Source: Elusimicrobiota bacterium (lineage in GTDB: Bacteria; Elusimicrobiota; Elusimicrobia; UBA1565; UBA9628). From it: a stretch of DNA of 50,845 nt. A program made the translations under genes and the position numbers. The stretch lies in assembly GCA_023700845.1 (NCBI GenBank), contig JAMPYD010000001.1:1-50845 (forward strand). The letters run 5' to 3'. The notes under the pieces were generated by a model. The model was not told the origin of the DNA. It was given only the letters and a program-made list of their open reading frames with translations, and ran no database searches. Below are positions 1 through 50,845 of this stretch, in pieces; position 1 is the first letter of the stretch, and every line of letters begins with the position of its first letter.

Positions 1-2708
1 GAGTACATGATCACGTTCAGCGACAGGCGCTTGGCGAGCTCGCGCTGCGCCTCCCCGCCGGGCACCGCCGCGCGCAGCGGCTTGCCCAGCGCGTCCTTGG
101 CCCACGCGCCGAGGACGTCGTCGCGCGTGTACAGCACCGCGACGCGTCCGCCCCAGTCCACGCCCTCGACGGCGCCGTGCACGCGCACGCGCCCGGCGGG
201 CCCGCGCAGCAGGAAGAAGGTCCGGTAAAGGACATGATCCGCCGGCAGCGGCTTGAGGCCCGAGTCCGGCAGCACGCGCGCCAGCTCGCGGCGCACCCAG
301 CGGTCGAAGGAGCCGGGCGGACCGCCGCCGGAGTCCTCGATCCACAGGAACCCGCCGCCGGAGATGAACTGACGCAGGCGCCGCAGCTCGTCGTCCTGGA
401 GCGGGGGCGGAGACGAGGTCCCGGCCAGGTAGACGAACGGCGACGAGAACAGCGCCGGGTCGCGCAGGGAGATGAGGCGGCGCTGGGGGGAGACGCGGAC
501 GCTGGTGACATCTCCAAGCCAGGCGATTAAATGCCCGGGGGAATCTGGATAGGGATCCCAGGTGTCGCCGTGCTGTATCTGCGTCCAGATGAAGCGGTCC
601 CCTTGCTGCGCCCGGGCACGCGAGGGGAACGATCCCAGCCACATTGCCGTTAAAATCGTTGCCGTTAAAATCTTCGCCGTCGGGGCCGCTTTCGAGACCG
701 ACAACGAAACGGATTTCAACGGCAACGACAGGAGCATCTCGAGGACGAGCATCATCGCCGCCAACAAAAGAAGCCAGATCGACAGATCTTTCCCATACAC
801 GGCATCGACGAACTCAGAATCCAGAGAATCAACATCGCTCGATCGCCACGGCGGATTCACCGCCTGCGTCAGATCGCTCTCCCCGCGCGACGCGTCGAGG
901 TTCGCCGCGACCGTGAGATCGCCGCCGCCGTCCTCGAAGGTGTAGAGGCCCGGCATCGACGTCTCCGGCAGCACGGCCCTGCGTCCCGAGACCTCGAGCG
1001 TCGTGCCGCGGCCGTCGGGTCCGCGCACGGTGATCCGGTTCGGAGCCGGCTCGCCGGACGACCAGGACCGGACCACCGGCTCGCCGACCTTCACGCGGCG
1101 GGCCGAGTCCGACGCGGACGCGGCGACCGAGAGGGACAGGCAGGCGCGCGCCCAGGGGATGAAGAACGGCTTGAGGCCCAGGTTCGACCAGCCCGCGTCG
1201 AGCGGCGCGGCCCAGACCACGGCCCGTCCGCGGCCGACGCCGCCGGCGACCAGCAAAGGGGAGCCGGCGCGGTCCGCGGCCCAGACCTCGGAGCCGGCCG
1301 CGGGCTCCAGGGAGTAGGCGCGCGCGACGGCGACCTTGGCCAGATCCAGCTCGTCCCAGCCCGCCGTGGCCTCGCCCGCGCGCGCCGCCCGGACGCCGGA
1401 CGCCGGCTCGCGCGCCGCGCCGAGCCGGGCGGGCAGCCACGGGTAGGCCGCCAGGTCCGCCGCTTCCGCGCGCGCGCCCGGCACGAACCACACCCCGCCG
1501 CCGCGCTCGGCGAAGCCCTCGAGGCCGGCGGACAGGCCCGGGGCGGGACGGCCCGCGTCGGCCAGCAGCACGGTGCCGTACTTCGCCAGGTCCGCCTCGT
1601 TCCACCGCGCCGCCTCCAGGAAGTCGGCGTCGCGCCCGGCCAAGGTCTCGGCGCCGCCGCCGAACAGCTCGCGCAGGAACCAGCCGGGACGTCCGGCCCG
1701 GAAGAACGAGGGGTCCGTATACAGCACGAGGACGCGGGGGGACGGACGGTGGGTCAGGGAGAAGTACGCCTCGTCGTCGGCCGGCAGGGAATCCGCGCGC
1801 GCCGCGACGCGCCCCGCCCAGGCGGGCGCCGACGGCCGCTCCGCCGCCGGGAGGGACATCGCGGCCCGCGTCTCCCCGCCGGCCGGGGCGGACGCGGACG
1901 TCGAGGCGCCGCGGCGCAAGTCGACCCAAAGGTCGACTTGTTTAGTAAACGAACTCCCGGAGGCCGCCAGCTTCACTTCAAGCCGCGGGGCGCGCGCGCT
2001 CGAGTCCGGCGCCGGGCCCGGGGTCCCGAGCCAGGCGTTGGGCAGAACGGGGAAGCGCAGGCCCAGCACGGCCGCGCCTTCGGCCGGCGGCGGCGCGCCT
2101 TCGCGCAGCCCGTGCTCCGCCCCGTCGCCGAGCACGACCACCGCTCGGCGGCGGCCCTTGGGGCTGTCCGCCAAGGCCTTCGCCGCGTCCGCCAGCGCGG
2201 GCGCGACGGCCGTGCCGCGCCACCCCGGACGCGCGGCCGAGAGGGCCGCGTCGGCGGCGCGAGCGTCGCCCCACGCCAGCGGGGCCTTGAGCTTCTCGTC
2301 GAAGACGCCGACCGCCACCCGATCGCCGGGGGCCAGGCGCTTGAGCAGGCGCCGCCCCGCCTCGCGAGCCGCGTCGAAACGGACCGTGACCCCGTCGCGG
2401 GCCCGCGTCGAGTAGGACGCGTCCAGCAGGAGCACGAGATCGAGGCCAGCGGCGCCGGCCGCGGCGTCCCCTCGCCGCGCGGGGGCGGCGGCGGCGAGCA
2501 CGAGGGCCGCGAGCAGGACGCAGCGCGCGGCCATCAGCGCGAGTTCGCGCAGGCGCGCCTTGGGCTTGGCGCGCGCGTCCACGGCGCGCAGCAAGGTCAG
2601 GTCCGAGAACGGCACGCGGCGCGCCGACCGCCGCGACAGCAGATGGAGCACGACGGGTGCTGCCGCGAGCGGCAGCGCCCATAATATCGCCGGGAACCCG
2701 AACCTCAT
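1..2708 (-). CDS. BatA-N-terminal / vWA-domain membrane protein continuing into a DUF4159-like C-terminal domain; 3'-partial, runs off left edge
   Basis: Absent from the ORF track because it has no stop inside the window. My reverse translation from ATG 2708 reads MRFGFPAILWALPLAAAPVVLHLLSRR (Bat N-terminal TM motif), then LVLLLDASYSTRA (vWA MIDAS DxSxS). It ends with GDRFIWTQIQHGDTWDPYPD..FVYLAG..FLWIED..VAVLYTRDDVLGAWAKD (DUF4159-like). The ATG overlaps the DUF58 stop (ATGA). No other minus ORF is listed in this frame, consistent with one open frame. Confidence 0.7.
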   Translation of the reverse strand, partial: MRFGFPAILWALPLAAAPVVLHLLSRRSARRVPFSDLTLLRAVDARAKPKARLRELALMAARCVLLAALVLAAAAPARRGDAAAGAAGLDLVLLLDASYSTRARDGVTVRFDAAREAGRRLLKRLAPGDRVAVGVFDEKLKAPLAWGDARAADAALSAARPGWRGTAVAPALADAAKALADSPKGRRRAVVVLGDGAEHGLREGAPPPAEGAAVLGLRFPVLPNAWLGTPGPAPDSSARAPRLEVKLAASGSSFTKQVDLWVDLRRGASTSASAPAGGETRAAMSLPAAERPSAPAWAGRVAARADSLPADDEAYFSLTHRPSPRVLVLYTDPSFFRAGRPGWFLRELFGGGAETLAGRDADFLEAARWNEADLAKYGTVLLADAGRPAPGLSAGLEGFAERGGGVWFVPGARAEAADLAAYPWLPARLGAAREPASGVRAARAGEATAGWDELDLAKVAVARAYSLEPAAGSEVWAADRAGSPLLVAGGVGRGRAVVWAAPLDAGWSNLGLKPFFIPWARACLSLSVAASASDSARRVKVGEPVVRSWSSGEPAPNRITVRGPDGRGTTLEVSGRRAVLPETSMPGLYTFEDGGGDLTVAANLDASRGESDLTQAVNPPWRSSDVDSLDSEFVDAVYGKDLSIWLLLLAAMMLVLEMLLSLPLKSVSLSVSKAAPTAKILTATILTAMWLGSFPSRARAQQGDRFIWTQIQHGDTWDPYPDSPGHLIAWLGDVTSVRVSPQRRLISLRDPALFSSPFVYLAGTSSPPPLQDDELRRLRQFISGGGFLWIEDSGGGPPGSFDRWVRRELARVLPDSGLKPLPADHVLYRTFFLLRGPAGRVRVHGAVEGVDWGGRVAVLYTRDDVLGAWAKDALGKPLRAAVPGGEAQRELAKRLSLNVIMY
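642..671. repeat. 15-nt tandem duplication (14/15 identical) inside the Bat ORF
   Basis: attgccgttaaaatc / gttgccgttaaaatc. It is in frame on the minus strand and gives ILTAT-ILTAM. It lies in an AT-richer linker between a TM helix and the DUF4159-like part. Confidence 0.8.
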
Positions 2709-3563
2709 CGCGACAGCAGACGGCCCAGAGCCGCCTCCCAGCGCCCGCCCGTCTCCGCCGTCGTATAGGCGATCTGCGCGCGGCGCAGAGCCCCCGCGTA
2801 CGCCTCGGCCTGCCGGGCGAACGCCGCGCGGTACGCCGGCGCCGCTTCCCGCGCGTTGACGAACAAGGGCTCTCCGCCCTCGAGCCCCTCCATGAGGCAC
2901 GGGCCCTCATACGGGAATTCGCGTTCGTCGGCGTCGAGCGTGCGCACCACGAGCACCTCGTGCCGCCTCGCGGAGAGCGAGCGCACGGCCTTGAGCGCCC
3001 CGGCGGTGTCGCCCATGAGGTCCGAGAGCAGGACGACCATCCCGCGCCGCGGGAGCGCTTCGGCGGCGGCCTCGATGGCGCGGGAGAGGTCGGTCTCGCC
3101 GCCGGCCTCGGCCTCGGTCAGCGCCGCGTCGAACGCGCCGAGTTGCGCCGCGCCCGCCCGGGGGGGCAGAGCCAGCTTCGCGTCGACTCCGAACGTCACG
3201 AGCCCGGCCTCGTCGCCCTGCGCCAGCGCCAGCCACGCGACGCCGGCCGCGAGCCTGCGGCCCAGGTCGAGCTTCGACGGCCGCCCCGCCCCGGCGTACG
3301 CCATCGACGCGGAGCGGTCGAGCAGGACGAAGACGGGGATGCGGTCCTCCGCGCGGAACTCTCGCACGTAGAACCGGTCGAGCCGCGCGTAGGCCTTCCA
3401 GTCGATGCTGCGGGACTCGTCGCCGTAGGAGTAGGGGCGATGCTGGGCGAAATCCCGCGAATGGCCCCGCGCCAAGGTCCGGTGCTTGCCCGGCGCGCCC
3501 GACAGGCCCGACGCGCGCCGTGGCGAAAGGGCAAGGCCCTTCAGCCGTGCTTGCGACTCCGGC

Positions 3564-3577
<14 letters not shown>
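2705..3577 (-). CDS. DUF58 (vWA-like) protein, MoxR partner
   Basis: 290-aa ORF with FAQHRPYSYGDESRSIDWKAYARLDRFYVREF and VFVLLDRSASM, typical of the DUF58 proteins that follow MoxR. It overlaps the moxR end by 14 nt. Confidence 0.85.
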
Positions 3578-4552
<975 letters not shown>

Positions 4553-4556
<4 letters not shown>

Positions 4557-5611
4557 GACGATAGCCTAGCGTTTTTGCGCCGAAGGCTCCATATCAGGAG
4601 GATGACGGCGCCGAGGGTCGCCAAGCCCCCGAACGCGAGCGCACGGGGGGAGGCCTCCTTCTTGATCGGGATGCGCGGGGTCGACGCCAGCAGGCCCGGG
4701 ACCGCCGAGGGGCCGGCCTTCAACGCCGCGAGCACCCCGGCCATCAGCTCGTCGGCCGCGGGGCCGCGCCCGAACAGCTGGTAGCCCCAGTAGCCCCAGG
4801 GGAGATAGCCGACGGACAGCTTCTCGCCGCTCGCCGCCGTCGCCCAGGAATGGATCCCGACCGGCCCCGCGGGGGTGGCGGATTCCGCGATGGGGCCGAC
4901 CTTGGCCGCGGGCACGCCCGCCGAGGACGCGGTCAGCTCGCGCACGATCGCGGCCTGCTCGGACGGCTTGGTCGCGTCCGCCTCCGCGAGCTTCTGGAAG
5001 ACGATCTCCGAGCCCGAGCCCTGGATCACGAGCACGAAGCCCTTGGCCGCCTCCGCGTCGAGCAGCGCGCGCGCGCGCAAGCCGCCGCCGAGGGCCAGCT
5101 CGAGCTGGCCGTCGGCGCTGCGCGCCACGCCCCGGCTCTGGATGGCGCCCTCGAGCCTTCCGATCTTGAGCGCGCCGAGCAGGCTGTCGAGCATCGCCTC
5201 CGGCGCGGCGCTCAGGAGGACGGCCAGGTGCGCGGCGTTGCTCACGGAGAACAGGGCGATCACGACCCTCTCCTCGCCTCCGAGCGTCGCGCGCAGGAGC
5301 TGGGCCTTGAGGCCGTTGCGGAACACGCGCGTCTCCACGCGCCCCGTCGTCCGGTAATCGAGCTTGGTCGCCGCGCGCAGGCCGGCCAGCACGTCGTGGA
5401 GATAGCCGCGCACGCCGGCGGGGTTGTCCATCGGCGCCAAGGGCGCCGCCTTCACGAGGAACGAGCTCGTCTCCGGACCCTTCAGCGCGATCACCGCGTT
5501 GCGCGCTCTGCCCTCGTTCGTCACGTCCCGCCAGCCGCCGGGCGGGTCGATGGTGGGGGCGCCGTGAGCGAGGACGGCGTTCAGGAAAGTGAAAACAAGC
5601 GCGTTTCTCAT
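4553..5611 (-). CDS. hypothetical secreted protein with C-terminal TM anchor, first gene of the MoxR operon
   Basis: 352 aa. N-terminal signal-like MRNALVFTFLNAVLAHG and C-terminal hydrophobic GGLATLGAVILLIWSL followed by RRK. It overlaps the moxR start by 4 nt. I recognise no family. Confidence 0.6.
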
Positions 5612-5624
5612 CGGGCGTATTTTA

Positions 5625-6377
5625 TCAGACTTGGCGGCCGGAGGGGACCGCGCGGATGACGCACAGCGACGCCGCGCCCGCCGCGAGGTGCTTGAGGCTG
5701 TGGCCGCTGAGCGCGCCCAAGGCCTCGAGCACCGGACGGTCGTAGAGCTCGAGCGCCTTCGCGGCGGCGTAGAGGGCGACGCCGAGCATGAGCGCCTTGC
5801 CGTCCAGGTTTTTCTTGGGATAGGACAGAAGGATCAGGGGCATGAGGGCTATCGGAAGGAACTGGACGAGGATGTACGGCCGCAGGTCGTCGGTGAGATG
5901 CCAGTAGAGCGCGCTGGCGAGGCCGGCCGCGACGAGGGGGACCAAGGTCTTCGCGTCCGTCACGCGGTCCTCGAGCAGCAAGGCGAACAGGGCCATGAAC
6001 GCGACGGTCATGGGCAGGCGGTCCCACAGCAAGGTCGCCGACGTAGGGCTCAGATGATAGTAGGCCGAGCCCAGGCTCACGAGCGCGATGCCGGCGCACA
6101 AGACGAGGTAGCCGGTCTTCATCCGCGGCGCCGGGCGGCGCGTCAGTCCGTAAAGCCCGACGAGCAGGAAAGGCAGGTTCGAGAGCACGTCGGCGAAGTT
6201 GGGGATGCCGGCGAAGGACCGGACGTCGGCGAACGCGTGGTAGGCGGGGTCCTGGGGAATGGGCGCGTGCAGGGAAAGGGCGACGACGGCGACGGCGGAG
6301 ATGGCGATCAAGACGGCCGCGCTGTGCCTCACTTTCAAGCGCCGACTCCCCTGGAAAGTGCTACTTTCAAGTGCCAC
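5625..6377 (-). CDS. polytopic membrane protein, alkaline-ceramidase-like family (tentative)
   Basis: 250 aa with about 7 hydrophobic helices. FAGIPNFADVLSNLPFLLVG and SAYYHL resemble bacterial ceramidase/PAQR-like proteins. Assignment is by eye only. Confidence 0.5.
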   Translation of the reverse strand: MALESSTFQGSRRLKVRHSAAVLIAISAVAVVALSLHAPIPQDPAYHAFADVRSFAGIPNFADVLSNLPFLLVGLYGLTRRPAPRMKTGYLVLCAGIALVSLGSAYYHLSPTSATLLWDRLPMTVAFMALFALLLEDRVTDAKTLVPLVAAGLASALYWHLTDDLRPYILVQFLPIALMPLILLSYPKKNLDGKALMLGVALYAAAKALELYDRPVLEALGALSGHSLKHLAAGAASLCVIRAVPSGRQV

Positions 6378-6472
6378 ATTGCATACATCAATAGCATCGT
6401 ATTTATATTGATTATTGCAGATCTACGAGCGGATCTTAAGTCTGAAAAGTGCTACATGGTCCGCCTGCCCGA

Positions 6473-6640
6473 TCAGTCGCCGGGGATGCGGGGAGCGCAC
6501 TTGCCGCTGACCATGCCCTCATCGTCGCGGCAGGGGCCGGCGGAGGCGGCCTCGACGTCGGGGTCCTTGGCGGCGGTGTTCCGGAAAACGCAGCCGGAGA
6601 GGGCGGTCGTCACGACGAGCAGCGGGAGGAGGAGTCTCAT
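6473..6640 (-). CDS. small lipoprotein (55 aa), below the ORF-track length cutoff
   Basis: My translation is MRLLLPLLVVTTALSGCVFRNTAAKDPDVEAASAGPCRDDEGMVSGKCAPRIPGD, with lipobox LSGC. Its ATG overlaps the GNAT stop (ATGA at 6637-6640). Confidence 0.5.
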   Translation of the reverse strand: MRLLLPLLVVTTALSGCVFRNTAAKDPDVEAASAGPCRDDEGMVSGKCAPRIPGD

Positions 6641-7122
6641 GGGGTGGACTTCAACTGTAGCACGAACTCGTCGTAGTTCTCACCGGCGGAGTTGGAGAAC
6701 TTATCCTCGCCGATGATCTTGAAGCCGTTGCGCCGGACGACCTTCAGCGAGGCGGCGTTATGCTGGGCGACGCGGGCGTATAACGGGCGGAAGGCGTACT
6801 CCTTCAAGAACAGCCTCAGTGCCTTGGTGGCGACGCCCTTGCCCCAGTGGTCGCGGGAGATCCAGTAGCCGACCTCGCGGTCGGGGCGGACGCGGACGAA
6901 GCAGACGAGGTAGCCGGCGGGGGCGCCGTCGAGCAGGATCAGCTTCTTTTCGACCGACGGGTCCTTGAGGATCTTCTTCCACTGGGCGTAGAAGGGGGCG
7001 CGCTTCTTGGGGATGAAGCCCGCGAGGCGGTTGGCGACGGGGTCGGATTGGTAGGAGTAAAGGATCGGGACGTCGGCGGGCGCGACGTCGCGAAGGGTCA
7101 CGCGCGCGCGGGACCCCTTCAT
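6637..7122 (-). CDS. GNAT family N-acetyltransferase (RimJ/RimL-like)
   Basis: 161 aa. It has the acetyl-CoA motif HWGKGVATKALRLFL and ARVAQHNAASLKVVRRNGF. Confidence 0.85.
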   Translation of the reverse strand: MKGSRARVTLRDVAPADVPILYSYQSDPVANRLAGFIPKKRAPFYAQWKKILKDPSVEKKLILLDGAPAGYLVCFVRVRPDREVGYWISRDHWGKGVATKALRLFLKEYAFRPLYARVAQHNAASLKVVRRNGFKIIGEDKFSNSAGENYDEFVLQLKSTP

Positions 7123-8132
7123 TCGAACGTCAGCACGAGCTTGCCGACCGTCTCGCCCGCCTCGAGCTCCCGGTGCGCGTCGGCCACGCGCTCGACGGGG
7201 AACTCTTTCACCGGCGATTTCTTCAAGAGCCCCTTCGCCATCCAGGCGGAGATCGCGTCGAAGCCGTCCTTGGCGAGCTCGGCCTTGTCGGTGAGGAACA
7301 CGACGTTGAAGCCCATCACGGAGCGGTTGGTCGCCGTCATCTCGAGGGGGGAGAAGCGCGGCACCTTAAGCCAGTTCCAGGCCAGGGACAGCTTCGAGGG
7401 GCGGCCGCCGCGCGGGAACATCTCCGCGAAGCCGTAGATCACGAGCCGCCCCCCGGGCTTGAGCCGCTGGAAGCCGGGACGAGGGGTCGTCACGCCGTTC
7501 GCGTCGAAGATCGCGTCGAACCCTTCCGGCGCCGCGCGATCGACGTCCTTCCAGAGAGCCGGCCCGCGCAGGACCACCGCGTCCGCGCCGAACTCCCGGG
7601 CGACGGCGGCTTTCTTCTCCGAGCCCACCACCGCCACCGTCCTGCAGCCCAGCAGCTTCGCTTGCTGGAGCAAGGCCGTCCCCACGCCGCCCGCCGCGGA
7701 GTGCACCAGCACGGTCTCGCCCGAGCGGACCTTGGCCACGCCCTGGAGAGCGTGATAGGCGGTGAAGTGCACGGCGGGAACGCCCGCGCAATCGGCGAAG
7801 GACCAGTCGGCCGGCATCGGGCGCAGACGCCCGGACGTCACGACCTGGACCGAGGCGTAACCCCCGAACCGCGTGAACCCGAACACGCGGTCGCCCTTCT
7901 TGAAGCCGCCCGCGTCGCCGTCGACGACGCCCGCGAACTCGAAGCCCGGCGTGAGAGGATACTTGCCCTTCGCCGCCTCGTACCAGCCCTCGCGCACGAT
8001 GGTGTCGGCGTAGTTGATCCCCGCCGCGCGCACGCGCACGCGCACCTGGCCGGGAAGGGGGACGGGGTCGGCCTCCTCGACGAGAGCCAGCGCCTCGTGC
8101 CCGCCCGGACGCCGCACCACCACTCTCTTCAT
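7119..8132 (-). CDS. zinc-type (MDR) NAD(P)H quinone oxidoreductase / alcohol dehydrogenase family
   Basis: 337 aa. It has GINYADTIVREGWY, the nucleotide-binding loop HSAAGGVGTALLQ and a GKLVL tail. Confidence 0.88.
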   Translation of the reverse strand: MKRVVVRRPGGHEALALVEEADPVPLPGQVRVRVRAAGINYADTIVREGWYEAAKGKYPLTPGFEFAGVVDGDAGGFKKGDRVFGFTRFGGYASVQVVTSGRLRPMPADWSFADCAGVPAVHFTAYHALQGVAKVRSGETVLVHSAAGGVGTALLQQAKLLGCRTVAVVGSEKKAAVAREFGADAVVLRGPALWKDVDRAAPEGFDAIFDANGVTTPRPGFQRLKPGGRLVIYGFAEMFPRGGRPSKLSLAWNWLKVPRFSPLEMTATNRSVMGFNVVFLTDKAELAKDGFDAISAWMAKGLLKKSPVKEFPVERVADAHRELEAGETVGKLVLTFE

Positions 8133-8147
8133 GGAGACGCATTAAAA

Positions 8148-8153
8148 TATATA
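8148..8153 (+). promoter_or_regulatory. consensus -10 box TATAAT 8 nt upstream of the exbB ATG
   Basis: The divergent intergenic region is only 29 nt (8133-8161) and AT-rich. TATAAT is at 8148-8153 and the ATG at 8162. No Shine-Dalgarno sequence is visible, which suggests a leaderless or near-leaderless mRNA. Confidence 0.35.
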
Positions 8154-8161
8154 ATCACCGC

Positions 8162-8788
8162 ATGGGACAACAGTTCGGAGTCAAAGAGATCCTCGTCGCC
8201 GGCGGCCCCGTCTTGGCCTTCATGATCATCCTGTCGATCTACTGCGTCGCCCTGATCTGGGAGCGCTATAAATTCTTCAAGAGGAGCACCGGCGGCTCCA
8301 CCGAGTTCCTGGCCAAGATCCGCGCCGCCGCCGACGCCGGCAAGCTCCCCGACGCCGCCGCCCTGGCGAAGTCCCACAAGGGCCTGGCCGGAGCCGTCGT
8401 CACCGCGACCTTGACCGGCCCCACGAACCGCGACGAGCGCCGCCGCGCCGCCGAGCGCGCCTCCCAGCGCGCCGTGTCCGAGTTGGAAAGCGGGATCTCG
8501 ACCTTGGGGACGATCGCCTCCGTGGCTCCCTTCATAGGCCTGTTCGGCACCGTCCTCGGCGTCATGCGCGCGTTCAAGGACCTGGCCAGCGCCGCGGGCG
8601 CCGGCCCCGGCCTCGTCGCCGTCGGCATCTCCGAGGCGCTGATCTGCACGGCGGCGGGCCTGCTCGTCGCCATCCCCGCGGTGGCCGCGTTCAACCACTT
8701 CAACCAGAAGATCTCCCGTTTCGAGTCCGAGCTGCGGTGGATGATCGACGAGGTCCTCGACGGCCTCGCCGAGAGGGCCCACCGCTAG
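8162..8788 (+). CDS. exbB: MotA/TolQ/ExbB proton-channel protein
   Basis: 208 aa with three TM segments. GTIASVAPFIGLFGTVLGVMRAF is the family signature. It is followed by exbD and tonB-like genes. Confidence 0.88.
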   Translation: MGQQFGVKEILVAGGPVLAFMIILSIYCVALIWERYKFFKRSTGGSTEFLAKIRAAADAGKLPDAAALAKSHKGLAGAVVTATLTGPTNRDERRRAAERASQRAVSELESGISTLGTIASVAPFIGLFGTVLGVMRAFKDLASAAGAGPGLVAVGISEALICTAAGLLVAIPAVAAFNHFNQKISRFESELRWMIDEVLDGLAERAHR

Positions 8789-8792
8789 GCCC

Positions 8793-9212
8793 ATGCACGT
8801 CGATTCGAGCGGCCCCCGCCGCCGCCGCGTGTTCGCGGAGATGAACTTAGTGCCGTTGATCGATGTCTCACTGATCCTGGTGATCATCTTCATGGTGCTG
8901 ACCCCGATCCTCGTCAACCATCAGCTGACGGTGAAGCTGCCCAAGGCCTCGTCCGGGGCGCCCGCCGCCCAGGACAGCGCCGTGACCATCCAGATCTCGC
9001 GCAGCGGCGCGGTCACCATCGAGGGGATCGCCGTGAAGTGGGACAAGGTGGAGCGCGAGATGACCTTGCGCCTGTCGAAGGCCTCCGGCAAGACCGTGCT
9101 CGTGCAGGCCGACCGGCTGACGCCGGTGGAGAAGGTGGTGACCGTGCTCGACTTCGCCAAGAAGCTCGGAGTCGGCAAGCTCGGCATCGGAGTCACCCCG
9201 GACGCGTCATGA
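8793..9212 (+). CDS. exbD: ExbD/TolR biopolymer transport protein
   Basis: 139 aa. It has the N-terminal motif EMNLVPLIDVSLILVIIFMV and a periplasmic domain. Confidence 0.88.
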   Translation: MHVDSSGPRRRRVFAEMNLVPLIDVSLILVIIFMVLTPILVNHQLTVKLPKASSGAPAAQDSAVTIQISRSGAVTIEGIAVKWDKVEREMTLRLSKASGKTVLVQADRLTPVEKVVTVLDFAKKLGVGKLGIGVTPDAS

Positions 9213-9916
9213 CCGGCGCGCTGAAGCCCTATCTCGCGGGCTCCACCGGTCTTCACGTCGCCGTGATGCTCGCCCTGGCGCTGTACGCGCCCAGCGCCCT
9301 CAAAAAGGCGGACAAGGTGTACATGATCGATTTCGTGGGCGGGCCCGCCGTGCTGCAGTCGGCCGGGCCGGCGGCCGCCGCCAAGCCCGAGCCGGAGGCC
9401 GCGCCGGCCAAGCCCTCCCAGCAAGCGACCGATCCCGATTCCTTCGCGACGAAGAAGAACCGCGCCGTGGCGTTGCCCCGGCCGAGTCTGCTGCAGGGCT
9501 GGACGGAACGCAAGGCGCCGCCCAAGCCCTCGTTGATGTCCTCCGGAGGCGAGGCCTCGATGAGCCAGGCGCCGGGCCCGGCGGGGGGGATGCCCGGCGA
9601 CGCCGCCGGGATCTCGACCGACCTGCCGAACTTCCCATACCCCTGGTACATCACCCAGGTGAGGCAGATGCTGTGGAACGCCTGGCGAAAGCGCATGCCG
9701 GCGGCCTCCGGCGAGGGCGTGGTGGTGTTCTCCATCGTGCGCAACGGCGCGTTCGTGGACCTGAGGATGGAGTCGAGCTCGGGAGACGCCGGCTTCGACG
9801 AGGCGGCGGTCGAGGCGGTGCAGGCCGCGGCGCCGTTCCCCGCCCTTCCGTCGGACTTCGGGGAGCCCTTCCTGAAGATCCACCTGTCGCTGAAGTCGGA
9901 GGCCTCGTGGCGCTGA
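9209..9916 (+). CDS. tonB: TonB-family energy transducer (C-terminal TonB domain)
   Basis: I chose the ATG at 9209, which overlaps the exbD stop (ATGA); the track's 9038 start lies inside exbD. The protein has a TM segment, a Pro/Ala/Lys-rich linker and the C-terminal domain GVVVFSIVRNGAFVDLRMESSSGDAGFDEAAVEAVQAAAPFPALP. Confidence 0.75.
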   Translation: MTGALKPYLAGSTGLHVAVMLALALYAPSALKKADKVYMIDFVGGPAVLQSAGPAAAAKPEPEAAPAKPSQQATDPDSFATKKNRAVALPRPSLLQGWTERKAPPKPSLMSSGGEASMSQAPGPAGGMPGDAAGISTDLPNFPYPWYITQVRQMLWNAWRKRMPAASGEGVVVFSIVRNGAFVDLRMESSSGDAGFDEAAVEAVQAAAPFPALPSDFGEPFLKIHLSLKSEASWR

Positions 9917-10290
9917 TCCGCTCTTTGCTGTTCGGCATGGGCGTCTACGGCCTGATCGCCGTGTGCTACCCGGACTGGACCGGCCAGATCTATCACGTGC
10001 TGGTGCTGTCGGCGATCGCCGGCGGCTCGGTCCTGGTGTGGTTCCTCGACAAGATCCTGGACCTGGGCAGCGGCGCGGCCAAGGTCGGGCTCGAGCTGTC
10101 CTTCCTGCTGACGATCGCGCTGTTCCTCGGCTACACGATGCCCCAGAAGAGCGGCAAGCCTCCCATCGAGCAGTGGATGCAGGGCGTGCGGCCGACGCGC
10201 GACACCGCGCGGCGGGGCTTCGACCGCCTGGGCGTCAACCCCGGCGGCCCGGTGGCCTCGCGCGTCGTCGACCTGTTCCCGAAGCGCTAA
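9907..10290 (+). CDS. small hypothetical membrane protein
   Basis: The GTG at 9907 overlaps the tonB end. Hydrophobic helices include LLFGMGVYGLIAVCY, VLVLSAIAGGSVLVWF and LSFLLTIALFLGY. The start is uncertain. Confidence 0.45.
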   Translation: MALIRSLLFGMGVYGLIAVCYPDWTGQIYHVLVLSAIAGGSVLVWFLDKILDLGSGAAKVGLELSFLLTIALFLGYTMPQKSGKPPIEQWMQGVRPTRDTARRGFDRLGVNPGGPVASRVVDLFPKR

Positions 10291-10505
10291 CGCGGCTTGT
10301 GACGTCGCGCGGGACGCCGCCAGGGCTTCTCCCGCATCGTGATGAGGAACTCCGGACCCGCGCGGCGGCGCTGGGCGTGCCAGGCTTCGAACTGGCCCCG
10401 GGTCAGCCGTCCCTCCAGGATCGCCGCGAGTATCTCGGCCCCATCCACGCCCCGCGCCTTCCCGCGCGCCGCTCTTCCATGCTTTCGCGTCATGTTCGCC
10501 TCCAA
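10287..10505 (-). CDS. hypothetical small basic protein
   Basis: 72-aa ORF downstream of the histidine kinase on the same strand. Third codon positions are mostly G/C, as in neighbouring genes. I recognise no family. Confidence 0.3.
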   Translation of the reverse strand: MEANMTRKHGRAARGKARGVDGAEILAAILEGRLTRGQFEAWHAQRRRAGPEFLITMREKPWRRPARRHKPR

Positions 10506-10516
10506 CCCTCTCCCGC

Positions 10517-11806
10517 TTAGACCGCCCGTCTGAGCTCCACCCAGAACCGGCTCCCGCGGCCGGGCTCCGACTCGACGCCGGCCGTCCCTCCCAGCCGCTC
10601 CGCGCCCCGCCTCACGATGGCCAGGCCGATGCCGGTGCCCGGGAAATCCTCGGCCGAGTGCAGGCGCTGAAAGACGTCGAAGATCCTCGCCTGATGGGCG
10701 GCGTCGATGCCGATCCCGTTGTCCTCCACCCAGAAGCGCACCGAATCCCCGCGCGCCTCGCCGCGGACCTGGACGCGCGGCTCGACGCCGGGCGGGACGA
10801 ACTTGAGGGCGTTGGAGAGGAGGTTGGCGAAGATCTGCGTCAGCGGGACGGCGTGCCCCAGCACGCGGGGCAAAGGCTCCTCGACGTCGATCCTCGCCTT
10901 GCGCTCCTTGATCTCGGCGTCGAGGCCGGCGATCACGGCGGACAGGATGGCGGACGGGTCCATGGGCTCGGCCTTGACGTCCTCGAGCGTGAGGCGGCTG
11001 TAGAAGAGGAGGTCCTCGATGAGCTGGTCCATGCGCCGGGTCGCGGCCATGATGCGCAGGGCGTGCGGGCGGGAGCGCTCGTCCGCGCCGGCCACCAGGA
11101 ACTCCGTGTAGCCGTGGATGTGGCGCAAGGGCGCCCGCAGGTCGTGGGCGATCGAGTAGGCGAAGGAGTGCAGGTCCTTGATGGTCTGCTCCAGCCGGAC
11201 GGTGCGCTCGGCGACGAGTCCCTCGAGGTTCTCGCTGACCCGGCGCGCCTCCTTCTCCGCCTGCTCGGCCTTTTCCCGCAGGGCCGTCTCGCGAAGGCGG
11301 CCGTAGTAGCGGTCGAGCGCGATCGAGATGTGATTGGCCGCGGTGTTGACGAAGGCCAGGTCCGCCTCGTCGAGCGCCAGGCCCGGCTCGACCTGGACGA
11401 TCCCGAAGCTCGGTCGGCCGCGCAGCGCCAAGGGGATCACGACGGCCTCCGCCCGCGCCCCCGATTCCGGCTCGCTCTTGAGCACCGACTCCCGCTCCTC
11501 CACCTCCGAGGCGGGCAGGCCGGTGACGTAGGCGTAGGAATCCACCGCCCTCTTCTTCAGGTCCGCCAGCCGCTCCCGGCTCTCCCGGCGCGAGCGCCAG
11601 ACGTGCAGGCGCACGCTCGCGTCGCGCTTCTCGACGAGGATCACGCTGCGCAGCGGGATCGCCTTGACCAGGAGCTTGAGTACGGCCGCGGTCATGGCTT
11701 CCACCGAGTCGAAGGGGGAGAGCAGGACGCGTCCGACCTCGTAGAGCAGCTCCAGGCGGCGGTCCGCGGCGAGGGTGGCGCGGGCCGGCGTGGGATGGGC
11801 TCTCAC
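10517..11806 (-). CDS. sensor histidine kinase (N-terminal GAF-like region, HisKA, HATPase_c)
   Basis: 429 aa. H-box SIAHDLRAPLRHIHGY, N-box LLSNALKF, G1 VEDNGIGID and G2 GTGIGLAIV are present. It overlaps the upstream KaiC-like gene by 4 nt. Confidence 0.88.
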   Translation of the reverse strand: MRAHPTPARATLAADRRLELLYEVGRVLLSPFDSVEAMTAAVLKLLVKAIPLRSVILVEKRDASVRLHVWRSRRESRERLADLKKRAVDSYAYVTGLPASEVEERESVLKSEPESGARAEAVVIPLALRGRPSFGIVQVEPGLALDEADLAFVNTAANHISIALDRYYGRLRETALREKAEQAEKEARRVSENLEGLVAERTVRLEQTIKDLHSFAYSIAHDLRAPLRHIHGYTEFLVAGADERSRPHALRIMAATRRMDQLIEDLLFYSRLTLEDVKAEPMDPSAILSAVIAGLDAEIKERKARIDVEEPLPRVLGHAVPLTQIFANLLSNALKFVPPGVEPRVQVRGEARGDSVRFWVEDNGIGIDAAHQARIFDVFQRLHSAEDFPGTGIGLAIVRRGAERLGGTAGVESEPGRGSRFWVELRRAV

Positions 11807-14370
11807 GGCAGCGGGAGCTCCACCGCCCCCATGGCCCGCCGCGCCGGGCCCACCCGCGCGCCGCCCTTCCCGACCGTGAGCGTGTGCGCTTCGGCGGAAT
11901 GCGCGCTGGCCCGGGTCTTGACCACGGTCAGCAGGGGCGTGCGCGCGCCTCCGTGGGAGTAGCGCAGCATGATGAGGTTGTCGGCGACCGCCGAGACTCC
12001 GCCTTCGGCCGCCACGTCGGTGGAGTGGAGGCGCTGCGACTCGAGCGTCAGCAAGGAGGTGACGCCCAGGGCCTTGAAGCGGACGACGAGGTTGTGCAGG
12101 AGGATCTGCGCCTGCTCGCGACCCAATCCGGCCGTCGCCAGGCGGCTGGCGCCGTCGAAGACGAGGCGGCGCACGCCGGCGGCCTGGATCTTCTCGGTCA
12201 GCACGGTCAGGTACTGCCCCGCCGCGATCCGCTCCGGCGGGAAGTACAAGAGCTCGACGAACCCGTTGGCCGCCGGCTCCCGGATCGCGAGGCCCAGCGC
12301 GTCCGCGGTCGCGAGGATCTGGCCGGGGCCTTCCTCGAGGGTCACGTACAGCCCCTTCTCGCCCGCCGCGGCGCCCTCCGCGATGAACTGCAGGGCGATG
12401 GTGCTCTTGCCGCTGCCCGCGCTTCCCGACACGATGGTCGCGCTGTGCTCGAAGACCCCGCCGCCGAGCAGCGCGTCGAGGCCGGGCACGCCGGTCCCCA
12501 GGCGCCGCCCCAGGCGCGGCTCCGGCGGGACCTCGAAGCGCACGTCGATGCTCGCGCGGGGGAACACGCGCACCCCGCCCTGGTCGATGGCCATCGCGTG
12601 GCGGCCCAGGAGGTGCGGCGTGGCCCGAAGCTTGTACACCTCGACGTAGCGCCTGCGCTCCAGGCCCTCGGACTCCGAGCTCAGGATGATCGCGCCGTCG
12701 AGCACGGTCTCCTCGACGCCCATCCGGCTGATGTTGGGGGTGCCGTAGGGGATGTCGGTCGAGAGGAAGCCGACCGCGTCGGCCTCGTCGATGGCGGCGG
12801 CGAGCTGGAACGTCTTCTCGCGGGCGCGCGTCGGGTCGGATATCTTATGAAGGAAGACGGACAGGGAATCGACCGCGACGCGGGCCGGCTCGAACGCCTG
12901 GATGCGCTCGTGCATCATCAGCAGGTGGCGCTCGCCGCGGATGTCGGGCTGGGGGATGTAGGCGAGCTCGAGCCGCCCCTCCTCGATCTGGCGGTCGAAG
13001 TCCCAGCCCAGGCCGATCGCGGTCTCCCGCAGGCGCTCAGGCGTTTCCTCGAAGGAGAACAGCAGGCCCTTCTCGCCCTTCAAGGCGCCGCGGTACAGGA
13101 TCTCGAGCAGGAGCACGGTCTTGCCGGTGCCGCTGACCCCGCTGACCAGCACGCTCGAGCCGCGCAGTATGCCGCCGTCGAGCAGCTCGTCGAGACGCGA
13201 GACGCCGAGCTTGATGCGCTCGCGCGCGACGCCGGGACGCGGCGTGCGCCGGATCGCGACGCTCGGGGCGTACACCTCGATGCCGCGCGCGGTGATCGAG
13301 AAGGGCTGGCGATCGGGGCTGTGATCCGTGCCGCGCATCTTGAGCACCTGGATGAAGCGCTGCTCCTCGCCCGCCGTCTCGTAATGGGAGAGCATGAGCA
13401 GCCCGTCGACCACGGAGAACAGCGGGCTCGCGCTCTCCTCGTCGGGGATATACTCGCCGATGAGCAAGGTCGTGCAGTCCCACGCGACGAGGCTCGCCGC
13501 GAGGTCGTAGCAGAAGCGGCGGAACTGCCGGGGGGAGTGGGCCAGGCCCTCGAAGCCCTTGAAGCTGTCGATGACCAGCAAGGAGGGCCTGAGGCTCTCG
13601 ACCGCCGCGAGGATCGCCTCCAGGTGCCGCTCGAGGTTCTGGTCGCGCAGGAGCTTGCCGATGTCCATCAGGTGGATCGAGTCGTCGATCTTCCCGGCGT
13701 CGAAGTACGCGAACTGGCGCATGAACTTCATGAGCTTGGCCGCCGGCTCCGAGAAGGTGCTCATATAGAGCACGCGGCGGTCCGGCGCCGCGTGGTGGAA
13801 GGCGATCTGATGGCCGAGCGTGGTCTTCCCCGAGCCGGGGGCGCCGGCGATCACCGTGACCGAGCCCTCGGGCAGGCCGCCGCCCAGGACCTCGTCGAGG
13901 TTGCGCACGCCGGTGCTGAGCCTCGGGAGGGAGGCTTCGGCGCTCAGGGCCGACTTCTTCACGTCGACGGCCACGGGCGCCGATCCGTCGCCGGCCTCTC
14001 CCGTCAGCAGCGAGTGCAGGGCGGGGGTCAGGATGCCGCCCGAGAGATGGCCGAGCAGGCCCAGCGTCTCGGAGAGCAGGAAGGCAAGGGCCTCTCGCAG
14101 GCGGCCGTCGCCGTCCGCGAGAAGGCAGTCGAAGCTCGCCTCCCAGTCGTCGACGCGCAGCGGCGCCAGCGCCGGGTATCTCTCGGCCGCGCCGGCCAGC
14201 ACGCGCTGCGAAGCGGACTTCACGGTGATATCCCCGAGGGTCGCCTCCGCCCGGCGCCACAGCGCGTCCCACGTCCGCGCGAAGCGCTCGATGACCTCCT
14301 TCGCCGGCGTGTCCTCCTGCGCCTTGAACCACGCGGAGACCGCCTCGGCGGGGCTGCGGCCGTTCGCCAT
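11803..14370 (-). CDS. KaiC-like ATPase with three tandem RecA/KaiC domains and an N-terminal domain of about 160 aa
   Basis: There are three Walker A loops: GAPGSGKTTL, GVSGTGKTVL and GSAGSGKSTI. Each is preceded by a G(V/L)xxLDxxLGGG motif and followed by a Walker B (LLVIDSF, RVAVDSL, RLVFDGA). I chose the start at MANGR (14370) because AGGGAGGAAGC precedes that ATG; the track start at 14445 lacks an RBS. Confidence 0.85.
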   Translation of the reverse strand: MANGRSPAEAVSAWFKAQEDTPAKEVIERFARTWDALWRRAEATLGDITVKSASQRVLAGAAERYPALAPLRVDDWEASFDCLLADGDGRLREALAFLLSETLGLLGHLSGGILTPALHSLLTGEAGDGSAPVAVDVKKSALSAEASLPRLSTGVRNLDEVLGGGLPEGSVTVIAGAPGSGKTTLGHQIAFHHAAPDRRVLYMSTFSEPAAKLMKFMRQFAYFDAGKIDDSIHLMDIGKLLRDQNLERHLEAILAAVESLRPSLLVIDSFKGFEGLAHSPRQFRRFCYDLAASLVAWDCTTLLIGEYIPDEESASPLFSVVDGLLMLSHYETAGEEQRFIQVLKMRGTDHSPDRQPFSITARGIEVYAPSVAIRRTPRPGVARERIKLGVSRLDELLDGGILRGSSVLVSGVSGTGKTVLLLEILYRGALKGEKGLLFSFEETPERLRETAIGLGWDFDRQIEEGRLELAYIPQPDIRGERHLLMMHERIQAFEPARVAVDSLSVFLHKISDPTRAREKTFQLAAAIDEADAVGFLSTDIPYGTPNISRMGVEETVLDGAIILSSESEGLERRRYVEVYKLRATPHLLGRHAMAIDQGGVRVFPRASIDVRFEVPPEPRLGRRLGTGVPGLDALLGGGVFEHSATIVSGSAGSGKSTIALQFIAEGAAAGEKGLYVTLEEGPGQILATADALGLAIREPAANGFVELLYFPPERIAAGQYLTVLTEKIQAAGVRRLVFDGASRLATAGLGREQAQILLHNLVVRFKALGVTSLLTLESQRLHSTDVAAEGGVSAVADNLIMLRYSHGGARTPLLTVVKTRASAHSAEAHTLTVGKGGARVGPARRAMGAVELPLP

Positions 14371-14479
14371 GCTTCCTCCCTGACGGGGACCATTGTAAGC
14401 ACCCGCGCGGCCGAAGTCTGCTGAGGGAGTGTGAATTTTAATCAACGGTCCTGCATCGTGCCTCCCGCGCGCGGATTAT

Positions 14480-14488
14480 TGCTAGAAT
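14480..14488 (+). promoter_or_regulatory. extended -10 promoter (TGcTAGAAT) of the original tRNA-Ser locus
   Basis: TGCTAGAAT ends 20 nt upstream of the tRNA remnant 5' end at 14509. No good -35 is present. Confidence 0.35.
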
Positions 14489-14504
14489 GACTCGTCGAGA
14501 CCCC

Positions 14505-14547
14505 TTCTGGAGAGGTGGGTGAGCGGCTGAAACCGACGGTTTGCTAA
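14505..14547 (+). repeat. attL: 43-nt exact direct repeat, 5' half of tRNA-Ser
   Basis: ttctggagaggtgggtgagcggctgaaaccgacggtttgctaa is identical to 34556-34598. Confidence 0.9.
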
Positions 14548-14556
14548 TCTCTCCGA
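14509..14556 (+). pseudogene. tRNA-Ser(GCT) remnant: positions 1-39 joined directly to an acceptor 3'-strand-like tctctccga
   Basis: The remnant is identical to the intact tRNA from the 5' end into the anticodon loop (..TTGCTAA). The next 9 nt match the tRNA 3' end, cctctccga, at 8 of 9 positions. It therefore looks like the tRNA with its anticodon 3' stem, variable arm and T arm deleted. Confidence 0.7.
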
Positions 14557-14729
14557 CGACGCCAGGTAGCTCCCTCCTGGTCGACTTCTGCTGTAAAATC
14601 CTACCTCTCGTTTGCGCTTGGTTGCCGTTGGCGGAGCGACTTTTGCTCAAAACCCGCTGAAAAGCCGTCTTCGGGGATTGACCGATCCTCGACGGAAATG
14701 CTTACATCTCTTACCCGGACACAGACCAA

Positions 14730-14760
14730 CCCTCGTCGGCAACGGCGGGGGCTTTTTTTT
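14730..14760 (+). terminator. rho-independent terminator
   Basis: ccctcgtcg-GCAA-cggcggggg forms a 9-bp stem (two G-U pairs) with a GNRA loop, followed by c and T8. Confidence 0.55.
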
Positions 14761-14840
14761 GCCCGGGTCACGTCTGCCCCGGGCCTAACGATCGGCCCGG
14801 CTCGCCCGTCCCCTACCCGAGGCAGCGCCGAGAGGAACCT

Positions 14841-15845
14841 ATGGCAACTGAAGCACAAGTGAAGGCGCTCCGCGATCACACCGACAAGGCACTGGCCGTC
14901 TACCAGAAGGACTTGGTCAAGCGCTCGCAGTGGGGCGAGATCACGTTCGAGAAGGCCGAGGCCGATCTCGTGCGCGCCCAGGAACTCCTCACCTACCTCA
15001 AGGAGCTTCCGCTGGACGTGCTGCCCGACGGCGTCATCAACAGCACCAACACGGCCGTCCAACAACTGATCCCGATCCTCACCAGGATCGACACCTTCAC
15101 GCTGAACACCGGCAACCCCGCCGCGCAGCGTGACGACATCGCGACCCAGTTTCACGGCCAGGTCGACTCCGTTTACAATACCGTCGGCGTCTGGATTCCG
15201 TTCTTGGCCTACAAGAAGGGAGACATCGCCGAGAACGTCGGCAGGCTGAGCCAAGCCGTCGCCGAAGCGAAGGCCACTCTGGAGGAGGCCAAGCAGACCA
15301 CCGAGGCCAAGAAGATCGAGATCGACTCCATCGTCGCCGCCGCCAGGGCCGCGTCGGCGTCTGCTGGGGCCGCCGTCTTCACCGAGGACTTCTTGAAGGA
15401 GTCTAGTACCCAGGAAAAGCTGGCCAAGAATTGGCTCATAGCCGCCGGTGTCATAGGCGTGCTCGGAATCGTAGCGGCAAGCGCCATGTGGTTGGTCGCC
15501 TACAAATCGCAGACCCTGGAGACATCTCAACTCGTGCAGGTCATCGCGGCCAAGCTCGTGATCTTGAGCATCCTGATCGGCGCGGCCTCCTGGTGTGGCG
15601 GCATCTACAAGGCCCTACGCCACCAGACCAGCATGAACAAGCACCGCGCCTTGAGCCTGCGAACGCTCCAAGCGTTCGTTAAGGCCGGAAGCGACGACCA
15701 AACGAAGAACGCGGTCCTCATGGAGGCTTGCCGCGCGGTCTTCTTGGGCGGCAACACCGGCTACCTCGACGGCAAAGGCGGCGGGATGGACGAGTCGAGC
15801 CTGAAGGTCATCGAGATCGCCAAGACCTTGAGCGGGAAATCCTAA
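14841..15845 (+). CDS. hypothetical 2-TM membrane protein (helical N-terminal region of about 195 aa, two TM helices, C-terminal tail)
   Basis: 334 aa. RBS gagagga precedes the ATG. TM helices are NWLIAAGVIGVLGIVAASAMWLVAY and LVQVIAAKLVILSILIGAASWCGGIY. I recognise no family. Confidence 0.7.
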   Translation: MATEAQVKALRDHTDKALAVYQKDLVKRSQWGEITFEKAEADLVRAQELLTYLKELPLDVLPDGVINSTNTAVQQLIPILTRIDTFTLNTGNPAAQRDDIATQFHGQVDSVYNTVGVWIPFLAYKKGDIAENVGRLSQAVAEAKATLEEAKQTTEAKKIEIDSIVAAARAASASAGAAVFTEDFLKESSTQEKLAKNWLIAAGVIGVLGIVAASAMWLVAYKSQTLETSQLVQVIAAKLVILSILIGAASWCGGIYKALRHQTSMNKHRALSLRTLQAFVKAGSDDQTKNAVLMEACRAVFLGGNTGYLDGKGGGMDESSLKVIEIAKTLSGKS

Positions 15846-15865
15846 CACTGACTGGAGAACAGACC

Positions 15866-16162
15866 ATGGCCAGCTATTTCTACGACAAGCACGTCCCCGA
15901 CGGCGGTGACCCCGCCAATAAGACCGGGACGGCTCCCGGTTTCCGCTTCTGTGTCTGCGAGCAGGACGCCGCGATCGGCATCGAGATGGATATGATTGAG
16001 GAGAGCCGGTCAGCGACCATCAACCCCAAGACGCACTACTCTGCGCTGATCAACATCAAAGAAGCCAAGCAACTTCTCGCTGGTCTCCAACAGGCCATCG
16101 ACCGCGCGGCGAGCAAGACCGGCGGAAAGGACCTCCACGAAGACCGCGTCCGCGATCTCTAA
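15866..16162 (+). CDS. hypothetical small acidic protein (98 aa)
   Basis: The ATG at 15866 is preceded by GGAGAA. The longer track ORF from 15728 overlaps the previous gene. Sequence begins MASYFYDKHVPDGGDP... Confidence 0.5.
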   Translation: MASYFYDKHVPDGGDPANKTGTAPGFRFCVCEQDAAIGIEMDMIEESRSATINPKTHYSALINIKEAKQLLAGLQQAIDRAASKTGGKDLHEDRVRDL

Positions 16163-16167
16163 CTACT

Positions 16168-16473
16168 ATGACGATCTCTGAACTCTACAGGAAGTGCGGC
16201 GTCTTCATCGGCAACACTACGGTCGTGAACCCGATCGGGGCTGACGCCCCACCGTCGATGCGGGCGATGTCCGAGAGCATGGACCGGGAATCCCTCAAGG
16301 ACATCGCATCTTGGGAAGTTCCCGACGAAGCCGCCTCTGACGAAGACCTCACGAAGCTCTTGACTGACGCGAAGGGGCTGGCCGCCAAGGGCCTGGCGCA
16401 GAAAGAACAAGTCTGCTCGACGGTGGCCGATCTCAGGAAGTACCTGAGTGGACACTACCCGGTCTCCGAATGA
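16168..16473 (+). CDS. hypothetical small acidic protein (101 aa)
   Basis: The ORF starts 5 nt after the previous stop. It is rich in Asp and Glu. I recognise no family. Confidence 0.5.
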   Translation: MTISELYRKCGVFIGNTTVVNPIGADAPPSMRAMSESMDRESLKDIASWEVPDEAASDEDLTKLLTDAKGLAAKGLAQKEQVCSTVADLRKYLSGHYPVSE

Positions 16474-17329
16474 GCCCCCGGCTGAAAACGGAATCCATCT
16501 GATCAAGTTCTACACGGGCCAAGGAGCAGGGGGTTTCGAGCGCGTCCGGCAGCCCTATACGGCCAAGGAGTGGGAGAAAATTAGGGGGTCTGCGCTCCGC
16601 CTTCTCCAGGCGCGGCAACGCGACGCCGCCGCCGAACTGTTCGAGGCCATCCCGTTTCAGTTGTATGAAGGGACCAATTTTTTTGGAGACGAGTTCCAGG
16701 TGCTCTACTGCGCCGTAAATCACGAACGATACGTTGAACTATCCGAACTTGCAGGAGACGAGGAGACCTCCGGTTCGATCAGGGCGATCGTGAAAGCTCT
16801 CGATGAGATTGGACATTCCGTAAGGCACGTCGCAGTCGGCGTAGACTCGAACTCCGGCCCAGCCCCAGTCGCACTGCCCGACCCAAAGGTCACCTCGGAC
16901 ACGGTGGCGCGCGCCCTTGCCGACGCTGAGCGGTTGATAAACTCAAACGGCGGCGCCATCAGCGCAGTCGATCGGGTTCACACGGCGCTTCATGGCTACC
17001 TGAGAGAGGTGTGCCGCGACGGTAAAATCGACTTCGCCGACGACGCGGGAACGACCGCCCTATTCGGACTCCTCCGCCAGCATCACCCGGCCCTTTCTGG
17101 GACCATCCCTAGCGGCGAGCCAATCCATCGGTTACTTCGGCCTCTGGCGGGAGTCATCGATACGCTTGACCCAGTGAGAAATACGCGGAGCATGGCTCAT
17201 CCGAACGCGACTTTATTGGGGGAGCCAGAGGCGATGCTGGTTATCAATGCGATCCGCACTCTTTTTCATTACCTCGACAGCAAGCTGAGTGAATCCCGAG
17301 CGAAGAGAACCGGGAAGCTCCCGTTCTAG
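16448..17329 (+). CDS. Abi_C / AbiJ-like HEPN-domain protein
   Basis: 293 aa. The C-terminus reads LDPVRNTRSMAHPNATLLGEPEAMLVINAIRTLFHYL, which fits the Rx4-6H motif and the helical context of the Abi_C (PF14355-type) HEPN domain. The start (GTG at 16448) is uncertain. Confidence 0.72.
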   Translation: MDTTRSPNEPPAENGIHLIKFYTGQGAGGFERVRQPYTAKEWEKIRGSALRLLQARQRDAAAELFEAIPFQLYEGTNFFGDEFQVLYCAVNHERYVELSELAGDEETSGSIRAIVKALDEIGHSVRHVAVGVDSNSGPAPVALPDPKVTSDTVARALADAERLINSNGGAISAVDRVHTALHGYLREVCRDGKIDFADDAGTTALFGLLRQHHPALSGTIPSGEPIHRLLRPLAGVIDTLDPVRNTRSMAHPNATLLGEPEAMLVINAIRTLFHYLDSKLSESRAKRTGKLPF

Positions 17330-18165
17330 TGGCAGAACCTGGAATGACCGACAAGAAGCCCGTGGCCAAAGCCCCTACGAAGATCGCTTTGGATTTGCTG
17401 GCCAATGCGAAGGACTCTCTGGCTCACGCGGTCTCCCATCTAACGGACGGTGGCGACCCTTCGGCCGGTCGGTGGAAGATCGCCATCAGGGAAGTAGCCC
17501 ACGTCATCGAACTTCTATTGAAAGAGAGGTTGAGGCGAGCCCACCCGGCCTTGATTTGGGTGAAGGTCGATGAGTTCCCGTCCTTAGATGCGCGCACGGT
17601 GGGCACCGCCCTCGCGGCCTCGCGGCTCGCCAAAATGTGCGGCATCTCGTTTCCCAAGGATGCCTTGGATACTCTTGACGCCTGTCGAAAGCAGCGGAAT
17701 AAAATTGAGCACTACGAGTTTCACGTCGAAGAGGCGGAAGCGCGTGGGATCGTGGGGCGGATGTTGGCGTTCATCTTTACTTTCTCCAGGCTCCACCTTG
17801 AGATCGACCTTGAAGCGGAGTTCCGCAAAGACAAAAGCTGGGAATCCCTTATCGACCTGGTCGAATTTCGAGAAGCACAGGCCAAGGCGATCGCGAAGAA
17901 GTTTTCCGAAGATGGAACAGAATCCACAGACTGTGAGTCTTGCGGTGAGCCGACTTTCGACATCGGGGCTGAACAATGTGAATTATGCGGCCACCGAGAT
18001 GAACTCGTTGACTGCGATCAGTGCGGGCAATCAATCTGGGCCTCGGATTCGGAATCCTTCGACGGCCCCGAGTCTGAAGAAACATCAGTAGTGTGCGGTA
18101 GCTGTGTTAGGAAGGCAGAGGCTGCTGATTTCCTGTATGACCAGTGGAAGGACCAGCAAGGATGA
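17329..18165 (+). CDS. HEPN-domain protein with C-terminal zinc-ribbon region
   Basis: 278 aa. It has LDACRKQRNKIEHYEF (Rx4H) in a helical N-terminal domain. The C-terminus has four Cys pairs: CESCG, CELCG, CDQCG and CGSC. The start is either the GTG at 17329 overlapping the previous stop or the ATG at 17344. Confidence 0.68.
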   Translation: MAEPGMTDKKPVAKAPTKIALDLLANAKDSLAHAVSHLTDGGDPSAGRWKIAIREVAHVIELLLKERLRRAHPALIWVKVDEFPSLDARTVGTALAASRLAKMCGISFPKDALDTLDACRKQRNKIEHYEFHVEEAEARGIVGRMLAFIFTFSRLHLEIDLEAEFRKDKSWESLIDLVEFREAQAKAIAKKFSEDGTESTDCESCGEPTFDIGAEQCELCGHRDELVDCDQCGQSIWASDSESFDGPESEETSVVCGSCVRKAEAADFLYDQWKDQQG

Positions 18166-18229
18166 AACAACCACGCCTGGATGGCGTACGGGAGCGACAC
18201 AGTAGCTGCCTCCCGCTATAATTTCGACC

Positions 18230-18907
18230 ATGCGAATCTCCCCCGAGGTGTTGAAGGGCCCGAGCCCAGAGGTCGACGACTCCTGGCGCCTTTTCCTCGA
18301 CCCGGCAGAACTCAGGACCAATCTGATCACGGCGTCGATTTACATCGCCGGGTTCGAGACGTTGAAATCGACGATCACCGGGCGCATCAGGGATTTTTTC
18401 TGGACCGGCTGGGACCACAAGACCGGCGACATCGTCAGCGAGAGCTACAACACCAAGGTCCTCGACCTCGATCCGAAGCGCAGGGTCTACGAAGCCTCGC
18501 TCGCCTGGCTGAAGCAGATGTCCGTGATCGACGACGCCGACTTGGCTAAGCTCAAGGTGGTGACGGACCTCCGCAACGAGATGGCCCACAAGATGGTCTC
18601 GATCGCGTCCGAGGGAGTGCCCGCGCACTGCGAGCAACGCCTCGGCGACATGATCCGCTTACTGCACAAGATCGAGGTCTGGTGGATCAGGAACGTGGAG
18701 ATGGAAATCAACCCGGACTTCTGCGACCCCGCCGCCAAGGACGAGGACATGCACCCTGGCAGCGTCATCACGCTCCAGATGATGACGCAGATCGCGCTTG
18801 GCACCGAGGACGAGGCTCGTGAGCCCCTCGCCGAATACATCAAGCGGTATGGCCCAGCCGCGAGCAAGTCGAAATGGCCTGGCACCGACGCGCCTCCAGA
18901 GCTATAA
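18230..18907 (+). CDS. HEPN-domain protein (third in a row)
   Basis: 225 aa. It has LKVVTDLRNEMAHKMV (Rx4H) in helical context. It shows no obvious similarity to the two preceding HEPN proteins outside the motif. Confidence 0.62.
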   Translation: MRISPEVLKGPSPEVDDSWRLFLDPAELRTNLITASIYIAGFETLKSTITGRIRDFFWTGWDHKTGDIVSESYNTKVLDLDPKRRVYEASLAWLKQMSVIDDADLAKLKVVTDLRNEMAHKMVSIASEGVPAHCEQRLGDMIRLLHKIEVWWIRNVEMEINPDFCDPAAKDEDMHPGSVITLQMMTQIALGTEDEAREPLAEYIKRYGPAASKSKWPGTDAPPEL

Positions 18908-18963
18908 TCTGATTGCCCGGCTCACCCGGGCGCGACGGACTTAGAAACTGGCCGCGCTAATGC

Positions 18964-18999
18964 GGGCCGCCTTGATGGTCAAGGCGGCCCGTTTGCTTT
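18964..18999 (+). terminator. rho-independent terminator of the HEPN operon
   Basis: GGGCCGCCTTGA-tgg-TCAAGGCGGCCC forms a 12-bp perfect stem followed by GTTTGCTTT. Confidence 0.65.
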
Positions 19000-19590
19000 A
19001 TGGAGACCCTAATGAACACTCCGATCTCGAATAGAACCACGATCCTCGGTGGCGACGCCCTGCGATGGCCGACACACGATGCACCTGCCCCGGCTGAACC
19101 GGACATGGTGAACTTCCCGGGGGGGGTGGTGCAACATGGAGGGGTGAATCTCATACAGGATACGTCAGAATCGCTGCCGGGCCTATATCCCGCGAGACTG
19201 GGCGCCGATTCACCTGTTCAGATTCACCCCGAACCGGACATGCAATTGTGCGGCATCGAAGCAAGCGCAGCCGACCACGGACCCTCTTCCCCAACTTTTA
19301 GGGAAGCCTCCGGCGGGGTCGAACGCTGGGCAGCGGCCCGGCGGCTGGAGTTCCTTTTGCTCTGGTCGGCTACCGAGTTGTCCGGAAAGGAGATCGCTCG
19401 CTTCTTCGGCCTCTCCGAGCGCCATACACGCCGCCTGCGTGTCGACCTTGGCCTCGAAGACCGCACGACCCTTCGGCGGCTTGATCGGGCAGGTCGACGC
19501 CGCCTTGGGGCATACAAGGCGCTGGCAGGGCTTATGTCGCAGGAGGCGCAGGCGTTGCTGGTGACCGCACAGGCCCGCAGCCGGGCCTAG
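19000..19590 (+). CDS. hypothetical protein with C-terminal HTH (sigma-70 region-4 / LuxR-like)
   Basis: 196 aa. ELSGKEIARFFGLSERHTRRLRVDLG looks like a helix-turn-helix. The N-terminal half has low complexity and the start is uncertain. Confidence 0.45.
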   Translation: METLMNTPISNRTTILGGDALRWPTHDAPAPAEPDMVNFPGGVVQHGGVNLIQDTSESLPGLYPARLGADSPVQIHPEPDMQLCGIEASAADHGPSSPTFREASGGVERWAAARRLEFLLLWSATELSGKEIARFFGLSERHTRRLRVDLGLEDRTTLRRLDRAGRRRLGAYKALAGLMSQEAQALLVTAQARSRA

Positions 19591-19697
19591 AACCAGGCGG
19601 CCAACGCGGGCGCCGAGCGCGGGGGGGCCCGGGCGATCCGCCTCGTTATTTAGAGTTCGATAACATGGATTAAGGTACTCATTGCAACCATCAGCAA

Positions 19698-20627
19698 CTA
19701 CAGGTTGGCGGCCACGATCCGCGCCACCTCCCCGGCCAAGTCCTGCCGGTTGTCATCGTAGACGTTGAGAACGCGAAGGTCGCGATGGCGGGAGAAGCGC
19801 TGGACCTTCCTCACGTCGCCGCCCAGCAGGTCCAGCGCCTCGGTGATGGCCAGATGCCGCACGCCATGCGGTCGGCCGAGGCCAAGGCCCCGGGTCAACC
19901 GGTAGACACTGGTTCCCGTCAGCCTCGCGCCCTTACCGGCCCGATCGAAGTTCGTGAACAGCGGCCCCGGCGCCGTGCCACGCGCCGCGATCCAGGCCGT
20001 GAGCACGCCTGCGGTCTCGTCCGGGAGAGTGAGCGTCATGCGGGTCGTCCGGCCTTTACCCTTGATGGAGAGCGTACCGGCCTCCAGGGCAACGTGGGCT
20101 AGGTCCAGGGACACGACCTCACCCCGGCGCAGCCCAAGGTCGTGCAGCAGCCGTAGGATCGCCAGGTCTCGCCGGGCCTTGCCGTCCCCACACTGTTTCA
20201 GGTCATGTAGTACCTTCTTAAGCGTGCCTCGCGCGGGTCCACGGAGGTCGCGATCGTGCTCGACCTTCAGGTTCTGGACCTCCAAGTTCCAGACTACGAT
20301 CCCGAGTGTGCGCGCCAGCTTCACCATCGCCCTCAACGCCGCCAGGCGCCGGTTGATCGTCGACGCCTGCAAGCCGCGCTCGACCAGGTTAGCCTTATAA
20401 CCCAAGGCCAGCGCGTTTGCGTCGCCCGGCGCTAGGGACAGCAGCCCACGCGCCGCGTCATCAACGTCGCTCGACCGGGTGAAGGTCGAGAAGTCGTTCA
20501 AGTCCTGTCTGTAGGCCCGGATCGTCAGCGCGTTGCGGCCCGAGAGGAACGCCTGGATGAGGGCTGCGATCTTCTGCTTCACAAGCCTCGATGGAATTTG
20601 AGGGTGGACGATGATGACCTTGCTCAT
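19698..20627 (-). CDS. tyrosine recombinase (XerC/D-like), second recombinase of the island
   Basis: 309 aa. It has an N-terminal SAM-like domain (LSGRNALTIRAYRQDLNDF) and catalytic residues in LGLRRGEV (R), HGVRHLAIT (HxxR) and SRHRDLRVLNVYDD (H..Y). Confidence 0.85.
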   Translation of the reverse strand: MSKVIIVHPQIPSRLVKQKIAALIQAFLSGRNALTIRAYRQDLNDFSTFTRSSDVDDAARGLLSLAPGDANALALGYKANLVERGLQASTINRRLAALRAMVKLARTLGIVVWNLEVQNLKVEHDRDLRGPARGTLKKVLHDLKQCGDGKARRDLAILRLLHDLGLRRGEVVSLDLAHVALEAGTLSIKGKGRTTRMTLTLPDETAGVLTAWIAARGTAPGPLFTNFDRAGKGARLTGTSVYRLTRGLGLGRPHGVRHLAITEALDLLGGDVRKVQRFSRHRDLRVLNVYDDNRQDLAGEVARIVAANL

Positions 20628-21157
20628 TGGTTGGTCTCCTGGGCGCTGTCGCCCTTATGCTCCACGGCGTCGAACAACACCTTCGACAGCTTGTGCTCGT
20701 TCACCTCTTCGAGGAGCCGCGACGCCCAAAGTATCGCCTCGACGCAATCCCAGCGCAGGCTCGTGGCCACGTCGGCGGGGCTGACACCAACGACCGCGTC
20801 GACCGCCTGCTCATGGGCGATCGCCCTCAGGTGCTCAGGCTTCAGGTTGTCGACGTGGAAGGTGGCCCAGCCTCGGCGCTTGAGCGTACACCTGATCTCC
20901 TCCAGGTGTTCGGCCTCAACCTTAACACCACAGCCCCGACAGAGCGAGTCGGACCCATCGTAATAGATCAGGGCCTCGGTCCCATCGTGCTGTGGAGCAC
21001 CGGCGTCGGTGTTGCAGCGGTCGCAGCAGATGTCCTCGAACGCGATGTCCTCAGGTGGAGAGACGCCATCCGAGATCAGGATATGCCCTTTGCCGTCGCC
21101 GGGTCTGAAGGTCTCAAGCCAGGCGCTCCTCTTGAACCATCCGCGCACGGGCATCAT
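20624..21157 (-). CDS. hypothetical Cys-rich protein (177 aa) coupled to the recombinase
   Basis: I chose the start at MMPVRG (21157), preceded by GGAGG. Cys pairs ICCDRCN and CRGCG suggest a zinc ribbon. It overlaps the recombinase start by 4 nt. Confidence 0.5.
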   Translation of the reverse strand: MMPVRGWFKRSAWLETFRPGDGKGHILISDGVSPPEDIAFEDICCDRCNTDAGAPQHDGTEALIYYDGSDSLCRGCGVKVEAEHLEEIRCTLKRRGWATFHVDNLKPEHLRAIAHEQAVDAVVGVSPADVATSLRWDCVEAILWASRLLEEVNEHKLSKVLFDAVEHKGDSAQETNQ

Positions 21158-21333
21158 GAGAGCCTCCGAACCGCGTTGAGCCAAACTGCGGCGACCGCTG
21201 CCAGCGCCCGTGCCATGGGCATGTCTTTGGCGCCGACGTTTCCAATCGTGACAGTCACCGGGCGCGATCGACCTCTGGCTGGAACGGAAAGGACGAACAA
21301 CCACTCGGCCGTGACCACGTTGCGTTTGTGCAT
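21154..21333 (-). CDS. hypothetical 59-aa protein, below the ORF-track length cutoff
   Basis: My translation is MHKRNVVTAEWLFVLSVPARGRSRPVTVTIGNVGAKDMPMARALAAVAAVWLNAVRRLS. A GGAGG lies 5 nt before the ATG at 21333. The stop overlaps the next start (ATGA). Confidence 0.45.
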   Translation of the reverse strand: MHKRNVVTAEWLFVLSVPARGRSRPVTVTIGNVGAKDMPMARALAAVAAVWLNAVRRLS

Positions 21334-21538
21334 AATGCCTCCAGCCCTGGAGGTCGAAGTGACGAAGCGTCCATGACGCCCGCTCTTCTCGCGCCTTTAC
21401 CGGATGTTTAGCCTCGCCCGGGAAGTAGGGCTAATAAACCGCGAGGTCCTGCTTTCAGTCTGCTTCGGTTACCTCCTGCCTTTCCGATCGGCGGTGCAAA
21501 AAGAAAGCTGACGGGCCATTCTCAGATAGGTAACCGGC

Positions 21539-21823
21539 TTAAAGATATCCAAATTTTTTTCCAACTTCGCGTCCTCGACACCGTTTTTTTCTCCAAAACT
21601 TTTGTGAGGGACAGTGGCGCCGCCCTACCGGCTCCGTTAGGGCGAGGCGAGCGACATTGATCGGGCCGGGGGGTACTTGGCAGAGCAGAAGCGCCTTATG
21701 GGCTGCAAAGTATCGGAGAATTTCGGCTTCCACGGGATCGCGCTCCTCTGCCTTTAGGGCTCGGGCCAAGAGCGACTTCACATCTCGGACGGTACGGTGC
21801 CATTCCTGGTGCCCAGCGCTCAC
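21539..21823 (-). CDS. hypothetical protein (94 aa)
   Basis: The ORF overlaps the upstream gene end by 4 nt. I recognise no family, and the C-terminal part is basic and of low complexity. Confidence 0.35.
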   Translation of the reverse strand: MSAGHQEWHRTVRDVKSLLARALKAEERDPVEAEILRYFAAHKALLLCQVPPGPINVARLALTEPVGRRHCPSQKFWRKKRCRGREVGKKFGYL

Positions 21824-22290
21824 TGCTGGCCCTCAGGCATCCGTGGGAGCGCCTGCGCCGCCGTGATCAAGCCTCGGGCCGCCAACTGTACCTGGGGCAC
21901 ACTGGGGCCTTCGGCTGAGCACAGGGGCGCGGCTGGGCAGGTTTCATGAAGATCGGCTACGAGCCGGGCAAATTCCTCTCGATAGACTGCGCGAATGATG
22001 TCGTCGCCCATCACGGTGTAGAGCCCGTGACTTCCAAAGCGGATCATCCGTTCGAGCCGCAGAAGGTCATAGATGAAGCGGCGTCCAGTTCGTTTCTTTG
22101 GATTTGAGATGGCCACAACGTCGTAGGGCTTCTTGGGCACGTCCTCGTTGAACATCGGGCTGTCGATCAGGTTCCTGATCCAGGGGCTGCGCGTAAATCG
22201 GCTAGGGTCGGAGTCGAACTCGGCGCAGCTTCCTGGGGACGGGCGTGGTCGACGCCGCAACCAACCGACGAATCTGTCGACGATCCCCAT
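21820..22290 (-). CDS. hypothetical protein (156 aa)
   Basis: I chose the start at MGIVDRF (22290) because GGGAGG lies 5 nt upstream. I recognise no family. Confidence 0.45.
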   Translation of the reverse strand: MGIVDRFVGWLRRRPRPSPGSCAEFDSDPSRFTRSPWIRNLIDSPMFNEDVPKKPYDVVAISNPKKRTGRRFIYDLLRLERMIRFGSHGLYTVMGDDIIRAVYREEFARLVADLHETCPAAPLCSAEGPSVPQVQLAARGLITAAQALPRMPEGQQ

Positions 22291-22420
22291 TGGCGCCTCC
22301 CGCAACGACAGCATCGGCGATCAGGGACAGGCGGGGGAAAAGCAAAACCAGTGCGGGCGCACTGGTCACGCCGTTTACCCCGGATGTCGGCCCGAGTAAG
22401 CAAGCTGCAAACCTCGCCGT

Positions 22421-22450
22421 CTCTTCGGCTCAGGATGTCGAGCCGAAGAG
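22421..22450 (-). terminator. 11-bp perfect hairpin downstream of the GYF/DUF4352 gene (no clear U-tract)
   Basis: ctcttcggctc-aggatgtc-gagccgaagag lies 57 nt after the stop at 22507. Confidence 0.4.
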
Positions 22451-22506
22451 AATTACGACCTACCTGAGTATAGCCAGAATCGCCGTTTCCGCAAGGGGAT
22501 AGACGC

Positions 22507-23376
22507 TCACTTTGGGTCATCTCGGTCGAGGCGGGGTGAACGAGCGTAAAATTTTTCGTTATTCAGCCTGTTGAAGTAACGGGTGTCATAGACCAGAACT
22601 GCTGGCCCCACATCTTGATAGATGTAAAAACCGATGCCGCCACGCCCACTTCTTCCTAGATGGACATCACCACGGATGTAGTCTCTGGCCTGCTCCGTAG
22701 CATAAGAATTGCCTTTGGTGTCCTCCAGCAAGAAGTTGGATTGAGAGAGGGTCTGAGCTTCGGATGCTTTTTGATTTGTCACGGAAACATCGAAGTAAAC
22801 AATCGTCTTGCCCATGCGCTCAGCATCTTTCAACTGCCAATCGTAAAAGGCACCTTGATCAACAACCTCTTGCCCGATAAGAGTTCTGTGAATCTGGACC
22901 TTGAATAGCTTCTGGGTATCCTCGAATGAAATCAATCGGTTACTTTTTGCCCTAGACACGTCCTGTGTTGGTGCTGAGACGTTGATATTCGCCGCCGTAG
23001 TTGCTGGCGCTCGGGGTGTACGAACAGGGAGTAATCTGTAGCCGACGCCGCCGATGACTGCCCCGCCCACTGCGATTGCGATCATGTTGTCCATCAGCTT
23101 GGCCATGACCGTACCTGCGCCCACTGTCGTCGCCTCTGGAGAGGTGAGAGGACTCGACTCGTCGATGATTGGTTCTGGTGGTGGGGGAGGCAAGGAGTGT
23201 CCCCGTGTACCACCATGCAGAAGTTCAGGCACGTCCTTCATCGGCTTCCAGGTAGCGCCGCTCTTCGGGGTTTCCGGGTATACCAACGTCCCATCCGTGA
23301 TCCCGGGGCGGTGGCGAATCTCCTCGGGAGTAAACGGTCCAAGACTCTCTTTTTTTACGCGGACCCAATATCGCAC
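22507..23376 (-). CDS. membrane protein: N-terminal GYF_2-like domain, TM helix, C-terminal DUF4352-like beta domain
   Basis: 289 aa. YWVRVKKESLGPFTPEEIRH...TWKPMKDVPELL matches the GYF_2 pattern. The TM helix is IAIAVGGAVIGGVGY. The C-terminus reads TIVYFDVSVTNQKASEAQTLSQSNFLLEDTKGNSY (DUF4352-like). Confidence 0.6.
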   Translation of the reverse strand: MRYWVRVKKESLGPFTPEEIRHRPGITDGTLVYPETPKSGATWKPMKDVPELLHGGTRGHSLPPPPPEPIIDESSPLTSPEATTVGAGTVMAKLMDNMIAIAVGGAVIGGVGYRLLPVRTPRAPATTAANINVSAPTQDVSRAKSNRLISFEDTQKLFKVQIHRTLIGQEVVDQGAFYDWQLKDAERMGKTIVYFDVSVTNQKASEAQTLSQSNFLLEDTKGNSYATEQARDYIRGDVHLGRSGRGGIGFYIYQDVGPAVLVYDTRYFNRLNNEKFYARSPRLDRDDPK

Positions 23377-23384
23377 TGAATCCC

Positions 23385-23948
23385 CTACTGAGTCGCCGCC
23401 ATCCCTGGGAACTTGGCTCGCTGCGCGGTCTGCCGCTCCTCGGATTGACCGATCTGTTGATCTAGGGACACTCGATAGGCATCCGACGATTCGTACGCCG
23501 CCGTCTCGGACAAGAGTTTCTCCAGCTTCGAGCGCGGAAGTTCCAGAAGTACAACACAGCCATCATCTTTGGCCCACTCCGTCTGGACCTCCTCGAATCC
23601 GTTGATGATCCGGTTAGCGACCTCCTGGATATGGGAATCCTTTTCCATGAGTTTACCGACCGTGAGCCCGCCACGGACCGTCACGCCCTTAATTAAGGCC
23701 AAAGCCTCATAGCGCGCTGCGACAAGGGCAGCGTTCCTGGACAGCCCTCGGCGTTGCGTTGTACCACCGGCATCCTGGGCCACGGCACCAATACCCCGAA
23801 CTCTGACCGTTTCCTTGTCGCTGACCTTTGACCAGACATCGGCCACTTCTCCCTTGGCGAGGGAGCGATTGACCCCGCCGCAGCCGCTGACGCCGACCGT
23901 GACCAGCCCAAGCATGACGAACATGACCATCTTCATCGTAGCCTCCAT
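23385..23948 (-). CDS. LPP20/FlgP-like lipoprotein
   Basis: 187 aa. It has lipobox VGVSGC and the core VRGIGAVAQDAGGTTQRRGLSRNAALVAARYEALALIKGVTV...DDGCVVLLELP, typical of LPP20-type lipoproteins. Confidence 0.58.
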   Translation of the reverse strand: MEATMKMVMFVMLGLVTVGVSGCGGVNRSLAKGEVADVWSKVSDKETVRVRGIGAVAQDAGGTTQRRGLSRNAALVAARYEALALIKGVTVRGGLTVGKLMEKDSHIQEVANRIINGFEEVQTEWAKDDGCVVLLELPRSKLEKLLSETAAYESSDAYRVSLDQQIGQSEERQTAQRAKFPGMAATQ

Positions 23949-23997
23949 GCGGCCATGCGTCTGTGCCTGCGCGCAACATTGAACGGAATCACTGGCG

Positions 23998-24699
23998 TCA
24001 GTGCCCGTCGTCTCGGCTGTGGATCACGCGCATAAGGCCGAGCACTTCCTCAGGGGTCACCGTATTTTTCCGACGCTCTTCCATCTCCCGCATGGCTAGG
24101 CACACAGCCGCCGCGTGTTCAATTTCCCAAAACGGCTTCGGACTGACCTTCCTGTCTTCAATGATCTTGGCGCTCAACTTGTCGACCAAATACTCCAAAC
24201 GCTCGATCTCCTTGGTGTCGCGGGCGGCGCGATGCAGAAGCTCCTTCTCCCACTCGGAATTGTCCCGGAACAGCCGCTCAACCGTAGATCGCTTAAGCTC
24301 AAGTGTGACGACGCAATCATCCCCGGCCGTCCACTCGGTTTTGACCTCTTCGCCACCCCGGACCAGAGCGCGCGCCAGTTCACGGATCAAAGAGTTTTTT
24401 TCCATCAACTGCATAATGGTTGTGCCGCCTTCGAGCTTCACGCCTTTTATAACCGCAAGCAACTCGTAACGTGCTGATACCAAAGCGCCATTACGACTGG
24501 TAGCCCGGCGGGCTGTCCGGCCTACGGCCCAATCAGCGGAGACTCCGACGCCTCTCGTTCGCAAATGGGATTTGTCGCTGATCTTGGACCAAAACGCCTT
24601 TATCTCACCGTTCTCAGTCGCGCGGGGGACGCCCGCGCAGCCCGAAACAATGAGAGCAAGCAGGATGACGCCGAGGGGGAAGTCTCTTGGATTGACCAT
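23998..24699 (-). CDS. LPP20/FlgP-like lipoprotein paralog with a C-terminal helical extension of about 90 aa
   Basis: I chose the start at MVNPRDF (24699). It has lipobox IVSGC. The core TRGVGVSADWAVGRTARRATSRNGALVSARYELLAVIKGVKL..GDDCVVTLELK is colinear with the neighbouring gene. Confidence 0.58.
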   Translation of the reverse strand: MVNPRDFPLGVILLALIVSGCAGVPRATENGEIKAFWSKISDKSHLRTRGVGVSADWAVGRTARRATSRNGALVSARYELLAVIKGVKLEGGTTIMQLMEKNSLIRELARALVRGGEEVKTEWTAGDDCVVTLELKRSTVERLFRDNSEWEKELLHRAARDTKEIERLEYLVDKLSAKIIEDRKVSPKPFWEIEHAAAVCLAMREMEERRKNTVTPEEVLGLMRVIHSRDDGH

Positions 24700-24771
24700 T
24701 TTCGGCCGGGCAGGCGACAGGCGCAATCCCATGGTGGTCCCGACTGTTAAGTATTGAGCGGGCACTACGAA

Positions 24772-24828
24772 TTGTCAATAGCGCACATATACATAGTATG
24801 TCCATACAGCGCATGGTCCTGACAGGAC
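24772..24828 (+). promoter_or_regulatory. candidate promoter (TTGTCA-16-TAGTAT) and palindromic operator upstream of the XRE gene
   Basis: TTGTCA is at 24772-24777 and TAGTAT at 24794-24799. The perfect palindrome GTCCTG-A-CAGGAC is at 24816-24828, 27 nt before the ATG at 24855. Confidence 0.3.
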
Positions 24829-24854
24829 AACTTCTTTAGGATAGCCTCCAGGAC

Positions 24855-25232
24855 ATGAAAAGCTCCGACTTAACAGTTTCAATCGGCAAGGGCATCCGCG
24901 CGTACCGGAAGCGCCTGAAGCTGACGATCGAACAGTTGGCTGAGGCCGCTGGCATCGACAGCAATTACCTGGCCCACCTCGAAACCGGGTCGAAGACCCC
25001 GAGCTTGCCGACCGTTGCCAAAATCATCGACGCCCTCGACATCGCGCCCGCTGCGCTATTCGCGGGGGCGCATAGCGGTACGCGGCACAGCAGTGACGGT
25101 GACGACCTCGAACGCAAAATTCGCGTTCTGGTTCGGGGCCTTGATCGGAACCAGCGCCTGGACCTCCTCGCCGTGCTGCCCCGGCTGCGCGCGGGCCAGA
25201 TTAAGGGTCTACGGCGCTTACTGCGCGCCTAA
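24855..25232 (+). CDS. XRE-family HTH transcriptional regulator
   Basis: 125 aa. IRAYRKRLKLTIEQLAEAAGIDSNYLAHLETGSKTPSLPTVAKIIDAL is a classic HTH_3/Cro-C1 domain. Confidence 0.82.
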   Translation: MKSSDLTVSIGKGIRAYRKRLKLTIEQLAEAAGIDSNYLAHLETGSKTPSLPTVAKIIDALDIAPAALFAGAHSGTRHSSDGDDLERKIRVLVRGLDRNQRLDLLAVLPRLRAGQIKGLRRLLRA

Positions 25233-25240
25233 CGGCACGG

Positions 25241-27559
25241 TTAGGAGACGTTTACGGGTACGAGCGTCATCGTGTCGTTGCCGAAGATGTCGATGACCTT
25301 GACGGCCACGGTGTAGCGGCCGGGCTTAGGGTAGACGTGAGCGGCCGAGGTCAGTTCGAGATCACGATCCTGCCGCGTGCGGAAGGACTGCCATTCGTTC
25401 TCGAAGATGTAGGCGCCGGTCCAGCGCTCCTCGAACTCGATGAACTCCTCGCCCGCGACCACGGTGCCGGGAAGCTCGCCCTCGACGCCCATCGTCTTGG
25501 GCATCTTCACGATTTCCTTGCGGCTCTCGTAGTTAAAGTCCACGGCCCAGTAATCCACCCAGTCGGTCCACTTCTTGGTCAGAACATTTCGGGTGACCAC
25601 GCCATTTTTATCCTTGCTGATCTTGATGAGCTTGCCGCCGTCGCAGATGACCTCGCTCTTGCCTTCCTTCAACTCTGCGGCTACAGAGTCGACCAGGCCC
25701 TGCGTGTAGTAGACGGAGAAGTCGGCCAACTCGATGGTGACGCGCCGCTTCTCCGTCTTGTCGTAGCGGGGCGTGGCCTCGATGTAACTCACGTCGTGGA
25801 AGCGCACCTGCCCCTTCTCTACGGCGCGCTTGTCGAAGACCTCAGGCGGGATCGTCTTCGGCGCGATGTCGATGCCCTTCTGCTTGGCCTCTTCCAGCAC
25901 AGCGGGGAACAGACCCATCTCGAACTCGAAGGCGAGGATGTCCGCGCGCGAGGCTCGGCGCTTGCGGCACTCGGTGATGACCTCCTCGACGAAGAGGCGT
26001 CCGACCGGAAGATTGATGGGGCCGACCACGACCAGGCGGCCCGCGTGCTTGCCGTGGAAGAACCCGTTGTTCTCCATCGGCTCGGCCCCGTAGGCGCGGA
26101 GGATCAGGTCGCGGAACTCGTGCTCCTTTTTCGCCAAGGCGTCGGCCTTCTTCTTCGCTGAGAGGCGGCTGGAGACGTTGAGATATGCCTGGCGCTCATA
26201 GCGGCCGAGGTTCAAGACCTCGAACGCGCGGAACGGCTTCCCGCTACTTTTCAATTCGCGCTGCACTCCAATAAGCCGCTTCCGCGCAGTGTGGACACCA
26301 AACTTCCCCAGGTCAGTCGTGATCCACTTCCTTCCAAGTTTCTCTGCGACGGCTGCGGTTGTGCCGGAGCCGCAGAAGAAATCTGCCACCAGGTCGCCCT
26401 CGTTGCTGCTGGCCTTGATAATCCGTTCGAGCAGGCTCTCCGGTTTTTGTGTCGGGTAATCCAGACGCTCAGCCCCAGAGCGGGTCATCCGCACATCTGG
26501 CCAGATCGACTGGCAAGGCTTCCCGGGGCTTTCGTCCAAATACTGCTTGAGATATGGGAAGCCTGTTGACGAAAAGTAGATTCTTTTTTCCTTCAACAAC
26601 CGGTCGATGCCGTCCTGGTCGAAGGCCCAGTGTCTTCCCTTGGGTGGAGAAATTGTTTTTTCTCCGATTTTCCTGGCCGGACCTGTGCCCCCGGCCGTAA
26701 GCGTGTTCGGCCAAAACCGGCGTCCGCTGCCCTCCTCGACCATGCCGAATCGCTCTTCAATATACTCAACGTCGTAGGCCATGTAGATCGGGTTGTAGGT
26801 CCACGAATCTGTTTTTGTGTAGAAGAGGATGTTGTCGTGGACGATCCCGTATTTGTTGGGATCGTTGTGCGCCCCGTGGCGTTGCCAGACAATATCATTG
26901 CGAAAATTATCAAACGAAAAGACTTCATCCATAACCGACCGGACAAGGTGGCTGACGTTCGGACCCATGTGAACGTAGATGCTGCCATCCTTCGCCAAGA
27001 GATCGCGCATCAAAATCAATCGTTCGTAAAGCATCGAAACGAATGAGTCTGCGCCACGCCCCCAAGTATCACGATACGCGATCTGTTCCAGCAGGTTCGG
27101 TTCCTTGTGGAACGTCTCGCCGCCAACTTCTATGTCCATGGAGAAGTCAGCGCCCACGTCGAAGGGCGGGTCGATGTAAATTAGCTTGAGGCCACCCGCC
27201 GACTCAATCTGCTCGCGTAGCGTGCCCGCCCGCAGGGACGACAGAATAAGTTTGTTGTCTCCCCAAATCAACTTGTTCGTCCAGCCGGTGACCTGGCGCC
27301 CGCCACCATCAAGGGCAAGCTCGTCATCCTCATGCTTTTCTTTACGCGGTTCGTCGATATGTTCAAGGGTTTGGAAGGGCAGGACCACGTTAGTGACCTC
27401 ACGCGACTTCCCGTTCCAGACCAACTCGACCTCACGCTTGTCCTCAAACAAGATGAAGCGGTATTTCTCGGGTAGAGGCTTGCCCTCGTTGATGAGTTTG
27501 ACGAGGTCGCGCTTCTCGGCGTCAGTCAACTCGTAGGCGTCGGTCTGGGCTCTGGCCAT
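25241..27559 (-). CDS. mod: Type III-like DNA methyltransferase (Mod, beta-class N6A/N4C MTase) with a long C-terminal extension
   Basis: 772 aa. Motif IV LIYIDPPFDVG precedes motif I DFFCGSGTTAAVAEKLGRKW. The final 300 aa or so are extra and end in a PKD/Ig-like stretch, HVYPKPGRYTVAVKVIDIFGNDTMTLVPVNV. Confidence 0.88.
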   Translation of the reverse strand: MARAQTDAYELTDAEKRDLVKLINEGKPLPEKYRFILFEDKREVELVWNGKSREVTNVVLPFQTLEHIDEPRKEKHEDDELALDGGGRQVTGWTNKLIWGDNKLILSSLRAGTLREQIESAGGLKLIYIDPPFDVGADFSMDIEVGGETFHKEPNLLEQIAYRDTWGRGADSFVSMLYERLILMRDLLAKDGSIYVHMGPNVSHLVRSVMDEVFSFDNFRNDIVWQRHGAHNDPNKYGIVHDNILFYTKTDSWTYNPIYMAYDVEYIEERFGMVEEGSGRRFWPNTLTAGGTGPARKIGEKTISPPKGRHWAFDQDGIDRLLKEKRIYFSSTGFPYLKQYLDESPGKPCQSIWPDVRMTRSGAERLDYPTQKPESLLERIIKASSNEGDLVADFFCGSGTTAAVAEKLGRKWITTDLGKFGVHTARKRLIGVQRELKSSGKPFRAFEVLNLGRYERQAYLNVSSRLSAKKKADALAKKEHEFRDLILRAYGAEPMENNGFFHGKHAGRLVVVGPINLPVGRLFVEEVITECRKRRASRADILAFEFEMGLFPAVLEEAKQKGIDIAPKTIPPEVFDKRAVEKGQVRFHDVSYIEATPRYDKTEKRRVTIELADFSVYYTQGLVDSVAAELKEGKSEVICDGGKLIKISKDKNGVVTRNVLTKKWTDWVDYWAVDFNYESRKEIVKMPKTMGVEGELPGTVVAGEEFIEFEERWTGAYIFENEWQSFRTRQDRDLELTSAAHVYPKPGRYTVAVKVIDIFGNDTMTLVPVNVS

Positions 27560-27561
27560 GG

Positions 27562-30279
27562 TCAGGTGGTCTGGTATTGCTGGAAGCTCGCGGCAAGCGC
27601 GGCGAAGGTCGTCGGCGGGTGCTGGATGAACCCGGCCTGGTCTACGTAAAGGTGCTTGTAGCTAACGCGGCCATTCTCGGCGCTGGCGATGGTGGCATCG
27701 GCGCACCACTGCCCGAGGCGGGCCATCTTCTGCGGCAAGTCCAGTTCCTCGCGGCCCTTAGTCTCGATGATCCAGACCGTGCCGTCGGCCGTGCGGACGA
27801 TGAAGTCGGGGGTGTAGGTCGAGAGGTCGCCGTTCTCGCGGACGTAGTCGAGCTTGAAGCCGACGGCGAAGTAGTTCTTGGCGAAGGCCGCCACGTCCGA
27901 CGCCGCCTCCAGGAACGCGGCGAACGACAACTCGAAGCCGCCGGAGCGCGGCTCGCCGACGGTCTTGCTGAAGATCGACTTCTTCGCAGCCAGGAAGGGC
28001 CGGTGCTCGGTGCGGAAGGGGCGGGTCTGCCGCAACTTGATTGTGTCCTCGATCCGGGTCGTGCCCGTCTCCTGGATCGTCAGCGCGTTCATAGCCGTCT
28101 TGAACGAGTCGTAGAGGACCTTGCCTACCTCAGGCTCGGACAAATTGCGGAGGACGACCGGGTCCTCCAGGTCCACGGGCGACTTCGTAAACAGGTGCTC
28201 GCGGACGAAGGTCTTGACCTTGCCGTAGAGCACGTCGTAGCCGCCGACGAGGCGCAGGTCCTGGAGCAACTGACGGGCGAAGAAGGCGATCACCGACCGG
28301 TAGTCGCCGGGGCCGGAGCCGTCGAGCACGATCGTGTGATGGACCTCGGCGTTGAGCATCGTCTTGAACACGATCTCGCGCGTCTCTTCGGGTGTGAAGG
28401 GCTTGAGCGGCAGCTTCTTGTTGCCGAGGGCCGCCGGGTCCAGGGCGTCGAGGTTCTTGTAGTCTCGATTGTAACGGCGGGTGAGCTTGGGGAGAGGGAT
28501 GTCGAGCTTGTCCAGGTCCTTCTCGGGGTTCTGGGCGTCGACCTCGACTACGAGAGAGTCCTTGCGCGTGGTCCCGGCGCCCATGGGGACGTGCTCGAAG
28601 GTCACGCCCTCGGACTGGATCGACTCGACGAACTCCATGAAGGCGGGCGTGCCCATAACGGAGACTGTCTCGCTGATGTCGGTCCCGAAATACATGCGGC
28701 GCAGACCTCGGCCAAGCGTCTGCTCAGGGAGGATGTTGCTCTGCGCGGCATAGGCGCGCAAGCCGACGATCGTGGTCACGTTGCGAACGTCCCAGCCTTC
28801 TTTCAGGACCAGGACGGAGACGATCGCCTTGCACGGGCTCTTCAAGCTGTCGATCGCGTTAGCGGCCTCACGGAGAACTTCCAACTCCTCCTTGCTCTTG
28901 CCCGAGGCGGCCTCGGAGATTTCGCCGTTGTTCTTCGTGTGGATCACGAGGACACCGTCCTTCAACTCGGGACAAATCTTCTGGAGGTATTCACCGACAT
29001 CGTCGCAGTTCTTCGTGTCGTCGACCATGACGAAGAGCACAGCCTTCTTCCCCAGCTTCTCGTGCTCGGCGTAGCTCTTCTTCCATTCCTCGACGCCGAG
29101 CGCGAGGTAGTCGGCGTAGCGCTCGCTGAAGACCGCGCTCTTGCGTTCGGCGAGCTTGGCGCGGCTGGCGGCGTCAGGCAGGATAGGGTGCTTCACGACG
29201 TTCTGGTGGATCGCCTCGACCAGCGGGTAGTCCGACACCGTCTGGACGAAGATGCTGCCGTTGTCGTGGCGGGGCGTGGCCGTCACGTCAAGCTGGAGTG
29301 CGAGGCGGCGATCCTTCTGGAGCATCCGGTTGTGGATGTCCTGGATCGACTTGAACCAGGCCATGCGCTCATCGTGGATGTGGTGCGCCTCGTCGTTGAA
29401 GACGGCGAGTTCGGTCACTTCGCGCACGATCTCACCCAGGTCGGTCTGGCTGTCTCTCGTCTTGCCCACCGGCTTGGCGCCGAACGGCGAGAGGAAGTAA
29501 TCGCGCAGGTCTCCGTCCTCCAGCGACGGCTCGGGCACGTCGCCGAGGTAGACGCGGTGGATGTTCGTCAGGAAGATATTGCCGGTCTCGCGGATGACGC
29601 GCACGTCGTCCTGGATGTGGAGCGTGAACTGAAAATCGTCTCGCCAGTTGCGTCCGTCGTGGCCGTTATCCGGCAGGATGGGATCGTTGAAGAAAATCTT
29701 GAGGCCGTCGAAGTCCGTCCGCAGCCGGTCGAGGACGATGATGTTCGGCGCGATGACGAGGAAGTTTCTCGACAGGTTGGAGTCGGCCTCGTAGACCTTG
29801 TGAAAGTAGCTCCAGGCGATGAGCAGGGACATGACCTTGGTCTTACCTGAACCCGTCGCCATCTTCAGGACGTAGCGCGGCCAGTCCTCGGTGAACATTC
29901 CGGCCGAGACCGCGCCGGAGGCATCGAAGCGCAGGAGATCGAACTTGTCCTTCACGCGCTTCACGTCGTGCAACCATATCACCGTCTCGACCGCCTCGCG
30001 CTGGGCGAAGTAGTAACGGAAGGGCGAGAGCGTTCCATCCTTACCCTCGGTCATGTGCTCGGTGTCGAACCACCACTTCAACAGCGCGATTGACGTGCGC
30101 GATGCGCCCGCGTATCCGGCGGCTCGCCAAGCGTGGACCTCGCGGCGGATGTTGGCCACCAGCGGCGGCAGCAACTTGTCGTATGCAGTCGCGCGCAGCG
30201 TCTCGTCGGCCGGGAACCACCGCTGCTCGGGGATGAGCGGCGCGTAGGGGGACGACGGAAATTCTGGGTGCAACGCCAT
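27562..30279 (-). CDS. res: Type III restriction enzyme Res subunit (SF2 helicase plus PD-(D/E)xK nuclease)
   Basis: 905 aa. Helicase motifs are MATGSGKTKV (I), FNDEAHH (II) and QTLGRGLR (VI). The C-terminal nuclease reads YTPDFIVRTADGTVWIIETKG. Confidence 0.9.
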   Translation of the reverse strand: MALHPEFPSSPYAPLIPEQRWFPADETLRATAYDKLLPPLVANIRREVHAWRAAGYAGASRTSIALLKWWFDTEHMTEGKDGTLSPFRYYFAQREAVETVIWLHDVKRVKDKFDLLRFDASGAVSAGMFTEDWPRYVLKMATGSGKTKVMSLLIAWSYFHKVYEADSNLSRNFLVIAPNIIVLDRLRTDFDGLKIFFNDPILPDNGHDGRNWRDDFQFTLHIQDDVRVIRETGNIFLTNIHRVYLGDVPEPSLEDGDLRDYFLSPFGAKPVGKTRDSQTDLGEIVREVTELAVFNDEAHHIHDERMAWFKSIQDIHNRMLQKDRRLALQLDVTATPRHDNGSIFVQTVSDYPLVEAIHQNVVKHPILPDAASRAKLAERKSAVFSERYADYLALGVEEWKKSYAEHEKLGKKAVLFVMVDDTKNCDDVGEYLQKICPELKDGVLVIHTKNNGEISEAASGKSKEELEVLREAANAIDSLKSPCKAIVSVLVLKEGWDVRNVTTIVGLRAYAAQSNILPEQTLGRGLRRMYFGTDISETVSVMGTPAFMEFVESIQSEGVTFEHVPMGAGTTRKDSLVVEVDAQNPEKDLDKLDIPLPKLTRRYNRDYKNLDALDPAALGNKKLPLKPFTPEETREIVFKTMLNAEVHHTIVLDGSGPGDYRSVIAFFARQLLQDLRLVGGYDVLYGKVKTFVREHLFTKSPVDLEDPVVLRNLSEPEVGKVLYDSFKTAMNALTIQETGTTRIEDTIKLRQTRPFRTEHRPFLAAKKSIFSKTVGEPRSGGFELSFAAFLEAASDVAAFAKNYFAVGFKLDYVRENGDLSTYTPDFIVRTADGTVWIIETKGREELDLPQKMARLGQWCADATIASAENGRVSYKHLYVDQAGFIQHPPTTFAALAASFQQYQTT

Positions 30280-30364
30280 GATTACAGAGTCTACACATTT
30301 CGTTCATACCGTGTTAGCGAGTTATAATAACAGCATCAACAAGTGCTTATTTTTACATCACTTA

Positions 30365-30393
30365 TTGACATAGACGCTGGTTCATGCTAAGAT
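30365..30393 (+). promoter_or_regulatory. sigma-70-like promoter TTGACA-17-TAAGAT in an AT-rich divergent region
   Basis: TTGACA is at 30365-30370 and TAAGAT at 30388-30393. It faces the replication module. The region 30280-30400 is the most AT-rich stretch of the window and also contains GTTAT-A-ATAAC at 30321-30331. Confidence 0.35.
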
Positions 30394-30587
30394 TTTGATG
30401 GCTGAAGTTGAAGTACAGAGAGCCGACCGGCGACAGGCTCTGGCCCAAACGTCGCCCTTCGACTGGGTTCCTCACCTGGCCGACTGACATCAAGACAGTC
30501 TCGGCGCGATGCCGAGACACGACGCACCCCGGAAGTTGCTGTGGCCTTGGTCGTGGTCAAGGTCGGGCGCTTCCCTGGAGAGTCCCG

Positions 30588-30845
30588 ATGTCAGAGCCGC
30601 AATACACGACCTTCGAGTTCGCGTTGGCTGCGTTCGCCCTAAGCGATCCCCGCGTCCAGCTAATCGCCACGCGGTCCGTCACCGCAACGCGCGTCGAGTT
30701 CGTGCTGGGGCCCCGGCCGGTCTGCGAGACCTTGGCCGATCTTTTCCTTAGAGACCAGGCTCTGGTCAATCCCCGAGTCTACGCCGACAAGTCGCGCCTC
30801 TTGAAGACGGCGCTGCACTGCGCCCGGCGGGAGTATCAAGCGTGA
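30588..30845 (+). CDS. DUF5659-like small protein
   Basis: The ATG at 30588 is preceded by GGAGAG. YTTFEFALAAFALSDPRVQLIATRSVTATRVEFVLG...LFLRDQALVNPRVYADKSRLLKTAL resembles DUF5659 proteins of phages and plasmids. The track start at 30408 is probably upstream read-through. Confidence 0.5.
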   Translation: MSEPQYTTFEFALAAFALSDPRVQLIATRSVTATRVEFVLGPRPVCETLADLFLRDQALVNPRVYADKSRLLKTALHCARREYQA

Positions 30846-30866
30846 TCACCGCCCGCCGTTCGCTGA

Positions 30867-31757
30867 TTGCCGACGGTCCCATCCTCGTCGTCCCCGATGC
30901 CAGATGTCGCTATGTCGACCCCACTACCCCACGATCCTGATCACGCCGCTGGCCTGACCAGCGCGGGCGGTTCCCCGACCCCGGGGTCCGCCTTGTTGCC
31001 TTATAACACTCCGTCTTACACACACCAGCCATTTCTCCCTGACGAGCAGAAGCCCAACTACACGATCGCCAAGGCCCTGGAGATGTTCCATGCCTCACTG
31101 GCCACCAGGGTCTTGAACTGCTGGCAGGCTCCCTACTTCAGGCCATGCAAGCAGCCGCGCCTGTGCTCGGGCTGCGCGCGCTACCGCCAACGCCTCCAGG
31201 TAGGGAAGCATGAGCGCTACTTGGCCAAGATGGGCACGCCGTACTTCATGACGCTGACAGTCCGGTGCAAGAGCGGCCTTACCCGCTGGCACCTGGACAG
31301 ATTCCGCAAGAAGATGACCAGCTTGCGCCGCTGGAGACGGTTCCAGCGCTCGGTCCGGGGCGGCGTCTATGCGATCGAGGTCAAACTCGGCGACTCCGGC
31401 CTCTGGAACATCCACGCGCACGTCATCCTCGACCTCGCCGACCACACGCTGGCCAAACCGGCCATGCGGGCGGCCTGGAAGCGGCGGACGGGAGGCAGCC
31501 ACATCGACTTCGAGCCGATCCAGGCCGGGACCTTGGCCTGGGTCTTCAGTTACTCGACGAAGCCCCAGGAGCTTCCGGAGGCCAAGTCGATCGGCCAGGC
31601 GGTTCACGCGCTGGTCGGACAGAAGACCCCGCCGCTCGATTCCGACCGTCTGCGCGAGTTCTACTGGGCGACGAAGGGGTTTCGGAACACGCAGACGTTC
31701 GGCAACTTCAACGCGGGCAGCGGCGTTATGCCTGGCCTCCGCCGGACGCGAATCTAA
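30867..31757 (+). CDS. rep: HUH rolling-circle replication initiator (Rep_2 / pC194-pUB110 type, as in RepSA of pSAM2)
   Basis: Motif 1 is YFMTLTVR, motif 2 (HUH) is WNIHAHVILD and motif 3 is FSYSTKPQE (catalytic Tyr). The start is uncertain: TTG at 30867 or ATG at 30897. Confidence 0.75.
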   Translation: MPTVPSSSSPMPDVAMSTPLPHDPDHAAGLTSAGGSPTPGSALLPYNTPSYTHQPFLPDEQKPNYTIAKALEMFHASLATRVLNCWQAPYFRPCKQPRLCSGCARYRQRLQVGKHERYLAKMGTPYFMTLTVRCKSGLTRWHLDRFRKKMTSLRRWRRFQRSVRGGVYAIEVKLGDSGLWNIHAHVILDLADHTLAKPAMRAAWKRRTGGSHIDFEPIQAGTLAWVFSYSTKPQELPEAKSIGQAVHALVGQKTPPLDSDRLREFYWATKGFRNTQTFGNFNAGSGVMPGLRRTRI

Positions 31758-31769
31758 CAGGAGACAGAG

Positions 31770-32447
31770 ATGAACACGACGATGCCAGCAGAATTTATAA
31801 GGTTGAACCGGGACCTGTGGATCAACGCCGTGCCGATCCCGAAGCGACCAGAGGTCTCCGTATTCTTGGCGGCCGCGCAGGACATGATCAGCGGTTTGAC
31901 GGTGCCGCGCCCCTCCGCCAGGTCCTGGCGATACGGCTCAATCCCGCAATTCGTCCTCACAGAGGGGAAGGCTTTCTCCGCCGAACCATTCACCGACGCC
32001 GAAATGCGGATACTCCAGTCGCTCGCCGGGCTTGATCTCCGCTATTTGCGCCCGACTCTGTGCTTCCGCAACGCCTACATGGTATCGCGGAATATCCCGG
32101 AGCTTCACTATGTCGAAGGGCTGGTCAACTACCACGGCTGCCTGCTTCTACACGCCTGGCTCGACCTCAATGGAAAGCCGATCGACGTGACTTATTCCAC
32201 GGACTTCACGATGGTCCCATGTCGGAACATCGCCCAGATGATCCGGCGGATCGACGACAATCGCCAGACCTTCCGGTACTACGGCATCGAGTTCTCTGGC
32301 GCCGAGGTGACTCGGCACGTCCTCGGCCGTAAGACTTACGACTCGATCATCGACTGCGTGGCCTGCAACCATTCTTTCCTGCGCCGGGGCCTCGGCGCGA
32401 TCGCCGTCGGCGATCATACCGCCCGCGTGGCTCCATGCACTTGGTAG
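31770..32447 (+). CDS. hypothetical protein with a transglutaminase-like Cys-His-Asp pattern (tentative)
   Basis: 225 aa. PTLCFRNAYMVSRNIPELHYVEGLV...LLLHAWLDLNGKPIDVTYS resembles the C...HAW...D core of transglutaminase-like or papain-fold enzymes. Assignment is by eye only. Confidence 0.5.
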   Translation: MNTTMPAEFIRLNRDLWINAVPIPKRPEVSVFLAAAQDMISGLTVPRPSARSWRYGSIPQFVLTEGKAFSAEPFTDAEMRILQSLAGLDLRYLRPTLCFRNAYMVSRNIPELHYVEGLVNYHGCLLLHAWLDLNGKPIDVTYSTDFTMVPCRNIAQMIRRIDDNRQTFRYYGIEFSGAEVTRHVLGRKTYDSIIDCVACNHSFLRRGLGAIAVGDHTARVAPCTW

Positions 32448-32620
32448 TCGGCACTGGAAGTCGGGGGCCACCGCAAGAGCGGCCCTAGAAGCGCCGCACT
32501 AACCTACACACGGGACGTTGCCGCCACCGACCAGGAGGGCAAGGCCGCGACCGTAGAGCGCCGCAAGGCGCTGCGAGGGCGAGAAAATGAGTGAAGAAAT
32601 CTACTACGTCGGTGACGCGA

Positions 32621-32776
32621 TCAGCGCTTCTTGTCGGCAGCCTGTCTCAAGATGAAAATGATCTGGCGGCTCATGGACCGGCCGTCGCGCTCGGCCATGG
32701 TGACCAGGGCGGCGTGGAGGTCGAGGGGAATCCTCAAGCCGAGGTGCTTGATGGGGGTCGGGGTCTTCTTAGCCAT
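32621..32776 (-). CDS. ribbon-helix-helix (Arc/CopG-type) DNA-binding protein, 51 aa, below the ORF-track length cutoff
   Basis: My translation is MAKKTPTPIKHLGLRIPLDLHAALVTMAERDGRSMSRQIIFILRQAADKKR. It shows the classic RHH pattern (beta strand LGLRIP, then helix-helix with GRSMSRQI). It is divergent from xis-int. No clear RBS is present. Confidence 0.6.
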   Translation of the reverse strand: MAKKTPTPIKHLGLRIPLDLHAALVTMAERDGRSMSRQIIFILRQAADKKR

Positions 32777-32808
32777 GATCCGAGCATAACGGAATTGCTT
32801 GACGGGGG

Positions 32809-32853
32809 CAAGTCCAAAGTGGACTTGACTGCACCAGACGAGCCTGTTACACT
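32809..32853 (+). promoter_or_regulatory. palindromic operator overlapping a TTGACT-17-TACACT promoter for xis-int
   Basis: CAAGTCCA-aag-TGGACTTG is at 32809-32827 and overlaps the -35 TTGACT (32825-32830). The -10 TACACT is at 32848-32853 and the first in-frame ATG at 32858, which suggests a leaderless transcript. Confidence 0.35.
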
Positions 32854-32857
32854 GTCG

Positions 32858-33247
32858 ATGGACTCAAAATGCACTAACTCCGGTTCGTCACAAGACCCCT
32901 CGACGCCCGCGCCGGTCGCCACCGATAACGCCGTGTCCGTGTTAGCTACGACGCTTCAGAGCGGGACCTACCGACTGGTCGTTCGCGATGGGAAGATCGT
33001 GGCGCTGTCCGAGGGGGGGTGCAACTCGGTGTACATGACCATGGAGCAGATCGCCGAGGAGTTTCCGGTCTCGTACTTCTGGGTTTCCCGGAACTGGCTC
33101 GTGACCCTGCGCCTGCCCGTCTACAAGCTGGGCAAGAAGACCAACATCTTCAAGCGCGAAGAACTCTACGCCGCTATCGAGCGGACGCGGGTCCTTCCTG
33201 GCCGCCCCGTGGGCAGAGCGAAGAAGACGATCGGGGTGCTCTCATGA
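32858..33247 (+). CDS. xis: excisionase-like HTH protein (Xis)
   Basis: The C-terminus MTMEQIAEEFPVSYFWVSRNWLVTLRLPVYKLGKKTNIFKREELYAAIE fits excisionase/MerR-type HTH proteins. The stop overlaps the int ATG (ATGA). The start is uncertain (32858 or 33035). The track start at 32591 overlaps the RHH gene on the other strand. Confidence 0.55.
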   Translation: MDSKCTNSGSSQDPSTPAPVATDNAVSVLATTLQSGTYRLVVRDGKIVALSEGGCNSVYMTMEQIAEEFPVSYFWVSRNWLVTLRLPVYKLGKKTNIFKREELYAAIERTRVLPGRPVGRAKKTIGVLS

Positions 33248-34386
33248 GCAACCAAAAGGGTCACCCGCTCAAAGCCGTACGTCTCGATCGAGAAAGAATC
33301 CGACTGGACTTCACCCACGGAGGACGCCGCGTGCGCGGCGAGGTTAGGGCCGAGGCCCTGGCCGCGCTGATTCTAGGGGAAATCGATTCCGACTCGAATC
33401 TGGTTTTCGGGGAGGCGCCGATCACGCTGACCGACTTCGTGAACCAGGTCTACATCCCGTTCGACGCGACGCCGCGCCTCCTGAACGTGCGCTCATTGAA
33501 GGCGGAGGTCGACATCGTGAAACCCTGGCTGACCAAGCTCGGGAAAATGATGCTGCATGAAATTCAGGGCAAGGACGCTGAACGCTGCAAGGATGAGTGG
33601 ATCACGCAGGGCCTGGCTGGAAACACGATCAAGCGGCGTTGGGACGCACTCGGCCGCGTATTAGACTGTGGGAAAACCAAGGGACGGATCAAAAACCGGA
33701 TTCTCGGTAAGCCTAGCGGCCTGGCGCTCGCGAACAGAAGCGGCATCTGGCTCAAGCTGTCCGAGATCGATCCTATCCTAGCCGAGTGCGAGAAAGTGCA
33801 TCGAAAGCTCCGGCCCCTGATCGAGTTCCTGATCTTGACCGGTGCTCGGATCGGAGAGGCTCAGCTACTGGTCAACGGAGACATCCGCAACGGTACACTG
33901 TGGCTGCCCACGGAGAAGCAGGGTTGCCCGCCCAGGGACGCGACGAGGCCCTTGGACATCAAGAGCCTCGGGCCCAGGTTCGCCGCGCTTCTGCCGAAGT
34001 TGAAGCCGCACCCTGTCAGCGGCCTCTACTTCTACGCCAACGACGCGAAGCTGACTGCCATCACCGAAAGCTACGCGATCAGCTTGTTCCAGAAGGCGTT
34101 GGCCGCCGTCGGGAGGATCGACTTCACCTTACATGACTGCCGGGGCACGTTCGCCACGCACAGGGCGATGGTAGTGAACAGCTTCCGTCAGCTTCAGGCT
34201 GAACTCGGTCATGGAAATCAAAAATCCATCACCGCATACTTGGCCCGTGCAAGACAATTCGATCGACGCGAGTCGATCTTCTACTCCCCGCCTCGTCAAC
34301 GGCGCAGTCCCGGGCGCCCACAAATCGTGCCTCCCGGTCTAACCGTGAACGAGGGGCACGTCCCGCCGCCGCCGTTGCATAGCTAA
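33244..34386 (+). CDS. int: tyrosine integrase
   Basis: 380 aa from the ATG at 33244. Catalytic residues are in LILTGARIGEA (R), LHDCRGTFATH (HxxR) and LGHGNQKSITAYL (H..Y). It ends 173 nt before the tRNA. Confidence 0.88.
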   Translation: MSNQKGHPLKAVRLDRERIRLDFTHGGRRVRGEVRAEALAALILGEIDSDSNLVFGEAPITLTDFVNQVYIPFDATPRLLNVRSLKAEVDIVKPWLTKLGKMMLHEIQGKDAERCKDEWITQGLAGNTIKRRWDALGRVLDCGKTKGRIKNRILGKPSGLALANRSGIWLKLSEIDPILAECEKVHRKLRPLIEFLILTGARIGEAQLLVNGDIRNGTLWLPTEKQGCPPRDATRPLDIKSLGPRFAALLPKLKPHPVSGLYFYANDAKLTAITESYAISLFQKALAAVGRIDFTLHDCRGTFATHRAMVVNSFRQLQAELGHGNQKSITAYLARARQFDRRESIFYSPPRQRRSPGRPQIVPPGLTVNEGHVPPPPLHS

Positions 34387-34507
34387 GAGCCTATGCCCAC
34401 GTCAGCGCGTTGCCCATCTGGAGCGCGCTGGCGTGCGGCAGGATCGCAGCCAGGCCCCTATCGATCCCGCGCAAAACCCGCAGAAATTCTCATCTCCGAC
34501 GGGCGCG

Positions 34508-34537
34508 TTGCGCGGGGGGGAAATAAAAAGTTACGAT
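34508..34537 (+). promoter_or_regulatory. candidate element-borne promoter for the restored tRNA-Ser (TTGCGC-18-TACGAT)
   Basis: The -10 ends 22 nt before the tRNA 5' end and lies in island DNA just inside attR. Confidence 0.3.
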
Positions 34538-34555
34538 GTTCTCAGCAGTTTCCCT

Positions 34556-34598
34556 TTCTGGAGAGGTGGGTGAGCGGCTGAAACCGACGGTTTGCTAA
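34556..34598 (+). repeat. attR: 43-nt exact direct repeat, 5' half of tRNA-Ser
   Basis: Identical to 14505-14547. Confidence 0.9.
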
Positions 34599-34649
34599 AC
34601 CGTTCTAGGGCGTAAAGCCTTAGCGAGGGTTCGAATCCCTCCCTCTCCG
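34560..34649 (+). tRNA. tRNA-Ser (anticodon GCT), class II with long variable arm; no encoded CCA
   Basis: Folded by hand. The acceptor stem is GGAGAGG/CCTCTCC with discriminator G. The anticodon stem is ACGGT/ACCGT with loop TT-GCT-AA. There is a long variable arm. The T arm is GAGGG-TTCGAAT-CCCTC. Confidence 0.9.
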
Positions 34650-34659
34650 AATTTCGCGC

Positions 34660-34698
34660 GACGGCCGGATCTCCCTCGAGGTCCGGCCGTCCTCTTTT
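34660..34698 (+). terminator. rho-independent terminator after tRNA-Ser
   Basis: GACGGCCGGA...TCCGGCCGTC forms a 10-bp stem followed by CTCTTTTCC. Confidence 0.55.
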
Positions 34699-34774
34699 CC
34701 GGCTCCGTATTCCTACGCTCCGCCGCGTACATCTCCGCATAGGACCTCCGCCGCTCCGGCGGTATAGTGGCGGC

Positions 34775-35566
34775 ATGGAAAAACGACGACTGATCGGAGC
34801 GCTGGCGGCGGTCTTGCTGTGCGCGGCGGGCCCGGCCTCGGCCGAGGAGCTCCTCTGGAAGATGAGCTCCTCGCTCAACTACGAATCGGGGACCTACGGG
34901 ACCGGGACGCGGACGAACTCGCTGTACGTGCCCTTCACCTTGCGGCGCGCCTTCGGCGACGCCTTCGCGTCCGTGACCGTGCCCTTCGTCAGCATGACCA
35001 GCGACGGCGGGGTGCGCAACGTCGGCGGGCGGCCGAGCCGGACGGCCGGCCGCGCGACCGTCGCGGGGACGCGCACGACCCGCTCCGGCCTCGGCGATAT
35101 CGTCCTGCGCGGCGGCTACGATCTGCTGCGCGACGATCCTCATCCTCTCGACCTGACCGTGGTCGCCAAGGTCAAGGCCCCGACGGCGAGCCGCTCCGAG
35201 GGCCTCGGCACGGGGGAGTTCGACGCCGGGGCCGGCGTGGAGCTCGCCAAGCTCGTCGCCCCCGGCTGGACCGTCCTGGCCGACGCCTACTTCACCGCCA
35301 TCGGCGACCCGCCCGGCACGGACCTCGACAATCAGCTCGCCGTCGACGTCGGCTTCTCCCGGGCCCTCAAGGAGGACCTGACCTTGACCGTGCTGCTCGA
35401 GGCCAGCAACGCCCTCGTCCCCGGCGAGCCGGGCCCGCGCGACCTGCGCGCCATCATCGAGCACCGTTTCGACGAGCGCGCCGCGGTGTTCGGCGGCGGC
35501 TCGGTGGGGCTCTCCAACGGCAGCGCCGATTACGGCGTCAGCCTCGGCGGGAGCGTACGCTTTTGA
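34775..35566 (+). CDS. outer-membrane beta-barrel protein (MetA-pathway/transporter-like, tentative)
   Basis: 263 aa. Signal peptide is LIGALAAVLLCAAGPASA. The sequence has an alternating beta-strand pattern with GLGDIVLRGGYDL and GTGEFDAGAGVEL, and a C-terminal aromatic residue (..GGSVRF). Confidence 0.58.
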   Translation: MEKRRLIGALAAVLLCAAGPASAEELLWKMSSSLNYESGTYGTGTRTNSLYVPFTLRRAFGDAFASVTVPFVSMTSDGGVRNVGGRPSRTAGRATVAGTRTTRSGLGDIVLRGGYDLLRDDPHPLDLTVVAKVKAPTASRSEGLGTGEFDAGAGVELAKLVAPGWTVLADAYFTAIGDPPGTDLDNQLAVDVGFSRALKEDLTLTVLLEASNALVPGEPGPRDLRAIIEHRFDERAAVFGGGSVGLSNGSADYGVSLGGSVRF

Positions 35567-35580
35567 TCCAAAGGAGGAAC

Positions 35581-36069
35581 ATGAAAATCGCAACGCTGTG
35601 CCTGACGGCCGGCCTGGCCCTGTTCGCCGCGTCGAACGCGGCGGCCGAGGACGCGCCTGTCGCGAAGGACGGGACGGTCGCCCGCGACGGCGGCCGCTCC
35701 GCTAAGCTGCAGGGAGACTACAAGGTGGACGAAGCCCGCGTGGACGGCCTGCGCGAGCGCAAGCTCGGCTACGGCGAGATCTCGCACGTGCTCGGGATCG
35801 CCGAGACGATGCCGGGCGGGATCACGGACGCGAACGTGGACGCGATCATGGCGCTGCGCGCCGGCCCGCCGGTCATGGGCTGGGGCCAGATCGCCAAGAA
35901 GCAGGGGACGACGCTCGGGAAGATCCGCGGCGGAGCCGCCGCGGGAAAATCGGCCAAGCCCGAGAAGGCCGGCAAGCCCGAGAAGGGAGCGCGGCCCGAG
36001 AAGGCCGCCCGTCCCGAGAAGGCCGCGCGAGCCGAGAGGCCCGCCAAGCCGGAACGCGCCAGCCGTTAG
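35581..36069 (+). CDS. secreted protein with C-terminal [K/R]PEKA repeats
   Basis: The ATG at 35581 is preceded by AGGAGGAAC. Signal peptide is MKIATLCLTAGLALFAASNAAA. The tail reads KPEKAGKPEKGARPEKAARPEKAARAERPAKPERA. Confidence 0.6.
   Translation: MKIATLCLTAGLALFAASNAAAEDAPVAKDGTVARDGGRSAKLQGDYKVDEARVDGLRERKLGYGEISHVLGIAETMPGGITDANVDAIMALRAGPPVMGWGQIAKKQGTTLGKIRGGAAAGKSAKPEKAGKPEKGARPEKAARPEKAARAERPAKPERASR
35950..36060 (+). repeat. degenerate 15-nt tandem coding repeats ([K/R]PEKA)
   Basis: Units of the form aagcccgagaaggcc are repeated about six times with variation. Confidence 0.7.
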
Positions 36070-36118
36070 GCGCTGAAAGGCGGCCGGGCCTCCTCGAGGC
36101 CCGGCCGCTTCTATTTCC

Positions 36119-37315
36119 CTAAAAAAGGAACATCGCCTTGACGCTGCCGCCGTCCCAGGCCTTGCCCGGCTTGTCGGCGTCGAGCACCCCGCCGAAGGTC
36201 AGCAGCCCCGCCGTCCCGAACTTCACCTCGAGCGACGCCCCGAGCTTGGCCTCGCCGACGGTCTCGTAGCGTTCCGGCTGCCCGCCGCCCGGATGGCGGA
36301 CGCGGTTCTCGCCGAGGGCGCACGACGGGGTCAGCTCGGACGTCAGGCGCTCGCTCAGGCTCCGGCGCCAGCGCACGTAGGGCTGGACCTCCCAGCGACG
36401 GTAGAACGTCCCCGCGGAAGGCGAGCCCGGCAGGTCGGTGCGGGCCGCGCGCAGGAGGAAGGCCGTCCCCGGCTCGAGCTCGTCGCGGAGGCTCGGGCGC
36501 ACGCGCGCCGAGGCGGAGAGCTCGTGCACCTTCCGGCGCGCCTCCTCCGAGGTCCCGGTCCCGCCGGGCGCCACGCTGTCGATCTTGGTCTGCGTCTCGA
36601 AGGAATAGCGCAGCAGCGGCGCCCAGCCCTCGGCCGTGCCGGCCTCCGCCGAGGCCCGCGCGCGCCGGTAGAAGAACGAGCGCCGCTCGTCGGGCACCTC
36701 CCGCCGCGTCGGCTCGTCGAGGTCGGCCGCCAGCCTCAGGCTCCAGGCGCCGAGGGGGGCGCGCACGGAGACCTCGTCGGTGTACGGATACAGCGAATAG
36801 CTCTCGGTCGAGCTGCCGCGCGCGTTGAGGTTCCAGTCCACGACCAGCCGCCGCGCCCGCGCCTCCCAGCCCCCGCGCCGCCAGCGCGCCCCGAAGCCGA
36901 TGTCCGCGTTCTCCTTGCGGTACATCGGCTCGCCGAAAAGTTCGGCCGAAAACCCGGCCCCGAGGTCCTTCTCGAACTCGAGCCAGGCGTGCGTCTCCTG
37001 CCGGTCCTTATCGGAAAGCTCCGTGAACCGGAAACGGAACTCCAGCCCGGGCGTGAGGCGGCGCGTGAACAGCATCGTCTGGTCCAGGTACAGGTCGCAG
37101 CAATCGAGGCTCGCGCCGTTCACGCGATATCCTCCCGACGAGGCGGACCAAGCGTCATCCCAAGCGCGCGCCCATCCGAAGGTTTTGACGTCGAGAAAAT
37201 ATTCGGAGTCGAACAAAGGCTCGGTGTCGGTCCGATCCATCAGCGAGCGCACGAAGATGGCGTGACCGGGAATCGTTAAAAGGAGGAAAACGGCGGCGCC
37301 GAACACTCGCTTCAC
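36119..37315 (-). CDS. hypothetical outer-membrane beta-barrel protein
   Basis: 398 aa. It has a signal-like N-terminus (GTG start), beta-strand periodicity throughout and a C-terminal ..VKAMFLF. Confidence 0.55.
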   Translation of the reverse strand: MKRVFGAAVFLLLTIPGHAIFVRSLMDRTDTEPLFDSEYFLDVKTFGWARAWDDAWSASSGGYRVNGASLDCCDLYLDQTMLFTRRLTPGLEFRFRFTELSDKDRQETHAWLEFEKDLGAGFSAELFGEPMYRKENADIGFGARWRRGGWEARARRLVVDWNLNARGSSTESYSLYPYTDEVSVRAPLGAWSLRLAADLDEPTRREVPDERRSFFYRRARASAEAGTAEGWAPLLRYSFETQTKIDSVAPGGTGTSEEARRKVHELSASARVRPSLRDELEPGTAFLLRAARTDLPGSPSAGTFYRRWEVQPYVRWRRSLSERLTSELTPSCALGENRVRHPGGGQPERYETVGEAKLGASLEVKFGTAGLLTFGGVLDADKPGKAWDGGSVKAMFLF

Positions 37316-37338
37316 GCCGTTATTATAGAATCTCGGGA

Positions 37339-37674
37339 GTGACCGCCGCCGAATTTTGGCCTTACTACGTGTCCCAACACCTGAATCCGGTGAATCGCCG
37401 TCTTCACGCGGTCGGTACGTCGCTGGGGCTCGTCCTCGCCGCCGTGGCCCTCATATGGCGCGCCCCTGTCGTTGCCGTTTCATCCGTTGTCGTGGCGTAT
37501 GCCTTCGCCTGGGCCGGTCACTTCTTCTACGAGAAGAACCGTCCTGCGACGTTGAAATATCCGTTGTTGTCCTTGCGCGCTGATTTCCGAATGTATTGGC
37601 TCACGCTGACGGGAGAGATGGACACCGAGATCCTTCTCCTGATGAAAGACCTCAAACGGCTGCGCGAGGTCTGA
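37339..37674 (+). CDS. DUF962 (Mpo1-like) membrane protein
   Basis: 111 aa. FWPYYVSQHLNPVNRRLHAVGTSLG...AWAGHFFYEKNRPATLKYPLLSLRADFRMYWL matches my memory of this family closely. Confidence 0.72.
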   Translation: MTAAEFWPYYVSQHLNPVNRRLHAVGTSLGLVLAAVALIWRAPVVAVSSVVVAYAFAWAGHFFYEKNRPATLKYPLLSLRADFRMYWLTLTGEMDTEILLLMKDLKRLREV

Positions 37675-39577
37675 AGAACTCGCCCAGCTCGTCCAGCCCG
37701 CTTATCTTTTTACACGGCGGCAGCGACCGCAGGAACACCTTCCCATAGCCTTTTTTCAGCACCCGCGAGTCCAGGCACACCACCGCCCCGCGGTCCGTCC
37801 CCGTCCGGATCAGCCGCCCGAACCCCTGGCGGAACTTCATCACCGCGCGCGGCAAGGACCAATCCTTGAAGTAATCCCGTCCGTTCTCCTCGAGCCAGCG
37901 CCGCCTCGCTTCCTCGAGGGCCGACGAGACGTTGGGGAACGGGAGCTTGACCAGCACGACGCAGGACAGCGCCTCGCCCGGCACGTCGATGCCCTGCCAG
38001 AAGGTGTCCACGCCCAGCAGCACCGCGTCGCCGGCGTCCTCGAACTCGCGCACGAGCGCGTCGTGGCCCGACACGCCTTGGGCCCACACCGGGCGTCCGG
38101 GGATCCTCTTTCGCAGCAGGCCGTGCACCTTGCGCAGCAGGCGCCAGCTCGAGAACAGGAGGAACACCCCGCCCGGCACGCGCGCGACGATGTCCGCGCA
38201 CGCCTGCGTGACCGCGGCGGCGTGCGCCTCCTCGTCCTTGGGATCGGGCAGGCCCTCGACGGCCCAGAACGCGGCCTGGGTCGAGTAGTCGTAGGGGGAG
38301 TCGAGCACGAGCTCCCGCGCCTCGGGCAGGCCCACGCGCGCCTTGAAGTCCTTGAGGCCGTCGCCCGTCGACAAGGTCGCCGATGTCAGGATCGCGGGGA
38401 TGCCGCGGGAGAACAGGCCCTCGGCCAGGCGCCGGCCCACGTCGAGGGGGGCGGCGCGCAGCTCCGGGCCCGTGCGCGGCCACGCCACCCAGCGGGCGGT
38501 CGCCGAGGATTCCGGCTTGAGCACCGCCATGAGGTCGTGGCCGAACTGCGCCACGCGCGCGTGGAGCATGCGCATCTCGGTCTCGTCGGGCCGGCCCTCG
38601 GCGGCCGCCGCGGCTTCCGCCAACGCCTTGTCGAGCGCGAGCAAGGCCGCGGGCGGCGCGTCGGGCGTCGACTCGAGGAGCTTGCCCTGGTTCTCCTCAT
38701 CGGGCTCCTTCAGGCCGTTCTCGCGGGCCAGGTCCACGAAAAAGCCGCCGAGCTCGGAGGCCGCCTGCGCCGCGCGCTCCGCCAAGGCCTCGTCGGCGTA
38801 CAGCATCGCCGAGACCTTGACCTCCTCGGTCAGCTCCACCGCGCGGTGCAAGCCCGCGGTCACGCCGTAGCGCGCGGAGGCGGCGTCCTCGAGGTTGTGC
38901 GCCTCGTCGAGGATCATCGCGTCGGAAGGCGGCAGGCGCGCGCCCGACAGCAGCAAGGCGTGGTTGACGACGAGGATGTGAGCGCGGTCGGCGCGCTCCC
39001 GGTCGCGCCGCCACAGGCAGCGGTCCCAATACGGCCCGCCGGGCCCCATGCAGACGTCGGTGTCGCGCGCCACGCGGTCCCAGATGTTCTGCGGGATCAG
39101 CTCCGGCAGCGCCGAGCGGTGTCCGGACTGCGCGTCGCGGGTCCAGACGTCGAGCTTCTCGATGATCTCTTTGCCGGTCTCGGAGACGGAGTCCGGTCTC
39201 GCTCGAAGCCTCGCCAGCCGTTGGACGCACAGATAATTGTCCGCCCCCATGAGCATGGCATACCTGAGGGGGAGCCCCAGAGCCTCCAGTGCGCGGGCCG
39301 CGGTGGGAAGCTCGTGGTTCATCAGCTGTTCCTGGAGGGCTCGCGTGTGCGTGGACACGATCACCCTCCGGTCCCGCGTCGCCGCCCACAGCGCCGCCGG
39401 CAGGAGATAGGCGAGGCTCTTGCCCACGCCGGTGCCCGCCTCCACGACGAGGTCCCCGCCGCGCTCGAGCGACTGCCACACCGCGCCCGCCATCGCCTCC
39501 TGGGGAGGCCGGGGCTCATAGCCCGCGCGCGCGCGCGCCAAAGCGCCTTCCGGCCCGAACAGCGCGGCGAGATCCAT
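37652..39577 (-). CDS. dinG: DinG/XPD-family ATP-dependent DNA helicase
   Basis: I chose the start at MDLAALF (39577). Motifs include EAGTGVGKSLAYLLPA (Walker A), ILDEAHNLEDAA (DEAH box) and a C-terminal FRQGFGRLIR. The track start at 39745 adds a Cys/Arg-rich leader that does not look like coding sequence. Confidence 0.85.
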   Translation of the reverse strand: MDLAALFGPEGALARARAGYEPRPPQEAMAGAVWQSLERGGDLVVEAGTGVGKSLAYLLPAALWAATRDRRVIVSTHTRALQEQLMNHELPTAARALEALGLPLRYAMLMGADNYLCVQRLARLRARPDSVSETGKEIIEKLDVWTRDAQSGHRSALPELIPQNIWDRVARDTDVCMGPGGPYWDRCLWRRDRERADRAHILVVNHALLLSGARLPPSDAMILDEAHNLEDAASARYGVTAGLHRAVELTEEVKVSAMLYADEALAERAAQAASELGGFFVDLARENGLKEPDEENQGKLLESTPDAPPAALLALDKALAEAAAAAEGRPDETEMRMLHARVAQFGHDLMAVLKPESSATARWVAWPRTGPELRAAPLDVGRRLAEGLFSRGIPAILTSATLSTGDGLKDFKARVGLPEARELVLDSPYDYSTQAAFWAVEGLPDPKDEEAHAAAVTQACADIVARVPGGVFLLFSSWRLLRKVHGLLRKRIPGRPVWAQGVSGHDALVREFEDAGDAVLLGVDTFWQGIDVPGEALSCVVLVKLPFPNVSSALEEARRRWLEENGRDYFKDWSLPRAVMKFRQGFGRLIRTGTDRGAVVCLDSRVLKKGYGKVFLRSLPPCKKISGLDELGEFFRPRAAV

Positions 39578-39621
39578 GCGACATTGTAGTATTTCGCCGA
39601 TGACGCACCGAAAACACGGAT

Positions 39622-39721
39622 GACTATCCTCAAGGATAGTCGCATCGCACCACTGATTCCGGAAACAGTTGCAATGCGGGGGTCTGACCCCAAACAACGC
39701 AACAACGGGAGGTCTGACCCC
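39622..39721. promoter_or_regulatory. structured dinG upstream region: an 8-bp-arm palindrome and two 11-nt direct repeats 30 nt apart
   Basis: GACTATCC-tcaa-GGATAGTC is at 39622-39641. GGTCTGACCCC occurs at 39681-39691 and 39711-39721. Confidence 0.3.
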
Positions 39722-39736
39722 TACAGCGTGAACCCA

Positions 39737-39756
39737 AACTCGCACCGGTGCGAGTT
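39737..39756 (-). terminator. hairpin immediately after the giant gene stop
   Basis: AACTCGCACCGGTGCGAGTT is a perfect 20-nt palindrome, followed on the minus strand by TGGGTT (weak U-tract). Confidence 0.45.
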
Positions 39757-39757
39757 C

Positions 39758-42700
39758 TTAGAGCGACGCGAGCCGAAGGGCGAGGGGGGACTCGCCGGGC
39801 ATGTTCACGGTGAGGGACTTCACCGCCTCCTCGGCGGCGCGGCGGGCGGCGAGGGCGGCGGAGAGGGAGGCCTCGGCGGCGGCGACCTCGGCGTCGAAGT
39901 CGGACTTGGCCTCGGGACGAGCCTCGAGCTTGCGCAGCTCCTCTTCATACAGGCGCAGGCGCGCGTCCTGGCCCTCGGCGCCGAGCTCGAGCAGGAAGCT
40001 CAGGACCACGCGGTCGGTCGCCGCGCGGCGCGGGTCGGCGGAGATCGTGCCGCCGCCGGCGCCGGCGCCGAGGCCGAGCTCGGCCAAAGCGGCGAGGAAG
40101 GCGGCGCGGCCGGTCTCGGTGCGGGTGTAGGCCTCGGCGTAATTGCCCGCGCGTCCGCGCACGGTCTCGAGGACCTCGCGGCGGGCGCCGCCGCGGAAGG
40201 CGGACAGGGCCTCGGCGCGGGCCGCCTCGCGGTCCTCCTGGGCCCAGCGGGCCTCGCGCAGCAATGCGCCCGAGCCGAACACGAGGTTCAGGCGGCCGTC
40301 GAGCGTGCGCGGGTCCTTGGAGCTCGCCGCGTCGCCGGGATTGAGGGGGCCGTCGCCGTCGACGACGGAGGGGAACTGGCTCGGGTCGAAGTACCGCTGG
40401 ACGGGGTCAGGAAGGATGCCGAGGATGTCGATCGCGTGGAGCAGGGTCCCGCCGGGGCCGCGGCGGATCGTCGCGCCGCCCTCGCCTCGGCGCGCGTAGG
40501 CCCCGCCCAGGTAGCCGTGCTGGTTCGGGTCGCGGCCGGTGATGAGCTCGATCGGGATCTGGACGACGCCGCGCGGGATCTCGAGGACGAGGTCGGGCCA
40601 CTGCCCGGGGGAGTAGGCCCAGTGCCGGGCCGCGCTGGCCGCCGAGCGGGCGGCCTCGAGGCGCGCGTCGTTGAGCTCGCGTCCGAGGTGCACCGTGAAG
40701 CCGTTGGCGGGATCGATCCAGCGCTTGGGCTTGGAGGTGGGGGCATACTCCGCGTCGGTGTCCTTCCAGACGCGGCCGGACGCGTCCTCGACCCACCAGC
40801 CGCCGGCCTTACCCGCCAGCTCGTCCTTGTCGTGGAACACGCGCCGCACGCGGCCCTGCGCGTCCGTCTCGAGGGCCAGCGGCTCCGCGCCGAGCCAGGT
40901 GGCGGCGACGCCGCCGAGGGGGATCGTCTTGGCTCCGACGCGCACGGAGACGACGGTGCCGTCCGCGCCGAGCCCCACGGAAAGCTCCGCGGTCTTGTGG
41001 AACGTCCACTTGTGCCCCGGGTCCTTGGGGTCCTCGGCCTCCTCGGCCGCCTTCTTCAGCTCCTTCTCGTCGAGATAGACCGCGCTCACCTCGCCGGCGG
41101 CGTCGAGGGCGAACCCCCAGGACGACAGCTTGAGCTTGAGCCAGCCGGCGCGGCGGGCCGTCAGCGCCTGCGCGCGAGCCTCCTCGGCGAGCGCGAGCAG
41201 CCCGGCGCGCCCGAGGTCGGCGCGACGGTAGGAAGCCGACGCGCCCGAGGCTTCGAGCGCCTCGAGCGAGGGGTACGCCGCGGGGTCCGGAGCGGGGCCG
41301 TCGACGCGCACGAACGCGACGAGCTCGGAGGGAGCGCGCAGGCGCGCGGCGGGGACGGGCAGGGCCTTGCGCAGGCCGGTGCGCGGGTCGGGGCGGGCCT
41401 CGAACCACAGGACGCGGCCCTCGCCCTCGAGACGACGCAGGTCGGCCAGCGCCAAGGACGCGCCTACGGCGCCGCCCTCGAGGACGACCTCGGAGGAGAG
41501 CAGGGCCCGGTCGAGCGCGGCGCGACGGGCCGCTGCGGCGCGGCGCGCGCGCACCTCGGCCAGGCGCTCGCGCGCGGCGTCGTCGCCCTCGACCACCTCG
41601 ATCCAGCCCGTCTCGAGCGCCTGCGCGGCCGTCTCCGGGACCCGGCCGACCCAGCTCTCGGGCGCCACGAAGCGGCGGCCCGCGAGGTCGCTGACGCGCC
41701 CGGCCGCCTCGAGCCGGCGGACCTCCGCCGGCGAGGACCACGTCACGCCCTTGGACCCGCGCAGGGCGACGAGGGCGGGAAGGGCGTCGGTGCGGCCGAT
41801 CCAGCGGGCCTTCATCGCGCGCAGGAAGGCGACGGTTTCCGAAGCGGGCGCGATCTCACGCGTCTCCGTCGGGTCGAACCGCAGCGCGCGCAGGCGCGAT
41901 TCGCCGAGCGCGATGGACGCCTCGAGCGTGAGGATGCCGCGGCCGTACTGGAGGCGGTCGCGGCGGCGCGCGAGGCTCTCGCGCACGCCGAACAGGCCGT
42001 CGAGCGAGCGCGTCCAGGCCGCGTCGGCCGCGGCCTCGGGAAGCTCGAGGACGGCGGCGAGCTCGGCGTCGAACGCGTCGAGCGCGCTGACGTAGGCGTC
42101 GAGGGCCTGGTCCTTGAGGAGATGGTCGCGCGGCGAGGTGGAGCGCGCGAGCCACGCCGCCTGCGCCTCGCGGCGCAGCCCGGCGACGCGGGCGTCGAGG
42201 TCGATGAGCCGGCGCACGGGCCCGTCGAGCGCGGGCGGCGCCTTGACCGCCGACCAGTAGACGCGGGAGAGCTCGGCGTTGACCCCGCCCTCCCGGGCGA
42301 GCACGGAGCCTTCGAGCTCGGCCGAGGCCGACGCTTCCTGGCGCAGGAAGCCCATCAGGCCGGTCCACGAGGCGCCGCGCGCGGGGTCGGCGGACTGCAG
42401 CTCGGAGAGGATGCGGGACAAGGTCCCTTCGATGAGCCGGCGGCGGCCCTGCAGGTCGACCTTCATCAGCCGGTCGAGACGCTCGGCGGGATCGTAGTCG
42501 TTGCTCTTCACCGCGGCCGCGTCCTTCGCGGCGACGCGGTAGCGCTCGACGAGCACGCGCAGCTCGGCGCGGATGGACTCCGGCGCGCCGGCGAGCAGCT
42601 CGTCGTTGCGGCGCTCGAAATCGGCGTCGAGGAGGCGGTCGGCCCACCAGGCGAGCAGGCGGGCGCGGGCGGTGCGCTCGGCGGGTTCTAAAGGATCGCG

Positions 42701-45700
42701 GTCGCCGGCGGTGGAGCGCGAGCGCGCGTAGACCGCGGGGGAGATGCCGAGCGCGGAGAGCTCGCCGGTCAGGCGCGCGAAGTCCTCGGCGAGGGCCTGG
42801 GTGGCGGCCACGAACTCGAACTGCGCGCGCGCGGCCTCGGCCTGGGCGGAGGCGATCTCGGAGACGGGGGAGAGCTTCATGCGCACGCGCTCGACGGAGC
42901 CGAGCAGGTCGCGGCGGGCGGCCAGCTCGCGCAGCCTCAGGGCGGCGACCAGCCGGGTCTTCTCGGCGACCGAGGCCATCAAGGTGTGGAGCAGCAAGGA
43001 CAGGCCCTGCAGGCGGCGGGAGTCCTCCAGCTCGCGGCGCAGGGCGTCGTCGATGACCTCGACGAGGCCGGCGCGCACGCGCTCGGGGTCCGGCGCCTCG
43101 AGGAAGGCGCCCTGCACCCAGGTGCCGCGGAACAGGCCGATGGCGGCCATCGGCGTGAAGCCGCGCGAGCTCATCTTCTCGGCGAGCAGGTCGGCGCGCA
43201 GCTGCGGCAGGCGGTCGCGGCCGGAGAGCTCCTCGGGCAGGCCCGAGGTGAACAGCGTGTCCTTGAGCAGCTCGAGATCGAAGGCTTCCGCCTCGGCGAC
43301 CTCGCGCGCGGCGGCGGACGCGAGGTCCCCGTCGGACGGGGCCGGCAGCAGGGCGAGCAAGGCCTCCGGCGGGGTGCCGGGCGGGAGGTGGAGGAAGGCC
43401 GCGGTCTCCGCGAGGTCCCGGGCGACGCGCGCGCGCGCCTCGGCGCCGATGCCGACGCCCTCGGACCAGCGCATCAGCGCCGCGTCGAAGCGCAGGCGCG
43501 CCAGCGCCATGTCGGCGCGCGCCCGGGCGGCGGCGGCGCCGGAGCGGCGGACCTCGTCGGCGCGGTCCTCGCGCAGGCGGGCCAGCGCGGCCATCGCCTC
43601 GGGGGGCGTCGACGGGCTGCGCAGGCGCGCCTCGAGCCAGCCCTCGACGAAGGAGCGGCCGATGGGGTCGCCCGACAGGGTCTGGCGGTGATCGTAGAAG
43701 CGCACCGAGCCGGTCGCGTCGAGCGGCGGGGCCGTCTCGAAGGCCCCCAGGTCGCCGTGGTCGTACTTCGGAGGAGCCTGGCGGAGCGCGGCCTCGCGCA
43801 GACGGTCGCGAAGCTCGGCGTAGGTCGCCGGCAGGCTCGCGGCCTCGGCCGCCGTCGAGGAGCCCCACATCGAGATCTGGGCGCGGAGCATCGCCTCCTG
43901 ACGGTCGAGCTCCAGCGCGCGCGCCCGGGACTCCGCGTCCCCGCGCCCGGCGAGCGCCGCGCGGGCGGCGCGCACCCGCGAGAGCTCGGAGCCCAGGCGA
44001 GCGCGGGCGGCGGGCAGGGCCTCGTCGAAGGCCTCGAGCGCGCGCTCCGCGGACAACGTCCGCTCGCGGGCGATCGCGACGACCTCGGGCGACGGCACGC
44101 CGTCGCCGGACAGCGCCGAGATCAGGCGCCCCAGCGAGCGGCCGACCATCGAGATCGGGTCGAGGCGCAGGCGGTCGACGCGCAGCCCCTTGTCCACGGC
44201 GGCCTCGACGGCGCGCGCGATCCTCAGTCGCGACTCGAGCGCCTCGCGGGCGGCGGCGGCGGGGTTCAGCGCGGCGGAGCGCGCGGCGAGCGCGGAGAGG
44301 GCGGTCTCGGCGTCGACGCTGAGCAGGAGGCGGGAGTCGAGCGGGCGGCCGAGGAGGTGGTTGGCGGCGACCTCGGCCTCGCGTCGCCGCGCGATCAGGT
44401 CGCTCAGCGCGGCCCGGGCGGCCCGCAGCTTCTCGGCGGCCCCCGGCGTGCCGTCGAGCGCGGCCTCGAGCGAGGGGATCAGCTCTCCTTCATAGAGCGC
44501 GATCTGCTTGGCCGCGTAGGAGGCCTCGAGCAGGGCCCTCGTCAGGTTCAGCGCCATGTCGGCGGCGGCCTTGTCCTGGAGCCGCGTGTACAGGTCCGCC
44601 TCGGCGCCGCGGCGGCCGGCGTCGAGCTGCCGCAGCTCCTCCGGAGCGAGCTCGATGCCGACGACGGGCAGCACCATGAGGCCGGTGAAGCCGAACGCGG
44701 GGATCAGCGCGACGCCCGCGGCGGTGATGTTCGCGCCGACCGAGAGGTCCACGTCCACCTTGCGGATGCGGCGGTCCGAGGCCTCGAGCAGCTCGCGCGC
44801 CGCCGAGGAGCGCCGCGCGAGGGCCTCCCAGGACGCCGACTGGGCCGTCGCCTGGTCGAAGGCGGCGTTCATGTCCTTGGGCTCCTCGCGCGTCTCGCCG
44901 ACGGGGCTCAGCGGCTGGCCGGCGGCGTCGAGCGAGGCCCACGCGTCGTGCAGGGAGCCCTCGATGCCGAAGGTCAGCGAGTCGGTCGCGGCGTCGAGCC
45001 AGCGGCGCGCGCGGGCGCGCAGCTCGGGCGCGCCGATCAGCGCGTTGCGGTAGAGGCGGATGCCGTCGGAGAGCTCCACGCGCGCCTCGGAGGCCGCCGC
45101 CTCGGCGTCGCGAGTGCGCTCGAACCAGCCCCGCGCGGCGATGCGCTCAGATCTCGCGCGCAGGCGCGTGGACTTCAGCCGCGCGGCCATCTCGAGCATG
45201 GCCGCCTGCGACTGCAGGACGTAGGCGGAGTTGACGTTCCCCTTGGTGGGGGCGTAGATCGGAAGGCGCACCGTCACCGCGACGCCGAGCGCCTGGCTCG
45301 ACAGGAGGTCCGGGAGCTGGGCGCCGACGGAGAGCGTGAACTTCTCGATCCAAGGCACCCAGTCGAGGACGGCCAGCTTGGCCTCGGGCATCTTCATCGA
45401 ACCGCGCGCGCGGGAGAACAGCTCGCCCAGGCGCTCCGGCGAAGCCAGCGCGCGCGCGACCAGGCGCAGGACCCGGTCGAGGTCGTTGGGATTGACGCCG
45501 TCGAAGGGCAGAGGCTCCTCGGGGCCGCGGCCGGTCAGGGACGCGTAGCGCAGCGACGCCCGGCGCAGGTCGTCGGTCGCCTCGATGACGCGCGCCTCGG
45601 CCTCCGCGCGCAGGACCTGGTCCTCGGCGTGCGCCGCGAGGAAGACCGCCAGGTGGCGCTTCCACTTCGCGAGAGCGATCGCGGCCAGGGCCGACTGCCA

Positions 45701-48700
45701 GGCCTTCGCGGTGTCGAGCAGCTGCTCCTCGAGGTCGAGCCCCAAGGTGAACAGCGCGGCGGCCCGGGACTCGACCAGCTCGCGCTGGCTCTTGGTCATC
45801 GTCAGCTCGGTCTGGGTGCCGACCTGGAAGCCGCCGCCCGTGGCGCGCTCGGCCGTGCCGGGGCCGACGGGCCCGGAGACGAAGCCGACCATCGCCCGCT
45901 GGCGGACGTTGTCGAGGAAGGCCCCGGCCTTCTGCAGCTCGCCGATCTCGCGCGAGAGGCGGCCGATCTCGAGCACGATGAGGCGGCGCCCCGCGTCCGC
46001 GTCGAAGGCGCGCGCGAGCTCGGCCAGGGCGGGGTTGTTCGCCTCGTCGCGCGCGAAGAAATCGGAGAGCGCGGCGTCGAACTCGGCCATGGTCTTGCCG
46101 CCGCGCAGGTCCTCGGCGGCCGCGCCGGTCACCGAGCGCCACAGCTCGCCCAAGGTGTAGGTGGACTCGAAGGAGACGGTCAGGCGGTCGTTGAGGCCGA
46201 TGTAGCGGCTGCCGTAGGACAGCGCGAGCTCGGAGTTCTCGCCGGTGCGCTTGCGGATCTCGGCGAAGTACGCGGCGGCCGAGCCGGCGAGCTTGCCCTG
46301 GGCGTTGATCGTCCAGCCCATGTCCGGGATCTCGTAGGAGATGCGGCCGTTGACCGAGTTCACCCGCTCGCCGAGCTCGCCGCCGCCGCCGACCGAGAGC
46401 CGCGTCTCGTGCCCGCCGACGTCGAAGGTGAAGCCCTTGAGGATGGTGGCCCCGACGGCCTGCTGGGTCAAAGGGTCGGTCCCGCCGGTCTTCGCGTAGT
46501 AGAACTCGAGGTTGAACGTGTCCTCTTGGCCCAACGCGGCGGCGAGGTCCACTCCTACGCCTAATTTAGAGCGGGTGTACTCGCGGTCCTGGCCCCGGCC
46601 TTCGATGAGGAAGCTCTGGTCGAGGGTCGGATCGTAGCCGGTGAAATCCAGGTTGACCTCTTGAAGGAAGCGGCGGGGGTCCTTGGCGAACAGCGCCGTC
46701 TGCTCGGCGTTGAGCGAGAGGACCTTGCTGAACTTGATCTTGGACTTCAGGTTGCCGCCGTAGTAGGAAGGCTTGCCGCCCGCGTCGGTCGCGGCGAAGT
46801 CGGCGAACCCGGCGGCGCCGAAATACACCTTGCCGTCGGCGACCATCAACGCGAAGTCGTCGAAGACCATCATGCGCGCCTCGCGCGCCTGGGAGCCCAC
46901 CGTCAGGTCCGGCGGTATGTCCTGGACGAACTTGTGGAAGGTGACGTCGAGGTAGTTGACCATGCGGTCGCTGTCGAGGGATTCCACGCGCACGGTCACG
47001 CCCTGGTCGCCGAAGGGGGCGTTGCCCGCGGACGGCGGGCTCGCGAAGCGGTGGCCGATGACGCTGACGTTCTGGCCCCACAGCTTGAGCGCGTTGCCGA
47101 AGGTGACCTGCTGGGCGGTCTCGAGGCCGCCGGGGGTGGAGAACTCGCTCTGGTAGACGAGATAGAATCCGTCGGTGCCCTCGCCGACCTCGACCATCTT
47201 GGTGCCCGGAAGGAGCTGGGACAGCGCGCGCGGGTCCTTCAGGATCTGCTCGCGGATGGCGGCGAGGTCGCGGGCGGCGGCGTCGGCCGACAGCGCGCCG
47301 AACAGCTGCGAGAGGAAGCGCTCGAACTGGGATTTCGGGATCACCATGGTCTGCGGCCCGCCGCGGTTCTCGGCGAGCCAGGCGGGGCCGGTGCGGCCGA
47401 CGGCGCTCACGCGTCCGGCGAGCGCGGGGGACAGGCGCCCGAGGTCGCCGACGGGCTCGAGCTCCCGGTCGAGCGCCGCGCGCTCGGCCCCGAGCTCCTT
47501 GAGGACGTCGGCGACGGCCTTGGCCGCGGCGTCGCGCGCGCGCTCGGCGCGGCGGGCCTCGATGTTCGTTTCGAGGACGGCGCGCGTGCGGTCCTGGATG
47601 GACGAGATGTTCTGGGCGACGCGCGAGAGCGCGGTCTCGTTGGGATTGTCGAGCTGCTGCAGCCAGCCGACGACGGTCGTGCGCTGCTCCTGGATGCCGT
47701 CGCGGGACTTCTTGAGCGCGTCCCGGAACTCGAGGGCGGCCTTGCGCTCGGCGTCGAGGGCCTCGTCGCCGGAGGAATAGACCTCGCCCAAGGTGTCGTA
47801 GTAGGTCTGCACGCGGCCGACGGTGCCGACGGACTCCTGGCTCCACTGGGTCTTCTGGCCGAAGAGGTCGGCGCCTTCGCGGGCGACGCCGGAGAGCATG
47901 TCGAACGCGGCCACCTTGCGGGCGAGGACGGCCTCGCCGCCGGAGAGGTCGCCGCCGACCCACGCGAGGTCGGCGTCGAGGTCGGAGAGGCCGAAGCTCA
48001 GGCCGGTGAAGGCGCGGGCGAGGAAGGCTTCGAAGACCGGGATGCGGTCCTTCAAGTAATCGTCTGAGGTGGTGACGAGGGCGTCGGCGAAGAGGAAACG
48101 GGCGAGGCACTCCGCGTAGGAATCGCCGGCGGCGGCGGAGGCGGTGGTGGGGACGAGGCGCTTGATGGCCTCGAGGCCGAGGAGGGCGATCCTTTGATTG
48201 GTCGAGACGTCGAGGGGGGGCTGGGCGCCGGTGGGGATGCCGTCGCCGCCGCCGACGCCGAGCTCGGTGCCTCCTGAAGCGGCGAGGGCCGCGTCGGCGA
48301 TCTCCTTGATGGCCGACGCCATATTCTGGAGCACACGGGCGTCGGCCATAGAAGTGAGGCGAGGGCCGGTCGAGGGGGATTCGGGATCGAGATCGGTCGG
48401 GAGTTTATACTTAACGGCAAAAGAATGTGTATTCGAGGTAAGACCGTCGAGTTGGACGAGCATCGAGTTAACGGCAACAGCGCTCGCGTTCATTTTGACG
48501 GCCCTTACGCGGCGCTCCTCGCGGTAAACGGCGGCGCGGCGGACGAGCGAATAAGGCACACGTTCGCCGTAAAGATCCTCCATCTCGGCGTTCGCGGGAT
48601 CTTTACGGCGTCTCATGGAGTCTTGGTAGTCGACGACGATCTTTTTGTAGTCCTCGTATTGGGTCCGGACCTGAGCGATGCCGGCGCGTGCCGCGCCGGG

Positions 48701-50845
48701 GTCGTACGCCTTGGCCCCGTTTGAGGCGAGTCCCCAGGGCAAAGCCTTCCTCAACCCATCCGAGATCTTTTCGTATAGGTTCTTTTTCTCCTTATATAAG
48801 ACCGCGTAACCATCATCGTCGCCATTCGGATCGCTTTGAGCGATCCGGTCGCGCTGGAAGGGGACCAAGGTGTTGTCCAGAAGGTCCTGGACCTCCACGA
48901 GCATGGGCGCCAACGTTTGTTTGATGAGCGAACGCTTGCGATCTATCAACGCCTGACCTTGCGCGGCGGGCGCGCCGGCGTTGATGTAGGCTTCGTCGAG
49001 CGACACGTCATCCAAAACGCCCTGCAGAGCCGCGACGGAGCGGGTGAACACGGTCTTCGCTTTCGGCAAAACATCGGTGATCGGCTTCTCGAGGGCCTTC
49101 GCCGTGGCCTCGGCCTCCAGGCGCCGCACGGTCAGGTCGCCGAGGAAGGGGATCAGGCGGGAAAGATCTATCTTTCTGGTCTTGGCGTCGAAACCCGCGT
49201 CGGTGTCGGGGAAGGAGGCGGCGTCGAGGCGGTCGAGCAGGTCGGGCAGCAAGGTCCTCAGCTCGTCGGCGGAGCGGCCCTTGAGGCGGGGCAGGGCCGC
49301 GCCCGGGGCGCCTTGCTCGATGAGCGCGGAGAGCTCGTCTGCGGAGGCGGCGAGCGCGTCGCTCGAGGACCCCAGGCGGGCTTCGAGCTCGAGCTGCTCC
49401 GCGCGCCACGCGACGAGCGACTCCAGGCGCGAGCCGCCGAAGTCGTCGGCCACGCGCGTCGTCCCGTTCGGGTCGAGGGCGCGCTCGACGCCCGCGAGGA
49501 TGTCCGCGTGCTCGTCGCGCTGCCCGCGCCAGAAGTCGCGGCGGCGCGCGAGCAAAGCGCGCGTGGCCTCGAGGGTCGGGTTCGACACGCTCTCGGAGGG
49601 CACGCCCGGGACCGCGACGACCAGCACGCCGGCGAACTCGAGGGGCACGGCCGCGATGCGCGCGTCGGCCTCGGCGACCTTGGCGCGGTAGCCGGCGACC
49701 TCGATGGACTTCGCCTTGAGGTAGTCGAGGGACAGGTCGGACACGCCCGAGGGCGACGACGAGCCGTGCTCGAGCGCGTCGATCAGCGACGGCAGCAAGG
49801 CGAGGCGTCGGTCGTACTCGGAGACCGCGTCGGCGCTGCGGCCGCGGTCGCGCGCGTCGATCGCGGCCAGCAGGCCGGATACGTCGGCGCGGAAGCGCGC
49901 CACCGCGGAGGACAGGCCGCCCACGCGGACCGCGAGCGAGGCGAAGTCGTCGCGCCGCGCGGCGTCCTCGGCGGTCTGCGCCTCGGCCTCGCGGCGCCAC
50001 TCCTCGGTCCGCCGCGCCTGCTCGGCCGCGTCCTCGGCGGAGCCGGCGTTGGCGCCGCGGCGCCGCTCGATGAGCTTGAGCTTCTCCTCGACGAGCGCCT
50101 GCATCTTGCCGAGCGCCGCGTCCGCCGAATTAAGGAGGCTCAAGCTGTAGGACAGGTCCATCACCATCGCCAGGCGCGCGAAGTTCTTGCGGAACTCGAG
50201 GGTGTCCCGGCCGTCGCGGCGCTCGCGCAGGGCGACGGAGCGGGAGCGGTCCGCCACGGCGAGCATCGCCTCCGCCGCGTCGCGCGCGGCCAGGTTCGCC
50301 TGGAGCTGGGCGTTGAGCGCCTCGACCCGGGCGAGCCGGGCCTCGACCGCCGCCTCCGCGGGGGTGCCGGCCAGGTCCGGCTTGACCGCCGGAGCGGACG
50401 ACGGGTCGGAGGTGATGTCGTCGAACATCCGGCGCAGGGCCTCGAGCGAGGCCCACTGCGATTCGCGGGCGTCCTCGGCGCCGGAGCCGGCCTGCGATTC
50501 GGGCAGCAGCGGAGAGACGCGCTCGAGGAGGCGGTCGAGCCGGGCGATCGCCTCGGCGTCGGCCGCGCCGCCGGACAGGTCGCCGCTCTGGCCGAGGCGC
50601 CGCCGGAGCTCGGCCTCGGAAGCGGGGGCGCCGGGATACGGGAGGGCCTCGGGCCGCAGCGGGGCCGGCTGCGGGACCGGCTGAGCCGCCCTGACCCCGA
50701 AGTCCGGGGCCGTCAGCGCCGCGACCTTGGCCGCGGCGCGGTAATGTTCGACGAGCGCGGGCGCCTCGTCGGGGACCGAGGGGACCGTCAGGCCGAGGGC
50801 GTCGGCGAGCTCGGGCAAAGCCGCGAGCGCGGCCGGAGCGGACTC
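39758..50845 (-). CDS. giant (more than 3,695 aa) Ala/Arg/Glu/Leu-rich protein with a central beta-rich segment and a TolC/OEP-like segment; 5'-partial
   Basis: The frame is open from 39758 to the right window edge, and the track start at 50818 is only a TTG. It is the only frame with protein-like composition; the opposite-strand ORFs are Arg/Gly shadows. The beta-rich part reads ..LKSKIKFSKVLSLNAEQ..TFNLEFYYAKTGG..RISYEIPDMGWTINAQGKL.. Confidence 0.8.
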   Translation of the reverse strand, partial: ESAPAALAALPELADALGLTVPSVPDEAPALVEHYRAAAKVAALTAPDFGVRAAQPVPQPAPLRPEALPYPGAPASEAELRRRLGQSGDLSGGAADAEAIARLDRLLERVSPLLPESQAGSGAEDARESQWASLEALRRMFDDITSDPSSAPAVKPDLAGTPAEAAVEARLARVEALNAQLQANLAARDAAEAMLAVADRSRSVALRERRDGRDTLEFRKNFARLAMVMDLSYSLSLLNSADAALGKMQALVEEKLKLIERRRGANAGSAEDAAEQARRTEEWRREAEAQTAEDAARRDDFASLAVRVGGLSSAVARFRADVSGLLAAIDARDRGRSADAVSEYDRRLALLPSLIDALEHGSSSPSGVSDLSLDYLKAKSIEVAGYRAKVAEADARIAAVPLEFAGVLVVAVPGVPSESVSNPTLEATRALLARRRDFWRGQRDEHADILAGVERALDPNGTTRVADDFGGSRLESLVAWRAEQLELEARLGSSSDALAASADELSALIEQGAPGAALPRLKGRSADELRTLLPDLLDRLDAASFPDTDAGFDAKTRKIDLSRLIPFLGDLTVRRLEAEATAKALEKPITDVLPKAKTVFTRSVAALQGVLDDVSLDEAYINAGAPAAQGQALIDRKRSLIKQTLAPMLVEVQDLLDNTLVPFQRDRIAQSDPNGDDDGYAVLYKEKKNLYEKISDGLRKALPWGLASNGAKAYDPGAARAGIAQVRTQYEDYKKIVVDYQDSMRRRKDPANAEMEDLYGERVPYSLVRRAAVYREERRVRAVKMNASAVAVNSMLVQLDGLTSNTHSFAVKYKLPTDLDPESPSTGPRLTSMADARVLQNMASAIKEIADAALAASGGTELGVGGGDGIPTGAQPPLDVSTNQRIALLGLEAIKRLVPTTASAAAGDSYAECLARFLFADALVTTSDDYLKDRIPVFEAFLARAFTGLSFGLSDLDADLAWVGGDLSGGEAVLARKVAAFDMLSGVAREGADLFGQKTQWSQESVGTVGRVQTYYDTLGEVYSSGDEALDAERKAALEFRDALKKSRDGIQEQRTTVVGWLQQLDNPNETALSRVAQNISSIQDRTRAVLETNIEARRAERARDAAAKAVADVLKELGAERAALDRELEPVGDLGRLSPALAGRVSAVGRTGPAWLAENRGGPQTMVIPKSQFERFLSQLFGALSADAAARDLAAIREQILKDPRALSQLLPGTKMVEVGEGTDGFYLVYQSEFSTPGGLETAQQVTFGNALKLWGQNVSVIGHRFASPPSAGNAPFGDQGVTVRVESLDSDRMVNYLDVTFHKFVQDIPPDLTVGSQAREARMMVFDDFALMVADGKVYFGAAGFADFAATDAGGKPSYYGGNLKSKIKFSKVLSLNAEQTALFAKDPRRFLQEVNLDFTGYDPTLDQSFLIEGRGQDREYTRSKLGVGVDLAAALGQEDTFNLEFYYAKTGGTDPLTQQAVGATILKGFTFDVGGHETRLSVGGGGELGERVNSVNGRISYEIPDMGWTINAQGKLAGSAAAYFAEIRKRTGENSELALSYGSRYIGLNDRLTVSFESTYTLGELWRSVTGAAAEDLRGGKTMAEFDAALSDFFARDEANNPALAELARAFDADAGRRLIVLEIGRLSREIGELQKAGAFLDNVRQRAMVGFVSGPVGPGTAERATGGGFQVGTQTELTMTKSQRELVESRAAALFTLGLDLEEQLLDTAKAWQSALAAIALAKWKRHLAVFLAAHAEDQVLRAEAEARVIEATDDLRRASLRYASLTGRGPEEPLPFDGVNPNDLDRVLRLVARALASPERLGELFSRARGSMKMPEAKLAVLDWVPWIEKFTLSVGAQLPDLLSSQALGVAVTVRLPIYAPTKGNVNSAYVLQSQAAMLEMAARLKSTRLRARSERIAARGWFERTRDAEAAASEARVELSDGIRLYRNALIGAPELRARARRWLDAATDSLTFGIEGSLHDAWASLDAAGQPLSPVGETREEPKDMNAAFDQATAQSASWEALARRSSAARELLEASDRRIRKVDVDLSVGANITAAGVALIPAFGFTGLMVLPVVGIELAPEELRQLDAGRRGAEADLYTRLQDKAAADMALNLTRALLEASYAAKQIALYEGELIPSLEAALDGTPGAAEKLRAARAALSDLIARRREAEVAANHLLGRPLDSRLLLSVDAETALSALAARSAALNPAAAAREALESRLRIARAVEAAVDKGLRVDRLRLDPISMVGRSLGRLISALSGDGVPSPEVVAIARERTLSAERALEAFDEALPAARARLGSELSRVRAARAALAGRGDAESRARALELDRQEAMLRAQISMWGSSTAAEAASLPATYAELRDRLREAALRQAPPKYDHGDLGAFETAPPLDATGSVRFYDHRQTLSGDPIGRSFVEGWLEARLRSPSTPPEAMAALARLREDRADEVRRSGAAAARARADMALARLRFDAALMRWSEGVGIGAEARARVARDLAETAAFLHLPPGTPPEALLALLPAPSDGDLASAAAREVAEAEAFDLELLKDTLFTSGLPEELSGRDRLPQLRADLLAEKMSSRGFTPMAAIGLFRGTWVQGAFLEAPDPERVRAGLVEVIDDALRRELEDSRRLQGLSLLLHTLMASVAEKTRLVAALRLRELAARRDLLGSVERVRMKLSPVSEIASAQAEAARAQFEFVAATQALAEDFARLTGELSALGISPAVYARSRSTAGDRDPLEPAERTARARLLAWWADRLLDADFERRNDELLAGAPESIRAELRVLVERYRVAAKDAAAVKSNDYDPAERLDRLMKVDLQGRRRLIEGTLSRILSELQSADPARGASWTGLMGFLRQEASASAELEGSVLAREGGVNAELSRVYWSAVKAPPALDGPVRRLIDLDARVAGLRREAQAAWLARSTSPRDHLLKDQALDAYVSALDAFDAELAAVLELPEAAADAAWTRSLDGLFGVRESLARRRDRLQYGRGILTLEASIALGESRLRALRFDPTETREIAPASETVAFLRAMKARWIGRTDALPALVALRGSKGVTWSSPAEVRRLEAAGRVSDLAGRRFVAPESWVGRVPETAAQALETGWIEVVEGDDAARERLAEVRARRAAAARRAALDRALLSSEVVLEGGAVGASLALADLRRLEGEGRVLWFEARPDPRTGLRKALPVPAARLRAPSELVAFVRVDGPAPDPAAYPSLEALEASGASASYRRADLGRAGLLALAEEARAQALTARRAGWLKLKLSSWGFALDAAGEVSAVYLDEKELKKAAEEAEDPKDPGHKWTFHKTAELSVGLGADGTVVSVRVGAKTIPLGGVAATWLGAEPLALETDAQGRVRRVFHDKDELAGKAGGWWVEDASGRVWKDTDAEYAPTSKPKRWIDPANGFTVHLGRELNDARLEAARSAASAARHWAYSPGQWPDLVLEIPRGVVQIPIELITGRDPNQHGYLGGAYARRGEGGATIRRGPGGTLLHAIDILGILPDPVQRYFDPSQFPSVVDGDGPLNPGDAASSKDPRTLDGRLNLVFGSGALLREARWAQEDREAARAEALSAFRGGARREVLETVRGRAGNYAEAYTRTETGRAAFLAALAELGLGAGAGGGTISADPRRAATDRVVLSFLLELGAEGQDARLRLYEEELRKLEARPEAKSDFDAEVAAAEASLSAALAARRAAEEAVKSLTVNMPGESPLALRLASL

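Follow-up and report, generated by a model that had tools for sequence, protein, structure and literature searches.

The locus raises the question of whether a 20-kb block of low G+C content, ending at a tRNA-Ser(GCT) gene, is an integrative element that replaces the 5′ half of its target and, if so, from which DNA the rebuilt tRNA would be transcribed. It lies in a 50,845-nt stretch of DNA (the whole of which is called the window here), which is one contig of a metagenome bin (completeness 71%, contamination 4%). No other source than that bin is known for the host, an Elusimicrobiota bacterium.

An exact repeat of the tRNA-Ser(GCT) 5′ half bounds a low-G+C island

Comparison of the window with itself reproduced the 43-nt direct repeat reported in the initial annotation. 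Positions 14505-14547 and 34556-34598 are identical at 43/43 nt (46/47 nt with the longer limits 14501-14547 and 34552-34598), a match that cannot have arisen by chance within 51 kb. Each copy consists of a 4-nt leader (TTCT) followed by nt 1-39 of tRNA-Ser(GCT). The repeat had been said to end inside the anticodon loop; the loop, TTGCTAA, was correctly named, but the last repeated position is the final nucleotide of this 7-nt loop, at its 3′ edge. The only tRNA that ARAGORN and Rfam call in the window is tRNA-Ser(GCT), on the forward strand at 34559/60-34649/50. The left copy runs on as tctctccgacg and receives no tRNA call, in agreement with the claim that only the right copy is complete.

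The left identity block, attL, thus holds the leader and a displaced tRNA nt 1-39 (14509-14547), and the right block, attR, holds the leader and nt 1-39 from the element, both on the forward strand. The gene at 34560-34649 (ARAGORN; Rfam tRNA, 59.1 bits), read as functional, would be a chimera of nt 1-39 from the element and nt 40-90 from the chromosome. It is 100% identical to uninterrupted genes of two relatives (G001 and G046).

The repeat copies enclose 20,008 bp (14548-34555). G+C content is 0.605 in this interval, compared with 0.709 in the left flank and 0.723 in the right, and GC3 is 0.56-0.90 for genes inside and 0.91-0.94 for genes outside. Both measures shift at the two repeat copies, bearing out the lower interior G+C that had been judged by eye. 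On sequence evidence, 14548-34555 is very probably an element that integrated site-specifically and replaced the 5′ half of tRNA-Ser(GCT), a putatively mobile defence island in which a rep-xis-int backbone is combined with defence genes.

Intact loci and displaced 5′ halves in relatives

Uninterrupted tRNA-Ser(GCT) loci were found in relatives (G001, G046, G002, G042 and G019) and on contig C471 of the window's own bin (G000:C471), where the gene is 95% identical. All carry TGCTAGAAT, the putative native promoter (extended -10), and the same terminator. In the window, TGCTAGAAT is stranded at attL (14480-14488, forward strand) and lies 20 nt upstream of nt 1 of the displaced half, the distance also seen at the uninterrupted genes. 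The native terminator hairpin, conserved downstream of tRNA-Ser in relatives, is in the chromosomal right flank (34660-34691, forward strand). An empty attB had been proposed as something to look for; when joined, the window flanks align to intact loci (G046, G002, G001, G042 and G000:C471) and show their architecture of TGCTAGAAT, leader, tRNA and terminator. None of these empty sites belongs to an isogenic strain: they are those of other species or of the co-binned C471. The left flank could not be matched gene for gene, because its KaiC-like gene is poorly conserved across the genus. In the one single-contig relative examined, tRNA-Ser(GCT) is single-copy.

Genomes of the genus and 16 metagenome contigs held 23 distinct displaced 5′ halves, all of which end at the same break, between TTGCTAA and the following T. 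No displaced 3′ half was seen among the relatives and metagenomes searched. Partial 3′-side matches in 38 genus genomes were 81-92% identical, apart from a few short, exact 19-nt stretches, and recurred in most genomes; they are read as putative other tRNA genes. Two single contigs (G015:C61 and G004:C129) each carry the native promoter and 5′ half, an insert of 3.3-3.7 kb, and then element-type upstream DNA with an intact tRNA. These inserts lack int and have the same ends, which implies that element decay is common at the tRNA-Ser site. The intact loci and the 23 junctions agree with the proposal that the element supplies the 5′ half and leaves the host promoter and 5′ half at attL, and each of the three refuting checks named in the initial annotation (empty site, tRNA duplication, composition) favoured its reading.

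Integration module and cargo

A tyrosine integrase of 380 aa (Pfam PF00589) is encoded at 33244-34386 on the forward strand. Its most likely start is the ATG at 33244, which overlaps the xis stop (ATGA); a longer reading frame from 33019 was disfavoured relative to it. R202, K225, R300 and Y332 occupy invariant columns of the homologue alignment A1. H297 and H323, which are outside the conserved-column lists, come from inspection of the translation by eye (HDCR, ELGH). The int stop lies 173 nt before tRNA nt 1, the distance given previously. The preceding gene (33035-33247, forward strand) encodes a small Xis-like HTH protein of 70 aa with no Pfam match of its own. It shares 41% identity with the ORF preceding the tRNA-Cys integrase in L083, itself a sub-threshold match to HTH_17, and its position suggests that it acts as the RDF. 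Divergent from xis-int is a ribbon-helix-helix (Arc/CopG-like) regulator (32621-32776, reverse strand; FitA-like_RHH and Arc, both sub-threshold in Pfam). A rolling-circle-type replication initiator at 30867-31757 (forward strand) was recognized from motifs in its translation, the HUH motif HAHVIL and the tyrosine of YSTK; its Pfam match to REP_ORF2-G2P is weak and under the cut-off.

The non-coding left end of the element (14548-14840, forward strand) would form the P′ arm of attP, and 34387-34555 (forward strand) the int-proximal arm. TCTCCGACG (14550-14558) and CAAAACCCGC (14648-14657) occur in the left arm and again in the int-proximal arm; 9-10-mers common to both arms are near chance expectation and are candidate arm sites only. 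A terminator-like hairpin with a T-run (14730-14761, forward strand) separates attL from the first cargo gene; it has a 9-pair stem with seven G-C pairs and a T8 tail and is also seen in the fold.

The defence cargo comprises a type III restriction-modification pair and Abi/HEPN-type genes. An operon at 14841-18907 (forward strand) encodes unknown proteins together with an Abi_C-domain protein (16448-17329), a PDC-S64/DUF3644/HEC-08-like protein (17329-18165) and a weakly matching HepT-like protein (18230-18907). The restriction-modification pair occupies 25241-30279 on the reverse strand (Res, 27562-30279; Mod, 25241-27559), with Pfam matches to ResIII and N6_N4_Mtase and PADLOC matches to MTase_III (9e-111) and REase_III (4e-18). 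A second tyrosine recombinase, Xer-like and 309 aa long (19698-20627, reverse strand), matches Pfam Phage_integrase and Phage_int_SAM_1, with NCBIfam matches to XerC, XerD and XerA all under their cut-offs. The gene list of the initial annotation (Rep, Xis, Int, a second recombinase, a restriction-modification system and HEPN genes) stands, the last being Abi_C and PDC-S64 (HEPN-type).

Related integrases and tandem arrays

About 25 integrase homologues were found, mostly from Elusimicrobiota metagenome bins. Homologues with 37-74% identity directly precede tRNA-Ser(GCT), in the same direction as the tRNA, in L018/G041, L019, L022, L023, G008 and L081. The L083 integrase (46% identity) accompanies a 6.2-kb element bounded by an exact repeat of 41 nt from the 5′ part of tRNA-Cys(GCA), whose anticodon stem is the same as that of tRNA-Ser(GCT). 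Two integrase clades use the same tRNA-Ser and the same break point. Many displaced fragments are preceded by element-type upstream DNA, that is, by another element's promoter, and therefore lie in tandem arrays. Metagenome contig L097 has a left end homologous to that of the window element behind a displaced 5′ half, there following a different element, which shows that the same element type inserted independently. The 5′-half geometry is typical of, and the rule for, this group of related elements.

A model for integration and for transcription of the rebuilt tRNA

The observed geometry would be produced if the tyrosine integrase recombined attP with the anticodon stem-loop of the tRNA-Ser(GCT) gene, attP comprising a promoter, the leader and tRNA nt 1-39. 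Strand exchange must be confined to the shared block; judged from the end of the identity, it would most likely fall in the 7-nt anticodon loop, because identity stops exactly at the 3′ edge of that loop. The host TGCTAGAAT promoter and host 5′ half would be displaced by 20 kb, to attL. At attR, the element would then provide the promoter, leader and nt 1-39 of the working gene, and the chromosome would provide nt 40-90 and the terminator. Since the front of this gene would be supplied by the element, the tRNA would be transcribed from element DNA, either from TTGCGC-N18-TACGAT located 22 nt upstream or by read-through from xis-int. The hairpin just inside attL may play an insulating role, halting transcripts from the stranded host promoter. 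New elements would insert at the intact gene, and tandem arrays would therefore grow on the 5′ side.

The candidate element promoter was found where the initial annotation had placed it (34508-34537), within the int-proximal arm: TTGCGC (34508-34513) and, after an 18-nt spacer, TACGAT (34532-34537). Its -35 box matches the E. coli consensus at 3/6 positions, and a strict sigma-70 scan did not call it. In related element ends, a -10-like TAnnnT box after an A-tract is found at a conserved distance from the tRNA. The pattern AAA(A/G)G-N1-2-TAnnnT ending 22-26 nt before the tRNA occurred in 20/43 distinct element-type upstreams (mean in shuffles, 0.24), and the stricter TTGnnn-N16-18-TAnnnT in 7/43 (mean in shuffles, 1.1), though this contrast overstates the significance of the motif, because the pattern was chosen with the data already in view and the upstreams share descent. 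The claim that the element supplies the tRNA promoter therefore draws support from comparison, in the conserved position of the box, but not from the window's own promoter, which is weak.

The attR tRNA could instead be expressed by read-through from xis-int, as in a proposal for pTN3-like archaeal elements, with the A-tract and TAnnnT box serving as an attP protein-binding site. The two genes are co-directional, the 173 nt separating int from the tRNA contain no predicted terminator, and the -35 match is poor. However, an essential tRNA would then rely on the promoter of an integrase gene, and such promoters usually have low activity once the element has integrated. In the int-less G015 and G004 remnants, moreover, the box is retained at an unchanged distance beside the only intact tRNA-Ser found in those genomes. 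The conserved hexamer positions T1, A2 and T6 are the pattern expected of a -10 box, and the spacing to the tRNA, 22-26 nt, resembles the 20 nt of the native promoter. We consider read-through unlikely.

The same geometry would be left by an ancient integration that is now ordinary chromosome, the island being a fixed remnant that is no longer mobile. The int-less inserts with the same ends in G015 and G004 are consistent with such a fate. Against it, the repeat in the window is still exact, the integrase is full length with the conserved catalytic positions present, and the reading frames for Xis, the ribbon-helix-helix regulator and Rep are open. The G+C content of the island is still 10-12 points under that of the host, and the related element in L097 is in a different array context. 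A fixed remnant thus seems rather improbable.

A misjoin through the 43-nt repeat, such that the two ends do not flank one real element, is very improbable: the window is a metagenome-bin contig and a second tRNA-Ser allele is present in the bin, on C471, but joins of this kind are normally resolved by k-mers and reads longer than 43 nt, both junctions are exactly as expected in structure, and the same layout is found on independent contigs of G015, G004, L083, L094 and L098. That the left copy is a tRNA duplication relic or pseudogene unrelated to the integrase, with the low-G+C block acquired otherwise, is less credible still, as nothing except the bare presence of a partial tRNA copy speaks for it, whereas the break falls at the same nucleotide in 23 junctions beside diverse element ends, the native promoter stands upstream of the fragment and not of the intact gene, related integrases tied to tRNA-Ser(GCT) show the same geometry, and composition shifts exactly at both repeat copies.

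Comparison with known systems

The pSAM2-like AICEs of actinomycetes have a compact rep (rolling-circle HUH)-xis-int module beside a tRNA attachment site. pSAM2 crosses over in the anticodon-loop region, and its stretch of tRNA-Pro is the 3′ part, starting at the anticodon loop and reaching the 3′ end. The element described here shares the module adjoining a tRNA site and, probably, the anticodon-loop crossover, but carries the 5′ part. Domain searches of its proteins found no FtsK-like or other transfer genes, and the host phylum differs.

In the pTN3/TKV4-type elements of Thermococcales, with SSV-type integrases, attB is likewise the tRNA 5′ half, and the rebuilt tRNA is cut off from its own promoter and transcribed from element DNA, as it would be here (PMC5495485, PMC8371274). 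The shared block is 41 bp in pTN3 and 43 bp here. In pTN3, however, the integrase gene contains attP and is split on integration (PMC5495485, PMC8371274), whereas here attP lies 173 nt downstream of an intact int; the hosts are archaeal and bacterial, respectively. No special relationship of the integrase to the pTN3 type was detectable, NCBIfam giving weak XerA/XerD matches only. The dusA-specific integrases and islands (PMC4482086) also insert at the 5′ end of their target and restore it, so that they and the present element must both supply expression signals. Their target is protein-coding rather than a tRNA gene, and their integrases belong to a different family.

The polarity had been called uncommon, which is right, yet it is already catalogued: a 5′ fragment occurs in 159/3919 tDNA islands in Islander, about 4% (PMC4383910), and in pTN3-like elements (PMC8371274, PMC5495485). 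Replacement of a 5′ half is therefore not new in kind, and the element is a well-delimited member of a known, uncommon class. Like the Islander 5′ class (PMC4383910), it is a tyrosine-integrase island between an intact tRNA gene and an upstream 5′ fragment in the same orientation, with a crossover that is, or here would be, centred on the anticodon region, and with tandem arrays among its relatives. It differs in its host, Elusimicrobiota being represented here by metagenome bins only, and in that the 5′ orientation is not sporadic, being found in 23/23 junctions at tRNA-Ser(GCT) and with two integrase clades. In this group of related elements the orientation, uncommon elsewhere, is the norm.

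Repeat, tRNA and element borders

The window holds one tRNA gene, a tRNA-Ser(GCT) on the plus strand, called by ARAGORN at 34559-34650 and matched by Rfam at 34560-34649 (59.1 bits). A repeat finder returned a 47-nt direct pair, 14501-14547 and 34552-34598, at 98% identity. Its exact core (14505-14547 = 34556-34598, 43/43 nt, same orientation) brackets the element and consists of TTCT plus tRNA nt 1-39. The left copy, attL, is followed by tctctccgacg and is not a tRNA. The initial annotation was therefore correct that the tRNA 5′ half is exactly repeated and that only the right copy, attR, continues into a complete gene. It had placed the end of the repeat inside the anticodon loop, and this needed adjustment. 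Read by hand, the cloverleaf has an anticodon stem ACGGT/ACCGT and a loop TTGCTAA, so that identity ends exactly on the last loop nucleotide, at the 3′ edge. The lower interior G+C, at first judged by eye, was reproduced: 0.605 between the copies versus 0.709 (left flank) and 0.723 (right flank), with GC3 of 0.56-0.90 for inside genes versus 0.91-0.94 outside.

The displaced fragment is the 5′ part, 20 kb upstream of the intact gene, whose 5′ side is bordered directly by element DNA. It is the fragment, not the intact gene, that still has the native promoter motif in front of it, the arrangement by which 5′-fragment tDNA islands are recognized. The observed 5′-half repeat island is real, and its first interpretation was right, the element-borne promoter being a candidate. 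A pattern scan of metagenome contigs recovered no circular contig.

Behind the displaced 5′ half, TCTCTCCGA (14548-14556) resembles the tRNA 3′ acceptor strand, and CCTACCTCTC (14600-14609) is complementary to tRNA nt 2-11 with one G-U pair allowed; the 5′ end of an attL transcript could pair with either. The stability of the attL RNA fold was not unusual (z = −1.1).

Genes of the element

The ATG at 33244 is the most likely start of the tyrosine integrase (33244-34386, 380 aa). The protein matched Pfam PF00589 (Phage_integrase) at 36.4 bits, with a cut-off of 27.1, and R202, K225, R300 and Y332 were invariant columns in a 20-sequence alignment with homologues; H297 and H323, which are not among the listed conserved columns, come from reading the translation alone. 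The gene is intact, and the identity block begins at 34556, 169 nt past its stop codon. A 70-aa Xis-like ORF (33035-33247) overlaps the integrase start by ATGA and is 41% identical to the same-position ORF of a related element, which gave a sub-threshold match to the excisionase-type HTH_17. Upstream of xis-int lies a divergent ribbon-helix-helix gene (32621-32776), and a Rep with HUH (HAHVIL) and YSTK motifs is encoded at 30867-31757. The cargo comprises a type III R-M pair (25241-30279), an Abi_C protein, a PDC-S64/DUF3644-like protein and a second, Xer-like recombinase (19698-20627). With Rep, the Xis-like ORF and Int, all the genes that had been listed for the element are accounted for.

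No transfer genes, Tra/FtsK-like or other, were found in the element by Pfam, PHROGs or NCBIfam, and no phage structural genes were detected in it. In pSAM2-like AICEs, a rep-xis-int module is accompanied by FtsK-like transfer (Tra) and spread genes, and attP carries the 3′ part of a tRNA. The window element shares the rep-xis-int module, but its attP carries the 5′ part and no transfer gene was found.

Uninterrupted sites in related genomes

As contig C325, the window belongs to a metagenome bin of 2.7 Mb (476 contigs, 71% complete). A tRNA-Ser(GCT) query was matched in 37/38 genomes of the genus, several of which have the full-length gene and no 5′-half fragment. Uninterrupted loci without insert were identified in G001, G046, G002, G042 and G019 and on C471, another contig of the window's own bin; these are other species or populations, none isogenic with the window. 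At uninterrupted loci, the putative native promoter, an extended −10 motif, (T)GTGCTAGAAT, is conserved some 20 nt ahead of the tRNA, and a conserved terminator, GACGGCCGGATCTC...GAGGTCCGGCCGTC, lies downstream. In the window, the two are parted: the promoter motif (14480-14488) precedes the fragment and the terminator (34660-34691) follows the intact gene. The joined flanks, 14380-14547 plus 34599-34720, aligned full length to the uninterrupted loci. An empty target site, proposed as a check on the island, thus exists in five relatives and on C471.

The left side of this comparison used the promoter-proximal 150 nt, together with the right flank, because the KaiC-like gene beyond it (window 12800-14504) is poorly conserved: among 40 relatives, its best DNA identity was 65-70%, on other contigs. 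This left-flank gene (11803-14445, minus strand) encodes an 880-aa KaiC-like ATPase with several P-loop domains of the RecA/KaiC type. Three genomes share a separate conserved motif, (a)agtctgctgagg(a/g)(c/a)gtgt(a/g)aa, some 60-90 nt ahead of the native tRNA-Ser promoter (window 14420-14445; C471 at ~5055-5075; contig C61 of G015 at ~6960-6940, minus strand), and the genes next to it differ among the three.

The tRNA-Ser(GCT) on C471 (5169-5260), with native promoter and terminator, is a second, uninterrupted gene in the same bin. It is 95% identical to that of the window, has compensatory changes in its variable arm and represents the other allele found in the genus. Since the single-contig relative G019 has one tRNA-Ser(GCT) gene only, C471 was taken as a contig of a co-binned relative, and the bin probably mixes two related populations.

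Displaced 5′ halves at one break nucleotide

The whole layout was found on a single contig each in G015 (C61) and G004 (C129). First come the native promoter and the 5′ half, broken after TTGCTAA and continuing as tcc; next is a 3.3-3.7 kb insert with a MazE/Doc toxin-antitoxin pair and a TPR protein but no integrase; last is element-type upstream DNA, then the intact tRNA. A 477-aa ORF of the 3.3-kb G015 insert was considered as an integrase and proved to be a TPR protein. The G015 contig also carries two similar cassettes of MazE/AbrB-type antitoxin and Doc/Fic toxin (6200-6900 and 5230-5860, minus strand), each with a similar operator-like sequence, cattataataaca, upstream. The insert contains one of them; the other separates a conserved gtctgctgagga motif from the native tRNA-Ser promoter.

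Further 5′-half fragments occurred in G003, G016, G018, G021 (two, in tandem), G015 (contig C19) and G052, and 16 metagenome contigs matched the 5′ half followed by T in the pattern scan. Pooling genus genomes and metagenome contigs gave 23 distinct junctions, all broken at the identical nucleotide, which sets aside a tRNA duplication unrelated to integration as the origin of the repeat. The native promoter precedes only some of the 23; element-type upstream DNA precedes the rest, so that these fragments are internal joints of tandem arrays. Partial matches to the 3′ side were only 81-92% identical, apart from a few short exact stretches of 19 nt, and recurred in most genomes; they were tentatively read as other tRNA genes. 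On metagenome contig L097, a left end homologous to that of the window element is located behind a different element, which argues for an independent insertion of the same element type.

Integrase relatives and their targets

Homologues of the integrase were found mostly in Elusimicrobiota bins. Those of L018/G041, L019, L022, L023, G008 and L081 (37-74% identity) are located immediately before tRNA-Ser(GCT) and run in its direction; for L081, the contig end falls within the tRNA 5′ half. In L083 (46% identity), the integrase has the same geometry at tRNA-Cys(GCA), which shares the ACGGT/ACCGT anticodon stem, and a 41-nt exact repeat (1 nt plus tRNA nt 1-40) flanks a 6.2-kb element. The L086 integrase (6215-7285, 49% identity) adjoins a displaced tRNA-Cys(GCA) 5′ half (7458-7496, minus strand) in inverted orientation, and not an intact tRNA, indicating that int can occupy either arm.

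In a maximum-likelihood tree, the 5′-type elements formed two well-supported clades, one of them sister to a clade abutting the 3′ end of tRNA-Glu, whose members are assigned to that site by adjacency, no repeat having been found. The distant relatives L021, L024, L025 and L084 adjoin 3′ ends of tRNA-Glu or tRNA-Tyr. No flanking repeat was found for these four within 10 kb, and their conventional polarity is accordingly read from adjacency. No tRNA adjoins the integrase in P0010/L087/L020 (49% identity), nor is one near it in the T4SS-linked relatives L088, L089 and L091. The integrases of the latter (31-38% identity) end conjugative-element-like gene rows (TrbC, TraC/VirB4-like ATPase, TrbI, SSB), from which it appears that the family also serves ICE-like elements.

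Arms of the attachment site

A palindrome, TTCTCGACGAGAA, was present in the left arm 38-61 nt from the break in 21/23 junctions, and TTCTCCGTCGG lay exactly 20 nt before it in 14 of the 21. The module reads TTCTCCGTCGG, exactly 9 nt, then TTCTCGACGAGAA, and lies 32-61 nt inside the element; examples are G015 contig C61 (minus strand, 41-74 nt after the break), L076, L094, L100 and L106. Beside the distant integrase relatives L021 and L024, the 3′ end of the tRNA is directly followed by a similar palindrome.

An origin of the left arm by decay of a tRNA 3′ half was considered and rejected: the acceptor-like TTCTCC lies at a variable 32-41 nt from the loop. Its distance to the palindrome is fixed at 20 nt, a spacing that fits protein-binding sites better than tRNA remnants, and the module is probably a binding site for Int/Xis or a host factor, judging by sequence. 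In the window-type arm (window and L097), the module was absent within 100 nt. This arm has TCTCCGACG at the break, repeated in the int-proximal arm, at near chance expectation. Overall, 9-10-mers shared by the two attP arms of the window are no more than candidate sites, their frequency being about that predicted by chance.

Candidate promoter of the rebuilt tRNA

Element-type upstream sequences were diverse, though many had an A-tract and then a TAnnnT hexamer resembling a −10 box, e.g. AAAAAGTTACGAT, GAAAGCTATGAT and AAAAAGGTTAAAAT. AAA(A/G)G-N1-2-TAnnnT ended 22-26 nt before tRNA nt 1 in 20/43 distinct element-type upstreams (shuffles: mean 0.24, maximum 2), figures to be read with the motif having been defined after inspection and the sequences being related by descent. 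In the native case, 20 nt separate TAGAAT from the tRNA. TTGnnn-N16-18-TAnnnT was found in 7/43 (shuffles: mean 1.1). A strict sigma-70 scan returned no promoter at either att site, and the TTGCGC-N18-TACGAT of the window, earlier put forward as the element-borne promoter, was not called. As no terminator was predicted between int and the tRNA either, expression of the tRNA by read-through from xis-int is possible. A terminator-like hairpin (14730-14761) lies just inside attL, ahead of the first cargo gene.

Discussion

In the Islander database, islands with a 3′ tDNA fragment number 3760, and those with a 5′ fragment 159 (PMC4383910). The polarity had been called uncommon, and these counts agree, while showing that it is already catalogued. 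According to a review of archaeal recombinases, recombinant tRNA genes in bacteria keep their original promoter with very few exceptions, and pTN3-like integrases use the 5′ half, the tRNA being expressed from the integrase promoter, 'seldom' in bacteria (PMC8371274). The pTN3 identity block measures 41 bp, and integration leaves the tRNA-Leu gene 'separated from its original promoter' (PMC5495485). In pTN3 and SSV-type systems, however, attP is part of the integrase gene and integration splits that gene, whereas the integrase of the window is not split. The window element belongs to a known minority kind; what is added is the comparative picture.

A wider reading is tentative, and we consider it rather unlikely. 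The 5′ orientation would be obligate in this Elusimicrobiota integrase lineage. Each element would take over transcription of tRNA-Ser(GCT), or of tRNA-Cys(GCA) with the same ACGGT/ACCGT anticodon stem, every takeover being driven by the element's own promoter. Later arrivals would stack on the 5′ side as tandem arrays of defence islands. Takeover would also stabilize the element, for loss of the promoter-bearing end would silence the tRNA, so that only precise excision or end-preserving decay would be tolerated. Such stabilization, if true, would explain why both ends are kept in the integrase-less remnants of G015 and G004. The tRNA-Ser(GCT) is presumably essential, and it looks single-copy in the one single-contig relative examined.

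The island is a well-delimited bacterial example of the minority form of tRNA-gene integration, in which promoter and 5′ half are replaced, in a host phylum without cultured genetics, and exact att sequences are now given for a new integrase/att pair. The tRNA-Ser site marks a defence-island hot spot in Elusimicrobiota genomes. The 5′ orientation spans element families (23/23 junctions, two integrase clades, two tRNAs sharing an anticodon stem), and this constancy makes the lineage suited to asking how polarity is set where the anticodon stem-loop is symmetric. Whether an element is stabilized when a presumably essential tRNA depends on its promoter can also be tested here, in a lineage and at a site where 5′ polarity is the rule and defence islands form tandem arrays.

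What the first reader, a model, noticed from the sequence alone, without database searches (positions are those of the whole stretch)
14841..18999. Six-gene cargo operon with a 2-TM membrane protein, two small acidic proteins and three different HEPN (Rx4-6H) proteins: candidate undescribed defence or abortive-infection system
Seen:
- Six co-directional genes lie between two intrinsic terminators (14730-14760 and 18964-18999), with junctions from -26 to +64 nt.
- Gene 1 (334 aa) has a helical N-terminal region of about 195 aa and two hydrophobic helices (NWLIAAGVIGVLGIVAASAMWLVAY and LVQVIAAKLVILSILIGAASWCGGIY).
- Genes 2 and 3 encode acidic proteins of about 100 aa.
- Genes 4, 5 and 6 each carry one R-N-x(3-5)-H motif in a helical context: DPVRNTRSMAHPN, CRKQRNKIEHYE (followed by four Cys pairs) and TDLRNEMAHKM. 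They otherwise look unrelated to one another.

Known: Rx4-6H is the catalytic signature of HEPN RNases (Abi_C/AbiJ, AbiD/F, RnlA/LsoA, Csm6/Csx1, Cas13). These enzymes act as dimers and are usually held in check by a partner such as an MNT or an antitoxin.

Inference: three distinct HEPN genes in tandem, with a membrane protein and no MNT partner, match no named system that I know. One plausible logic is a membrane sensor or pore plus HEPN RNase effectors that may form heteromers, with the acidic proteins acting as inhibitors. The location at the attL cargo edge of an island that also carries an R-M system fits a defence role.
Basis: partly seen in the sequence, partly recalled or inferred. 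Interest (0 to 1): 0.85.

Follow-up and report, generated by a model that had tools for sequence, protein, structure and literature searches.

The report
Array of separate HEPN defence genes
The six genes are real and all three carry the conserved HEPN RNase motif (only two match HEPN profiles significantly), but they look like a string of separately mobile, mostly single-gene abortive-infection-type genes at the edge of a tRNA-Ser island, not one new six-gene system; two are already catalogued kinds, and the membrane protein belongs to an uncatalogued family that often follows restriction-modification operons.

Summary
Six co-directional genes under purifying selection lie between two terminators, at the attL edge of a ~20-kb tRNA-Ser island that also carries a type III R-M system.

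Gene identities:
- g4 has a Pfam Abi_C (AbiJ-type HEPN) domain above threshold.
- g5 is a DUF3644-type HEPN with two zinc ribbons. It matches PADLOC PDC-S64 and is related to HEC-08, an experimentally validated single-gene defence.
- g6 belongs to a small family with an invariant RNxxxH motif. Its HEPN profile hits are all sub-threshold.
- g1 is a 2-TM protein from an uncatalogued family.

The "one six-gene system" reading fails its own co-occurrence test:
- 78 genomes with g1 relatives carry none of the other five genes.
- 80 metagenome loci plus five intermediate relatives of g5 (60-84% identity) lack g4 and g6.
- Six g6 contexts, two g2 contexts and several g4 contexts also lack the partners.
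- One near-identical copy joins g4-g6 to different upstream defence genes.

The genes occur together only in copies that are at least 90% identical.

Best reading: a cargo array of independent Abi-type modules. The most novel lead is g1, which repeatedly sits as the last gene of type I/IIG R-M operons. Interest is modest.

The parts
14505..14548 (.). attL-side direct repeat: a copy of the 5' half of tRNA-Ser(GCT). It marks the left end of the ~20-kb island.
   Evidence: An exact repeat of at least 43 bp matches 34556-34599 inside the tRNA gene. GC drops from 0.70-0.78 to about 0.60 between the repeats.
14730..14760 (+). Intrinsic-terminator-like hairpin plus T-run, upstream of g1
   Evidence: 9-bp stem with 7 GC pairs, followed by the tail CTTTTTTTTG.
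14841..15845 (+). g1: 334-aa protein with two TM helices and a cytoplasmic helical N-terminal domain. It belongs to an uncatalogued family that is often the last gene of type I/IIG R-M operons.
   Evidence: ORF. No Pfam, PADLOC, NCBIfam or PHROGs hit. About 100 full-length homologues. AlphaFold model with pLDDT 79. 21 of 78 loci have R-M genes within 8 kb, several immediately upstream. dN/dS 0.12.
15866..16162 (+). g2: 98-aa soluble protein of unknown function, from a small family of ~80-115-aa proteins
   Evidence: 30 representatives at 36-51% identity. dN/dS 0.18. Relatives occur without g1 or g3.
16168..16473 (+). g3: 101-aa soluble protein of unknown function, seen only in near-identical copies of this element
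   Evidence: dN/dS 0.37. No family hit. No relatives in viral contigs.
16448..17329 (+). g4: AbiJ-type HEPN protein with a C-terminal Abi_C domain (residues 208-276, motif RNTRSMAH at 244-251) and an unrecognised N-terminal domain
   Evidence: Pfam Abi_C at 43.6 bits against a cut-off of 24. NCBI names it 'abortive infection family protein'. The C-terminal half is 36-48% identical to Abi family proteins on 448 plasmids, while the N-terminal half has no match. dN/dS 0.07.
17329..18165 (+). g5: DUF3644/EC042_2821-type HEPN protein (Ex3K at 61-65, RNKIEH at 123-128) with two C-terminal zinc ribbons. It belongs to the PADLOC PDC-S64 family and is related to HEC-08.
   Evidence: PADLOC PDC-S64 3e-28, DUF3644 4e-9, HEC-08 2e-8. 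40 of 40 family members hit PDC-S64. Invariant residues. The zinc-ribbon region matches eL37. Literature.
18162..18221 (+). 19-codon remnant of a 78-aa gene that is translationally coupled to g5 in close relatives. The deletion scar is at 18187/18188.
   Evidence: A 191-bp deletion relative to L001, L002, L004 and L085.
18194..18222 (+). Sigma-70-like promoter match (GCGACA-17-TATAAT) ending 8 nt before the g6 start codon. There is no Shine-Dalgarno sequence, so g6 may have its own leaderless transcript.
   Evidence: The TATAAT box is conserved in L001. This is a consensus match only.
18230..18907 (+). g6: 225-aa helical protein from a small family with invariant R115-N116-x3-H120. It is a probable divergent HEPN.
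   Evidence: Family alignment. AlphaFold model with pLDDT 89 places the motif at the end of helix 102-120. Sub-threshold hits to DUF4145 (8 of 33 members), HepT-like (4 of 33) and HEPN_Cthe2314. No Foldseek hit.
18962..18999 (+). Terminator-like hairpin (14-bp stem) closing the array
   Evidence: Similarity to L001 ends here.

Best explanation
**What the locus is.** It is the cargo end of a ~20-kb element integrated at tRNA-Ser. It carries an array of independent, mostly single-gene, abortive-infection-type modules that happen to be co-oriented and possibly co-transcribed. It is not one six-gene machine.

**Shown:**
- g4 is an AbiJ-type (Abi_C) HEPN protein with a private N-terminal domain.
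- g5 is a DUF3644-type HEPN protein with two zinc ribbons. It belongs to PADLOC family PDC-S64 and is related to HEC-08.
- g6 carries a family-invariant RNxxxH motif at the end of a helix.
- g1 is a two-TM protein whose relatives repeatedly trail R-M operons.
- Each of g1, g2, g4, g5 and g6 occurs elsewhere without the others.

**Inferred mechanism:**
- Each HEPN protein acts alone as a homodimeric, metal-independent RNase.
- Its non-catalytic part (the g4 N-terminal domain, the g5 zinc ribbons) keeps it inactive until it senses an invader component.
- RNA cleavage then arrests the infected cell or clears the invader.
- g1 probably acts as a separate membrane-permeabilising suicide effector. 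Its cytoplasmic helical domain would be the sensor, in the way PrrC-like genes back up R-M systems.
- The roles of g2 and g3 are unknown.
For: **Co-occurrence test**
- 78 genome loci with g1 relatives (25-73% identity) contain no g2-g6 within 8 kb and have no conserved downstream neighbour.
- Of 80 metagenome loci with g5 relatives, only the 95%-identical copy has g4, and there is no conserved neighbour.
- g5 relatives at 84%, 70% and 60% identity sit next to unrelated genes.
- g6 relatives at 26-73% identity sit in six different contexts without g4 or g5. These include a CBASS island, a Hachiman plus type III R-M island, and plasmids.
- g2 relatives lack g1 and g3.
- g4 relatives on plasmids are solo or paired with a paralogue.

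**Module shuffling**
- In L001 a 93-97% identical g4-g5-78aa-g6 block follows a PDC-S06 ATPase and a PD-T4-6-like kinase instead of g1-g3.
- dS differs about ten-fold between genes, from 0.05 to 0.46.

**Identities**
- Pfam Abi_C.
- PADLOC PDC-S64, DUF3644 and HEC-08.
- HEC-08 is a single gene whose defence is lost on mutation of the Rx4-6H histidine. DUF3644 is the EC042_2821 HEPN family, which is fused to zinc ribbons and occurs in R-M operons.

**Other**
- A possible own promoter lies directly before g6.
- The window lost the g5-coupled 78-aa gene, yet g5 kept every invariant residue.
Against: - The six genes are co-directional and tightly spaced between two terminators, which is what an operon looks like.
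- The g4-g5-(78aa)-g6 order is kept in at least four samples, at dS up to 0.46.
- g3 could not be tested beyond near-identical copies.
- Many comparison contigs are short. Only 37 of 80 g5 loci have at least 1 kb on both sides.
- tblastn at E<=0.01 would miss partners that have diverged beyond sequence recognition.
- The HEPN fold of g6 is not confirmed by Foldseek or by any significant profile match.
- No function has been tested experimentally for any gene here. The defence role rests on homology and context.
Confidence: 0.72

Rival explanations
1. **One integrated six- or seven-gene system.** g1 would be a membrane sensor or pore. g4, g5 and g6 would be cooperating or heteromeric HEPN RNase effectors. 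g2 and g3 would be inhibitors.
For: - The six genes are co-oriented between two terminators with short junctions.
- All six are under purifying selection.
- The full order g1 to g6 recurs in L002 and L003.
Against: - Co-occurrence exists only among copies that are at least 90% identical.
- It is absent in 78 g1 loci, 85 g5 loci, 6 g6 contexts, 2 g2 contexts and the g4 plasmid contexts.
- L001 has g4-g6 without g1-g3.
- g5's family is catalogued as single-gene, and its relative HEC-08 protects on its own.
- g2 and g3 are barely acidic.
Confidence: 0.06
2. **A smaller functional unit.** The g4-g5-78aa-g6 block would be a lineage-specific composite of three HEPN RNases that broaden or back up each other's specificity. 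It would be co-regulated and selected as a block. g1-g3 would be separate.
For: - The block is syntenic in the window, L001, L002, L004 and L085.
- In L001 it moved as a unit to a different upstream context.
- Tandem Abi_C paralogues also occur on C. necator pHG1.
- A g6 relative sits directly upstream of an AbiJ_NTD5-TIR gene in L167.
Against: - Linkage is already lost at 84% identity for g5 (L171) and at 73% for g6 (L165).
- The window deleted the 78-aa member without loss of the other genes.
- g6 may have its own promoter.
- Clustering of unrelated defence genes is the norm in defence islands (established knowledge; for HEPN genes in R-M operons).
Confidence: 0.12
3. **Addiction modules.** The genes would be toxin-like modules that stabilise the integrated island by killing cells that lose it. 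Any anti-phage effect would be incidental.
For: - The genes lie at the edge of a mobile island.
- HEPN domains are classic toxin domains.
- In L002 the cluster persists next to the tRNA after the rest of the island is gone.
Against: - No antitoxin-like partner is evident. There is no MNT. The 78-aa gene coupled to g5 was lost without inactivating g5.
- Relatives of g1, g5 and g6 concentrate next to R-M, CBASS, Hachiman and other defence genes rather than at element ends.
- The g5 relative HEC-08 has measured anti-phage activity.
Confidence: 0.08

Closest known systems
HEC-08 and PADLOC candidate PDC-S64 (DUF3644/EC042_2821-type HEPN with C-terminal zinc ribbons; Payne et al., bioRxiv 10.1101/2024.01.29.577857)
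   Same: - g5 has the same architecture: an N-terminal DUF3644-type HEPN with Ex3K and Rx4H, followed by C-terminal CxxC zinc ribbons.
- It makes significant profile hits (PDC-S64 3e-28, HEC-08 2e-8). All 40 sampled family members hit PDC-S64.
- It occurs as a single gene in variable defence-rich neighbourhoods.
   Different: - The match covers only about two thirds of the PDC-S64 model, and the HEC-08 score is modest.
- The host phylum is different (Elusimicrobiota MAG).
- The current Pfam-A DUF3644 model does not reach E<=1 for g5.
- No phenotype has been measured.
AbiJ / Pfam Abi_C (PF14355) HEPN abortive-infection proteins (Anantharaman et al. 2013, PMC3710099)
   Same: - g4 carries a C-terminal Abi_C domain above Pfam's threshold, with the R-N-x5-H motif.
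- It has the usual layout of a variable N-terminal domain followed by a C-terminal HEPN.
- It lies next to an R-M-bearing element.
   Different: - The N-terminal ~200 residues match none of AbiJ-NTD1 to NTD5 or any other family.
- The PADLOC AbiJ model scores only E=0.008.
Ishtar single-gene anti-conjugation HEPN proteins (DUF4145 or DUF3644 N-terminal HEPN; bioRxiv 10.64898/2026.07.06.735840)
   Same: - They are monogenic HEPN (DUF3644/DUF4145-type) defence genes with patchy distribution near other defences.
- g5 is DUF3644-type. The best sub-threshold hits of g6 are to DUF4145.
   Different: - Ishtar proteins have a beta/alpha C-terminal domain, not zinc ribbons.
- No sequence comparison with Ishtar proteins could be made here.
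HepT-MntA (type VII HEPN-MNT toxin-antitoxin)
   Same: g6 gives weak HepT-like hits around its RNxxxH motif.
   Different: - The cluster contains no MNT or nucleotidyltransferase gene.
- All hits are far below the curated cut-offs (14-17 bits against 23.5-60).
- Foldseek places HepT only at E=5.4.
R-M-linked suicide genes such as PrrC/RloC, and two-TM suicide effectors such as SLATT-type or CBASS membrane effectors
   Same: - g1 relatives sit as the terminal gene of type I/IIG R-M operons, as PrrC does.
- g1 has a two-TM hairpin joined to a cytoplasmic domain, as membrane Abi effectors do.
   Different: - g1 has no sequence or structural match to PrrC, SLATT or any PADLOC or Pfam model.
- It has no ATPase or HEPN domain.
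- Membrane disruption is an inference only.

Membership tests
HEPN superfamily (g4) | Significant profile match to a HEPN-clan family, with an Rx4-6H motif and a polar residue after R | tested here: met
   Pfam Abi_C at 43.6 bits against a cut-off of 24, residues 208-276. The motif R244-N-x5-H251 lies inside the match.
HEPN superfamily (g5) | Significant profile match to a HEPN family, Rx4-6H motif, and upstream Ex3[KR] motif | tested here: met
   PADLOC DUF3644 3.8e-9, HEC-08 2.1e-8, PDC-S64 3.1e-28. R123, N124 and H128 are invariant. The E61-x3-K65 motif is conserved: K65 is invariant and E61 is present in at least 90% of sequences. DUF3644 was classed as HEPN by Anantharaman et al. 2013. 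Current Pfam-A gave no DUF3644 hit at E<=1.
HEPN superfamily (g6) | Significant profile or fold match to a HEPN family | tested here: inconclusive
   Only sub-threshold hits were found, all to HEPN-clan families: DUF4145 in 8 of 33 members (best 8.5e-4), HepT-like in 4 of 33 (best 1.5e-4), and NCBIfam HepT 0.003. hhalign against the g5 family aligns the motifs at E 0.036 but with probability 1.4%. Foldseek against PDB and BFVD found nothing with E<0.4.
HEPN superfamily (g6) | Family-invariant Rx4-6H motif, polar residue after R, located at the end of a core helix | tested here: met
   R115, N116 and H120 are invariant in 33 sequences. In the pLDDT-89 model they lie at the C-terminal end of helix 102-120, ahead of long helix 134-160. 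This matches the published position at the end of helix 3.
HEPN superfamily (all three) | Metal-independent RNase activity that depends on R and H | not testable with these tools
   Needs biochemistry or toxicity assays with R-to-A and H-to-A mutants.
Lactococcal AbiJ system as modelled in PADLOC | Full-length match to the AbiJ model, or one of the recognised AbiJ N-terminal domains (NTD1-5) | tested here: not met
   The PADLOC AbiJ model scores E=0.0076 over the C-terminal 53 residues only. No AbiJ_NTD family is found in Pfam at E<=1.
PDC-S64 / HEC-08 single-gene defence | Profile match, HEPN plus zinc-ribbon architecture, and occurrence as a single gene | tested here: met
   There is no conserved neighbour in 80 loci.
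PDC-S64 / HEC-08 single-gene defence | Protection against phage that is lost when the motif histidine is mutated | not testable with these tools
   Shown only for HEC-08 itself.
Type VII HEPN-MNT toxin-antitoxin | An adjacent minimal nucleotidyltransferase partner | tested here: not met
   None of the six proteins has a nucleotidyltransferase family hit.
Multi-gene defence system (operational definition) | The component genes co-occur across divergent genomes | tested here: not met
   The genes are together only in copies at least 90% identical.
Known two-TM or membrane Abi effectors (SLATT, CBASS/Pycsar TM effectors and others) for g1 | Profile or fold match to the family | tested here: not met
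   There is no Pfam, PADLOC, NCBIfam or PHROGs hit for g1. No PADLOC hit is consistent across 38 family members. Foldseek against PDB returns only generic long-helix matches with E>=0.08.

The most novel reading that the evidence does not exclude
g1 may define a new, widespread family of single-gene suicide effectors coupled to R-M systems.
- **Family size and reach:** more than 100 members in Proteobacteria, Bdellovibrionota, Verrucomicrobiota, Bacteroidota, Nitrospirota and others.
- **Proposed mechanism:** a cytoplasmic four-helix-bundle sensor joined by a ~100-residue helix to a two-TM hairpin and a conserved cytoplasmic tail. When restriction fails, it would collapse the membrane. This would be a membrane-acting counterpart of PrrC.
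- **Related lead:** g6 would then be a further uncatalogued HEPN family of defence islands.
- **Still open:** a weaker, lineage-specific cooperation among g4, g5, the 78-aa gene and g6 is also not excluded.
Probability: 0.3. Interest if true: 0.55.

Novelty: new member of a known kind. Interest (0 to 1): 0.3.

Why it matters
If the array reading is right, the locus is a typical defence islet on an integrative element. It is useful mainly as a source of candidates.
- It extends the HEC-08/PDC-S64 and AbiJ-type HEPN families into Elusimicrobiota.
- It flags two uncatalogued families that are cheap to test singly: the R-M-trailing two-TM protein g1 and the small HEPN-like g6.

It also illustrates a caution for genome scans. 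Tight co-orientation between two terminators is not evidence of one system when each gene travels alone elsewhere.

Tried and rejected
- **PDB sequence searches.** Profile searches with the g1, g5 and g6 family alignments and a phmmer search with g4 gave nothing except eL37-type zinc ribbons for the g5 C-terminus.
- **Foldseek.** The g6 model against PDB and BFVD, and the g1 model against PDB, gave no match with E<0.07. The fold of g6 therefore stays unconfirmed and g1 has no structural analogue.
- **hhalign of the g6 family against the g5 family.** It aligns the motifs but is not significant.
- **Viral-contig scans.** g2 and g3 gave nothing. g1 gave only 3 loci.
- **g6 partner (AF_1680 protein).** An AF_1680-family protein lies upstream of g6 in L165 and L166. 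I rejected it as a conserved partner because it is absent from the other g6 contexts and from the window.
- **g6 partner (L167 476-aa gene).** The 476-aa gene upstream of g6 in L167 is the C-terminal part of a transposon-split HamB, not a partner.
- **78-aa gene as antitoxin of g5.** I rejected this because the window deleted it while g5 keeps every invariant residue, and more distant g5 relatives lack it.
- **g2 and g3 as acidic inhibitors or DNA mimics.** Net charges are only -3 and -5 and there are no family hits.
- **g4 N-terminal half.** It has no match in plasmids.
- **Rfam.** It finds no RNA family in the region.

Full report

Yes. The window is a complete 50,845-bp contig of an Elusimicrobiota MAG (locus tags NDJ72_). 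ORF listing gives six + strand genes:

| gene | coordinates | length |
|---|---|---|
| g1 | 14841-15845 | 334 aa |
| g2 | 15866-16162 | 98 aa |
| g3 | 16168-16473 | 101 aa |
| g4 | 16448-17329 | 293 aa |
| g5 | 17329-18165 | 278 aa |
| g6 | 18230-18907 | 225 aa |

- Terminator-like hairpins bracket the genes, at 14730-14751 plus a T-run and at 18962-18992.
- Only g1 has hydrophobic segments, at about residues 194-257.
- The three motifs are exactly as reported: RNTRSMAH in g4 at 244-251 (Rx6H), RNKIEH in g5 at 123-128, and RNEMAH in g6 at 115-120. g5 also has four CxxC pairs.
- Against near-identical copies from other samples, all six genes show purifying selection, with dN/dS 0.05-0.37. All six, including the two small ones, are therefore real genes.
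- The island context also holds. A 44-bp direct repeat (14505-14548 = 34556-34599) duplicates the 5' half of tRNA-Ser(GCT).
- GC is about 0.60 between the repeats against 0.70-0.78 outside.
- The interior encodes a type III R-M system (Mod 25241-27559, Res 27562-30279), two tyrosine recombinases and a Rep-like protein.

Two corrections:
- g2 and g3 are only mildly acidic (pI 5.5 and 4.8, net charge -3 and -5). They are no more acidic than g5 or g6.
- The window lacks a seventh gene. Close relatives carry a 78-aa ORF whose start overlaps the g5 stop codon. A 191-bp deletion at 18187/18188 has reduced it here to a 19-codon remnant.

**2. What is each gene?**

*g4*
- It has a Pfam Abi_C domain (AbiJ-type HEPN) at 43.6 bits against a gathering score of 24, covering residues 208-276 and the motif. 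NCBI names it "abortive infection family protein".
- Its C-terminal half is 36-48% identical to proteins with that annotation on 448 plasmids. Its N-terminal ~140 residues match nothing.
- This fits the published picture of AbiJ-family HEPN domains behind interchangeable N-terminal domains (PMC3710099).

*g5*
- It hits PADLOC models PDC-S64 (3e-28), DUF3644 (4e-9) and HEC-08 (2e-8). Of 40 sampled family members, 40 hit PDC-S64, 34 hit DUF3644 and 16 hit HEC-08.
- The family alignment shows invariant R123, N124 and H128, a conserved E61-x3-K65 motif (K65 invariant, E61 in at least 90% of sequences), and two invariant CxxC pairs. These are the two HEPN hallmarks plus a zinc ribbon. The ribbon matches eL37 in PDB.
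- DUF3644 is the EC042_2821 HEPN family, noted for zinc-ribbon fusions and for occurring in R-M operons.
- HEC-08 is described as a DUF3644 HEPN with C-terminal zinc fingers. It is a single gene, and its anti-phage activity was abolished by mutating the motif histidine. PDC models come from genes embedded in BREX, DISARM or type I R-M systems (bioRxiv 10.1101/2024.01.29.577857).

*g6*
- It belongs to a family of only 33 detectable members, with invariant R115, N116 and H120.
- A confident AlphaFold model (pLDDT 89, pTM 0.77) is helical. It places the motif at the C-terminal end of helix 102-120, before a long helix. The HEPN motif is reported to sit at this position, the end of helix 3.
- All profile hits are sub-threshold, although every one is to a HEPN family: DUF4145 in 8 of 33 members, HepT-like in 4 of 33, HEPN_Cthe2314, NCBIfam HepT, and Csm6.
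- Foldseek against PDB and BFVD and a PDB profile search find nothing. I call g6 a probable divergent HEPN, not a proven one.

*g1*
- It has no hit in Pfam, PADLOC, NCBIfam or PHROGs.
- It has about 100 full-length homologues with strongly conserved blocks: WIPFLAYQKGD, ASASAGAAVFTxDF before TM1, and WCGRxYKAL-H-N-HRALSLRTFQAF after TM2.
- The model (pLDDT 79) shows an N-terminal four-helix bundle and a ~100-residue helix that runs into TM1. TM2 then continues into the conserved helix. There is no structural analogue in PDB.
- With two TM helices and basic residues after TM2, both soluble parts are probably cytoplasmic (inference).

*g2 and g3*
- Neither has a family hit. g2 has about 30 representative relatives, all small proteins.

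**3. Do the six genes belong together?**

| gene | what was compared | result |
|---|---|---|
| g1 | 78 loci from GTDB species genomes, 25-73% identity, 8 kb each side | tblastn (E<=0.01) finds none of g2-g6 or the 78-aa gene; downstream neighbour differs in length, strand and spacing |
| g5 | 80 metagenome loci | only the 95%-identical L085 has g4 and the 78-aa gene; no conserved neighbour family |
| g5 | intermediate relative, 84% identity (L171) | lies between an ankyrin-caspase gene and split OLD-type ATPase/TOPRIM genes |
| g5 | intermediate relative, 70% identity | lies next to an RQC/HRDC gene |
| g5 | intermediate relative, 60% identity | lies among unrelated small genes |
| g6 | 71-73% identity | sits in CBASS islands, behind an AF_1680-family gene |
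| g6 | 46% identity | sits between a transposon-split Hachiman HamB and an AbiJ_NTD5-TIR gene, next to type III R-M |
| g6 | 44% identity | sits alone among metabolic genes |
| g6 | Salinivibrio and Hymenobacter plasmids | never with g4 or g5 |
| g2 | about 50% identity, two unrelated contexts | no g1 or g3 |
| g4 | plasmid relatives | solo, or paired with a paralogue |

- In L001, a 93-97% identical g4-g5-78aa-g6 block follows a PDC-S06 ATPase and a PD-T4-6/mad6-like kinase instead of g1-g3.
- Synonymous divergence between copies differs about ten-fold among the genes, from 0.05 to 0.46. This indicates a mosaic history.
- The six genes are therefore found together only in copies of the same element that are at least 90% identical. 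These are L002-L006 and L085, from groundwater and other metagenomes.

**4. Best explanation**

The locus is a cargo array of separable Abi-type modules on a tRNA-Ser integrative element.

The mechanism below is inferred from family knowledge, not shown here:
- Each HEPN protein works alone as a homodimeric, metal-independent RNase.
- Its non-catalytic part (the g4 N-terminal domain, the g5 zinc ribbons) restrains it until an invader component is sensed.

g1 is the most interesting piece. In 21 of 78 loci, type I or IIG R-M genes lie within 8 kb. In several loci (L015, L022, L046, L070, L016, L017, L028) g1 directly follows hsdS, hsdR or the methyltransferase on the same strand. This is the position typical of R-M-linked suicide genes such as PrrC. 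I infer that g1 is a membrane-acting suicide effector. I did not compute a genome-wide background for the R-M association, so the enrichment is a judgement.

A perfect TATAAT box lies 8 nt before the g6 start codon, with no Shine-Dalgarno sequence, and is conserved in L001. This hints that g6 has its own, possibly leaderless, transcript. It is a consensus match only.

**5. What remains against this reading**

- The operon-like layout is real.
- The g4-g5-(78aa)-g6 order has survived substantial synonymous divergence and moved as a block in L001.
- Tandem Abi_C genes on pHG1 and a g6 relative next to an AbiJ_NTD5-TIR gene show that HEPN/Abi genes often sit side by side. That could reflect cooperation rather than island crowding.
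- g3 could not be tested.
- Many comparison contigs are short.
- Partners that have diverged beyond tblastn detection would be missed.

I therefore give the sub-block model 0.12 and the full six-gene model 0.06.

**6. Comparison with known systems, and novelty**

- g5 meets the membership tests for the PDC-S64/HEC-08 group that can be run here.
- g4 is a member of the Abi_C HEPN family, but not of lactococcal AbiJ as PADLOC models it.
- g6 passes the motif test but not the profile or fold test.
- The cluster is not a HEPN-MNT toxin-antitoxin module, because no nucleotidyltransferase is present.
- g1 matches no known membrane effector family.
- A recent preprint adds single-gene DUF3644/DUF4145 HEPN proteins ("Ishtar") that clear conjugative plasmids. 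The targets of g5 and g6 may therefore be plasmids as much as phages.

Overall this is a new member of a known kind: a defence islet of single-gene HEPN-type modules. It contains two uncatalogued candidate families, g1 and g6, that are worth testing. Interest is modest (0.3).

Noticed in passing
window 18162-18230; L001 6514-6750; L002 3684-3920; L004 2081-2317; L085 1680-1802: Close relatives carry a 78-aa gene whose ATG overlaps the g5 stop codon (ATGA). The window has lost 191 bp of it, leaving a 19-codon remnant. The protein has no family hit.
   Followed up: partly
window 14505-14548 and 34556-34650: The island is inserted on the 5' side of tRNA-Ser(GCT). The duplicated segment is the 5' half of the tRNA, and the integrase (33019-34386) lies next to the intact gene. 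The functional tRNA must therefore take its 5' half and its promoter from the element, which is less usual than insertion at the 3' end.
   Followed up: partly
L002 4253-4429 (Logan SRR32696707): In this sample g6 is truncated at the position equivalent to window 18537. About 100 bp later the sequence continues into the region upstream of tRNA-Ser and the tRNA 5' half (window 34508-34584). The gene array therefore persists next to the tRNA after the rest of the island (R-M system, recombinases) is gone.
   Followed up: partly
L001 296-4836 (Logan SRR22388005): The g4-g6 block here follows a 921-aa ABC-type ATPase that matches PADLOC PDC-S06 (5e-172) and a 590-aa protein kinase that matches mad6 and PD-T4-6. 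This is a different set of candidate defence genes in the same slot.
   Followed up: partly
L015, L022, L046, L070, L016, L017, L028 and others (genome loci with g1 relatives): g1-family genes lie directly downstream of, and co-directional with, hsdS, hsdR or Eco57I-type methyltransferase genes. Cultured carriers include Aquabacterium lacunae KMB7, Caenimonas sedimenti HX-9-20, Amphibiibacter pelophylacis SL12-8 and Alcanivorax nanhaiticus.
   Followed up: partly
L078, L082, L084, L072, L179 (Piscirickettsia salmonis plasmids): Some distant relatives match only the C-terminal part of g1: the two TM helices plus the conserved tail, about residues 175-333. This part may be a module that combines with different N-terminal domains.
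   Followed up: no
L187 4668-6324 (Cupriavidus necator H16 plasmid pHG1): Two Abi_C-type 'abortive infection family protein' paralogues lie in tandem. Each is 44-48% identical to the C-terminal half of g4.
   Followed up: no
L165 4840-7654 and L166 5624-7642: The g6 relatives at 71-73% identity are each preceded by a ~450-aa protein of Pfam family AF_1680. In L165 a CAP12/PCTIR TIR-domain gene lies between the two. Both loci are in CBASS-containing islands. Whether AF_1680 and the g6 family form a pair in that lineage is open.
   Followed up: partly
L171 2626-3443: The 84%-identical g5 relative has a frameshift near its C-terminus, between the third and fourth CxxC pairs, so it may be decaying.
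   Followed up: no
window 19000-20627: Directly after the array lie a 196-aa ORF with no family hit and a second tyrosine recombinase (19698-20627, - strand). This could mark a nested or formerly separate element that carried the array.
   Followed up: no
window 39758-50818 (- strand) and other long ORFs in the 70-78% GC flanks: Very long overlapping ORFs on both strands, for example 3686 aa, appear in the high-GC flanks. Many are probably artefacts of GC-rich sequence lacking stop codons.
   Followed up: no
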